A DNA stretch of 64,000 bases from Nemertoderma westbladi (lineage: Eukaryota; Animalia; Xenacoelomorpha): NCBI GenBank assembly GCA_032718475.1, contig JAUCBJ010001720.1:69533-133532 (forward strand). The letters run 5' to 3'. The translations under genes and the position numbers were made by a program. Positions 1 to 64,000 of the stretch are shown here, in pieces; position 1 is the stretch's first letter; every line of letters starts with the position of its first letter. The notes below the pieces were generated by a model. That model had not been told where the DNA came from. It saw only the letters and a program-made list of their open reading frames with translations, and did not search any database.

Positions 1-111
1 TACTACACATCGAAACCGGTACTGTTCTGTATGTGCGCGGGCAATGAATTGTTCTACGCCTCTCTGTATCTCATGTACTTCTACACGGGTCCTGTCATCC
101 CTATTATTAAG
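1..111 (+). CDS. CDIPT: CDP-diacylglycerol--inositol 3-phosphatidyltransferase (PI synthase), penultimate exon (5' part outside window)
   Basis: Frame 1 reads YYTSKPVLFCMCAGNELFYASLYLMYFYTGPVIPIIK, containing the PIS motif YYTS..LF..CAGNELFY; it ends at an AAG|GTTAGT donor. Confidence 0.9.
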
Positions 112-476
112 GTTAGTTAGTGTCTCAGTTGAACAGCTGGTCAACTGGTCTGTCTGTCTCAGACGACGAACACCAAGTTAGTATTTTTGGCAGCAACTTG
201 TTATTGCATAATGTTGCCAGGGGGGCAGGGGGGGGGGGGGGGTAGCTTTCGACACCATCAAAATTAATCCCTATTCCCTCTCTAGAGGAAATGGGCGCAA
301 ATAAAAGCGGTAACAAAACAACTACATGATGGCGAAACAAGTTTCTGCAGCAAAAGTTGCATCGTCGTGTTAATCGGGCCTCATATAATAATTATCACTT
401 TATTATGCTTTAATTACACATGCACTATTGCTATTAATATATCTAATCTAATTAATCTCTCTATTTGTTAATACAG

Positions 477-614
477 ATGGGTTTACTACACTTAATATGT
501 TGGTGTTGCGTTCCCATCGCGGTGGCTAAATCTCTGATTAGTCTGGTTCACCTGGTTACAGCCAGTTGCAATATCGTCTTATTGGACACAGAGGAAAGGA
601 AAAAGATATCCTAA
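477..614 (+). CDS. CDIPT: PI synthase, last coding exon
   Basis: TACAG| acceptor, phase 0; reads MGLLHLICWCCVPIAVAKSLISLVHLVTASCNIVLLDTEERKKIS*, matching the PIS C-terminus pattern (PIA..KSLIS..HL.TA..N...LD). Confidence 0.9.
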   Translation: MGLLHLICWCCVPIAVAKSLISLVHLVTASCNIVLLDTEERKKIS

Positions 615-803
615 ATAAACTTATACTCAATCCAGAATGCAGCGCATACCATTCCCTCCCTATATATGGCAGTATGTTCTAGAATCAACGAATACCATTC
701 CTTTAAATGTCCCAGCAAGGTATACCGTTTCTATTGTTACCAGTAGTATATATTATATACTACATACAGTGGCATATAGTATGTTCTGGAGAGGAAACAC
801 AAT

Positions 804-1121
804 TTCTGGAACACACACCGCTATAGTAGTATGTTCTGGAACACACACCGCTATAGTAGTATGTTCTGGAACACACACCGCTATAGTAGTATGTTCTGGA
901 ACACACACCGCTATAGTAGTATGTTCTGGAACACACACCGCTATAGTAGTATGTTCTGGAACACACACCGCTATAGTAGTATGTTCTGGAACACACACCG
1001 CTATAGTAGTATGTTCTGGAACACACACCGCTATAGTAGTATGTTCTGGAACACACACCGCTATAGTAGTATGTTCTGGAACACACACCGCTATAGTAGT
1101 ATGTTCTGGAACACACACCGC
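804..1121. repeat. 30-bp minisatellite (TTCTGGAACACACACCGCTATAGTAGTATG), about 10.5 identical copies, just downstream of the CDIPT stop
   Basis: Perfect 30-bp period seen directly; degenerate precursor units at about 672 and 771-800. Confidence 0.97.
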
Positions 1122-2559
1122 GCTAGAACACAGCGGATACGGACATACCATTAATTCATGTGCTTGGATGTTGTTAACTTTCTGTGTTACACGCGCAATG
1201 TAAATGATGATTAATTGTATAACCTGTTACAATCTATACTTTTTTTTTCGTTCTGGTATTATATTTTATATTAGGTAACGAAGCTATTGTTACTTCTAGT
1301 TGGTTAGTTCGTTAGGAATGCGATAACAGTATATTAAATGTATAAGAAAATGTCAAACTTAGCATGTTAGACTGGGACGAAAAAATGTAAACCACATAAC
1401 TTATTGAACAGCTGTATGCAGCTCATAATCTATTTTGTGCAACGGTACTGCAAAGTTGACCCTTCTGATAACTGACTGGCTGTAGTTTGTCAGACCTAGT
1501 TAGATTGGCCTTCAATAATATCATATAAATTTTATTTGATTAGCATTGGATCTAGATCGAACTATTATTGGTCAAGGTGCATAATATGATATATTTAATT
1601 GTATATTATAATATTATGTTGTATTTTCTTTTGTTTAGATTTTATGTGATTAGTTTACTTTAATAAATAATGTACCGATATTCCATTGTATTGTTTTATT
1701 TATAACATATTTTATATTGAATAAATAAGCGCAAGGCTGGATTTGATACCATACACTAACACTAACACAGTACTTCAAATCAGAAAGGTGTGCTCCTAAT
1801 ATTTAAAATTAAAATATAGGATTCACCCACTCTTAAATTATAGTGTTATAATAATTGTTATTGGTCGTAGCTGCAGTAGTATTTGCATTTTTATACATAA
1901 TAACATAATTTAGTTGAACGTTTGATTAAACGTTTGATTGTTCAACGTCTTAAGACCACCCCCCCCCCCCCCCCCCCCAAGCCACCCCCACCCCCTTCCC
2001 TCCATATCTGTCCAAACCTGAGTCAACCCCCCCCCCCCCCTCCCTCCATATCTGTCCTAACCTGCTGAGTCAAATTTTGCTCTCTTGTAAATAATCAGTG
2101 CAGAGAGAAAAAATGCTACTATACTCCATATAAATTTCCCAGCAAAATTTAGACGTCCGCTTTTGCAATCCTCGCAGCACCAAATTCATCGGAACCCAAA
2201 CAAGTTGAGGACGACGAATAGCGGAGTTTACAGTTCTGGGCTCAACCGAGCAACAATAGAATTATTGTTTCAAATGTTTTATATGTTATTTTAATATTAT
2301 TGCACCTAACTTAAGGATCGATTCATGGTCATGATGTTTATTCAGTTTGTAATGAACAATATTTTGTCACCAGGGATACAAAATAGGCTATAACACAACA
2401 TGATTTGAAATCAGTAGCTAGTCATGTTTAGTATGTTGCCTTTTAATTATTGTCTAAAACGGAATATATCCCATAAGGTGTATTCGTAGCCCAGCTAAAC
2501 ATATTCTAGAATGTTTATTGAAAATAAATTACATTGATAAGTTAAGGGAAGTTATAATC

Positions 2560-3881
2560 ATGGATGAATTTGATGAGCTCGCCGACGTCATTGCTAACAA
2601 ACTTAAGTCACCGGTCGCACAAGACAATGAGGAGTTAAGGACAGTTACACCCGAGGTTTATGAAGACATTTCGGCTGATTTTCCAAAGAAAGAAAATGAA
2701 GAATTTATAGAAGTTGCGACCACATCAACTGATGTACCGGTACTGGAGAAAAAACTAAGTAGCGAGATATCACCAGCTAATGGAACCAGAGATATACCAG
2801 AGAGAGAATTGATTAGAGAGATATCACCAGCCAATATAACAAGGGATATACCCGAGAAAGAATTGAGTAGAGATATTTCACCAGCCAATATAACAAGAGA
2901 TATACCAGAGGAAGATGTGAATAGAGAGATATCACCAGCCACTATAACAAGAGATATACCAGAGGAAGATGTGAATAGAGAGATATCACCAGCCAATATA
3001 ACAAGAGATATACCAGAGGAAGATGTGAATAGAGAGATATCACCAGCTAATATAGCAAGGGATATACCAGAGGAAGATGTGAATGGAGAGATATCACCAG
3101 CCAATATAACAAGAGATATACCAGAGGAAGATGTGAATAGAGAGATATCACCAGCTAATATAGCAAGGGATATACCAGAGGAAGATGTGAATGGAGAGAT
3201 ATCACCAGCCAATATAACAAGAGATATACCAGAGGAAGATGTGAATAGAGGTATATCACCAGCTAATAAATCTCCGCCTATCCCTTTATCACACATAAAT
3301 AGAGAGGATTTGCAAGTTCATCACAGTCAAATGTCATTGCATAATGATCTGGTGGGTAGGAAATCTTCAATTAGTGCAGTAGATGGATCTGGTCACGATG
3401 TTATTACGTACCCCCTTGCTAGCGAACGTATATCAATATTATCTGATGCACCAATGGACATGCAAAGTCCAACAACTGTGTTCCAGACAGAACGGTTCGA
3501 AAACATGCCCGCACAAAATAGCGCACCCCAAACGGAATTTAGTGGTAACGGTAGCATGTCACCATTGTCAAAATTTGGAACTGCATACAATAACAATGAC
3601 AAAGAGTCAATCCCACCTTCTAAGTCCAGATCCAAGATCTGCCTCAATGAATATATCACCACCAATGAAATTAATGATTATGAAGATAGCAGTATTGACA
3701 TGCCCTTACAAGGTGATAAATTCAAAAATTCTACAATACCCAACGAAGATGACAATAATACCTCGCCAGTAAATCAATCTTCAAGACCTTCATCCCGGTT
3801 GGAAGGGCAATCGCGATCCAGAACATCCGAACCCGATGTAGTTACAGATAACGACTTCACAAAGACTTCTTCGGGGGACAG
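2560..3881 (+). CDS. IFT43: IFT43-like gene, exon 1 (long acidic, disordered N-terminal extension with 18-aa repeats)
   Basis: ATG at 2560 (MDEFDELAD...), open to an AG|GTAAAG donor at 3881/3882. Phase 2 matches exon 5374. Linkage to IFT43 is inferred from phase-compatible splicing only. Confidence 0.65.
2764..3270 (+). repeat. Coding 54-bp / 18-aa tandem repeat (EISPANITRDIPEEDVNR), 9 full copies plus a partial
   Basis: Period 54 in the DNA and 18 in the translation. Confidence 0.95.
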
Positions 3882-4149
3882 GTAAAGTTCAAGGCAACAC
3901 TCAATCATTTTAGTACCAATAAAATATTATACCGACATAATATGGTATAAATATAATCAAATGAATTACCAATTTCCCCAATTTTTTTTACACAAACCCA
4001 AGAGAAAACAATGATAATAAATTATAGGAATCAGAAAACAATTGATTTTTTCAATGTTAACAAATTATAGTGAATCCGAGCTCCCATTGGCCAATGTCCA
4101 CCAGGACTTGTCTCCATCGCAGTTCCACGATTCCATTTCGCTGCGCTAT

Positions 4150-4660
4150 GGTCGACCACCCACCAGAATCCCTTCTCGTTTCGACGGATGTGGCCCCCTT
4201 TGACCTCAATCATAGCCTAAACTGTAAGAAGGGTCGCCTTGTGATACAACGCCACAATGAGGTTCATGACGTAGTGGGGGATTTGGCATCATTGGTATTT
4301 GGTCCACATAATGTCATCCTGGAGCCGGTGGTGGGGAGACAGAAGAATTGGCCGGTCTTCGGTGTGCATTTAACCCACATAGCCAGGCGTTTATCGACAT
4401 CAGGTTTGTTAACCTTGACGCCGGCTCATAATGGGTCGCACCCCAATATATGTTCTCGAGTCTGCCGAAGACCCACCTGTATGTGTAACCAGCCAGTGCA
4501 TAATCTTGTGCTTTGGCAGCCTCATGGAGTGAATAAGCATGGTGGACAGCCCATTACTTTCTTGAGACGCATCTTAAAGGACACTGGCCTTGAAGATGCG
4601 GATGATCTAGCAAATGTCATGGGTGATAGAGAGTTACGGCGGCGCAATTTTGTCGACAAG
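4150..4660 (+). mobile_element. Degenerate non-LTR retrotransposon fragments in IFT43 intron 1
   Basis: HSLNCKKGRLVIQRHNEVHD...EPVV resembles the zinc-knuckle/RHN motif preceding the restriction-like endonuclease of CRE/R2-group elements. LWQPHG...GGQPITF...KDTGLE..DL...M.DR resembles RTE-type ORF C-termini. Confidence 0.6.
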
Positions 4661-5373
4661 CCAGCACAGCATTCTTAATAATGCAGCTGCAATGCAGCAT
4701 GCCGATGCTAGGAGTAATAAGCGGCTCGGATCCATCGAGCAGACTTCGCTCCGTTTGTTGTGTCTTGCGATGGAGTTCTGGCGCCCCAAGCAAACAAGAT
4801 CCTCCGCATCATAGCCAATAGGCTGCATTGTACCTGACAGCGCCTCTACAGCACCGTCGTGGGGTGGGTCGCTATTCTCCGAGGAACATCCCACTGTATC
4901 AGAGGCTCCGGACCAAATGGCGAAGCGGACTTGTCCTGATGGCGCCGGACTTCCAGTCCCACCACAGCCGTAGTTCTGGATCAAGGCGGAGGTTACTTTA
5001 AATTATGTGGGTGTTCATCAGTCACCGTCTCTTTCTACCTTATAGTCTTAGCTGTTTCTATAGCAACTGCGATACCCGTGGTGTTTCCAGTTGTTTCAGA
5101 TGGCACCTCTTGCAGATCTCAATAGAATTAGACTGTGTAAAGTAATTTACCTGGTCTGACAACAAAATTTATGTGCTATAGATTAAAAAATATCTTTGGT
5201 ACAAATTTAATTTTGAATTAAATCTCAGAAAACATTTTTCCGCACAAAATAAAAAAATTAAATTATAGTGAATGAATGGAGTAGGGTATAAATTTGTGAA
5301 TTTTTTTAATTTGAAATTGAAAATTAGAAAGCACCCTGCATGTCTGAGTGTCGACTTGATCTACAACCATTAG

Positions 5374-5904
5374 AACAACGCAAAAAATAGAGAATAGTAT
5401 AACACCAGAAATTAAAGTGGTGAGTAACACCAAAAGTTATACGAATGATTTAGATGAAATTGAGGATATGTTGACGTTCAATGCTGATGAGCGACGTAAA
5501 AACGATTTATCGTTGGTGGATGATATTGAAGAAACAATACTCAGTTCGTCTGGAGTACGCGAGGAGAAAAAAACAGATTATGAAAATCGTAAGACAGTTT
5601 CTAGGGAACACTTCGTTTCCTCTGGTGAAGTTAAAAATATAATACCAGGTCCTGCCGAAGTAACAAGTTCCCTAGAATCAGTCAGTTTGAACATGGAACA
5701 AAAGCGCTCAGATGGAAGTACGAAAATAAAGCGCTGGGGATCCGCGTCAGGCTCAGCCATCGGATCTACTAGTGGAGCCAGGGGACCTACGAAAGGTCTT
5801 CCAGACATGTTCGAGGAGCCACGGCGGGATTCGGGTCAGATACAGCACGGGCGTAGACGAAGTCAATCTAACGTCGATAATACATCGGGAAATGGTTATC
5901 TAAG
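5374..5904 (+). CDS. IFT43: IFT43-like gene, exon 2
   Basis: CATTAG|A acceptor (phase 2), open frame TTQKIENSITPEIKV...GNGYL, donor AG|GTTAGG (phase 2). Confidence 0.7.
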
Positions 5905-6157
5905 GTTAGGGTGGTACATTTACATAAGGAGATGGTTATAGTTACCTATTATAGTAATAAATAATTATAATTACTTAATAAAATAATCAAGTATATAAAT
6001 GAAAATGGGAAAAATATTTACCGAAGAGCCATGAAGGCAAGTTTTGATAATACCGATAATTAGACACACCAGATACAAAAAAAAAGTTTGTTGTGTAATT
6101 GTTGTGCTAGCTGAGAGTTACAATAAAAACTTACAGCGCTATAACTTTAATTAACAG

Positions 6158-6908
6158 TAGCTCAGAATAAAGTAGTACGATTTATTAAAGACTACAAACC
6201 TAGGCACCACCTAACTCCAGATGACTTTTCTGAATCTGGACTACTTAACTTAGATAGTAGAGTTAAGCAGCTACGCCTTAACCATGTGCATAAAGTGTAT
6301 AATGGTAAATGTCCCAATTACCTAAAACAAAAATTCAACAGAGTACGCGATACACACTCTTACAGTACCAGAGCTAGTGCTTCAAACTTCTACCTCCCGA
6401 ATTGTAAATCCTTTGAATCTGATACTTTCTTTTTTAACGGCATAAAAAATTGGAACGCTCTGCCTAATGAAATTAAAAACCTAAATAATCAACATTCTTT
6501 TAAATCTGCAGTTAAATCTCATCTCCGTGTGCAATGTAAAAATAGGTACAATAGTCCTACAGTAAGTTATTAGTTTATTAATTATTTACTATTTATACTG
6601 TAATTACGTTTTATATTAAATTGTTCTGTACATTACATCTTTATCGTTGAGTCGGACATTGTCACGCTCTCGGTAAAGTTGTACATGTACATAGTGTAAT
6701 TACGTTTTATATGGGTTTTAGGTTAGCGTAGTGTAATATTGTATTTGTAACCAAGTAACATAAAGGACCCCCTTGGAAATAAGCTGCAAAGCTTTAGGGG
6801 TAATCCTATATGTTATGTTGGACAATACCTTTATACCGGTAAATTGTTTGGTGTATTTGTTATTGTTTTTTCATAATGTATAAATAAATCTATCTATCTA
6901 TCTATCTA
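6158..6908 (+). mobile_element. 5'-truncated LINE (CR1/L2/Crack-like): ORF2 C-terminus, 3'UTR and (TCTA)n tail, in IFT43 intron 2
   Basis: AQNKVVRFI...HKVYNGKCPNYL...HSYSTR...TFFFNGIKNWNALP.EIK...SFK..VK.HL is the typical post-RT tail of CR1/L2-group ORF2. It is followed by a 3'UTR (AGGACCCCCTTGGAAATAAGCT...GGGGTAATCCT) and a TCTA microsatellite. Confidence 0.8.
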
Positions 6909-6912
6909 ACAG

Positions 6913-7075
6913 AACACCACTAAGTAATAAGACGATAATGAGGTCCACTGAAGATTTGATACGAGGTCTAGAATCAGCTATTGATGAAGTTGATGATGTT
7001 AACCCCAATATCCGCCCCCAAACCAATTCTAGGAAGACCCCATCGCTAACAAAATTTGCTGTTCCCGAACTACAA
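6913..7075 (+). CDS. IFT43: IFT43-like gene, exon 3
   Basis: CTAACAG|A acceptor (phase 2), TPLSNKTIMRSTEDLIRGLESAIDEVDD...VPELQ, donor CAA|GTAAGT (phase 0). Confidence 0.75.
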
Positions 7076-7170
7076 GTAAGTTTAGGATATTAATAACACC
7101 GGTATCGATGCAATATTAAATATTTATAACTTTATCAATCAAATGTTATGCATACACTGTATGCACACAG

Positions 7171-7269
7171 GTGTCTGTAGATGACGATGCTATGCCAATG
7201 ATTCCAGATATTGCAGACGCCGATGATGAAGAACTGATATTGCAAGTTGCATCGGCTCCTATTGGTCAG
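7171..7269 (+). CDS. IFT43: IFT43 exon 4
   Basis: CACAG|GTG acceptor; VSVDDDAMPMIPDIADADDEELILQVASAPIGQ matches the IFT43 IP.IPDL....EE....QVA.PP motif; donor CAG|GTTAGT. Confidence 0.88.
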
Positions 7270-7989
7270 GTTAGTGTCCTTCGGGTAGAGCTCTACGATA
7301 GTTAATATATCGGGATATTTGTGATATTTAAAGTAATTTGAGAACGGACAAATTTCCAGACTTGACTTGATTTTTCAGACAATTAATTAGAGCACTTTCC
7401 AAATTAAAAACTAACATTTTCACAATATGAGGCACTTCCTTAAGTCATATGGAGCTAATTGGTTCATCTGAATCGCAACTACCGATTTAGTCAGCCGATT
7501 ACCCCAATAATAGTTCGCGATATACAGATATAACCGCGAATATTCGAGTATCTGCCTCAACATGGCGGATACGCAATTTGGAGGGCTTTCCTAAATGTCG
7601 AATTTCACTTACTAAACGTCAAATAAAAATCTGAATTTTCAACCCTTTCTTCGGTCACAGCATTGCAGCATAGCTGATCCTCTAGCAAAGGACAGGAGAC
7701 AAATTTCGAATTTTAATATTTTGGGAAATTTCGAAAAAAATTTCAAAATTTGAAATTCAATAGTTGCTCCGCGGTTTTCCCCAGAGCATCTATCTACTCA
7801 GCTATGGCCTAAGTTCGGAGAAACAAGTTGACACTTGCGATATTTAGCGACTTCTCGCCTACGGTAAACTGCGAAAAGTTTAGTTTAGTTTTCGAAATGA
7901 AAAGTGCCAAATCTAAAAAGTGCAACTTTAGTACTAAAAATTAACTTTATTAAAGTTTCAGATTTTAACTTAAGAATACAGCCATGATG

Positions 7990-8360
7990 CTAGATACTCC
8001 CCATCTATCTAGAAACGTCCACAGTCTATCTAGAAATCTACATTATCTCTCTATAAACCTCGACTGTTCCACTAGAACACCCCCCCCCCCCCCCCCCCAC
8101 CCATCTAGAAACCAGAAACCTCCATTATCTTTCTATAAACCCCCACTATCTCTCTAGAAACTCTCTAGAAACCTCTACTGTCTCTCTAGAAACTTACTTT
8201 CACTGACTCTAAGAAACCTCCAATGTTCCACTAGAAACCCCCACACCACCCCCCCCCCGTCTCCACAGAAACCACCCTATCCATCTAGACATCTCCATTG
8301 TCTATCTAGAAACCTCCACTATTCCACTAGACCCCCCCCCCCCCTACCTCTCTAGAAACT
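7990..8360. repeat. Degenerate low-complexity repeat (CTAGAAACC(T)CC-like units with poly-C runs) in IFT43 intron 4
   Basis: Repeated TCTAGAAAC/CTATAAAC motifs and C homopolymers. Confidence 0.7.
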
Positions 8361-8384
8361 TCCTTTCTCTTTGTTATATTAAAG

Positions 8385-8603
8385 GGCCACCGAATGGAAA
8401 CCTACAGAGAGTTAACCGACGATTTAAGTAAACAGCTCACCGTGCCAGTAAAGAGTCTGGCTACCACCGACTTAAAGTTACTAACTAAAGTGATTGGTCA
8501 GCCTGCGGAATTGCAGGAAGATGACGTGGCCTGGGATTGGACGCAGGTCTTTACGGAAATATCATCTGAGTTGAAGTCAGAATGGATGGAAAGAGAAATA
8601 TAA
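8385..8603 (+). CDS. IFT43: IFT43 last exon (conserved IFT43 domain C-terminus)
   Basis: GHRMETYRELTDDL...DLKLLTKVI.....LQEDDVAWDWTQVFTEISSEL..EW matches the IFT43 signature TYR.LD.DL...DLKLLTKVL...EDDV.WDWD.LFTEVSSE..EW; AATAAA follows at about 8618. Confidence 0.92.
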   Translation, partial: GHRMETYRELTDDLSKQLTVPVKSLATTDLKLLTKVIGQPAELQEDDVAWDWTQVFTEISSELKSEWMEREI

Positions 8604-9155
8604 AATAGAACTCGCAGAATAAAAATGTTGTCCATGTGAGAGGAGTAAACCTCGAGGGTGTTTAACTGGAAATTATTAGTTAATAAAATCGACTTTCGCT
8701 AAATAGTAGGCCATGGCCAGTGATTTTATAGTGCCACAATTTATTCACCACTAACCTCATTATAGTTTTCTATACAATAATAATGGTAAATTTACAGACA
8801 TATTATTATATTATTCCCTATTATTTTGTTTGGGTGGCTCATAATTTTTTTTCGCTTTATAAACTTTTCGCTATTTTTAATTCAGTGAGAAATATCACAA
8901 GATATGGACGTTCAACATTGAACATTGGAATTCTATACACAACACAATCATTAATAAGTTTCACAGTTCGTTCCATATTTGATATTTCCACAACTTGTAG
9001 TTTTATAAAATTATAACATGGAATAAAATAATTTATAATATTATTCTATTGAACGAAGACAAATAAAGTGATTGGCCAATATCTGCTCATTCTTTATTAC
9101 ATGTTTAAGAAGCTCAGCCTGAGTTAACTTTAGTTAACTTTATTATTTAATTGTA

Positions 9156-11486
9156 TTAACTCACGTGGGTGGCATCTTCGTTTCTGATGTTGTCTGCAGG
9201 CATTGGTCGCTTTGGACACCGATCATCTACATGACTAGAACCGCCATCTTCTTTTGTAACGACAGTATCAACGTGACCCGTGACTAATTCTGAATCGACA
9301 TCAACAACCGGCATTGGTCGTCGTGGACATCTCTCGTTTGTCGGTTCGGTGAGTCTAACTAAATCAACGGTTGGGTATTTCGTACAGATATCAGTTAGTT
9401 TAACATCCTCGACAGATGTACATTGCTCTGTGGGTTGTTTTATAGCCACATTGCCTTCGTCTTTATCGACAACATCCAACTGGTCTATGTTGCTAAACGG
9501 CATTGGTCGTTTGGGGACTCTATCACCGGGTGGGGTGTAGGGCCGAAGTACTGATGTGTCGCCCAATGGGGTGCTGCACACAGCGGAGGAGTAATGTGTC
9601 GGATCCATTCGGGAATCGCTGTCGCTCCTACGGCCGCAAATAGCGGAAACATCGACTTTGTTTATAGTTCCCACGGAAGAGTCGAGCACCGCGGTAGTCG
9701 AGGTTAAAAGGGCTTCGTTAAAAAAGTCGCTGGATTGCTCGGCCTCAAAACCATCGAGTTCATCGTCGTTAAGTTCTGTTAGATCGATGGAATCTTCTAG
9801 GACCATCGACTCCTCTATAGCGGCAACGTCTTCATCGAGCATAGCGGCAAGGTTATCCCCCCCGTCGATGCTGCAATGAACTACAGTCGAGATGTTCTCA
9901 ACATCTTCGTCTAGAGGGTCTTCCGGGCGTTTACTGCATTCGGAAACCTCTACGACTGCGCTGACATCATCAACTGCGGTACTTTCTGACTTGTTATAGA
10001 GTTTAATATATTCATCCTTTGCCGATGCCATGCACTGTTCAACTACCACACCTATATCGATAGGCTCGATACCACTGCTCGAGGGATCGTCCTCCGTAAG
10101 CGTGTTATCCGCATCCACAACGGCGACATCCTCATCAACATTGGTGGAAACTACTTTTATTGCCCCGTCAACTATACTATTCATAACATCAGCAACCAAC
10201 GAATGTGGTTCGAATTCGCTTTCCAACTTACTGACATCCCAGGAGCCAGTAGGTGCAGCTGGAAGTTCGGTGCTTTCCGCTACTTTCTCTTCTACATCTT
10301 CGATGGGAGTTTCGTTGAGGGCAGGAGTTGAGCTTATGGTAGGAAATTCGTTATCGCAAACCACAATAGCCTGTTCATTCTCAACCAGCACGTCTATCAA
10401 GGATTTATTCCCGTTCGCTATGGTAATTAGAGCGGAAGGCACTCGGATATCGTCGTCAACTAGAACATGTAGTCTCATAGGTTCCTCGGTGTACTCCAGT
10501 ATTTTATTATTGGCTTCCTCAGTCCAACCGGCGGTCTCGTCTATAGGCGAGCAGTTCGCCAGTCGGACAGTCACTAACTGCGAGACAACATCGGCAAACT
10601 GACTGACAATCGGGAAAACCTTGGAGAGAGGAACCGTAGCCGAGTTGCCGTAATCTACGAAGTAAACATCGCAAGCGTCGGCGGTTGTCGATACAATCTC
10701 AGCGCGATACAACTGGCTATCCTCAGTAAACTCCGCGATGCAATGGGAACCTACATCGGGCGGCGACTCTAACGGGCAGTTCGTCGTCCTGTAATATTCC
10801 GTTAAACGCGTAGAAAACGCCTCAAAGTCGTCGTTATCAATTTGGAACACTAGATTATTTGGGAGTTCGCAGGAAATGAGAAACACATTGAGAACTTCTC
10901 CAACTTCCAACACGGGTTTAGCAACTCGAATCTCCGGCTCTTTAATTAATTTATCTAGTAAATTACAACCATCGATGTGGACGTTTATACCGATTCTATT
11001 GTCAACGATCTCAACTACATCGATATCAAAAGCGATATCGGCACACAACTGGGATACTAATTGCACTGCATCACTACGGAGGTCATTGCGACTATTTGCA
11101 CCAACGATATACGACTCAAATGATTGCACGTCCAACGTTGTAAAGTCTCTTCTAGCTATGAAGAGTTTGTCGTTGGGAAGAGTTTCGGAACTACCGTAAT
11201 CGACAAACTTTACTGTTGAGGAACCGTCTTTGGTTTCTGTGACGGTGGCTCTGTAGTGCTCGCCGTACTCTACAGAGAGAGCGACGCAGACAACAGCCTG
11301 TTCAACCTCCGGAAGTGGAACTAGGGTAGACATTCGCAGTCGGTCCATCAACGCAGTGAGTTCGTTTTCGGTTGACGTCGGTTGGAGGTACAACTGGTTC
11401 AATGAGTTCGCACTCAGTAAGTAGACGGAGAGACTCTCCCCGACGGTGATCGAGGGTGGTGTGTATGAATGGGATGGGATTGACAC
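9156..11486 (-). CDS. Giant multi-Tudor protein (Tudor/TDRD6/TDRD15-like), terminal exon: 2 extended Tudor domains plus acidic tail
   Basis: ACAG|GTG acceptor at 11486; CVALSVEYGEHYRA..FVDYGSSE and CIAEFTEDSQLYRA..FVDYGNSA Tudor cores; TAA stop at 9156. Confidence 0.92.
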   Translation of the reverse strand: MSIPSHSYTPPSITVGESLSVYLLSANSLNQLYLQPTSTENELTALMDRLRMSTLVPLPEVEQAVVCVALSVEYGEHYRATVTETKDGSSTVKFVDYGSSETLPNDKLFIARRDFTTLDVQSFESYIVGANSRNDLRSDAVQLVSQLCADIAFDIDVVEIVDNRIGINVHIDGCNLLDKLIKEPEIRVAKPVLEVGEVLNVFLISCELPNNLVFQIDNDDFEAFSTRLTEYYRTTNCPLESPPDVGSHCIAEFTEDSQLYRAEIVSTTADACDVYFVDYGNSATVPLSKVFPIVSQFADVVSQLVTVRLANCSPIDETAGWTEEANNKILEYTEEPMRLHVLVDDDIRVPSALITIANGNKSLIDVLVENEQAIVVCDNEFPTISSTPALNETPIEDVEEKVAESTELPAAPTGSWDVSKLESEFEPHSLVADVMNSIVDGAIKVVSTNVDEDVAVVDADNTLTEDDPSSSGIEPIDIGVVVEQCMASAKDEYIKLYNKSESTAVDDVSAVVEVSECSKRPEDPLDEDVENISTVVHCSIDGGDNLAAMLDEDVAAIEESMVLEDSIDLTELNDDELDGFEAEQSSDFFNEALLTSTTAVLDSSVGTINKVDVSAICGRRSDSDSRMDPTHYSSAVCSTPLGDTSVLRPYTPPGDRVPKRPMPFSNIDQLDVVDKDEGNVAIKQPTEQCTSVEDVKLTDICTKYPTVDLVRLTEPTNERCPRRPMPVVDVDSELVTGHVDTVVTKEDGGSSHVDDRCPKRPMPADNIRNEDATHVS

Positions 11487-11792
11487 CTGTAAATAAACAA
11501 CAACATCATTACGTCCGGAATGCGCTCATATTGAACGTGCCACATAATTAATACCCTGGCACAATATTTAATATAATTTAATTTCAGTAAATTATTTATG
11601 GGTCGCCCATAAAGAATGTCAGAGGTCATGGGGGGTGGGGGGGGGGGGGGGGGGGGGGGATGGGGGTTTTGGGCTAATTGAGGAGGCCTGATTTTTCGCT
11701 TTTTAATAATTACTCTTAACAAACGGGTCCGAATTTGGTCAGTTTGCTGAAATTAGATATTGGTTGGGACGAGACCTTTATTACTGTTCATA

Positions 11793-12012
11793 CGGCGCAG
11801 TGGCGAAGTTGGTAGAGCGTTGGACTTGGAATCTCTAGGTACCGAGTTCAATTCCACTTTCCGGTGAATTATTTTGCCAGTAAGATTGCGTAGTAAGCCA
11901 TCCAAAGGAGACAGTTCATGTGTTAGTAGACGCGGACCTTTGAGCGATTTCGCGCTTGCTTATTTATAAACTTGCTTCACTCGTGGGTTTACCCTTATCA
12001 GGGCACTAAAAG
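11793..12012 (+). mobile_element. tRNA-derived SINE-like element in a Tudor intron
   Basis: A-box TGGCGAAGTTGG and B-box-like GAGTTCAATTCC in a tRNA-like head with poor cloverleaf pairing, followed by a roughly 140-nt body ending GGGCACTAAAA. Confidence 0.55.
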
Positions 12013-12253
12013 TGCTTCTTTCTCAAAAATATAAGTTTGTCAATTTTTCTACTTACATTAACTTTTTGATATTCTAGAAAAATGTGAAAATTGATTTCAA
12101 ATAAAAGAAGTTTAATCTACTTAATCTCTGACAATTTTTCTAGAACTTCAAAAATTTTGATGTAGAGAAAACTTAAAAATAGTTTGTAGTTCTAATTTAA
12201 TTATAAAGTTACATCTTTTCAATACAACAGTAATTAGCCATCCGCATACAAAC

Positions 12254-15200
12254 CTTTCGTTTTAAAACACCTGCATGTTCCTCAACTAGTTTGACTGCGA
12301 CATCCCATTGAGATATTTTACCAACGTCATCTCCTTCGGGGATTACAGCCAAGGTCACGGATGTCGTACCGTCCGCATCACAATCCATCGGGGCAGCTTC
12401 TAGCAGGAGACCCGCCAACATACCCTCAAACTCCTCGCTCAACTCAGCGGACCAGCTCTCCCCGCCAGCAACCTCCACCCCAGCGAGGGAACAGTTGACG
12501 CAGAACCGCGGCGAAACCGCAAACTCCGCTAATAACGGACGTAACTGACTAACTGGCGTTGTCTGCTCGTTGCCGAAGTCTATAAATCGCACCACAACGG
12601 AGTCATCAACCGGCGCGCTAACAATCTCAGCACGATAGTAGGTGCCATCATCCTCGAACATTACAGCGCAAAGTTTGCCCGGCACTGGTACGACCACGCT
12701 GCCACTCACATGCTCAGAGTATTTGCTTGTCATTTGATCTTTTAATATATCGAGCGTCTGTAATTCATCATCTACAATCTGAATATAAAAGTCATCGGGG
12801 GAATTAACGTGAATAATCTGTGATTGACAGGTGGAGTTGAATTCACGTTTGGCGATTCCGTCATCGACTGTTATATCAACTTTACGAGCGAGATTTTCAT
12901 TGGCTAGAACTTCAGCCACATTCTCTCCTTTAGAGTTCACCATAGTTACACCGAGTTTTACGAGTCCCCATTCAGTGCGGCCGACTTCGTAAACTGTCGC
13001 CCTAAGTTCCTCCTCTCCTAAAACCTCCAACAAACGAGCTAAAATATCTTCCGACCATTCGGAGACCTCCTCGGGGGAATCAACTGGCTCAACGGCGTCA
13101 ACAAACTTATCGTCATCTTCATTGCCGGTGTCGTCTACAACGGCGGTGGTCCCGTCATCAGCAGTTAGAGTGTCGTCTTTAGTGGCGGTTGATTCATCAC
13201 CGACAGCATCTTTTACGTCCACAGTTTGCTCCCCATCTTTGGCTGGAGACAAATTCTCTTTAGCATCAACAAAGGCTGCCTCCTCTTCCGAGTCCACATT
13301 TTCACTAAACTTCGCTCCAATGGACTCCAATCCTAGAAGTTTTAAGCAGAATGCGTGTGGTGATGTCTGGGACAAATCGCCTTCTAAACTGCGAATATCT
13401 TTGAGCGGAACATGATCCGTGCTCCCATAGTCAACATGGAACACATCCATGGCACCATCGACTGGAGGTCGCAGTTTAACTCTATACCAACCTTCGTCAG
13501 CTGCGTACTTGGCCGCATATAATTTATCAGCCTCCACTTCGGATGGAGGAGACTTTTCGGCACAAGCGACTTCTACTTCAGCCATCATGTTGTCTATACG
13601 ATCCAGCGAATCCTTGAGTTGAACCCATATCTCCGATGGACTGTTGCAAAGACTAACCAAAACAGATACGGTATCAAATCGTTTGATATCTTCCACTTCT
13701 TTTTGGGGAGCTACTGTCACTTCATCCACAACCTCGGAAACAACAGGAACAATTTCCTCAACTACTTCATCCAAGGCAACTTCTGCGTCCAATTCATTCA
13801 ATAAGTGAAGTCCTGCCAAATTTATTAAATATGCCAAATCGAAACCATCAACTTCTATACTCACCTCGTAACAGTCCTGACTCTTTACATTGGTTTCATT
13901 GGGAATTTTGCCAACAATTCTACAACTCAGTTCTTTATCAGTAACAATTTTATCTAGAGTTTCATTCCAATCAAGGGCTTCAGGGACTTTCACCCCAATG
14001 AGTTTGCACATAACGGTTTGGGATGGCAGTGAGAATATACGATTACTTGCCGTGTACAACCGATCGCGAGGCAGTAACTCCGAGTTACCGTAGTCGAAAT
14101 AGCGAACAAGGACATCGCCCTTGGGAGAAACTTCCTCTACACTCGCTCTGTAATAAACATCATCTTCGGTAAATTGACCGATAGCAACAGTATTGACGGA
14201 GGGTTCGATTAGCTTCTCACTGTCAGCTGCGTAGATGGCCTCGATATCGTTAGTGTAGAGTAAGTTGAGGGGATCGGCAAGCGCGAGCAATTGGCAGAAG
14301 TAGGTATCCACGGACTCCTTGTGAGTGATATCTATGGAGACTGTCTCACCTGGTCTCAAAACAACACCTCTGAAACCGGGAGGACCCCAATCCGCTACTT
14401 TCTTACCAACCATAGATTCGGCAACATCTACACCATCTACAATCAGTCTTACTAAAGGTGTTTCTTTAGAATTGGTTACGTTGCAGATTAAATCAGCGTT
14501 CGCAATAATTTCGTTGAGTTCGTCAGTGGCCTCAGCGGACCACTCGTTATTTCCATTGGGGACGACACCTTCGAGGGCTACTCTCAATGTGAACCATGTA
14601 TCGACAGATAGTTCGGCAGGGAGAGGCTTTATTTTATTCAAATCCGAAACGGATTCCGAATTTCCGTAATCCCTAAAGCGAACCACAAGCTCTCCATCGT
14701 CATTGAGAGATTCGATAAAAGATCTGTACCACATTTGATCTTCTGAGAACTGACATAAACAATACTGACTACGGACATCCGCATTGCTAACAACAACACG
14801 TTCCAAATTAGCCTCATTACCCTTATTATCAACTATCCCATGCCCAAATTCCACAAGATATTCTCCTTCGCTGGGAATAGAAGAAACAACACCAAGTTTC
14901 CAGTTTTGGTTAACCATCGCGTAGACAGTGGAACCTACAGAATGTGCATCAAGCGATATGACGTCGGCTATCCCCTTGTCTTGAACGACACTAGCTAGTT
15001 GGTTGAGTTCATCTTCCTGGTCGGCGCGAAGCAAGTATATCTCGGATGGACTCTCGACGTGCGAAACAAAAACTTTAAAGGAATCTCCGAACGCCAGTGG
15101 TCTGTCGAAAGGATGATTACAAGGATTGAGGGCAGCAAGAGAGGCATTCACGCCAACACCACCCGCTTCCATAGTAACGGCTAATTGATCACCATGTCGA

Positions 15201-17502
15201 TATTTTACAGTCATTGTGACGTCATCAATACTCGTTAAATCCGTTAGGGAGTCTTTAACTGCTTCTAAACCAGCGTCAACTAAACCATATAGTTGGCACT
15301 CCAAGCCTTGAATAGGTAAGGACATAAATTGTTTATTTGTCTCTCTTAAGGCCTCAATAGTCGAGTTTTCTGAGTTACCATAATCTACAAAATTAACTGT
15401 TAGTTGATCAGTGTCCGTAATGATCCCTCGGTACCAGGCGCCATCTTCCGAGAATTTTGACAAACAGGGTTGACCTCGGACTGCGTTTGTGAGCAATGCG
15501 GGAGGGTTACTCCCACTGCAAACAGCCTCAATGACTTCGTACACTTTATTCAAGTCATCCTGATTCTTTGATAATTGCAGGAAGAAACTCTCAAGCGAGT
15601 TTATATGAGTTATAATACACGATTCCTTATCAGTAAACGTATTAAAGTCTATTTGTTTATAAGCAAATGGAACCGGTTCCTCTATATAGCGCTTGGCGTG
15701 GCTGGACTCTATCAATTTAGAAGCGACCATTTCTGAATCTTTCGCCAAAATCAAGTCGATATCAAAAACGCCTTCTTCGGACTTCGACAGGAACACGGCA
15801 TTCAGTTCATCGGAGAGAGTTAGTCGCTGGAACAATTTGTTACATTCAGCAGAATATTTGTCGTCTGTGTGAGTGACACCATGGAGTTTACATTCCACCC
15901 CAAAGAGCGGTTTCTTCATAAATTCATCCTTTGTAGCTCGGAGGTTGGCTATAGGCAACTCTTCGTCGTTGCCAAAATCTACAAATTTGACAAGAGCGGT
16001 TTTATTGGGATTGACTTTGAGGATGAGACCTCGATACCAAACCTTGTCGATCTGATACAGAGCCAGACACGGTTGGTCAGCGGCGCAGTTAATCACCGGC
16101 GTGGCGTTGCGCGCGAAAACGTGAATCTCGCCCATAAACCGCTCCAAGGCCGACCGATTGGACTTGATGTTGAGAGTAAATCGATCTGGGGTGATAGCCC
16201 AGGCCATATCAACAGGATGTCTAGACTCCGTATGGATGGAAATATCGGGGGCTTTGTACGAGGTGATAGTAAGGGGAGGAGGGGCGGGCGGTCCTTTAGG
16301 AGGCGAGGGCGGTCCGCCGAATCCGAATCCAGTCGACGGAGCGGAATCCTTCGAGGAGGAAGAAGCGGGTTTACCTGTCGTTGGACCGGAAGATCCGCCC
16401 CAATCGTCGCCGCTGAACCCGGACGAGCGATTACCCTGGTAACTGGAATCCCGCGGAGGTCTCGAAGATCCCCGAACCCACCGAATCCTTTTGAGTCACC
16501 GAATCCTTTTGAGTCACCGAAGCCAACTGATTTTTTCTCCCTGGTGTCCTCCGATTGTTGTCTACCGAATCCACCGCCGCTGCCTTCTCTCCTGTCTCTC
16601 GAGAACGACTTCCCTCCACCTGCATCTCGTCTTGAATCGCGCCCTGAATCTCGTCCGAAAGACTGGCCAGTTTCTCCCCTGGGTGGCGTTGCAGAATCTC
16701 GCCCCATAGATGGCGCTCCGGAATCTCTTCCCCTCGGAGGTGTCCGGGATTCCTTCGGACCCGGAGGTTCCCCGTACCTCGGAGGTCGCTGCTCCCCAGT
16801 CGACGCACCGAACCCTCCGTCCCGACTCCTACCGCCGGAGGGCGCCCCTCCGCTAGGCCCCTCTTGGCGCCCGGAATCCCGCGGCGGTCCAGTGGGGGGC
16901 GTAACGACCGGCTCCCGGTGTCCGTTCTGCTCGTCCACGGGAACCAGGGCCTCTTTGGGTGTCGGCGTCAGCGGTTTCTGCATTTCTTTAAAGATGTGCA
17001 GGTCTCTAGGTTGGTTGGTATCTATAAGGTCTATCACGTACTTAGTTTCTCTGGTTGAAGGATCGACTTCCTGCGAGGAGACACAAGCGATGAGGGTTTT
17101 ATCGCAAGTGAGTTCGTAGAATCGGTTGATATGATCGTCGGTCCATCCGCCATCCGGAATGGGAAGCTTCTCCAAGGAACATGGGAAGGCCAATGAGGGC
17201 AGTTTGAGGAACTCAACTTTAAGTTCCTTTAGGTGATGGAACTCTGCGATGCAAGAGTTCCCGTAGTCGACAAACTGGACGATGACGCCCTTGTCTGTTA
17301 GTTGGGCTACCCGAGCACGGTACCACTGGTCGTCCTCGGTAAACAAGGCCGCCACCGGTCGTCCCGGGATCAACGAACTCGGGAAGACCCCGTGGCCAGC
17401 CGCCCCGTAGTACGCCGCTAGTTTGGCTTGGAGAACGTCCAGTCGTTCCATGTGGTCGCTATGGATACAGTAGAAACAATCCGGGGTCTCTGTGTGGCAC
17501 AC
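12254..17502 (-). CDS. Giant multi-Tudor protein, 5.25-kb exon (7 extended Tudor domains, RG/FG-rich linker) with an apparent 1-nt frameshift at about 16470
   Basis: ATAG|GTG acceptor at 17502 and AAG|GTTTGT donor at 12254, both phase 0, but length 5249 is not a multiple of 3. Repeated (W/Y)YR...(F/Y).D(Y/F)GN cores. ORFs 16093-17502 and 12209-16207 join cleanly if one G is added to a G4 run. Confidence 0.88.
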
Positions 17503-17650
17503 CTATGGGAGTAAGTTTTTTGCAATAAACAATTAGCACAGACCATTCCACTATACTGTAATCAAGAAAGCAGATGTGAGATCAAACACGGGACCTCCAT
17601 GTTGGAAGTTTGGACGCTGGAAGTTGGAAGTCTAGGTCTACCTTTTACCT

Positions 17651-17720
17651 GAGCCGCTAGCGGAATGGTTAGAGCGCCGGACTTCCAAGCTGGAGGTCGC
17701 AAGTTCGATCCCACCTGGAT
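17651..17720 (+). mobile_element. tRNA-like SINE head or pseudo-tRNA, with an inverted related copy at about 17577-17618
   Basis: A-box TAGCGGAATGG, B-box GTTCGATCCC; acceptor and anticodon stems imperfect. Confidence 0.45.
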
Positions 17721-17850
17721 GTCAATAACGACTTTACAAAGCTGTTATTATAACATAATAACATGAATAACATATAATAACATGAATCCACTCACTCACT
17801 CATAATAATAATAATAATAATAATAAGGGGTTTAAATTTAATAAACTAAC

Positions 17851-18054
17851 CATAACATCTAAGAATTTTCCTAATGCAACTTCAACTAGGTTATAACTGT
17901 CTAACGGTGAAGGAACCTGTTGACGCACCGGCGGTGCGGTTGGCTGTGGTGAAGGGACGGGGGATGCGCGGTTACCGCTGATCTGTACACGCAACGGTGC
18001 CGACGCAAAGTCCGTGTTAATTACTGCACCGGTGGTTGTATCTTTTAGGGTCAC
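17851..18054 (-). CDS. Multi-Tudor gene exon
   Basis: TCAG|GTG acceptor, ATG|GTTAGT donor, 204 nt, phase 0/0; VTLKDTTTG...VALGKFLDVM joins VCHTETPDCFY of the next exon. Confidence 0.85.
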
Positions 18055-18183
18055 CTGATGGAGAATAACATATTATGCTAAAGAACTATTAATCGACGAG
18101 AGGTGAATGAATACATAAATGCTTGATGTAATTAAATATTAATTGTACTAAAGCATAATCAAATAAAAGCTATATAAATTAAA

Positions 18184-21100
18184 TCAATGGCGCCGACCCA
18201 CATACAAAACTCAACTAATTAATTAACTCAATGGTGGGAGGCCGACCCACATACAAAACTCAACTAATTAATTAACTCAATGGTGGGAGGCCGACCCACA
18301 TACAAAACTCAACTAATTAATTAACTCAATGGTGGGAGGCCGACCCACATACAAAACTCAACTAATTAATTAACTCAATGGTGGGAGGCCGACCCACATA
18401 CAAAACTCAACTAATTAATTAACTCAATGGAGGGAGGCCGACCCACATACAAAACTCAACTAATTAATTAACTCAATGGTGGGAGGCCGACCCACATACA
18501 AAACTCAACTAATTAATTAACTCAATGGTGGGAGGCCGACCCACATACAAAACTCAACTAATTAATTAACTCAATGGTGGGAGGCCGACCCACATACAAA
18601 ACTCAACTAATTAATTAACTCAATGGTGGGAGGCCAACCCACATACAAAACTCAACTAATTAATTAACTCAATGGTGGGAGGCCAACCCACATACAAAAC
18701 TCAACTAATTAATTAACTCAATGGTGGGAGGCCGACCCACATACAAAACTCAACTAATTAATTAACTCAATGGTGGGAGGCCAACCCACATACAAAACTC
18801 AACTAATTAATTAACTCAATGGTGGGAGGCCAACCCACATACAAAACTCAACTAATTAATTAACTCAATGGTGGGAGGCCAACCCACATACAAAACTCAA
18901 CTAATTAATTAACTCAATGGTGGGAGGCCAACCCACATACAAAACTCAACTAATTAATTAACTCAATGGTGGGAGGCCGACCCACATACAAAACTCAACT
19001 AATTAATTAACTCAATGGTGGGAAGCCGACCCACATACAAAACTCAACTAATTAATTAACTCAATGGTGGGAGGCCGACCCACATACAAAACTCAATTAA
19101 TTAATTAACTCAATGGTGGGAGGCCGACCCACATACAAAACTCAACTAATTAATTAACTCAATGGTGGGAGGCCAACCCACATACAAAACTCAACTAATT
19201 AATTAACTCAATGGTGGGAGGCCGACCCACATACAAAACTCAACTAATTAATTAACTCAATGGTGGGAGGCCAACCCACATACAAAACTCAACTAATTAA
19301 TTAACTCAATGGTGGGAGGCCGACCCACATACAAAACTCAACTAATTAATTAACTCAATGGTGGGAGGCCGACCCACATACAAAACTCAACTAATTAATT
19401 AACTCAATGGTGGGAGGCCGACCCACATACAAAACTCAACTAATTAATTAACTCAATGGTGGGAGGCCGACCCACATACAAAACTCAACTATAATTAATT
19501 AACTCAATGGTGGGAGGCCAACCCACATACAAAACTCAACTAATTAATTAACTCAATGGTGGGAGGCCGACCCACATACAAAACTCAACTAATTAATTAA
19601 CTCAATGGTGGGAGGCCAACCCACATACAAAACTCAACTAATTAATTAACTCAATGGTGGGAGGCCGACCCACATACAAAACTCAACTAATTAATTAACT
19701 CAATGGTGGGAGGCCAACCCACATACAAAACTCAACTAATTAATTAACTCAATGGTGGGAGGCCAACCCACATATAAAACTTAACTAATTAATTAACTCA
19801 ATGGTGGGAGGCCGACCCACATACAAAACTCAACTAATTAATTAACTCAATGGTGGGAGGCCGACCCACATACAAAACTCAACTAATTAATTAACTCAAT
19901 GGTGGGAGGCCGACCCACATACAAAACTCAACTAATTAATTAACTCAATGGTGGGAGGCCGACCCACATACAAAACTCAACTAATTAATTAACTCAATGG
20001 TGGGAGGCCAACCCACATACAAAACTCAACTAATTAATTAACTCAATGGTGGGAGGCCGACCCACATACAAAACTCAACTAATTAATTAACTCAATGGTG
20101 GGAGGCCGACCCACATACAAAACTCAACTAATTAATTAACTCAATGGTGGGAGGCCAACCCACATACAAAACTCAACTAATTAATTAACTCAATGGTGGG
20201 AGGCCAACCCACATACAAAACTCAACTAATTAATTAACTCAATGGTGGGAGGCCGACCCACATACAAAACTCAACTAATTAATTAACTCAATGGTGGGAG
20301 GCCAACCCACATACAAAACTCAACTAATTAATTAACTCAATGGTGGGAGGCCGACCCACATACAAAACTCAACTAATTAATTAACTCAATGGTGGGAGGC
20401 CGACCCACATACAAAACTCAACTAATTAATTAACTCAATGGTGGGAGGCCGACCCACATACAAAACTCAACTAATTAATTAACTCAATGGTGGGAGGCCG
20501 ACCCACATACAAAACTCAACTAATTAATTAACTCAATGGTGGGAGGCCGACCCACATACAAAACTCAACTAATTAATTAACTCAATGGTGGGAGGCCGAC
20601 CCACATACAAAACTCAACTAATTAATTAACTCAATGGTGGTAGGCCGACCCACATACAAAACTCAACTAATTAATTAACTCAATGGTGGGAGGCCGACCC
20701 ACATACAAAACTCAACTAATTAATTAACTCAATGGTGGGAGGCCGACCCACATACAAAACTCAACTAATTAATTAACTCAATGGTGGGAGGCCGACCCAC
20801 ATACAAAACTCAACTAATTAATTAACTCAATGGTGGGAGGCCGACCCACATACAAAACTCAACTAATTAATTAACTCAATGGTGGGAAATTAACTCAATG
20901 GTGGGAGGCCGACCCACATACAAAACTCAACTAATTAATTAACTCAATGGTGGGAGGCCGACCCACATACAAAACTCAACTAATTAATTAACTCAATGGT
21001 GGGAGGCCGACCCACATACAAAACTCAACTAATTAATTAACTCAATGGTGGGAGGCCGACCCACATACAAAACTCAACTAATTAATTAACTCAATGGTGG

Positions 21101-24100
21101 GAGGCCGACCCACATACAAAACTCAAATAATTAATTAACTCAATGGTGGGAGGCCGACCCACATACAAAACTCAACTAATTAATTAACTCAATGGTGGGA
21201 GGCCGACCCACATACAAAACTCAACTAATTAATTAACTCAATGGCGGGAGGCCGACCCACATACAAAACTCAACTAAATAATTAACTCAATGGTGGGAGG
21301 CCGACCCACATACAAAACTCAACTAATTAATTAACTCAATGGTGGGAGGCCGACCCACATGCACATACAAAACTCAACTAATTAATTAACTCAATGGTGG
21401 GAGGCCGACCCACATACAAAACTCAACTAATTAATTAACTCAATGGTGGGAGGCCGACCCACATACAAAACTCAACTAATTAATTAACTCAATGGTGGGA
21501 GGCCGACCCACATACAAAACTCAACTAATTAATTAACTCAATGGTGGGAGGCCGACCCACATACAAAACTCAACTAATTAATTAACTCAATGGTGGGAGG
21601 CCAACCCACATACAAAACTCAACTAATTAATTAACTCAATGGTGGGAGGCCGACCCACATACAAAACTCAACTAATTAATTAACTCAATGGTGGGAGGCC
21701 GACCCACATACAAAACTCAACTAATTAATTAACTCAATGGTGGGAGGCCGACCCACATACAAAACTCAACTAATTAATTAACTCAATGGTGGGAGGCCGA
21801 CCCACATACAAAACTCAACTAATTAATTAACTCAATGGTGGGAGGCCGACGCACATACAAAACTCAACTAATTAATTAACTCAATGGTGGGAGGCCGACC
21901 CACATACAAAACTCAACTAATTAATTAACTCAATGGTGGGAGGCCGACCCACATACAAAACTCAACTAATTAATTAACTCACTGGTGGGAGGCCGACCCA
22001 CATACAAAACTCAACTAATTAATTAACTCAATGGTGGGAGGCCGACCCACATACAAAACTCAACTAATTAATTAACTCAATGGTGGGAGGCCGACCCACA
22101 TACAAAACTCAACTAATTAATTAACTCAATGGTGGGAGGCCGACCCACATACAAAACTCAACTAATTAATTAACTCAATGGTGGGAGGCCGACCCACATA
22201 CAAAACTCAACTAATTAATTAACTCAATGGTGGGAGGCCGACCCACATACAAAACTCAACTAATTAATTAACTCAATGGTGGGAGGCCAACCCACATACA
22301 AAACTCAACTAATTAATTAACTCAATGGCGGGAGGCCGACCCACATACAAAACTCAACTAATTAATTAACTCAATGGTGGGAGGCCGACCCACATACAAA
22401 ACTCAACTAATTAATTAACTCAATGGTGGGAGGCCGACCCACATACAAAACTCAACTAATTAATTAACTCAATGGTGGAGGCCGACCCACATACAAAACT
22501 CAACTAATTAATTAACTCAATGGTGGGAGGCCGACCCACATACAAAACTCAACTAATTAATTAACTCAATGGTGGGAGGCCGACCCACATACAAAACTCA
22601 ACTAATTAATTAACTCAATGGTGGGAGGCCGACCCACATACAAAACTCAACTAATTAATTAACTCAATGGTGGGAGGCCAACCCACATACAAAACTCAAC
22701 TAATTAATTAACTCAATGGCGGGAGGCCGACCCACATACAAAACTCAACTAATTAATGAACTCAATGGTGGGAGGCCGACCCACATACAAAACTCAACTA
22801 ATTAATTAACTCAATGGCGGGAGGCCGACCCACATACAAAACTCAACTAATTAATTAACTCAATGGTGGGAGGCCGACCCACATACAAAACTCAACTAAG
22901 TAATTAACTCAATGGTGGGAGGCCGACCCACATACAAAACTCAACTAATTAATTAACTCAATGGTGGAGGCCGACCCACATACAAAACTCAACTAATTAA
23001 TTAACTCAATGGTGGGAGGCCGACCCACATACAAAACTCAACTAATTAATTAACTCAATGGTGGGAGGCCGACCCACATACAAAACTCAACTAATTAATT
23101 AACTCAATGGTGGGAGGCCGACCCACATACAAAACTCAACTAATTAATTAACTCAATGGTGGGAGGCCAACCCACATACAAAACTCAACTAATTAATTAA
23201 CTCAATGGCGGGAGGCCGACCCACATACAAAACTCAACTAATTAATGAACTCAATGGTGGGAGGCCGACCCACATACAAAACTCAACTAATTAATTAACT
23301 CAATGGTGGGAGGCCGACCCACATACAAAACTCAACTAATTAATTAACTCAATGGTGGGAGGCCGACCCACATACAAAACTCAACTAATTAATTAACTCA
23401 ATGGTGGGAGGCCGACCCACATACAAAACTCAACTAATTAATTAACTCAATGGTGGGAGGCCGACCCACATACAAAACTCAACTAATTAATTAACTCAAT
23501 GGTGGGAGGCCGACCCACATACAAAACTCAACTAATTAATTAACTCAATGGTGGGAGGCCGACCCACATACAAAACTCAACTAATTAATTAACTCAATGG
23601 TGGGAGGCCAACCCACATACAAAACTCAACTAATTAATTAACTCAATGGCGGGAGGCCGACCCACATACAAAACTCAACTAATTAATTAACTCAATGGTG
23701 GGAGGCCGACCCACATACAAAACTCAACTAATTAATTAACTCAATGGTGGGAGGCCGACCCACATACAAAACTCAACTAATTAATTAACTCAATGGTGGG
23801 AGGCCGACCCACATACAAAACTCAACTAATTAATTAACTCAATGGTGGGAGGCCGACCCACATACAAAACTCAACTAATTAATTAACTCAATGGTGGGAG
23901 GCCAACCCACATACAAAACTCAACTAATTAATTAACTCAATGGTGGGAGGCCGACCCACATACAAAACTCAACTAATTAATTAACTCAATGGTGGGAAAT
24001 TAACTCAATGGTGGGAGGCCGACCCACATACAAAACTCAACTAATTAATTAACTCAATGGTGGGAGGCCGACCCACATACAAAACTCAACTAATTAATTA

Positions 24101-27000
24101 ACTCAATGGTGGGAGGCCGACCCACATACAAAACTCAACTAATTAATTAACTCAATGGTGGGAGGCCGACCCACATACAAAACTCAACTAATTAATTAAC
24201 TCAATGGTGGGAGGCCGACCCACATACAAAACTCAAATAATTAATTAACTCAATGGTGGGAGGCCGACCCACATACAAAACTCAACTAATTAATTAACTC
24301 AATGGTGGGAGGCCGACCCACATACAAAACTCAACTAATTAATTAACTCAATGGCGGGAGGCCGACCCACATACAAAACTCAACTAAATAATTAACTCAA
24401 TGGTGGGAGGCCGACCCACATACAAAACTCAACTAATAAATTAACTCAATGGCGGGAGGCCGACCCACATGCACATACAAAACTCAACTAATTAATTAAC
24501 TCAATGGTGGGAGGCCGACCCACATACAAAACTCAACTAATTAATTAACTCAATGGTGGGAGGCCGACCCACATACAAAACTCAACTAATTAATTAACTC
24601 AATGGTGGGAGGCCGACCCACATACAAAACTCAACTAATTAATTAACTCAATGGTGGGAGGCCGACCCACATACAAAACTCAACTAATTAATTAACTCAA
24701 TGGTGGGAGGCCAACCCACATACAAAACTCAACTAATTAATTAACTCAATGGTGGGAGGCCGACCCACATACAAAACTCAACTAATTAATTAACTCAATG
24801 GTGGGAGGCCGACCCACATACAAAACTCAACTAATTAATTAACTCAATGGTGGGAGGCCGACCCACATACAAAACTCAACTAATTAATTAACTCAATGGT
24901 GGGAGGCCGACCCACATACAAAACTCAACTAATTAATTAACTCAATGGTGGGAGGCCGACGCACATACAAAACTCAACTAATTAATTAACTCAATGGTGG
25001 GAGGCCGACCCACATACAAAACTCAACTAATTAATTAACTCAATGGTGGGAGGCCGACCCACATACAAAACTCAACTAATTAATTAACTCACTGGTGGGA
25101 GGCCGACCCACATACAAAACTCAACTAATTAATTAACTCAATGGTGGGAGGCCGACCCACATACAAAACTCAACTAATTAATTAACTCAATGGTGGGAGG
25201 CCGACCCACATACAAAACTCAACTAATTAATTAACTCAATGGTGGGAGGCCGACCCACATACAAAACTCAACTAATTAATTAACTCAATGGTGGGAGGCC
25301 GACCCACATACAAAACTCAACTAATTAATTAACTCAATGGTGGGAGGCCGACCCACATACAAAACTCAACTAATTAATTAACTCAATGGTGGGAGGCCAA
25401 CCCACATACAAAACTCAACTAATTAATTAACTCAATGGCGGGAGGCCGACCCACATACAAAACTCAACTAATTAATTAACTCAATGGTGGGAGGCCGACC
25501 CACATACAAAACTCAACTAATTAATTAACTCAATGGTGGGAGGCCGACCCACATACAAAACTCAACTAATTAATTAACTCAATGGTGGGAGGCCAACCCA
25601 CATACAAAACTCAACTAATTAATTAACTCAATGGCGGGAGGCCGACCCACATACAAAACTCAACTAATTAATGAACTCAATGGTGGGAGGCCGACCCACA
25701 TACAAAACTCAAATAATTAATGAACTCAATGGTGGGAGGCCGACCCACATACAAAACTCAACTAATTAATTAACTCAATGGTGGGAGGCCGACCCACATA
25801 CAAAACTCAACTAATTAATTAACTCAATGGTGGGAGGCCGACCCACATACAAAACTCAACTAATTAATTAACTCAATGGTGGGAGGCCGACCCACATACA
25901 AAACTCAACTAATTAATTAACTCAATGGTGGGAGGCCGACCCACATACAAAACTCAACTAATTAATTAACTCAATGGTGGGAGGCCGACCCACATACAAA
26001 ACTCAACTAATTAATTAACTCAATGGTGGGAGGCCAACCCACATACAAAACTCAACTAATTAATTAACTCAATGGCGGGAGGCCGACCCACATACAAAAC
26101 TCAACTAATTAATTAACTCAATGGTGGGAGGCCGACCCACATACAAAACTCAACTAATTAATTAACTCAATGGTGGGAGGCCGACCCACATACAAAACTC
26201 AACTAATTAATTAACTCAATGGTGGGAGGCCGACCCACATACAAAACTCAACTAATTAATTAACTCAATGGTGGGAGGCCGACCCACATACAAAACTCAA
26301 CTAATTAATTAACTCAATGGTGGGAGGCCAACCCACATACAAAACTCAACTAATTAATTAACTCAATGGCGGGAGGCCGACCCACATACAAAACTCAACT
26401 AATTAATTAACTCAATGGTGGGAGGCCGACCCACATACAAAACTCAACTAATTAATTAACTCAATGGTGGGAGGCCGACCCACATACAAAACTCAACTAA
26501 TTAATTAACTCAATGGTGGGAGGCCGACCCACATACAAAACTCAACTAATTAATTAACTCAATGGTGGGAGGCCGACCCACATACAAAACTCAACTAATT
26601 AATTAACTCAATGGTGGGAGGCCGACCCACATACAAAACTCAACTAATTAATTAACTCAATGGTGGGAGGCCGACCCACATACAAAACTCAACTAATTAA
26701 TTAACTCAATGGTGGGAGGCCGACCCACATACAAAACTCAACTAATTAATTAACTCAATGGTGGGAGGCCGACCCACATACAAAACTCAACTAATTAATT
26801 AACTCAATGGCGGGAGGCCGACCCACATACAAAACTCAACTAATTAATTAACTCAATGGTGGGAGGCCGACCCACATACAAAACTCAACTAATTAATTAA
26901 CTCAATGGCGGGAGGCCAACCCACATACAAAACTCAACTAATTAATTAACTCAATGGTGGGAGGCCGACCCACATACAAAACTCAACAACTAATTAATTA
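18184..27000. repeat. 49-bp intronic satellite (AACTCAATGGTGGGAGGCCGACCCACATACAAAACTCAACTAATTAATT), about 8.8 kb, about 180 copies
   Basis: Near-identical head-to-tail units with no unique spacers. Confidence 0.98.
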
Positions 27001-27686
27001 TTCCCTAAAAGACCCCAACTATTCTGATGACTTACTACTGCAAGAGGCATTGGTAAATAGCGGATATCCATAATATGGAGTTTAGGTGCTAATTTATAGC
27101 TAAAGCGTGTTGGTGCTGAATTAATTGCAATACAACTGGAATTAATTGCAGATTGATTGGCATTGCATGCTGCAGCTGCATAAAAACACTACAATGCGAC
27201 AGGTGCCTAGAAAAAATTTGACAGGCCCGTGGGAAACAAAAACCTGCAAAACACCCGTTTCATATCAGTTCCGCTACACCAATAAAATATTAATTTTGCA
27301 TACCAATATTGTAGACAATGGTAAAAATAAAGCTGATTTAAAAAACCGGGTGGAATTGTGCTCGTTTCCTTGGTAACTGATTGTATTTTCGTTAAATTAT
27401 TGCATCAGAGATATGAAATAGGTATACCACGGCACGGCGTTAGTTCAAACAATACGCAATGACAAAACAAAGGCGCATCTGCCCCCGCCAAAATATTGTT
27501 AAAAAGATAGAAGAATAACTGAGTGACGATTTCTTAAACAAAATTTACAGAAAAAGTAACAAATAGATTGGAGCAATTTAAAAGTGCTGCCAATCATTTA
27601 ATATCAATTATTTCAGTTATTCTCGTGATAAAATAATGCATTGTAAAGAATTACAAAATAATAGCATTCTTGAAACAAAATATTAG

Positions 27687-27759
27687 GCAACTCAGATCTT
27701 GGTGATTAAAGAAAACATCATGAAAATCAGAAATAAGTGCAGATAATCATCACTGTTGC
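27687..27759 (-). ncRNA. Intronic box C/D snoRNA candidate (copy A), U24-like guide
   Basis: Minus strand reads GCAAC-A-GTGATGA (C box)...CTGA (D')...ATGATGT (C')...ATCACCAAGAT-CTGA (D)-GTTGC. 5-bp terminal stem; same strand as the host gene. Confidence 0.75.
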
Positions 27760-28099
27760 AAATTAAAGACACAACCGCGCTTCAATAGAAAACTAATGAT
27801 AAATAATTATACATTAGTTTTCGTATTTCTGTCACAAAGTGTCACGTTAGCTAGCCTGCTATAATAATAGGCCAAGGATAGGTCTACTAATGTACGTCTA
27901 GCGTTGTCTGTAATCTACAATGACGTTGTAGAATCAGTACAGACGAGAGGCTGACAGGCTGGGCGCCAAACTGAAAGTTTTAGATTGGGTAATCTACTTG
28001 ACATGTTTGACTAGACAATCGAACTCCCTTATGTCACAAACTGTCACGTTAAGTTGCCCCCTCCCCACTACCTTGCGTCACGTCATTTAAGACGGTCGA

Positions 28100-28763
28100 T
28101 GGCTATGTGCTGTATAACCAGTGGTTATTAACCACTAGCTATGTTGTATAACCACTCCCAGTTAATACTAACAGCTGGCTATGTGTTGTATAACCACTCC
28201 CAGTTAATACTAACAGCTGGCTATGTGTTGTATAACCACTCCCAGTTAATACTAACAGCTGGCTATGTGTTGTATAACCACTCCCAGTTAATACTAACAG
28301 CTGGCTATGTGTTGTATAACCACTCCCAGTTAATACTAACAGCTGGCTATGTGTTGTATAACCACTCCCAGTTAATACTAACAGCTGGCTATGTGCTGTA
28401 TAACCACTCCCAGTTAATACTAACAGCTGGCTATGTGCTGTATAACCACTCACAGTTAATACTAACGGCTGGCTATGTGTTGTATAACCACTCCCAGTTA
28501 ATACTAACAGCTGGCTATGTGTTGTATAACCACTCCCAGTTAATACTAACAGCTGGCTATGTGCTGTATAACCACTCCCAGTTAATACTAACAGCTGGCT
28601 ATGTGCTGTATAACCACTCCCAGTTAATACTAACAGCTGGCTATGTGCTGTATAACCACTCACAGTTAATACTAACGGCTGGCTATGTGCTGTATAACCA
28701 CTCCCAGTTAATACTAACAGCTGGCTATGTGCTGTATAACCACTCCCAGTTAATACTAACAGC
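28100..28763. repeat. 42-bp minisatellite (GGCTATGTGTTGTATAACCACTCCCAGTTAATACTAACAGCT), about 15 copies
   Basis: Direct 42-bp period. Confidence 0.96.
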
Positions 28764-28849
28764 GTTAGGTAATGTTATATAATTCTGGAATAAAATACAT
28801 AAACAAAAAACATATTTTACAAATAATACAAAAATAGCGTTTTACTAAC

Positions 28850-28972
28850 GGAATATTTCCCTGTGTTGGATTTCCCCTCGACTGTCATTACCAAAATGGC
28901 GCTGTGAGTTAATTGATGAAAGAGACGATGAGATTCGTTGGAAGAGCAACCGTGGAGGCAGCAAGGGAAGGC
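28850..28972 (-). CDS. Multi-Tudor gene exon
   Basis: CCCCAG|GCC acceptor, TCC|GTTAGT donor, 123 nt; AFPCCLHG... is the post-Tudor strand of an extended Tudor domain. Confidence 0.85.
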
Positions 28973-29479
28973 CTGGGGAAAGAAAGGGATATAGGGAATT
29001 ATTGGGAAAAATCTAGTTGCACTATAGATTGCTATATTTAGATATTATCTGAAGGCTAATAAGAAAATGTCTCAATGAATACAAAACATCATCGCCAAAC
29101 TACAAGGAGACTGTGGAGAAAATATTAGATTTTTTTTCTTCACCCCAAAATGAGTTAAAAAACAGTGCAGGTTTAGTTAATTAAGAAACAGAGTGGGTTC
29201 ATAAACATCCATTATCACACCTACAGTATCTTTTGGCAGTTACATGTAGCCAAGAATGTACAAAGCATAATTTGTTTATTACTCGAAATTACTGACTTTC
29301 CGGGTAGGTGTAATTCGACCGATTTCCATTTTCCCTTCCTTAGTTTATAGTTTATTTAAAGTGCCAGAAGTCGTCTACTAATAACAACACGGACTTACAA
29401 CCATTAAAAAGACTTATGATATTCAATAACTTGCCTGGGGCAATCCAAATTTGATTTCTAAAATGTTGGTCTTAGCAGC

Positions 29480-29900
29480 ATTACGAATAAACCAACATTG
29501 GAAGTGCCTGCTCGAATTGCCGAGCAGTCTTAAAGCCCCATCCAATGTTTATGATATTAAACCAAGATCATTAGACAAGCCGATCTCTGTCTTTCTAGTG
29601 TAATTTGTAGTTTTCCACGATATTTACTACAACCAGGGGGTTGTATTTCCACCATATTCGCAGCAAAAAGTCAACCATAATAAAGAATAGGAAAGGAGGG
29701 TGGAGGGGGGGGGGGGGGGGGGGATTTCAGCTAGAAGGAACCCCATCAAGGGTCGGTAGATACAAATGTTGTGGAACCATCATGCAGTGATTTGATTGGT
29801 TGATCGGGGATCCCATAGGTATCAAGGCGATTAATCATACACAGGCGGGAGTTAAAGGCTTCGAACATTTCTGTAAGATGATTGCTGGATGCCTGTCTTG
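29480..29900 (-). mobile_element. Highly degenerate LINE reverse-transcriptase fragment
   Basis: AFNS...L.TYGIPDQ.IKSLHDGSTTFV resembles the AFDS...YGIP...I..LH region of RTE-like RTs. Confidence 0.4.
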
Positions 29901-30061
29901 CAGGCAACTCCCAATTTGAGCATAATAGCCAACCTAACACACCTGCGATTAGTGTAGCAGACTGAGGTAGGCAATGTAAAATATTCTGGAACAGTACCTC
30001 ATCAATAAATGGTCGCAGCAGATTAGCTACAATGAAGGAAGGGTAAGCAATGTTAACCAAC

Positions 30062-30241
30062 CTGTATAACTGGATTAGCGAACTCAGGTCGTAGATACTG
30101 AATATCGTCTATCGGAACGGGTTCGGAGTTTCCGAAATCGATGTATTTACAGAGGGGCGGCTGGGGTGGACTGTAGGATTCCACAATGATTCGGTACCAA
30201 CAACCGTCATCAGAGTATAGACCAGCATATATATTGCCAAT
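30062..30241 (-). CDS. Multi-Tudor gene exon (Tudor core)
   Basis: TTTCAG|ATT acceptor, CAG|GTTGGT donor, 180 nt; IYAGLYSDDGCWYRIIV...YIDFGNSE. Confidence 0.9.
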
Positions 30242-30313
30242 CTGAAAGTAATCGGTATTATTAATAGTAATATATAATAAAAGTAATCACATACGATAAT
30301 GAAAGAAGATATA

Positions 30314-30391
30314 CAGCAACTCAGATCTTGGTGATTAAATAGAACATCATAAACTCAGAAAATAGTGCAGATAAAATCATCACTGTTGCTG
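30314..30391 (-). ncRNA. Intronic box C/D snoRNA candidate (copy B), U24-like guide
   Basis: CAGCAAC/GTTGCTG 7-bp terminal stem, C box GTGATGA, D' CTGA, C' ATGATGT, D CTGA. Lies about 72 nt upstream of the 3' splice site at 30242, the canonical position for intronic C/D snoRNAs. Confidence 0.82.
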
Positions 30392-30608
30392 AATTATAAT
30401 AAATATCAATAAAAAGTTCAATAAATTAAAACCAATGGTGAGACATATCGTATCATTCATACCTATAACAATCAATAAGTTGTAATAATAAGCAGTAATA
30501 AGTTGTCCATAATCGCAAATACTCACCCAACATGGCAATAGCAAGGGCATGAATAAGTGTGTTACTCAACTAAAATTTTGTTGATCAAGTTTTAATATTT
30601 CAACTTAC

Positions 30609-30788
30609 CTCAATAATTGGATGTGTTCTAGAATTGTATTGGTTGTAATACTGCATCATACTCTCCATCATCTGGTCTAATGTAACAGATGTTGCCATTA
30701 GTTGCACGTAGAAGTCTAGAGGTCCGACCGAATGGCTAACGGCGACGTCTTCTTGGGACCCAATATCAAAATTATACGTGGGCAGATT
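30609..30788 (-). CDS. Multi-Tudor gene exon
   Basis: TTAAG|AAT acceptor, GAG|GTAAGT donor, 180 nt; DVAVSHSVGPLDFYVQL is the N-terminal strand pattern of an extended Tudor domain. Confidence 0.88.
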
Positions 30789-31106
30789 CTTAAAGATAAA
30801 ATAATAAAATGAAATAATAATATTGCACAGTAATAAAGTGAAATCGAGACGTCAGTTATTGTAATAAGTTAATTTCAGTCAAAATATATCACCACTGTTT
30901 TGATTCAAACTTAGGGACCATTGAATAAGAATTTACAGTTTAAACACAGAATACTTAATGAGTTTAAACACAGAATACTTAATATGAAGTATTCCATTGT
31001 CCAAACCAAACGTACAACTTCTAAATGCGATGCAGTTGTAATTACTATGTTAATTAAGTTAATGGCGTAAACCACCGCGCTAATTGTCAGACTAACTGTC
31101 AGGCTA

Positions 31107-34100
31107 ACTGTCATTGTCAGAGTACATACTGTCATTGATTGTCAGAGTACATACTGTCATTGATTGTCAGAGTACATACTGTCATTGTCAGAGTACATAC
31201 TGTTATTGACAGAGTACATACTGTCATTGTCAGAGAACATACTGTCATTGTCAGAGTACATACTGTCATTGTCAGAGTACATACTGTCATTGACAGAGTA
31301 CATACTGTCAATGTCAGAGTACATACTGTCATTGTCAGAGTACATACTGTCATTGTCAGAATACATGCTGTCATTGTCAGAGTACATACTGTCATTGTCA
31401 GAGTACATACTGTCAATGTCAGAGTACATACTGTCATTGTCAGAGTACATACTGTCATTGTCAGAGTACATACTGTTATTGACAGAGTACATACTGTCAT
31501 TGTCAGAGTACATACTGTTATTGACAGAGTACATACTGTCATTGTCAGAGAACATACTGTCATTGTCAGAGTACATACTGTCATTGTCAGAGTACATACT
31601 GTCATTGACAGAGTACATACTGTCATTGTCAGAGTACATACTGTTATTGTCAGAGTACATACTGTCATTGTCAGAGTACATACTGTTATTGACAGAGTAC
31701 ATACTGTCATTGTCAGAGTACATACTGTTATTGACAGAGTACATACTGTCATTGTCAGAGTACATACTGTCATTGTCAGAGTACATACTGTTATTGTCAG
31801 AGTACATACTGTCATTGTCAGAGTACATACTGTCATTGACAGAGTACATACTGTCATTGTCAGAGTACATACTGTTATTGTCAGAGTACATACTGTCATT
31901 GTCAGAGTACATACTGTTATTGACAGAGTACATACTGTCATTGTCAGAGTACATACTGTTATTGACAGAGTACATACTGTCATTGTCAGAGTACATACTG
32001 TCATTGTCAGAGTACATACTGTTATTGACAGAGTACATACTGTCATTGTCAGAGTACATACTGTTATTGACAGAGTACATACTGTCATTGTCAGAGAACA
32101 TACTGTCATTGTCAGAGTACATACTGTCATTGTCAGAGTACATACTGTCATTGACAGAGTACATACTGTCAATGTCAGAGTACATACTGTCATTGTCAGA
32201 GTACATACTGTCATTGTCAGAATACATGCTGTCATTGTCAGAGTACATACTATCATTGTCAGAATACATACTGTCATTGATTGTCAGAGTACATACTGTT
32301 ATTGTCAGAGAACATACTGTCATTGTCAGAGTACATACTGTCATTGATTGTCAGAGTACATACTGTTATTGTCAGAGAACATACTGTCATTGTCAGAGTA
32401 CATACTGTCATTGTCAGAGTACATACTGTTATTGACAGAGTACATACTGTCATTGTCAGAGTACATACTGTCATTGATTGTCAGAGTACATACTGTTATT
32501 GTCAGAGAACATACTGTCATTGTCAGAGTACATACTGTCATTGTCAGAGTACATACTGTCATTGTCAGAGTACATACTGTTATTGACAGAGTACATACTG
32601 TCATTGTCAGAGTACATACTGTCATTGTCAGAATACATACTGTCATTGTCAGAGTACATACGGTCATTGTCAGAGTACATACTGTCATTGACAGAGTACA
32701 TACTGTCATTGACAGAGTACATACTGTCATTGATTGCCAGAGTACATACTGTCATTGTCAGAGTACATACTGTCATTGTCAGAGTACATACTGTTATTGA
32801 CAGAGTACATACTGTCATTGTCAGAGTACATACTGTCATTGATTGTCAGAGTACATACTGTTATTGTCAGAGAACATACTGTCATTGATTGTCAGAGTAC
32901 ATACTGTTATTGTCAGAGAACATACTGTCATTGTCAGAGTACATACTGTCATTGATTGTCAGAGTACATACTGTTATTGTCAGAGAACATACTGTCATTG
33001 TCAGAGTACATACTGTCATTGTCAGAGTACATACTGTTATTGACAGAGTACATACTGTCATTGTCAGAGTACATACTGTCATTGATTGTCAGAGTACATA
33101 CTGTTATTGTCAGAGAACATACTGTCATTGTCAGAGTACATACTGTCATTGTCAGAGTACATACTGTCATTGTCAGAGTACATACTGTTATTGACAGAGT
33201 ACATACTGTCATTGTCAGAGTACATACTGTCATTGTCAGAATACATACTGTCATTGTCAGAGTACATACGGTCATTGTCAGAGTACATACTGTCATTGAC
33301 AGAGTACATACTGTCATTGACAGAGTACATACTGTCATTGATTGCCAGAGTACATACTGTCATTGTCAGAGTACATACTGTCATTGTCAGAGTACATACT
33401 GTTATTGACAGAGTACATACTGTCATTGTCAGAGTACATACTGTTATTGACAGAGTACATACTGTCATTGTCAGAATACATACTGTCATTGTCAGAGAAC
33501 ATACTGTCATTGTCAGAGTACATACTGTCATTGTCAGAGTACATACTGTTATTGACAGAGTACATACTGTCATTGTCAGAGTACATACTGTCATTGATTG
33601 TCAGAGTACATACTGTTATTGTCAGAGAACATACTGTCATTGTCAGAGTACATACTGTCATTGATTGTCAGAGTACATACGGTCATTGTCAGAGTACATA
33701 CTGTCATTGTCAGAGTACATACTGTCATTGTCAGAGTACATACTGTTATTGACAGAGTACATACTGTCATTGTCAGAGTACATACTGTCATTGTCAGAAT
33801 ACATACTGTCATTGTCAGAGTACATACGGTCATTGTCAGAGTACATACTGTCATTGACAGAGTACATACTGTCATTGACAGAGTACATACTGTCATTGAT
33901 TGCCAGAGTACATACTGTCATTGTCAGAGTACATACTGTCATTGATTGCCAGAGTACATACTGTCATTGTCAGAGTACATACTGTCAATGTCAGAGTACA
34001 TACTGTCATTGTCAGAGTACATACTGTCATTGTCAGAATACATACTGTCATTGTCAGAGTACATACTGTCATTGTCAGAGTACATACTGTCATTGTCAGA

Positions 34101-37100
34101 ATACATACTGTCATTGTCAGAGTACATACTGTCATTGTCAGAGTACATTCTGTGATTGTCAGAGTACATACTGTCATTGATTGTCAGAGTACATACTGTC
34201 ATTGATTGTCAGAGTACATACTGTCATTGTCAGAGTACATACTGTCATTGTCAGAGTACATTCTGTCATTGTCAGAATACATACTGTCATTGTCAGAGTA
34301 CATACTGTCATTGTCAGAGTACATACTGTCATTGTCAGAATACATACTGTCATTGTCAGAGTACATACTGTCATTGTCAGAGTACATTCTGTGATTGTCA
34401 GAGTACATACTGTCATTGATTGTCAGAGTACATACTGTCATTGATTGACAGAGTACATACTGTCAATGTCAGAGTACATACTGTCATTGTCAGAGTACAT
34501 ACTGTCATTGTCAGAGTACATACTGTCATTGTCAGAGTACATTCTGTCATTGTCAGAGTACATACTGTCATTGTCAGAGTACATACTGTCATTGACAGAG
34601 TACATACTGTCAATGTCAGAGTACATACTGTCATTGTCAGAGTACATACTGTCATTGTCAGAATACATACTGTCATTGTCAGAGTACATACTGTCATTGT
34701 CAGAGTACATACTGTCATTGTCAGAATACATACTGTCATTGTCAGAGTACATACTGTCATTGATTGTCAGAGTACATACTGTCATTGACAGAGTACATAC
34801 TGTCATTGTCAGAATACATGCTGTCATTGTCAGAGTACATACTGTCATTGATTGTCAGAGTACATACTGTCATTGACAGAGTACATACTGTCATTGTCAG
34901 AGTACATTCTGTCATTGTCAGAATACATACTGTCATTGTCAGAGTACATACTGTCATTGTCAGAGTACATACTGTCATTGTCAGAATACATACTGTCATT
35001 GTCAGAGTACATACTGTCATTGTCAGAGTACATTCTGTGATTGTCAGAATACATACTGTCATTGTCAGAGTACATACTGTCATTGTCAGAGTACATACTG
35101 TCATTGTCAGAGTACATACTGTCATTGTCAGAATACATACTGTCATTGTCAGAGTACATACTGTCATTGTCAGAGTACATACTGTCATTGTCAGAATACA
35201 TACTGTCATTGTCAGAGTACATACTGTCATTGTCAGAGTACATTCTGTGATTGTCAGAATACATACTGTCATTGTCAGAGTACATACTGTCATTGTCAGA
35301 GTACATACTGTCATTGTCAGAGTACATACTGTCATTGTCAGAATACATACTGTCAATGTCAGAGTACATACTGTCATTGTCAGAGTACATACTGTCATTG
35401 TCAGAATACATACTGTCATTGTCAGAGTACATACTGTCATTGTCAGAGTACATACTGTCATTGTCAGAATACATACTGTCATTGTCAGAGTACATACTGT
35501 CATTGATTGTCAGAGTACATACTGTCATTGACAGAGTACATACTGTCATTGTCAGAATACATACTGTCATTGATTGTCAGAGTACATACTGTCATTGACA
35601 GAGTACATACTGTCATTGTCAGAGTACATTCTGTCATTGTCAGAATACATACTGTCATTGTCAGAGTACATACTGTCATTGTCAGAGTACATACTGTCAT
35701 TGTCAGAATACATACTGTCATTGTCAGAGTACATACTGTCATTGTCAGAGTACATTCTGTGATTGTCAGAGTACATACTGTCATTGATTGTCAGAGTACA
35801 TACTGTCATTGATTGACAGAGTACATACTGTCAATGTCAGAGTACATACTGTCATTGTCAGAGTACATACTGTCATTGTCAGAGTACATACTGTCATTGT
35901 CAGAGTACATTCTGTCATTGTCAGAGTACATACTGTCATTGTCAGAGTACATACTGTCATTGACAGAGTACATACTGTCAATGTCAGAGTACATACTGTC
36001 ATTGTCAGAGTACATACTGTCATTGTCAGAATACATACTGTCATTGTCAGAGTACATACTGTCATTGTCAGAGTACATACTGTCATTGTCAGAATACATA
36101 CTGTCATTGTCAGAGTACATACTGTCATTGATTGTCAGAGTACATACTGTCATTGACAGAGTACATACTGTCATTGTCAGAGTACATTCTGTCATTGTCA
36201 GAATACATACTGTCATTGTCAGAGTACATACTGTCATTGTCAGAGTACATACTGTCATTGTCAGAATACATACTGTCATTGTCAGAGTACATACTGTCAT
36301 TGTCAGAGTACATTCTGTGATTGTCAGAGTACATACTGTCATTGATTGTCAGAGTACATACTGTCATTGATTGACAGAGTACATACTGTCAATGTCAGAG
36401 TACATACTGTCATTGTCAGAGTACATACTGTCATTGTCAGAGTACATACTGTCATTGTCAGAGTACATTCTGTCATTGTCAGAGTACATACTGTCATTGT
36501 CAGAGTACATACTGTCATTGACAGAGTACATACTGTCAATGTCAGAGTACATACTGTCATTGTCAGAGTACATACTGTCATTGTCAGAATACATACTGTC
36601 ATTGTCAGAGTACATACTGTCATTGTCAGAGTACATACTGTCATTGTCAGAATACATACTGTCATTGTCAGAGTACATACTGTCATTGATTGTCAGAGTA
36701 CATACTGTCATTGACAGAGTACATACTGTCATTGTCAGAATACATGCTGTCATTGTCAGAGTACATACTGTCATTGATTGTCAGAGTACATACTGTCATT
36801 GACAGAGTACATACTGTCATTGTCAGAATACATACTGTCATTGTCAGAGTACATACTGTCATTGTCAGAGTACATACTGTCATTGATTGTCAGAGTACAT
36901 ACTGTCATTGTCAGAGTACATACTGTCATTGTCAGAATACATACTGTCATTGTCAGAGTACATACTGTCATTGTCAGAGTACATACTGTCATTGTCAGAA
37001 TACATACTGTCATTGTCAGAGTACATACTGTCATTGATTGTCAGAGTACATACTGTCATTGACAGAGTACATACTGTCATTGTCAGAATACATGCTGTCA

Positions 37101-40100
37101 TTGTCAGAGTACATACTGTCATTGATTGTCAGAGTACATACTGTCATTGACAGAGTACATACTGTCATTGTCAGAATACATACTGTCATTGACAGAGTAC
37201 ATACTGTCATTGATTGCCAGAGTACATACTGTCATTGTCAGAGTACATACTGTCATTGATTGCCAGAGTACATACTGTCATTGTCAGAGTACATACTGTC
37301 AATGTCAGAGTACATACTGTTATTGACAGAGTACATACTGTCATTGACAGAGTACATACTGTCATTGTCAGAGTACATACTGTCATTGTCAGAATACATA
37401 CTGTCATTGTCAGAGTACATACGGTCATTGTCAGAGTACATTCTGTCATTGTCAGAGTACATACTGTCATTGTCAGAGTACATACTGTCATTGTCAGAGT
37501 ACATACTGTCATTGTCAGAGTACATACTGTCATTGTCAGAGTACATACTGTCATTGTCAGAGTACATACTGTCATTGTCAGAATACATACTGTCATTGAC
37601 AGAGTACATACTGTCATTGATTGCCAGAGTACATACTGTCATTGTCAGAGTACATACTGTCATTGATTGCCAGAGTACATACTGTCATTGTCAGAGTACA
37701 TACTGTCATTGTCAGAGTACATACTGTCATTGTCAGAATACATACTGTCATTGACAGAGTACATACTGTCATTGATTGCCAGAGTACATACTGTCATTGT
37801 CAGAGTACATACTGTCATTGATTGCCAGAGTACATACTGTCATTGTCAGAGTACATACTGTCATTGTCAGAGTACATTCTGTCATTGTCAGAGTACATAC
37901 TGTCATTGTCAGAGTACATACTGTCATTGTCAGAGTACATACTGTCATTGTCAGAATACATACTGTCATTGTCAGAGTACATACGGTCATTGTCAGAGTA
38001 CATACTGTCATTGTCAGAGTACATACTGTCATTGTCAGAGTACATACTGTCATTGTCAGAGTACATACTGTCATTGTCAGAGTACATACTGTCATTGACA
38101 GAGTACATACTGTCATTGTCAGAGTACATACGGTCATTGTCAGAGTACATACTGTCATTGTCAGAGTACATACTGTCATTGTCAGAGTACATACTGTCAT
38201 TGTCAGAGTACATACTGTCATTGTCAGAGTACATACTGTCATTGACAGAGTACATACTGTCATTGATTGCCAGAGTACATACTGTCATTGATTGTCGAGT
38301 ACATACTGTCATTGTCAGAGTACATACTGTCATTGTCAGAGTACATACTGTCATTGATTGTCAGAGTACATACTGTCATTGATTGTCAGAGTACATACTG
38401 TCATTGTCAGAGTACATACTGTCATTGTCAGAGTACATACTGTCATTGTCAGAGTACATACTGTCATTGTCAGAGTACATTCTGTCATTGTCAGAGTACA
38501 TTCTGTCATTGTCAGAGTACATACTGTCATTGTCAGAATACATACTGTCATTGTCAGAGTACATACTGTCATTGTCAGAGTACATACTGTCATTGTCAGA
38601 ATACATACTGTCATTGTCAGAGTACATACTGTCATTGTCAGAGTACATTCTGTGATTGTCAGAGTACATACTGTCAATGTCAGAGTACATACTGTCATTG
38701 TCAGAGTACATACTGTCATTGTCAGAGTACATACTGTCATTGTCAGAGTACATTCTGTGATTGTCAGAGTACATACTGTCAATGTCAGAGTACATACTGT
38801 CATTGTCAGAGTACATACTGTCATTGATTGTCAGAGCACATACTGTCATTGATTGTCAGAGTACATACTGTCATTGTCAGAGTACATACTGTCATTGTCA
38901 GAGTACATACTGTCATTGTCAGAGTACATACTGTCATTGTCAGAGTACATACTGTCATTGTCAGAGTACATACTGTCAATGTCAGAGTACATACTGTCAT
39001 TGTCAGAGTACATACTGTCATTGTCAGAGTACATACTGTCATTGTCAGAGTACATACGGTCATTGTCAGAGTACATACTGTCATTGTCAGAGTACATACT
39101 GTCATTGATTGTCAGAGTACATACTGTCATTGACAGAGTACATACTGTCATTGTCAGAGTACATACTGTCATTGTCAGAGTACATACTGTCATTGTCAGA
39201 GTACATACTGTCATTGTCAGAGTACATACTGTCATTGTCAGAGTACATACTGTCATTGTCAGAGTACATACTGTTATTGTCAGAGTACATACTGTCATTG
39301 TCAGAGTACATACTGTCATTGTCAGAGTACATACGGTCATTGTCAGAGTACATACTGTCATTGTCAGAGTACATACGGTCATTGTCAGAGTACATACTGT
39401 CATTGTCAGAGTACATACTGTCATTGACAGAGTACATACTGTCATTGTCAGAGTACATACGGTCATTGTCAGAGTACATACTGTCATTGTCAGAGTACAT
39501 ACTGTCATTGTCAGAGTACATACGGTCATTGTCAGAGTACATACTGTCATTGTCAGAGTACATACTGTCATTGATTGTCAGAGTACATACTGTCATTGAT
39601 TGTCAGAGTACATACTGTCATTGATTGTCAGAGTACATACTGTCATTGACAGAGTACATACTGTCATTGTCAGAGTACATACTGTCATTGTCAGAGTACA
39701 TACTGTCATTGTCAGAGTACATACTGTCATTGATTGTCAGAGTACATACTGTCATTGTCAGAATACATGCTGTCATTGACAGAGTACATACTGTCATTGA
39801 TTGTCAGAGTACATGCTGTCATTGTCAGAGTACATACTGTCATTGATTGTCAGAGTACATACTGTCATTGTCAGAATACATGCTGTCATTGACAGAGTAC
39901 ATACTGTCATTGATTGTCAGAGTACATACTGTCATTGTCAGAATACATGCTGTCATTGTCAGAGTACATACTGTCATTGTCAGAGTACATACTGTCATTG
40001 TCAGAGTACATACGGTCATTGTCAGAGTACATACTGTCATTGTCAGAGTACATACTGTCATTGATTGTCAGAGTACATACTGTCATTGATTGTCAGAGTA

Positions 40101-43100
40101 CATACTGTCATTGATTGTCAGAGTACATACTGTCATTGACAGAGTACATACTGTCATTGTCAGAGTACATACTGTCATTGTCAGAGTACATACTGTCATT
40201 GATTGTCAGAGTACATACTGTCATTGTCAGAATACATGCTGTCATTGACAGAGTACATACTGTCATTGTCAGAATACATGCTGTCATTGTCAGAGTACAT
40301 ACTGTCATTGATTGTCAGAGTACATACTGTCATTGACAGAGTACATACTGTCATTGTCAGAATACATACTGTCATTGTCAGAGTACATACTGTCATTGAT
40401 TGTCAGAGTACATACTGTCATTGACAGAGTACATACTGTCATTGTCAGAATACATGCTGTCATTGTCAGAGTACATACTGTCATTGATTGTCAGAGTACA
40501 TACTGTCATTGACAGAGTACATACTGTCATTGTCAGAATACATACTGTCATTGTCAGAGTACATACTGTCATTGATTGTCAGAGTACATACTGTCATTGT
40601 CAGAGTACATACTGTCATTGTCAGAGTACATACTGTCATTGATTGTCAGAATACATACTGTCATTGACAGAGTACATACTGTCATTGTCAGAATACATAC
40701 TGTCATTGTCAGAGTACATACTGTCATTGATTGTCAGAGTACATACTGTCATTGTCAGAGTACATACTGTCATTGTCAGAGTACATACTGTCATTGATTG
40801 TCAGAGTACATACTGTCATTGTCAGAGTACATACTGTCATTGTCAGAGAACATACTGTCATTGTCAGAGTACATACTGTCATTGTCAGAGTACATTCTGT
40901 CATTGATTGTCAAAGTACATACTGTCATTGTCAGAGTACATATTGTCATTGTCAGAGTACATACTGTCATTGTCAGAGTACATACTGTCATTGTCAGAGT
41001 ACATACTGTCATTGTCAGAGTACATACTGTCATTGACTGTCAGAGTACATACTGTCATTGACTGTCAGAGTACATACTGTCATTGACAGAGTACATACTG
41101 TCATTGATTGTCAGAGTACATACTGTCATTGTCAGAGTACATACTGTCATTGTCAGAGTACATACTGTCATTGTCAGAGTACATACTGTCATTGTCAGAG
41201 TACATACTGTCATTGATTGTCAGAGTACATACTGTCATTGTCAGAATACATACTGTCATTGACAGAGTACATACTGTCATTGATTGTCAGAGTACATACT
41301 GTCATTGTCAGAGTACATACTGTCATTGTCAGAGTACATACTGTCATTGTCAGAGTACATACTGTCATTGTCAGAGTACATACTGTCATTGATTGTCAGA
41401 GTACATACTGTCATTGTCAGAATACATACTGTCATTGACAGAGTACATACTGTCATTGATTGTCAGAGTACATACTGTCATTGTCAGAGTACATACTGTC
41501 ATTGTCAGAGAACATACTGTCATTGTCAGAGTACATACTGTCATTGTCAGAGAACATACTGTCATTGTCAGAGTACATACTGTCATTGTCAGAGTACATA
41601 CTGTCATTGATTGTCAGAGTACATACTGTCATTGTCAGAATACATACTGTCATTGACAGAGTACATACTGTCATTGATTGTCAGAGTACATACTGTCATT
41701 GTCAGAGTACATACTGTCATTGTCAGAGAACATACTGTCATTGTCAGAGTACATACTGTCATTGTCAGAGTACATACTGTCATTGACTGTCAGAGTACAT
41801 ACTGTCATTGACAGAGTACATACTGTCATTGATTGTCAGAGTACATACTGTCATTGTCAGAATACATACTGTCATTGACAGAGTACATACTGTCATTGTC
41901 AGAGTACATACTGTCATTGTCAGAGAACATACTGTCATTGTCAGAGTACATACTGTCATTGTCAGAGTACATACTGTCATTGACTGTCAGAGTACATACT
42001 GTCATTGACTGTCAGAGTACATACTGTCATTGACAGAGTACATACTGTCATTGACAGAGTACATACTGTCATTGACTGTCAGAGTACATACTGTCATTGA
42101 CTGTCAGAGTACATACTGTCATTGACAGAGTACATACTGTCATTGATTGTCAGAGTACATACTGTCATTGACAGAGTACATACTGTCATTGTCAGAGTAC
42201 ATACTGTCATTGTCAGAATACATACTGTCATTGATTGTCAAAGTACATACTGTCATTGTCAGAGTACATATTGTCATTGTCAGAGTACATACTGTCATTG
42301 TCAGAGTACATACTGTCATTGTCAGAGTACATACTGTCATTGTCAGAGTACATACTGTCATTGACTGTCAGAGTACATACTGTCATTGACTGTCAGAGTA
42401 CATACTGTCATTGACAGAGTACATACTGTCATTGATTGTCAGAGTACATACTGTCATTGACAGAGTACATACTGTCATTGTCAGAGAACATACTGTCATT
42501 GTCAGAGTACATACTGTCATTGTCAGAGTACATACTGTCATTGACTGTCAGAGTACATACTGTCATTGACTGTCAGAGTACATACTGTCATTGTCAGAGT
42601 ACATACTGTCATTGTCAGAGTACATACTGTCATTGTCAGAGTACATACTGTCATTGTCAGAGTACATACTGTCATTGACAGAGTACATACTGTCATTGAT
42701 TGTCAGAGTACATACTGTCATTGACAGAGTACATACTGTCATTGTCAGAGTACATACTGTCATTGTCAGAATACATACTGTCATTGATTGTCAAAGTACA
42801 TACTGTCATTGTCAGAGTACATATTGTCATTGTCAGAGTACATACTGTCATTGTCAGAGTACATACTGTCATTGTCAGAGTACATACTGTCAATGTCAGA
42901 GTACATACTGTCATTGTCAGAGTACATACTGTCATTGTCAGAGTACATACTGTCATTGATTGTCAAAGTACATACTGTCATTGTCAGAGTACATACTGTC
43001 ATTGTCAGAGTACATACTGTCATTGTCAGAGTACATACTGTCATTGTCAGAGTACATACTGTCAATGTCAGAGTACATACTGTCATTGTCAGAGTACATA

Positions 43101-44510
43101 CTGTCATTGTCAGAGTACATACTGTCATTGATTGTCAAAGTACATACTGTCATTGTCAGAGTACATACTGTCATTGTCAGAGTACATACTGTCATTGTCA
43201 GAGTACATACTGTCATTGTCAGAGTACATACTGTCAATGTCAGAGTACATACTGTCATTGTCAGAGTACATACTGTCATTGTCAGAGTACATACTGTCAT
43301 TGACTGTCAAAGTACATACTGTCATTGTCAGAGTACATACTGTCATTGATTGTCAGAGTACATACTGTCATTGTCAGAGTACATACTGTCATTGTCAGAG
43401 TACATACTGTCATTGTCAGAGTACATACTGTCATTGTCAGAGTACATACTGTCAATGTCAGAGTACATACTGTCATTGTCAGAGTACATACTGTCATTGT
43501 CAGAGTACATACTGTCATTGATTGTCAGAGTACATACTGTCATTGACAGAGTACATACTGTCATTGTCAGAGTACATACTGTCATTGTCAGAATACATAC
43601 TGTCATTGATTGTCAAAGTACATACTGTCATTGTCAGAGTACATATTGTCATTGTCAGAGTACATACTGTCATTGTCAGAGTACATACTGTCATTGTCAG
43701 AGTACATACTGTCAATGTCAGAGTACATACTGTCATTGTCAGAGTACATACTGTCATTGTCAGAGTACATACTGTCATTGATTGTCAAAGTACATACTGT
43801 CATTGTCAGAGTACATACTGTCATTGTCAGAGTACATACTGTCATTGTCAGAGTACATACTGTCATTGTCAGAGTACATACTGTCAATGTCAGAGTACAT
43901 ACTGTCATTGTCAGAGTACATACTGTCATTGTCAGAGTACATACTGTCATTGATTGTCAAAGTACATACTGTCATTGTCAGAGTACATACTGTCATTGTC
44001 AGAGTACATACTGTCATTGTCAGAGTACATACTGTCATTGTCAGAGTACATACTGTCAATGTCAGAGTACATACTGTCATTGTCAGAGTACATACTGTCA
44101 TTGTCAGAGTACATACTGTCATTGACTGTCAAAGTACATACTGTCATTGTCAGAGTACATACTGTCATTGATTGTCAGAGTACATACTGTCATTGTCAGA
44201 GTACATACTGTCATTGTCAGAGTACATACTGTCATTGTCAGAGTACATACTGTCATTGTCAGAGTACATACTGTCAATGTCAGAGTACATACTGTCATTG
44301 TCAGAGTACATACTGTCATTGTCAGAGTACATACTGTCATTGATTGTCAAAGTACATACTGTCATTGTCAGAGTACATATTGTCATTGTCAGAGTACATA
44401 CTGTCATTGTCAGAGTACATACTGTCAATGTCAGAGTACATACTGTCATTGTCAGAGTACATACTGTCATTGACAGAGTACATACTGTCATTGACAGAGT
44501 ACATACTGTC
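31107..44510. repeat. 21-bp intronic satellite (GTCAGAGTACATACTGTCATT) with 25-bp (+GATT/+GACT) variants, about 13.4 kb, more than 600 units
   Basis: Direct 21-bp period throughout; it explains all ORF-track calls in this interval. Confidence 0.98.
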
Positions 44511-45481
44511 CGATTATATACCAGGTAGATATTATATAAATTATTTATTCCCAACGATGTATTGTATACAGAATTGGATTAGTGTTTATGCTTGCCAATT
44601 AATATAATAATTATAATCGTAAATCCATAACCCATCCCTGGTACTGTGTAATGCTAATATAATTATAGCTTGTAACCTTTACTTCCCTAACTATATGATC
44701 ATTGAATGCCCAGAGAGTCATTTCATATTTAATTAACCTTTATACTAGGTCTGACACTAGGCTCATTCGAATGTACATCATACATAGCATTGCATAATTA
44801 CATCACCTCCTCAGTGGCATCTAGTGAAAGCATCTCTATTCCTGGTATAATCAAATAATGTGATAATGAGCCATTTACCGATCAACCTCTAAGAAGTAAT
44901 GACCAGACCTTGCTTAACAAACTTAAAATACAAGCTTGCCAGTGAGAGCTGCAATAATGGAGGGATCCATTGCTATCAAAATTGCTGTAATAAATTACGC
45001 GCCTATGTAGGGGAGCCTAAAAACTAAACCGAAACATTGGGAAAAGTACCATCTGTACAATATACAAAACAATAACAATACAATATCTTATATTGAATGT
45101 TAAAAAATCACGGTTTGTAGGAAATGTATCTTCTCCTACAATTCTAAACGAAATAAAGGACATTTTTGCATAAAGCATGTCCAATAGGTGCTCCCTATGG
45201 GGTGTCAACAGAATTTTAATTGAGTGAATTCTACGATTATGATATGTCATTCTAGAATTAATTTTACTGTTCCTTGGCAACCAACAGGTCCCTCACAACC
45301 AAAACCTTGCATTCACAACTAGGTCCGAAAATGAACCTATCATCAAAGTTTCATCCAATTACATCAAACAGTTGTGTGTACAAACAAACACACAATCACG
45401 TGTGCGAAATAAGGTCATCCAATCTGGGATCCGTCCAACATCCAATCTTGGATCCGTCCAATTACATCATACGTAACGTAC

Positions 45482-47947
45482 TTATGCTATTGTAGGTAAT
45501 ACACTAAACAGACAATGAAAAACAACTGTTATTTGCCTCAACGTGGTTCTGAAACTAACCATGATAGATGGATTAGTAACTGTGGTGTCATAATCTTTGA
45601 ATACGCTATCAGGTTCTTTATTGTCCCCTTTTTTACCGGTTTCCGTTTCAATTACAGGCCACGTACAGCCACTCGAATATGCTCTCCGTTGTAACGACAA
45701 TTTATGCGAAAGAATATCTTTCGATAACAATAATGAAATTGATACCGGTAACTGCATACACTGAGAAAAGCAGCTATTTTCGAAATTTATCAGTTTTGTT
45801 TGCTGTTCATTAACGAGTTTGACGTATAGCTCTTTCTTCTCATGCCATATTTCCCACTCAGGCCAGATACATTCACACTTGTCGGCTCTCATTATTAATT
45901 GTGAACATTTATCTTCAGTTAGATGTAGGAGGGGTGGCTTAACAAAATTCACAATATACTTCCTTTTAGGTATAGGCTCACCAAAGGGTTCCAGTGTATT
46001 AATTTTCTGGTCTGCGCCTGAAATAAGACCATCCAATTTCAATTTCACATTGCTATCTATATCTGGACAATCAACTTCAGTGATGAGTTTACTCATCCCT
46101 GCTGGTTCATGTTTAATGGATTTGCCATTTTGTGTTTGAGTATCTTTATTACCATTCGGCGTACTCTCTATGACCGACGACGCGCAATACTCAAGTTTAT
46201 TCGAATTCAATTGTGACTGGTAACACGATATTTGACTCCTATAAATATCCTTAGATTCCTTGGAAAATAGAGACAGGTTTCCCTCAAAATGCAAAGCGAT
46301 GGACTTATCCTTAAAGGTTAAAGACTTATTATTCTTCAATTGATGAACAGTTTCCATGTATTTAGTATGTGTTCTAACATAATGTATATTTTCCTTTGCA
46401 TTGTTGTGACTATGTGAGGTACTTTCGGAAGAGTGTGACACAATCTGCGCCCTCCAGTGTATATTTTCCTTTGCATTGTTGCGGCTATGTGAGGTACTTT
46501 CGGAAGAGTGTGACACAATCTGCGCCCTCCAGTGTATATTTTCCTTTGCATTGTTGCGGCTATGTGAGGTACTTTCGGAAGAGTGTGACACAATCTGCGC
46601 CCTCCAGTGTATATTTTCCTTTGCATTGTTGCGGCTATGTGAGGTACTTTCGGAAGAGTGTGACACAATCTGCGCCCTCCAGTGTATATTTTCCTTTGCA
46701 TTGTTGCGGCTATGTGAGGTACTTTCGGAAGAGTGTGACACAATCTGCGCCCTCCAGTGTATATTTTCCTTTGCATTGTTGCGGCTATGTGAGGTACTTT
46801 CGGAAGAGTGTGACACAATCTGCGCCCTCCAGTGTATATTTTCCTTTGCATTGTTGCGGCTATGTGAGGTACTTTCGGAAGAGTGTGACACAATCTGCGC
46901 CCTCCAGTTGTGGTTGGCATCCTCCACTTTTCCCTGGACAATATCATAGGGAATTCGCGCTAATCCCAGTTTCTGGACTTTAAATTTCAACTGGTAATTA
47001 GTCATCAGACACTGATAGCGATGTTTAGAATCCTTAGAAAACATAGAGTCGTTTCCTTCACTTTGCTCGGTGATGCACTTCGGGTTGAGTTGTGCAACGG
47101 CTCCCAGAAATCTACGCCGCGCCTCCACTGTATTAAAATATTTAGTTTTATTGAAAGTGGCATCGTTGTTGGAAATAACAGAATCAGCACTAAGTTTAAT
47201 TACTTTATTTTGATTGGTTGATTTGGGTTGGTCTGAAGTTAAGCTGGTACCATTTTGTGTCGATGTAACTTTTTGCTGAGATATAAGTTCTGGTTGCGAT
47301 GTTGTAACCTTTTGCTGTGATGTAACTGTTGGTTGCGATGTAACTTTTGGTTGCGATGTAACCTTTTGTTGCGATGTAACTTTTGGTTGCGATATTGTAA
47401 CCTTTTGCTGCGGTGTAACCTTTTGTTGCGATGTAACTTTTTGTTGCGATGTAACTTTTTGTTGCGGTGTAACGTTTTGTTGCGGTGTAACTTTTTGTTG
47501 CGGTGTAACGTTTTGTTGCGGTGTAACGTTTTGTTGCGATGTTGTAACCTTTTGCTGCGATGCAACTTTTGGTTGAGATGTAACTTTTTGCTGGGGTGTA
47601 ACGTTTTGTTGCGGTGTAAATTTTCGTTGCGCTGTAACTTTTTGCCGGGATGTAACTTTTTGTTGGGACGTTACCTTTTGTTGCGATTTCTGTTTTCTCT
47701 TATGGTTTTCTTGCTCTTCCAATTGCTTCAACTTTTTCGCAGTTTCCATTCCAACACCGGCCCTGTTATGTTTCACGGTTATATGTATCGGCAAAGAAAC
47801 AGAAGAGTTGTAGAGACCAATACCAGAACCAGAGTTATAACCCATTTTTGTTAACATTTGAAAGCCAATATTACTTTCTCCAATTTCTGTTTTAAGTCCA
47901 GTCTCTCGTAAAGTAGCTTCCATACTTTTCTTCTTTTTCTTTCCCAT
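45482..47947 (-). CDS. Nested G-patch domain protein (GPATCH11-like N-terminus) with 6-aa and 25-aa repeats, 821 aa
   Basis: Uninterrupted ORF from ATG. LRETGLKTEIGESNIGFQMLTKMGYNSGSGIG...PIHITVKHNRAGVG is a G-patch in a GPATCH11-like context. A possible donor (ATG|GTTAGT) lies near the 3' end. Confidence 0.75.
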   Translation of the reverse strand: MGKKKKKSMEATLRETGLKTEIGESNIGFQMLTKMGYNSGSGIGLYNSSVSLPIHITVKHNRAGVGMETAKKLKQLEEQENHKRKQKSQQKVTSQQKVTSRQKVTAQRKFTPQQNVTPQQKVTSQPKVASQQKVTTSQQNVTPQQNVTPQQKVTPQQNVTPQQKVTSQQKVTSQQKVTPQQKVTISQPKVTSQQKVTSQPKVTSQPTVTSQQKVTTSQPELISQQKVTSTQNGTSLTSDQPKSTNQNKVIKLSADSVISNNDATFNKTKYFNTVEARRRFLGAVAQLNPKCITEQSEGNDSMFSKDSKHRYQCLMTNYQLKFKVQKLGLARIPYDIVQGKVEDANHNWRAQIVSHSSESTSHSRNNAKENIHWRAQIVSHSSESTSHSRNNAKENIHWRAQIVSHSSESTSHSRNNAKENIHWRAQIVSHSSESTSHSRNNAKENIHWRAQIVSHSSESTSHSRNNAKENIHWRAQIVSHSSESTSHSRNNAKENIHWRAQIVSHSSESTSHSHNNAKENIHYVRTHTKYMETVHQLKNNKSLTFKDKSIALHFEGNLSLFSKESKDIYRSQISCYQSQLNSNKLEYCASSVIESTPNGNKDTQTQNGKSIKHEPAGMSKLITEVDCPDIDSNVKLKLDGLISGADQKINTLEPFGEPIPKRKYIVNFVKPPLLHLTEDKCSQLIMRADKCECIWPEWEIWHEKKELYVKLVNEQQTKLINFENSCFSQCMQLPVSISLLLSKDILSHKLSLQRRAYSSGCTWPVIETETGKKGDNKEPDSVFKDYDTTVTNPSIMVSFRTTLRQITVVFHCLFSVLPTIA
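46382..46907 (-). repeat. Coding 75-bp / 25-aa repeat (HWRAQIVSHSSESTSHSRNNAKENI), 7 copies
   Basis: CAATCTGCGC recurs every 75 bp from 46441 to 46891. Confidence 0.96.
47260..47690 (-). repeat. Coding 18-bp / 6-aa repeat (QQKVTS/QQNVTP), more than 20 copies
   Basis: Seen in both DNA and translation. Confidence 0.92.
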
Positions 47948-48595
47948 GTTTTTGGTTAAGTTCTAGGACATATTCTATAAACTACATGCATTAATCACCA
48001 CGCACCCGGACCCACAAGGAACTATCTTTCTATATACATATTAACTACAATATCGGTAAGTAAGATAGAAAGGCCTATGTGATAATAAAGCTAAACATTG
48101 TTTTGTGATAATAGGTTTTAAAAAAACGATATCAGAAGATGAGATCGTAGTAACACGCCAGCTCGGAAGTGTGAATGATACAAATGTTCATTAGGCATTC
48201 ATGTTTTTTATGAGATATCATACACTAATACACTGCAGTACTTACTACAATCACTTATGCTGCTTCTATTACAACAATCTGTGCACTGACTACTGGATAA
48301 TAATAACTGAATAACAGGGACAGAATACCGTCTGTTCATCATACGTACTACTATATAATACATAATAATACCTGGAACAACTAACATAACAATGGAAAAA
48401 AGATGGTAACCTCATTACAGCCTAACGATCAGCTGTTCCTGATACATTTAAATTAGCAGCTGATTACTGAAACCTGATGGATGTGTACGTAGGCCATGGA
48501 TGTACAGTAATTAATTGTTGTAACTATCAGTCATAGGCCTACCGGCTGACCGGTTTACGGTCCAACGATTACATTTTATAAGGCTGTATGTAGAC

Positions 48596-49819
48596 GGGTG
48601 TTTGAAAAAGGTGGACTGGACACAGAAAACATGGACAACGGACAGACCAATCAGAAACGTATTATGCAAAGCAGTTTGTAGCAATTGGTCTGTCCACCTT
48701 TTTCAAGTTTCGCTTTCTTAGTTACATAATTGGGAATAAGATGTGTGTTTGAAAAAGGTGGACTGGACACATGCACAAAAAACAGATAATAGTCTGACCA
48801 ATCAGAAACGTATTAAAGCAATGCTATTTATTAGTGATTGGACTGTCCACCTTTTTCATGTTTCAATTATCTATCTATAATGGGCATGCTGGAAGGGGTG
48901 CTGGTTACCTCGCCGCACTGCCACTTCGCCGCCCCTGTGAATGCCATTTCGCCGCAAATTTTTGGACACCTCGCCGCAAGTCAATATTAATCATTTATTT
49001 ATATATTTACAGGGAAGCCTACTAAGCCTAGTTATGGAATTGGACATTATTATAAGAAGAAATAAAATAATACGGTAAGGTGTGTTGTTAAGTGGTAATA
49101 ACCTTAAAGTCCTGATGCTCTAATCTGAGAAATTTTGTGGAATTTAGGATCCAAAATATTTAAGTGGTTTAAATATTTAAGGGGTTACAATTCGTTACAT
49201 GACAGTTTTAATTACGGTTTTGGGCCTCCATTTCCACTTTGAATTAGGGTTTCGGACCGCCACTCCCAAAATATGGGGACTTATTTACCTCCCTCGCTGC
49301 GCTCGCTCGTTTAATAACAGATCTCGGGATGAACGGTAAATAAAGTATATTATATTTCCCTCATAGCAGCACGGTACAATAGGTAGTTATTATAATTAAC
49401 TTTATACTGTAATGAGTTAGAATATATTGACGTTCAAATATTGATGCTAAGGCTGTAAGGCTCAGCTCACAGACTTCGCGTGGCTCGCTCCATATTATTG
49501 AACTAGGCCTATTTCGACAACTTCGGTTAGGCTGGTTGGTCACAGCCACAGTAAGTATGGGATAATAATAACATTAATAATCCATAAAAACCTTCTGAAT
49601 TTTTTTGAAAAACGTGGACAGAGCTGCTATAATGTGCAAATCAATCTGATTGGTCAATTCATTGCCTGTTCTTTCTCAAACCAGTCCACCTTATTCAAAT
49701 TTGAAAAAGGTGGATAACAAAGCTGAAAAAGGTGGACATGCTGTGTGACGCAAATCGCCCGTGATTGGTCTGTCCATTGTCCATGTATTCTGTGTCCAGT
49801 CCACCTTTTTCAAACACCC
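48596..49819. mobile_element. Non-autonomous TIR DNA transposon (MULE-like) with subterminal repeats
   Basis: Long TIRs GGGTGTTTGAAAAAGGTGGACTGGACACAGAA... / ...TTCTGTGTCCAGTCCACCTTTTTCAAACACCC, flanked by direct repeat GTATGTAGAC (48586-48595 and 49820-49829). The TSD is 6-10 bp depending on where the TIR boundary is placed. Confidence 0.8.
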
Positions 49820-50286
49820 GTATGTAGACCGCAGGGTGTCCCAACGTTTAGTAGAGTAGGCCATGGAAGATTGATATTGGTAAGTAAAGTTAATTCTATA
49901 ACACTTTCGCTTTCAGAGGGGGAGGGGGTGTAGTGGTGGTTGGAAGTCAACAATATCTTCAAAAAAAAATTTCGGCCCATTTTTTAGAAATTCCTAGTCG
50001 CTGATTTTATTTCTGAGGCCAGTACATGAGGGTGATGTTCCCTTAAGGCTAATTGACTGTCATTATGGATGGGTAGCTTACGGCCAATGCAAAGAAAGCA
50101 CCAGGGCTACTGATAGATTAGCTGTACTTATTATACCAGTGGAAGAAAGAATAACAGATTACTGGCCAATAATGTGAGTTAATATACTGTATTAACTGTT
50201 TGGGGATGAATGTTACAATTAATAATTCATTCAAGATAAATATTGGTTTGATTGTATAATGTTAAGTATGCCAGTGAAAACAAATA

Positions 50287-50534
50287 TTCCAGAATATGTA
50301 TTTATTTAACATGGGGTGTTGTTAACCATTCCAGAATATGTATTTATTTAACATGGGGTGTAGTTAACCATTCCAGAATATGTATTTATTTAACATGGGG
50401 TGTTGTTAACAATTCCAGAATATGTATTTATTTAACATGGGGTATAGTTAATCATTCCTGAATATGTATTTATTTAACATGCGGTAATTAACTATTCCAG
50501 AATATGTATTTATTTAACATGGGGTGTAGTTAAC
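50287..50534. repeat. 42-bp minisatellite (TTCCAGAATATGTATTTATTTAACATGGGGTGTAGTTAACCA), about 6 copies
   Basis: Direct period. Confidence 0.9.
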
Positions 50535-50544
50535 CGGTAACGGT

Positions 50545-51202
50545 GAAAAATATCGAGACTGGAAAAATATCGAGAGTAAAAATAACGAGAGTAAAAATAA
50601 CGAGTGTTGAAAATTAACGTGATTAAAAAATATCGAGAGCAAAAATAACGCGAGATGAAAAATATCGAAAATAACGAGTGTTGAAAAATATCGAGTTTTG
50701 AAAAATATCGAAAGTAAAAATATCGAGTGTTGAAGAAAAATATCGAGAGTAAAAATATTGAGTGTTGAAAAATATCGAGAGTAAAAATATCGAATGTTGA
50801 AAAATATCGAGTGTTAAAAAATATCGAGTGTTGAAAAATATCGAGAGTAAAAATATCGAGTGTTGAAAAATATCGAGAGTAAAAATATCGAGTGTTGGAA
50901 AATATCGAGTGTTGAAAAATGTCGAGTGTTGAAAAATATCGAGAGTAAAAATATGAGTGTTGAAAAATATCGAGAGTAAAAATATCGGGAGTAAAAATAT
51001 CGAGAGTAAAAATATCGAGTGTTGAAAAATATCGAGAGTAAAAATATGAGTGTTGAAAAATATCGAGAGTAAAAATATCGGGAGTAAAAATATCGAGAGT
51101 AAAAATATCGAGTGTTGAAAAATATCGAGAGTAAAAATATCAAGAGTATAAATATCGTGAGTAAAAATATCGAGTGTTGAAAAATATCAAGAATAAAAAT
51201 AT
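50545..51202. repeat. 15-17-bp A-tract repeat (AAAAATATCGAGAGT / AAAAATATCGAGTGTTG), about 40 units
   Basis: Two alternating unit types seen directly. Confidence 0.9.
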
Positions 51203-52770
51203 TGCATTTTGCGTGAGCATTTTACATGTGAAGAATACCAGGTTTTCAGTTTTCGGTCGAAATTCTACTGGTATTTTATATATGAATAATTTGTATTTTT
51301 CCAAATTTATCCTTATAGCGCTAATTTATGTCTTATAGTTATAATCTGTATAGATATTTATTCGTTTATTGTTTTGGTTAGGATAAGCCCTGGTTTTCCT
51401 GTGGTTTTAGTAAAACCTGGTATTCTTCACATAGGAGTAAAGTGAAATATAACAGCAGAAAGTCTGGTATACTTCACATAGGCCACAATTTTTATAAAAA
51501 TTGCCATTTATCTCCAATTGGCCCACCAGTAGAATTTCTTAAAATATGCCTTGCATAATGCATATTGATGTAAGGAGCTAAAATTGTTAGAACCAAAAAT
51601 ATAATTTATCCGTTACAAAGGAAATAACAAGCACAATAACTCCATGGAATCCCATGCGTTTCACACGTATTTAACTTTATTATTTTATTAACTTAACGTT
51701 TATTGCTGTGGTTCCTTCAATCCGCCTCTGCTACGACCTCATTTAAGGGACATTACAAATACAATTAGTATTTGTGTTGTTTGTAGACAAGTCAAATCTA
51801 CCTTACGGTACTTTGGTCCGGGGGGGGGGGGGGGGGGGGGGGTAGCGTGTGGCAGTGTGGTGGGGACTGGGAGTGGTTCTATTCTATCAATTATTTATTA
51901 GCAAAGTTTGTTTTTTGTGAGGGATAGAAGATTCCCTCGTGTCTAACGAGGTGATTATCAGATGCATTTAACGAAATAAAATAGGATCTAAGTTCGCCGA
52001 TTTAGGACCTAAGTTAAGTTCCATAGGATCTAAATCCACAAAAATCTGGCCTTCAAGGATCTAAGTTCGTCGTATTAGCACTGTCCACTGTATTAAATTA
52101 CCGGTACGCATTACAGCCTACAGGGTAGTACAGTAGGCCTACTACAGTACTAATAGCTATATGCAGAAATTCAACATTACCGTACAGCCTGACAGCCGTA
52201 CTGCTGTACTGTGTGTGCAGTTCCGGTATCAGTATTATCGGCTCACGTAGGGTTAGGTTTACAGGATTATATAACCAGCTTGAATTTAAAAGTAGCTTAT
52301 CAGCATTCAGCATAGCCTTCCTTACTGCTGTACTGCCTTATCTCTTTGTAGTTGGCTGGTTGCAGGGTTGGGGGTGAACGGTGTACTGGTGTAGTACCAC
52401 TGTACCGGCAGACCGGTTATTATAAGGCAGTAAGGTTAATAACAGTAGAAGTTATAACTCCTGAAGAGAAATTAAGGGAAATCCAAATCGTAGTACCGTA
52501 GGCTGGTAGGCTACCGACGTGCGACGTATAGCCTGCAGCAGCACAGGTGACAGGCCTGATACAGTGATAGCCTCTGAGCCTGCTTTGTTATTATAATTAC
52601 AGTACAGCAGTAGGCCTACAACAGTATTACATTATTACTGTATTACAGTATTTTTACTGTAGCGAACAGTTGACACTGCACACTGTCAGACAGTTACAGG
52701 TTAATAGCATTTCAGACAGTTACAGGTTAATAGCATTACTAAGCCTAACAGCCTAACTACTGAACTAATA

Positions 52771-53094
52771 ATGACGAGTAAACGACGGAATAACGGGCGG
52801 TCGAAGAAAGGCAGAGGTCACGTGAATCCGGTGCGGTGTACGAACTGCGCGCGGTGTGTCCCAAAGGATAAAGCGATAACCAAATTCGTAATTCGAAACA
52901 TAGTAGAGGCGGCGGCAGTACGAGACATTGCCGAGGCGAGTGTGTACGACACCTACGCGCTTCCCAAACTCTACCACAAGCTCATGTACTGCGTCAGCTG
53001 CGCCATCCATAGCAAGGTGGTTAGGAACAGATCGAGACAGATGCGCAAGGACAGAACACCTCCGCCAAGGTTTATACCACAGAGGCGGAATTAG
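52771..53094 (+). CDS. RPS26: 40S ribosomal protein S26 (eS26), intronless nested copy (probable retrogene)
   Basis: [51 protein letters not shown]...[23 protein letters not shown]...[10 protein letters not shown]. Intact ORF with the zinc-ligand Cys residues retained. Confidence 0.95.
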
Positions 53095-53398
53095 GGAGAG
53101 AAGAGTTTATACGACTAAACTGGCAACTGGATGAATGCATGATGGAATTCTGTTTAAATAACTGTCTTTAAGGATTAATAATAGCCATTTGTGTTGTATT
53201 CAGTTGTGCACATCTAATGTCTGAATATGGTGTGAATACGTTCACAATTCATATTATTAGTAGCCTATTAAACTGTTAAACATTATATTGAAAGGAATAT
53301 AACAGCTAAGAGGTAATTAATTAATTAATTTCGCATTGAGTCACGATGCTAAACTGTCACCAGGCTGACCTTGGTGACAGTTTAGAATACAACTATAC

Positions 53399-55085
53399 TA
53401 GGGATGTCCCGGAATTCCGTTCCGGCCGGAATTCCGGCGGTTTTTGCCCGATTCCGGTTCCGGCCGGAATTGCCGGAATGGGGTCAATTCCGGCCGGAAT
53501 TTTACCGGAATTACCAGTTCCCTAAGTAGTTTGATAGTTGCCAATTAGTTTGTTAAATTATTATCAAAATTTATATATTTTTTTAACATATAATATTACA
53601 AACTATTGTTTAAGATGCAGTACTTGTTAACACTACTTGTACAAAAAGTAAAGAATTAAAGTTTTCTTCGGCCGTTAGCTTAGAGCTACCATTTAAGGAT
53701 GCAAGGCGGAGATAGAGATACCCCATTCTAGCCACTTCAAATCATTCGTACCGAAAATAAAACTGCCGTGGCCCATGCGAGGTTAGAACCCACAATCTCC
53801 AGAGAGATGGGAATTCAATGCAACCAAGGTGGAACCTAATGAACCTGTAACGAGGGACAATTTACTGCCACCCCCTTTTTTAAGTCAATTTAGTCTTGAT
53901 GGCTATGCATCACATTTCCAAAAAAGTCAAAATTACACCTCCCTTGCCCCACTGGTAACAAATAAGTCAAAAGTCATTTGTTAAAAAATATAAGATGAGT
54001 CTCGCATTTACAAAATATTTCTATATACCCAAAGGTATAAATCCAGGCTTTCAGCATGCCATTAAGTTATGAATCGTTTGTCAAAAAAAGATGGAACATG
54101 GGACATAATCACTTTCGCTCATAAGTCGTTACTTACGATTTACCAGTGGAGTAGAGACGTTCCCATTGGAACCAATGTGTTGGTGTTCCATAATATAGTT
54201 CGACTTACGAGATAAGACTTACCAGTGATCAGTGAAACATGGGCCTTAACGAGTGGTTTTACAATTTGCTTATAATATAACGTTTTTTAGATTGAATTAC
54301 ATTATTATGCATTTATTTTACATTATTTTACTTTGATATAATTATTAAATAATATGATAATATTAATATTGGTATTGTCCAACATAACATATAGGATTAC
54401 CCCTACAGCTTTCAGCTTATTTCCAAGGGGGTCCTTTATGTAACTTGGTACAAATACAATATTACACAAATACACTAGGCTAACCTAAAACTAATATAAA
54501 ACGTTATTACTCTACGTACAGGTCCTGCGTCTTTAGGTCCTGCAAGTGTGGTCGTTAAGTCATTCGTCAATATTCCCTGCGTCGTAGCTGCTGCATATAA
54601 TACAGTATGTTTATTTATATTTACAGCAAAGCTATTTATTCCCAGCAAAATTAAACTGTAAGATATACTATTAACTCTCGTTTATTGTTCTGATTCGAAT
54701 AACATGTCACTGTAACATGTTCCTTTGCCTTAACGACACCAGGATATTGCACTAAACGAAACCAGGAAATCCGAAACCGCTGGTCAAAGTAGGTTTTAGG
54801 TATGAGCCTAAAAACCTAACTTTTGGCCAAGGATATAGGTTTTTGAAAAAACAATGAAATTTAATTCCCTGTCGTATAAGGCCGAAGTACCCCCCTCCCG
54901 TCGCCATAATAGGCCGTAATGTGCCAAAATTCATTTATTTCACAAAAAATTATAAGGTTTAATGGGTCATTTAGTGTACTTCACTAATTTATACAAAATT
55001 CCGGTTCCGGCCGGAATATTCCGGCATGTTGAATTCCGGTTCCGGTTCCGGCCGGAATCAAAATATCGATTCCGGGACATCCCTA
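53399..55085. mobile_element. Non-autonomous hAT transposon
   Basis: Perfect 17-bp TIRs TAGGGATGTCCCGGAAT, 8-bp TSD AACTATAC (53391-53398 and 55086-55093), subterminal CCGGAATTCCGG palindromes. Confidence 0.9.
54365..54510 (-). mobile_element. LINE 3'UTR fragment (same family as 6158-6908) nested in the hAT element
   Basis: GGTATTGTCCAACATAACATATAGGATTACCCCT...TTCCAAGGGGGTCCTTTATG is the reverse complement of about 6735-6830. Confidence 0.85.
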
Positions 55086-56088
55086 AACTATACAAACTTG
55101 TTGCAAGGTTCTTGGGTGTTCTGATCCTCGTATCTTTATCTTTCCAAGCTTTTCTTTCCAATAACTCAATGAGTTCATATTATTTACGTCAAACAGAACG
55201 AGCGGAACGGGAATACGGGTAGTTTATGGGAGATTACGGGCTGTATGTATGTATAGATAAGGTTATTGTTGATTGCAAAGGGTCTTGTATTCATTTTGTA
55301 ATGAACCTTGGAATTTCGTCGGGGGGGGGGGGGGGGGGGGGGTGGGCTTAATTTGTCCCCCCAACTCGTACGTTTAGTAGTGGTAGGAGGTAGATATCAC
55401 TTTTTAAGTCATGTCTTTGAAATCAAGGGGGTCGCCCCACATTCTGTCCGCTATCATCTCAGAACTATGAAAAATTTCATTTTCATCAGTAGACATTAAT
55501 TTTGGTGTTACATGTCCCATTTTGACCTTACGCGTAGTGTGTTGTATTGTGAATATGATGTAAATAGAGTTTCAATGGTCCTATGAACTCGAAAGAGGTA
55601 TCATTGGAACCGCAATTGCCGATTTAGTGGGTATTGAAGACACTTTTGAAGACCACTGGTCGATAGTTTCACAGCAATACTAATGTTCAATAAATATAGT
55701 TAACGGTGACTTTAAGGGGAAAAGTGTGCGGTGAGAGATCTCATATAAAATGCTTTGCGCATCATTGTTTACTTAGGTGCATTTTTCGAGAAATGTTTTC
55801 ATTGGATTTGCTTGAAATTTGGAACATATGTTCAGGCCGCATTATGATTCAAAACCATGCAACATTGATGCATGACATACTTTGTAAGGAATTTGGTAGC
55901 AATATAAATTATGATAATGGAAAAAAGTCCTATTGTGCACTCAAGCATCAAGCTCAAGCATGATATCCAATTATGACAAGTTTATATATTTAATGTTGTG
56001 GGTTGACGTCGAGCATGGCATGAGCATATTATATGATGAGCCTCCAGGGGGCCGGAGGGAACGACGAACTGGGATGAGGGTCTTGCTA

Positions 56089-56302
56089 CGTATATTAATA
56101 AAAGAGTTTATGTCCGTGTGCGTGCGCATTTCGCCCGTTCCGAAGGGAATTTCTTCCAGTCCCTGACTTCCAACACCACTATTTCGTTTTATTTGTAAAT
56201 TTACTTTGAATTTTATTTAATTTGGTTATTTTAATGTTTAAAAGAATCCGCTGAAGTCACCCAAAATGCGCATGCGGACATAAACTCTTTTATTAATATA
56301 CG
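56089..56302. mobile_element. MITE-like element with 28-bp perfect inverted repeats
   Basis: CGTATATTAATAAAAGAGTTTATGTCCG (56089-56116) and its reverse complement at 56275-56302. Confidence 0.7.
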
Positions 56303-57250
56303 TGGCATGGCAAGAACTTTTATTATGTAAAAATGTATAGTTATATATGTATAATTTTAATACTATTGAATAGTATTACTATAGGCCCTTACTTTGCCTA
56401 TGATATCCATTTTTAATGTTCTCAGGATGGTGATTTTTGGTTAAATATCAGTTAGTGAGTCAATCAGTCAGTTGGCCACGAGCAATTCTTACAGTAAGTA
56501 ACCTTTGGAACATAAATTCTATTTTTTTTAGTAGAATATTTCCTCAAAAGGGCAAAATTTGTACGGATACATCAATCACGAACAACAAACTTCATCATGT
56601 GTATACCCATTATTAATACACTTCGAGTAGAGGAATGTTATAAAAATTTTTTTTTTAATTTATTAAAATCTATTATTTTTAGTTATTATTAGTAAATTAA
56701 GTTTAAATTTAATAATTTAATTAAATGTAAATTAAAAGTAAATTTTTGGTTCCAATGAGAATTTATTTCAAGGTCAGATGCGTATACAACATTATTATAA
56801 TGATTTCTGATCACGAGTCATACAGTAGGGTGAAAAGTAACAAAAGTAACAAAGAAAAAATGTGAAGTGTCATACTGAAAAAAAATTGTTTGCTGTTGAA
56901 AAATAATTTTTTTAATTCACTAAACAGTAAACTGACGATTGCGGTTCCAATGAGACTATTTTCAACTTCATACGACCTTTCAAACTCTTGTTACAACATA
57001 TTATGACTTCTGATCGCTACGCCTTGGGTGAAAAATCGATTTTTGACAATGTCTCATACTGAAAAAATTGTTCACTGTTGAAAAATAAATATTTTTTAAT
57101 TCACTAACAGTAAACCGACGATTGCGGTTCCAAAGAGACTATTTTCAACTTTATACGACCTCCCAAACTCTTTTTACAACATATTAATGATTCCGATCAC
57201 TATGCAAGTATTGGACAGCTTCACAAATAACCCACATATTTTTCAAAATT

Positions 57251-58378
57251 TCAAATGCTCATCCTGCACTTCCATTGTACCACGTACGGCCCAGATTCAT
57301 GATAGTCCTGCCTACTGATACACATATGTTTGAATGTAGACAGGGACGCCAGCAATGACCCCCCAATCCATGCCGAGTATTTCCTCTCTGGTGGTTCAAA
57401 TACCTCGACTTTGACGGTGGCCGGTGCGAGTGTGGCCATCTCTTTCCGAACGCGCTGGGCGAGTCCGGGAAATGCGGACGATCCACCTGCCATCACGATA
57501 TTCCCATAAAGTTCCCTCCTTATCTGATAATCACATTTCATGATAGAACCGTAAACCATTTCGTGTACTCCTTTTGCTTCCAATCCCATTGATTCCGGTT
57601 GAAAAAGTGTTTCAGTCGCCCTAAATCTCTCGTTTTCAATAACCATGAGTTGACCATCAGGTAACATATAACCTTTCTCTAGAGTTGTACTTGAAGCAGC
57701 TAAACAGAACTCTTGTTGGAAATCGAATGCGACATAGCAGAGCTTCTCTTTAACGTCTCTCACGATCTCGCTATCCACCGCGGTGAAGGAATAACCTCTC
57801 TCCGCGAGGAGTTTCATTAGGTGATTGGTTATTTCGCGACCCGCAACGTCCAGCCTATGGACACCATGCGTCAACGCGAATCCTTCATGGACAGGGACAC
57901 TATGGGTGACCCCGTAACCCGAGTCCAACACCACTCCACTGGTCCTACCAGACGCATACAAGGAAAGCACAGCCGGGTTGCCAAGGTACAGAGAATTAGC
58001 ATTGAAGGTCTCAAACATTATTTGGACGAGGTTTTCGCTATCCTCTTTAAGATTGAGAGGCGTTTCTGTTAGTAACACTGTCAACTTATCGGGCGATATT
58101 CTGAGCTCGTTGGTGAACGTGTGACGCCATATCGCTTCCATGTCGTCCCAGTTTGTAACGTAACCTCGCTTTACGGGGTACTTCAGGGTTAGGCTCTCGC
58201 GTCTCGTTTGAGCTTCGTGTCCGATGTAGGTGTCTCCTTGACCCATCCCGATTAGAACTCCCAAATGTCGAGGTTTCCCCAACATTGTGGGAAACACCGA
58301 TGAGGGGGCGTCGTCTCCAGAGAAACCAGCCTTTGTTAACCCTGACCCCGTATCTATGACAACAGAGGCAGCATTCAT
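57251..58378 (-). CDS. Intronless divergent actin-like protein (375 aa from ATG 58378), nested in the Tudor intron
   Basis: Colinear with actin: [66 protein letters not shown]. No stops, frameshifts or introns. Confidence 0.92.
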
Positions 58379-58432
58379 TGTGCCGATCAATTTGTAGCCG
58401 ATAATGACTAAAAATTTACGAATGACTAATTA

Positions 58433-59130
58433 GGGGCCCATCCATAAATGACGTCACGGTTTTAAAGACATTTTTGACCCCCCTCCCCCTCTTCGTCACA
58501 ATTCGTCACGAAATGGCTATCCCCCCCCCCCCCCCGCCCCTCCCCAATGTCACGTCACACTATATAAAATTAAATCATTACTCTTATATCATTAGAACAA
58601 TAAATCTGGAATAAATTTGTCAACTATAAACTAACATTACAAATTACAGTAGGCTAATACGAGGTTTTCAGACATGCTCCCATGGGCACGACAGGTGGCC
58701 TGTCAATGCTTATAATTACCATTGGTGAGACATCATCCATCTACTGTGGGTTCGCAGGGGATTGATAATCAAACCGGGTTTTGGAACTACCGCTACCATT
58801 AAGGGTTATAAAGTGATTTTTAAGTAAAACTTTCGATGCAAAGTAAAGATGACATTCTTTACAAACAAGCTCTCTAATTTTACCAATTATGGAAGGGCAG
58901 TAGAGGTCGTAAGGTAAGATTTTAAAGTTTGTCATTGGAAGAGGTAATAGTTTAATAGTAAACACGTTATGTATTTAATATATATACAGTAATTTTATCG
59001 GAAACTTATAATGTGACGTCACGATATTGCGGACACCCCCCCCCCCCCCACCCCCCCTCGTCACAAATCGTCACGAAATACCAAACCCCCCCACCCCCTG
59101 TCCAGCGTGACGTCATTTATGGATGACGCC
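58433..59130 (-). mobile_element. Internally deleted Zator-type DNA transposon
   Basis: TIRs GGGGCCCATCCATAAATGACGTCACG / CGTGACGTCATTTATGGATGACGCC, TTA TSD on both sides, and an internal remnant PYDLYCPS...VCKECHLYFAS..LLKNH resembling a Zator transposase C-terminus. Confidence 0.8.
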
Positions 59131-60937
59131 TTATCCCATTTACCAAAATTGTGTATGGCGCTTAAAAATAAATCGATAATACAATGTGTTTTTCTAAACA
59201 ATAAATAACATAGAAAATAGCAACTATTTGTAATTACCGATACTAATTATATAGTTGCCATGGCAATACCTCGATTATTAATAGGTATTCTGTAATGACC
59301 CGTTTAAATCTATTAACATCCCGTTTATTCTCATTCTATGTGGGCGATCCACGATCTCCGTGAGCCCTGGCATACAGTTTAGTGTGGGTCACATCGTGAA
59401 TGTCCGTCTGTCTGTCTGTCCGACCGCTTGACAGGCGATTATTTTATTATTGAGAAACAATCTTAGAACTAGAATACTATACAATATCATTAATATTACA
59501 AAAACTATGTTCAAGAATGTTTGGCAACAAAATAATTACCAAGGATACAAAATCATGATATTTTCGAATGCCCATTTCTCGACTGTATCTCGTGCACATT
59601 ATAATAATGTTTTTACCTTTTTCGCATCCTGCAAACCGAGCATTTCATCGGTACCAACAATCACAACAGACTCTTGTAGCTAAAGATTTCGAATTTCCTG
59701 CAATATCATTGAGTGTTGAAACTAATTTGGGGGGCGGTTATGTATCGTATACCTGATTTAAGACGCTATATTCCAGGAGACTGGAGAAATTGGGCCGCAG
59801 TGAAACCTGCGACCATTAATAGATTCAGGGACTTGGTTTGAAGGAAGTTCCCACAGCGAGTTACTTTTAAACTCACAAAAACCGATGTCTAACAAGGATA
59901 ATAAAACATTAACATGTACAGTTAGGTTGGCACTTTTTCAGTGAACCAGGAAGACCCACCCAGACAGGCCGCCCCATGTAGATACATGATTCACGACTGG
60001 AGGAGGGCAACGTGTGTTCGGAGTTTCGTCCGGATAAAGTATACCGTTTCCAGTAAGAGCTGCTAGCTGTTGGACACAAATTCATTCAATCAGCGCATGT
60101 CAGAAGCCACTAGCCCCTCTATACCAACTAAAAGATACTCGAATGTAGATTCCAGGATTGACAGGTTAATGGATACTTACTCATGCGATGGCTGGCGCTG
60201 GCATGGATCCCCAAAGTAGGAAGATAATACTGATAACCGCTTCATTGCGGATGGATTTAACCCACAAGCTACAACTTCACACGTATATCTGCCAAATAAC
60301 ATAATCCATAATAAATAATTACACGAAATGTATACGTTATCTCTCGAGATATTCTGTCATTCGATGTTTCATATAACACCCAACACCACAATTCTCCAAA
60401 CTAACATATAATTCTTTTTAATTACATTCGTAACAGTTTTGTATTATAATATTTTTAAACATTTTTCATTTTCTAAATAATAGAACCTAACGTTCTATTT
60501 TTTTTAATCCTGAGATATGTGAGTTTTGATTTAAAATTGGGTTTCATAGATCAGTTAAATCAATGTTAACATTGGTAATTATAATAACTTAAAAAACTTT
60601 GTAATTCTAAATAACTAAATAACTTTTTATCTTCGGTAAATCTTTGGTTCACATAATTATTGTAAACCTTAATTGTAATCATTTCGTTATTATTTATTAA
60701 CAGGAATGGTGCTAATGCGCCATTTCTACCAGGTATGGAAGTTAAAGGAGTGATGGCAACCGACAACATTATGCTTTTTTCAAATGAAATTGTAGAAAGT
60801 CCTAAAGTGTTATTAAAGAGGAGGAAGCAGGAAGGACTTACTATTACTACTATTTTAATACAATTAATGTGGTTTATAAAAGTCCTACCTATTCGATATT
60901 CCTTAGGTAGAGGCCATTATTGCGTTAGTAAACTCAC

Positions 60938-61293
60938 AGATAGGGTAATGCGACGAGGGGTCTGATGTTGTTGGGATTGTTGTAATTGGTAGGCATCTTT
61001 ATTGGGAGAGAAAACGGGAGCCGTGACACTGAGGGACATATCTGCAGGGGGTAGAACCATAGCCAATCCGGGGGAGACACGTTGAGACACGCTCTGGATT
61101 GGTAGGGGGGCAGGGCGGTGAGGTTGGTGCCCGCTGTGGATTGGTTGGGGAGTGATGCGGGATGGGGGGTGCCCGATGTGGATTGGTTGAGGTGGACTGC
61201 GGGCACCGTGGTGTCCAATCTGGATTGGTTGAGCTGTCTGTACTGGGGTCATTAGTGGCGGAGCAACTGTTTGGCGTGGTGAAGGAGCTGGAA
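60938..61293 (-). CDS. Multi-Tudor gene exon (Pro/Gln/His-rich linker) preceding the 30-kb intron
   Basis: TTATTAG|TT acceptor (phase 1; alternative at 61287), TCT|GTGAGT donor (phase 0); RRITLS joins NLPTYNF of exon 30788. Confidence 0.75.
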
Positions 61294-61597
61294 CTAATAA
61301 GATAATGTATTAGTCCGTCATTAATAAAGCAAACACGGTAATAAGACATAATATTATAGCCACTTCACTGCAATTGCAATTCCAAACGGAAAGCCTCTTT
61401 CAGACGACTAATTCACATCACATGTCTAAAGGTTACAAAGTTACAGTCTAAAAATTACATTCCTTTTAATGTCTCACTTATCTACTTAATAATGTACGCG
61501 AATATCACTTATTGTGCTTTTATTATTTTACTGATCGCCTGGCCGCATTTAAAATAAATAAAGTAAAAATAAATAGCAGATAGTCTAGGTTACTCAC

Positions 61598-61688
61598 CAT
61601 TATTCTTCACTTGGTCGTTAACTGTTATATTTTGTCCAGAATCGTAAAGAACTACGTCCGCGAAATTGTTACTACATATTTGTACCGT
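61598..61688 (-). CDS. Multi-Tudor gene exon
   Basis: CTACAG|ACG acceptor, G|GTGAGT donor, 91 nt (phase 0/1); TVQICSNNFADVVLYDSGQNITVNDQVKNN. Confidence 0.8.
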
Positions 61689-61965
61689 CTGTAGCAAAAA
61701 ATAATAAATAAGTTAAATACCTTGTCATAACGTAGTCGGCTCTTAGGAATTCCGAACAGAAAACTTAAACGACACCAGTAACTAGGACAAAATATAAATC
61801 AATTACATGTCAACATTTACAAAAAGCGAATAAGTATAAAATTATTACCGGAATACATTTTTTTGAATTATATGAAATATAAAATAAAATAATGCAATTT
61901 TTATATATTTTTAATTAATATTTGGAATTTTTATAAATAATATTATTATGAACAAATTCACCAAC

Positions 61966-62121
61966 CCTACAAAATTTAGAGCGGTGTAGTGTGAGATCTT
62001 TGAATAGAATAGTCTGCTCCGCGGTCCACCCAGGGTAGTGAGGGTCTATTGTCGCTTCGATGGCCTGTGCCGGAAGCTCCATCAACTTAGACACTGTCTG
62101 TTTTATATCTCGGAGAGGTAC
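61966..62121 (-). CDS. Multi-Tudor gene exon
   Basis: CGCAG|GTA acceptor, AGG|GTTGGT donor, 156 nt; VPLRDIK...LMELPAQAIEATI...GWTAEQTILFKDLT is a typical extended-Tudor C-terminal half. Confidence 0.87.
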
Positions 62122-62340
62122 CTGCGAATCGAAACAATATACCGGTAATAAAATGTTAAGTCTAAAACATATCTAAACGCCGATAATCATTGTTATTATT
62201 AATTATTTATTTGGGGTAATTTGTTACAAAATAATCATAAAAAACATTCACATTCATTACTAACTTGAGGTGTGATTAGTTAGTTAAAGGCAACCCAGCA
62301 GACATCGTATCATATCCCATGCAGAGAGTCAATCACATAC

Positions 62341-62538
62341 CTGTTCTGAGATACCGTAGTCGACGAAGCACAATAGACATCGGGAGGCAGTAGGGTAGGT
62401 TAAAGCTAGAGCTCGATACCACCTGGCGTCCTCTGGGCTCCTGGCGACGCAACATAGACCCGGGGTGATTCTATTGCTAGGTATGGCACCACCTACGTTA
62501 CCCAGTCGCTCATACTGCTGCTGTATGGTGGCCATTAT
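62341..62538 (-). CDS. Multi-Tudor gene, most 5' exon recognised in the window (Tudor core); gene start lies further upstream
   Basis: CCTAG|ATA acceptor, CAG|GTATGT donor; CCVARSPEDARWYRA...FVDYGISEQ. Confidence 0.9.
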
Positions 62539-62646
62539 CTAGGCAAACAAAAGAAATATAAATATATTAAACAAACTTTGTAAGGATAAATAAAGTAACA
62601 TCAAAGCAACCCATAGTTAATTACCATAACTTTATTATCAAAAGTG

Positions 62647-62730
62647 GTGCAACTCAGAGATCTTGATTTTTAAAACAGATAAATCATTTCTCAATAGAGA
62701 TATGTGTGTGTGATATCATCATAGTTGCAC
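62647..62730 (-). ncRNA. Intronic box C/D snoRNA candidate (copy C)
   Basis: GTGCAAC(T)/(A)GTTGCAC terminal stem, C box ATGATGA, D box CTGA, guide AAAATCAAGATC; about 110 nt upstream of the 3' splice site at 62539. Confidence 0.75.
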
Positions 62731-64000
62731 GGAATCAACCATATAGTTACCACTAATAGCCTAAAAGAAACCGAAACAATCACATATTTGTAGGTTAGAA
62801 ACCCTCCCCCCTTTGCTCACCATTACTGACACTCAAGTTGATTACAATGATTGATGGCGGGAGAGTTTATAAAACCAAAGGCATGGAATAGATTCGAAAT
62901 CAGTAGTAAGATATTCGTTTCATTTAGTTGTTTTAGTCTTGTTTATTGTAGTGTATTGTTTTGGTAGGAATAGCTCAGCTCTTCTATTATAATTACAATT
63001 AAATGTTTGAAAATAATACAAATATGGGAAAAGGACTGCAAAGTGAAATAAGTAAACTCATAGTATACAATAACAATACAAACATATTAGAAAGAAAGTA
63101 GAAACAACATTTCGTAACAAAAGTTTGGATTTGCGATACGTAAACGGTACGCTAAGACTGAAGTTATAGTGGTTGTCGATGTCGCTGATCACGATACAAC
63201 TCGTTTTCATGTATTTTTCGTGCCACACATTGACAGATATCAATAAGTGACCAAATCAATAAGGCACCATATATTTCAGTCTCATATTCGTGATCAGCAT
63301 CCCAAAAAACCCCTAATATCATAAAATCAGTTTGATTTGGGTGGTGATTCGTATTATCATATTTCAACTACTTGTTTTCTATAAACGTGATCAGCATCCA
63401 AAGAAACCGCTATATACTGCAACACGAAAAATATTGGAGATGGGTGCCAGAGCGGGACCACAACAGGAAAACTAACCGCTATGTAAATGACGTTTGCGCT
63501 GTTGGATAGCCCATTTAAATTTTAGGAAAAATCAAGAAATCTCGATTTTTCCAACAAACCTAAACCTGGCATAAAGATACACATTAAATACAACAAATAC
63601 TAAAATTACCCCCCCCCCCCCCCGACAAAATAGGGTTAAGTTTAAATAAAGCAACAAGCCTAACGCTTCGTGTTGTTGACAGGAGATAATAAAATATCTC
63701 AGGAATTAATAAACACGCCACACGCCCGGTATACATTTAGGCCTATAAATCGGTCGGTTAAACTTACTTTAGTCAGATTAATGTATTAGCAAAATCAAAC
63801 GCCAGGTTTTATAGGTGATTAATAAACTTAAAACACATCTTGCAAGACTATATTACATGGGTAATAATATATGTCATCAGACACTATCTTTAGGTGTAAA
63901 AAATAAGCAAAATGATTGGTACTTTTTATAGTTAATTCTATGGAAAATAATTTACTATTTATAAAAAAAATGCGACTCAAAAAGTTAATAAAAAAATAAA

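What the first reader, a model, noticed from the sequence alone, without database searches (positions are those of the whole stretch)
9156..62538. Giant multi-Tudor gene acting as host for a nested gene and ncRNA package
Seen: 10 exons with consistent phases give 9068 nt (about 3,022 aa after a 1-nt correction) and at least 11 extended Tudor domains over more than 53 kb. Its introns contain three intronless intact genes (G-patch protein, RPS26, divergent actin), three C/D snoRNA-like genes and 22 kb of satellite. Established: Tudor/TDRD6-type proteins bind methyl-arginine on PIWI proteins in germ granules; retrogenes are often germline-expressed. Inference: germline-open chromatin here may have recruited a co-expressed package. 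Three cargo types touch ribosome biology (rRNA methylation guides, eS26 paralog, G-patch activator of DHX15/Prp43-type helicases), suggesting a candidate germline ribosome-tuning module.
Basis: partly seen in the sequence, partly recalled or inferred. Interest (0 to 1): 0.8.

Follow-up and report, generated by a model that had tools for sequence, protein, structure and literature searches.

The report
Giant Tudor gene with unrelated passengers
An animal gene encoding at least 11 Tudor domains, a likely germ-granule scaffold, has swollen introns holding three single-exon genes, three predicted rRNA-methylation guide RNAs and 22 kb of satellite DNA; these are likely independent passengers of a well-known nesting pattern, not a coordinated ribosome-tuning module.

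Summary
The anatomy holds: ten exons, 9,068 nt, 11 extended Tudor domains, one frameshift, 22.2 kb of satellite, three nested ORFs and three C/D snoRNA-like genes. Corrections: the gene is 5'-incomplete, and one snoRNA lies outside the stated span. Domain order and linker position modestly favour one gene across the 30-kb intron; that splice is unproven.

The ribosome-module idea is weakly supported. The G-patch ORF is a truncated GPATCH11 derivative, and GPATCH11 is a nucleoplasmic splicing cofactor. RPS26 cannot be shown to be a paralog or retrocopy. The snoRNAs pair with universally conserved 28S motifs. In Drosophila, nested genes are common and less co-expressed with their hosts than ordinary neighbours are, although mammalian testis shows co-expression.

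One new lead: the G-patch ORF carries the best-scoring splice donor of the non-satellite part of the intron, in frame with the next Tudor exon, so a G-patch/ten-Tudor chimera is possible (about 10%).

The scan had not noted this locus or a similar one in my look-ups. Six other windows of this genome report satellite-filled introns.

The parts
62341..62538 (-). Tudor gene exon A (internal; gene continues 5' beyond the window); core of domain D1
61966..62121 (-). Tudor gene exon B
61598..61688 (-). Tudor gene exon C
60938..61293 (-). Tudor gene exon D, Pro/Gln-rich linker; phase-0 donor
57251..58378 (-). Nested single-exon divergent actin ORF, 375 aa, about 62% identical to conventional actin
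52771..53094 (+). Nested RPS26/eS26 ORF, 107 aa, uninterrupted coding sequence
45482..47947 (-). Nested 821-aa ORF: truncated GPATCH11-like G-patch segment, then in-frame tandem repeats; strong in-frame donor after 45560
31107..44510 (.). 21-bp satellite, about 619 copies, in the D-E intron
30609..30788 (-). Tudor gene exon E, phase-0 acceptor; start of domain D2
30315..30392 (-). C/D snoRNA-like gene s1, D box 79 nt upstream of the exon F acceptor
30062..30241 (-). Tudor gene exon F
28850..28972 (-). Tudor gene exon F2
27685..27762 (-). C/D snoRNA-like gene s2, close paralog of s1
18192..26997 (.). 49-bp satellite, about 179 copies, in the F2-G intron
17851..18054 (-). Tudor gene exon G
12254..17502 (-). 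Tudor gene exon H (5,249 nt): D3, Gly/Pro/Ser/Arg-rich linker with the frameshift near 16473, D4-D9
9156..11486 (-). Tudor gene exon I: D10, D11, acidic tail, stop; AATAAA 12 and 58 nt downstream
62646..62730 (-). C/D snoRNA-like gene s3, D box 115 nt upstream of the exon A acceptor

Best explanation
This is likely one large Tudor/TDRD6-like gene, predicted to encode a germ-granule scaffold that binds methyl-arginine, whose introns are swollen by satellite DNA and hold three unrelated single-exon ORFs and three snoRNA-like genes that likely arrived independently. Shown: exon-intron anatomy, 11 extended Tudor domains (8 with the full aromatic-cage-plus-Asn motif), family identity of each passenger, and guide complementarity to eukaryotic 28S rRNA. 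Inferred: the D-to-E splice; the frameshift being a homopolymer error; the protein binding dimethyl-arginine on PIWI or germ-plasm proteins; the snoRNAs being cut from host introns and so following host transcription; the three ORFs using their own promoters. The actin-like and G-patch ORFs are probably young, fast-evolving and testis-biased copies. RPS26 may simply be the ordinary housekeeping gene. No shared function is needed.
For: One gene: D donor and E acceptor are canonical and both phase 0. Against 61 of 71 homologs (those whose first domain starts within 40 aa), D1 scores above average with N-terminal domains (+5.2, +2.4, +3.7, +2.9 for ordinals 1-4; negative for 5-10), while D2 and D3 score -3.3 and -8.0 with ordinal 1. 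The collinear chain is best with D1 first (5316 against 4882-5218). A long Gly-rich linker follows the second domain in 0 of 12 homologs that have one; two psyllid proteins share the Pro-rich-after-1, Gly-rich-after-3 layout. snoRNA-like genes with shared ends lie on both sides of the big intron. Family: 71 homologs of 2,500-4,400 aa with 9-18 domains. Zebrafish tdrd6 genes also have one exon over 5 kb and N-terminal domains without a cage (PMC13495786, passages). Passengers: GPATCH11 is a splicing cofactor. In Drosophila nearly 10% of genes are in nested structures, nested pairs are less correlated than neighbours (median rho 0.019 against 0.174), and same-strand nested genes are 73% single-exon and 58% testis-highest (PMC3814207, search listing and passages; PMC5174743, abstract). 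The actin ORF stayed open in 1 of 1,000 neutral simulations to 37% divergence, so it is likely under selection.
Against: The overall domain order beats shuffles only weakly (21 of 300 reach it). Best-ordinal counts were diffuse, the domain tree is unresolved, and the homologs are related, so not independent. Exon D has the weakest donor (3.6) and acceptor (-0.1) of the set. Exon E begins 7 residues before a domain, as homolog N-termini do. In mouse and human, host/nested co-expression is prevalent in testis (10.1101/2023.05.02.539096, abstract and first third of Results). RPS26 carries four rare substitutions in its first 100 residues, matched or exceeded by 7 of 119 homologs, which would fit a diverged paralog. 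The strong donor in the G-patch ORF is unexplained.
Confidence: 0.6

Rival explanations
1. One host gene whose passengers are co-expressed with it in gonad because germline chromatin is permissive, but without any shared function.
For: Testis co-expression of host/nested pairs in mammals (10.1101/2023.05.02.539096, abstract). Same-strand nested genes are mostly testis-highest in Drosophila. Divergent testis actins arise repeatedly (PMC8291977 and PMC7038667, search listing). Intronic snoRNAs depend on host transcription (PMC13736004, abstract).
Against: Drosophila data show selection against concurrent expression. Two passengers are on the host strand, where their own 3' ends could truncate host transcripts (inference).
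Confidence: 0.13
2. Two neighbouring Tudor genes: exons A-D end the first, an unseen short first exon starts the second before exon E, and the three ORFs lie between genes and are not nested.
For: Reading through the D donor stops after 6 residues, with ATTAAA at +58 and AATAAA at +219. The D donor is the weakest of nine. E starts 7 residues before its domain. Phase agreement has a 1-in-3 chance.
Against: D2 and D3 do not resemble N-terminal domains, and D1 does. Linker position fits one gene. Similar snoRNA-like genes lie on both sides. No stand-out ATG micro-exon among the high-scoring donors (by inspection).
Confidence: 0.12
3. The G-patch ORF is an alternative first exon: it splices from 45560 across the 21-bp satellite into exon E, making a G-patch plus ten-Tudor protein that would bring a DHX15/Prp43-type helicase to germ granules.
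For: The donor after 45560 ranks 1 of 913 GT sites in 44600-60900 (score 9.4, with the identical exon G donor left out of the matrix). It is phase 0 in the ORF frame, 26 codons before the stop, and exon E is phase 0. Same strand as the host. The G-patch passes Pfam's cut-off (40.7 against 22 bits).
Against: The matrix rests on 8-9 donors. The 3' part of exon H holds four unused sites scoring 9.0 or more, and exon I has an 8.6 site three codons before its stop. The donor could splice to a local acceptor (45143 scores 7.6). None of 71 homologs lists a G-patch domain.
Confidence: 0.1
4. One reading: a selected, co-expressed germline ribosome-tuning module (methylation guides, eS26 paralog, helicase activator).
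For: RPS26 has rare residues at nearly invariant sites (K37T shared by 1 of 119; E90Q and A91M by 0 of 119). The s1/s2 guides predict a site two nucleotides 3' of the conserved U24 site. The snoRNAs would follow host expression.
Against: GPATCH11 is excluded from nucleoli, and the ribosome-assembly G-patch proteins named are NKRF, GPATCH4, GPATCH2 and PINX1. No evidence of a second RPS26. Systematic tests of Drosophila ribosomal-protein paralogs found no specialised function (PMC12704716, abstract). Nested pairs share function less often than neighbours do.
Confidence: 0.05

Closest known systems
Multi-extended-Tudor germline scaffolds (Drosophila Tudor, vertebrate TDRD6/TDRD15, invertebrate 'maternal protein tudor-like' proteins)
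   Same: Only extended Tudor domains plus low-complexity linkers; size near 3,000 aa; best structural-database matches are TDRD1 and Tudor; one exon over 5 kb and a cage-less N-terminal domain, as in zebrafish tdrd6.
   Different: Only 22-31% identity to any homolog; orthology unresolved; 44 kb of intron with 22 kb of satellite.
Host/nested gene pairs of Drosophila and mammals (PMC3814207, PMC5174743, 10.1101/2023.05.02.539096)
   Same: Short single-exon, fast-evolving genes inside the host's longest intron; same-strand ones lack introns.
   Different: Three protein genes in one intron is at the upper end (95th percentile is 3-4 nested genes per host in mouse and human); two of three lie on the host strand, against 29% in Drosophila.
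GPATCH11 / S. pombe Sap34
   Same: G-patch and flanking segment align to profile positions 53 to about 135 of a GPATCH11-like profile (84.7 bits for the whole hit); named hits are GPATCH11.
   Different: Lacks the first ~50 residues and the C-terminal DUF4187; about 700 aa of repeats and sequence with no recognised homolog follow.
Box C/D snoRNA U24/SNORD24 and yeast snR67
   Same: C, D', C' and D boxes with terminal stems in s1 and s2; the D guide pairs with the 28S motif that the Rfam SNORD24 consensus also pairs with; s3 fits either that site or a site near LSU position 2700.
   Different: Below Rfam cut-offs; in s1/s2 the D+5 rule points two nucleotides 3' of the U24 cytidine, and a second element pairs with the adjoining 9-10 nt.
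Non-canonical testis actin-related proteins (Arp53D, ACTL7B)
   Same: Single-exon, divergent, open actin frame.
   Different: No homology test to these was run; probably an independent origin (inference).

Membership tests
Multi-extended-Tudor scaffold (Tudor/TDRD6-like) | Tandem extended Tudor domains without other catalytic domains | tested here: met
   PF00567 x10 on separate ORFs plus one split domain; 11 in the joined model
Multi-extended-Tudor scaffold (Tudor/TDRD6-like) | Four aromatic cage residues plus Asn in most domains | tested here: met
   8 of 11 (D2-D7, D9, D11); D1, D8 and D10 altered (alignment to TDRD1; definition from PMC13495786; cage positions partly recalled)
TDRD6 or Drosophila Tudor ortholog | Domains group by position with those of the named family | tested here: inconclusive
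   Tree of 143 domains from the window and 11 of 71 homologs is unresolved; no vertebrate TDRD6 in the set
Multi-extended-Tudor scaffold (Tudor/TDRD6-like) | Germline expression and binding of dimethyl-arginine on PIWI proteins | not testable with these tools
   No expression or binding data
Host/nested gene pair | Host transcript spans the nested genes (D-to-E splice) | tested here: inconclusive
   Phase, domain order and linker evidence favour it; no transcript
GPATCH11 | G-patch with GPATCH11-type flanks | tested here: met
GPATCH11 | N-terminal acidic motif and C-terminal DUF4187 | tested here: not met
   DUF4187 in 7 of the 9 G-patch-bearing hits scanned; neither part found in six frames of the window
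Ribosome-biogenesis G-patch cofactor (PINX1, NKRF, GPATCH4) | Closest relatives belong to these families | tested here: not met
   Of 9 hits looked up, the three with a G-patch family name are GPATCH11
Box C/D methylation-guide snoRNA | C and D boxes, terminal stem, 10 or more base pairs to rRNA next to the D box | tested here: met
   11, 11 and 12 bp with one G-U; reached by 2, 3 and 0 of 150 shuffles; surrogate rRNA from other eukaryotes, chosen with a guide-derived pattern
SNORD24/U24 family | Rfam gathering score and D+5 on the conserved cytidine | tested here: not met
   21-26 bits against 41; s1/s2 point two nucleotides away, s3 is ambiguous
Retrogene | Intron-bearing parent elsewhere, poly(A) remnant or target-site duplication | tested here: inconclusive
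   No A-run longer than 7 within 600 nt after the three stops; parents not searchable
Germline ribosomal-protein paralog | A second, canonical RPS26 in the genome and gonad-biased expression | not testable with these tools
   No genome held

The most novel reading that the evidence does not exclude
A GPATCH11-derived copy that landed in the Tudor gene's intron has been captured as an alternative first exon. Splicing from 45560 to exon E yields a G-patch/ten-Tudor fusion that tethers a DHX15/Prp43-type RNA helicase to methylated PIWI complexes in germ granules, while the host's twin snoRNAs add a lineage-specific 28S methylation two nucleotides from the conserved U24 site.
Probability: 0.1. Interest if true: 0.65.

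Novelty: new member of a known kind. Interest (0 to 1): 0.3.

Why it matters
As it stands, this is a tidy example of known things: a Tudor-like germline gene, nested genes and intronic snoRNAs in a genome with satellite-inflated introns. It would matter more in two cases. If the G-patch exon splices into the Tudor exons, it links a DEAH helicase activator to the piRNA scaffold, a pairing that one literature search did not return. If the snoRNAs hosted only by a germline gene install a gonad-limited rRNA methylation, ribosome heterogeneity becomes testable at one nucleotide.

Tried and rejected
Expression: no RNA holder was listed for 9100-17600, so no reads were laid; this is no evidence either way. 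No genome is held, so paralogs, parent genes, the organism's own rRNA and synteny were out of reach.

Database look-ups: exact look-up of the RPS26, actin, G-patch and IFT43-region ORFs found 0 of 4. A search with exon E for longer proteins spanning its junction gave 2 candidates and none scored (weak evidence). The ESM Atlas gave one G-patch cluster at 0.76 for the whole ORF and nothing for residues 530-795. Rfam at gathering threshold found nothing.

Orthology: best-hit ordinals and ordinal profiles were diffuse, and the domain tree was unresolved.

Frameshift as a small intron: an 86-nt intron (16434-16349) would restore the frame, but its sites score 0.7 and 1.1. Amino-acid composition switches frame at the four-G run (Leu 1% upstream, 2% in the new frame, 16% in the old), so a one-base error or real indel there is preferred.

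G-patch ORF as a cassette exon between D and E: its acceptor scores -2.4, rank 304 of 793; rejected.

Satellites as copies of this gene's exon junctions, as earlier notes report for other genes: no shared 11-mer for any of three arrays.

D' elements as methylation guides: 13 and 61 of 150 shuffles do as well; not supported.

Neutral simulation is uninformative for RPS26 (603 of 1,000 stay open).

No structure or complex prediction was run. Supplements of the cited papers were not opened; full cross-species methylation tables there could show whether the s1/s2 target is already known.
Full report
Observation. I rebuilt the gene from the sequence. Ten minus-strand exons with GT-AG introns total 9,068 nt, exactly as reported. 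With X at one break near 16473 they read 3,022 aa without stops. Pfam finds 10 Tudor stretches on the separate ORFs. A profile rebuilt from 250 of 991 homolog domains gives 12 hits on the joined model, two being halves of one domain, so 11 domains. Eight of 11 have the four aromatic residues and Asn of the methyl-arginine cage; D1, D8 and D10 do not (definition from PMC13495786, passages). Exon A follows an acceptor and lacks the start of its domain, and no completing exon lies in the window, so the gene is longer than reported. The frameshift sits in a run of four G where linker composition changes frame. An 86-nt intron alternative has weak sites. Satellites total 22.2 kb. Six earlier, unreviewed notes describe similar giant intronic arrays elsewhere in this genome. 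Unlike those, the arrays here share no 11-mer with the host's exon junctions.

One gene or two. No transcript could be examined, so the evidence is indirect. For one gene: the D donor and E acceptor are both phase 0. Against 61 of 71 homologs, D1 resembles N-terminal domains and D2 and D3 do not, and the collinear chain is best with D1 first. A long Gly-rich linker never follows the second domain in the 12 homologs that have one, whereas the two-gene model would put it there. Similar snoRNA-like genes flank the intron. Tudor exons on the same strand either side of the satellite also make a chance assembly join unlikely (inference). Against: the overall order is matched by 21 of 300 shuffles, other ordinal tests and the tree were uninformative, exon D has the weakest splice scores, and reading through its donor gives a stop and polyadenylation-like signals. 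I put one gene at about 85-90%.

The host. A search with the long ORF returned 71 proteins of 2,500-4,400 aa with 9-18 Tudor domains, from sponges to amphioxus, at 22-31% identity, named Tudor-, TDRD1-, TDRD6- or TDRD15-like where named. Solved-structure matches are TDRD1 and Drosophila Tudor. TDRD6 binds symmetrically dimethylated PIWIL1 peptide (PMC10212539, passages). Germ-granule scaffolding is therefore likely but inferred. Size and domain number are ordinary for the family.

G-patch ORF. Its recognisable part is about 100 residues. The best non-repeat hits among 357 are mostly 150-350-aa proteins matching from about residue 45-55 onward. Of 9 looked up, the three with a G-patch family name are GPATCH11, and 7 of 9 G-patch-bearing hits scanned carry DUF4187. 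A profile from 69 of the 150 listed hits aligns from position 53 and finds neither the N-terminus nor DUF4187 in the window. Human GPATCH11 is nucleoplasmic, excluded from nucleoli and associated with spliceosomes (10.64898/2026.06.30.735655, passages). Its fission-yeast ortholog binds Prp43 in early spliceosomes (PMC13490427, abstract). So the helicase-activator idea is reasonable, but the pathway is splicing. Unexpectedly, the best donor of 913 GT sites in 44600-60900 lies in this ORF after 45560, in frame, 26 codons before the stop. Controls temper this: four unused sites of similar score in the 3' part of exon H and one near the exon I stop. The ORF may thus have an intron, either to a local exon or to exon E. 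None of the 71 Tudor homologs lists a G-patch, and one search for Tudor, G-patch, DHX15, piRNA and germ granule (at least 4 of 5 terms) returned no paper. From recall, ZGPAT combines a Tudor-like fold with a G-patch; not tested.

RPS26. It matches animal eS26 at 82-90% (119 of the 120 listed of 2,376 hits, the other a plant protein at 47%), with four rare substitutions in the first 100 residues, a load seen in 7 of 119 homologs. Nothing shows a second copy, so paralog and housekeeping gene are both open. No poly(A) remnant follows it.

Actin-like ORF. By my count from the printed alignment it has 230 of 368 identities to PDB 4EFH actin. The residues aligned to His73, Gln137 and Asp157 (numbering and roles recalled) are Arg, Pro and Tyr, suggesting altered nucleotide handling. 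An open frame at this divergence arose in 1 of 1,000 neutral point-mutation simulations, so it is probably a functional non-canonical actin, a recurrent class often testis-expressed (PMC8291977, PMC7038667, search listing).

snoRNAs. s1 and s2 are close paralogs with C, D', C' and D boxes; s3 shares the ends but has a different guide. I fetched rRNA with a guide-derived pattern; 7 of 10 loci scanned are eukaryotic LSU rRNA. The D guides form 11, 11 and 12 bp duplexes, reached by 2, 3 and 0 of 150 shuffles; the choice of targets biases the first two. s1/s2 pair with the motif also paired by the Rfam SNORD24 consensus. The U24 site is methylated in yeast, human, Arabidopsis and Dictyostelium (PMC8817022, table passage). 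By the D+5 rule s1/s2 point two nucleotides 3' of that cytidine, and a second element pairs with the adjoining 9-10 nt. s3 fits the U24 cytidine (10 bp) or LSU position 2702 of locus L056 (12 bp), which I equate from recall with yeast Um2724, guided by snR67 (PMC8053091, passages). s1 and s3 lie 79 and 115 nt before an acceptor, typical of intronic snoRNAs (recalled); s2 lies 9.6 kb away. snoRNAs in non-ribosomal hosts tend to be less abundant, more tissue-restricted and mobile between hosts (PMC13736004, abstract).

How it most likely works. The host is transcribed across more than 53 kb and spliced, releasing snoRNAs from three short-to-medium introns. The three ORFs are transcribed from their own promoters. 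Long introns collect short duplicate genes without selection for shared function: in Drosophila nested pairs are less co-expressed and less functionally alike than neighbours (PMC3814207, passages; PMC5174743, abstract), although mammalian testis shows co-expression (10.1101/2023.05.02.539096, abstract and part of Results). Tests of Drosophila ribosomal-protein paralogs found no specialised function (PMC12704716, abstract).

Verdict. The module interpretation rests on a G-patch assignment that fails and a paralog status that cannot be shown. Look-ups of earlier scan notes found no similar locus. Interest 0.3. The residual interest lies in the possible G-patch/Tudor chimera and the shifted snoRNA target, both cheap to test.

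Noticed in passing
window 2560-8603 (+): Convergent neighbour gene with IFT43 matches in its last exons (8331-8603, E 3.7e-17; 7120-7305, E 7.4e-5). Large upstream ORFs at 2458-3885 (with a 54-bp in-frame repeat) and 5360-5941 may be an unusually long N-terminal extension.
   Followed up: partly
window 45560 (-): Top-ranked in-frame splice donor near the end of the G-patch ORF; partner exon unknown.
   Followed up: partly
window 30315-30392 and 27685-27762 (-): Both snoRNA copies carry two antisense elements that together cover one contiguous 16-nt stretch of 28S rRNA; the predicted methylated uridine is two nucleotides from the conserved U24 site.
   Followed up: partly
window about 14600-15100 (-): Tudor domain D6 appears as two partial profile hits, with a degenerate Tudor-like core inserted before the intact one.
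   Followed up: no
window 9165 (-): A donor-like site (8.6) three codons before the Tudor stop; a short further 3' exon cannot be excluded.
   Followed up: no
window 46383-46908 and 47253-47687: 75-bp x7 and 18-bp x24 tandem repeats inside the G-patch ORF keep the frame open; a roughly 50-residue module appears duplicated either side of the 75-bp array (by eye).
   Followed up: no
window 48583-49832: Inverted arms of 71 nt, 90% complementary, 1.1 kb apart: a likely non-autonomous DNA transposon. Smaller inverted repeats at 56084-56307 and 55520-57034.
   Followed up: no
window 18192-26997, 31107-44510, 28142-28763: Each satellite unit contains donor-like sites on the host strand (scores 4.7-7.3, hundreds of copies in the two large arrays) but few acceptor-like sites.
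   Followed up: partly
window 6151-6573 (+): 140-aa ORF that resembles the tail of a LINE reverse-transcriptase protein (recalled resemblance; no Pfam hit), inside an intron of the IFT43-like gene.
   Followed up: no
window 63136-63262 (-): Weak Rfam H/ACA hit (snoF1_F2, E 1.2) overlapping a small inverted-repeat element; probably chance.
   Followed up: no
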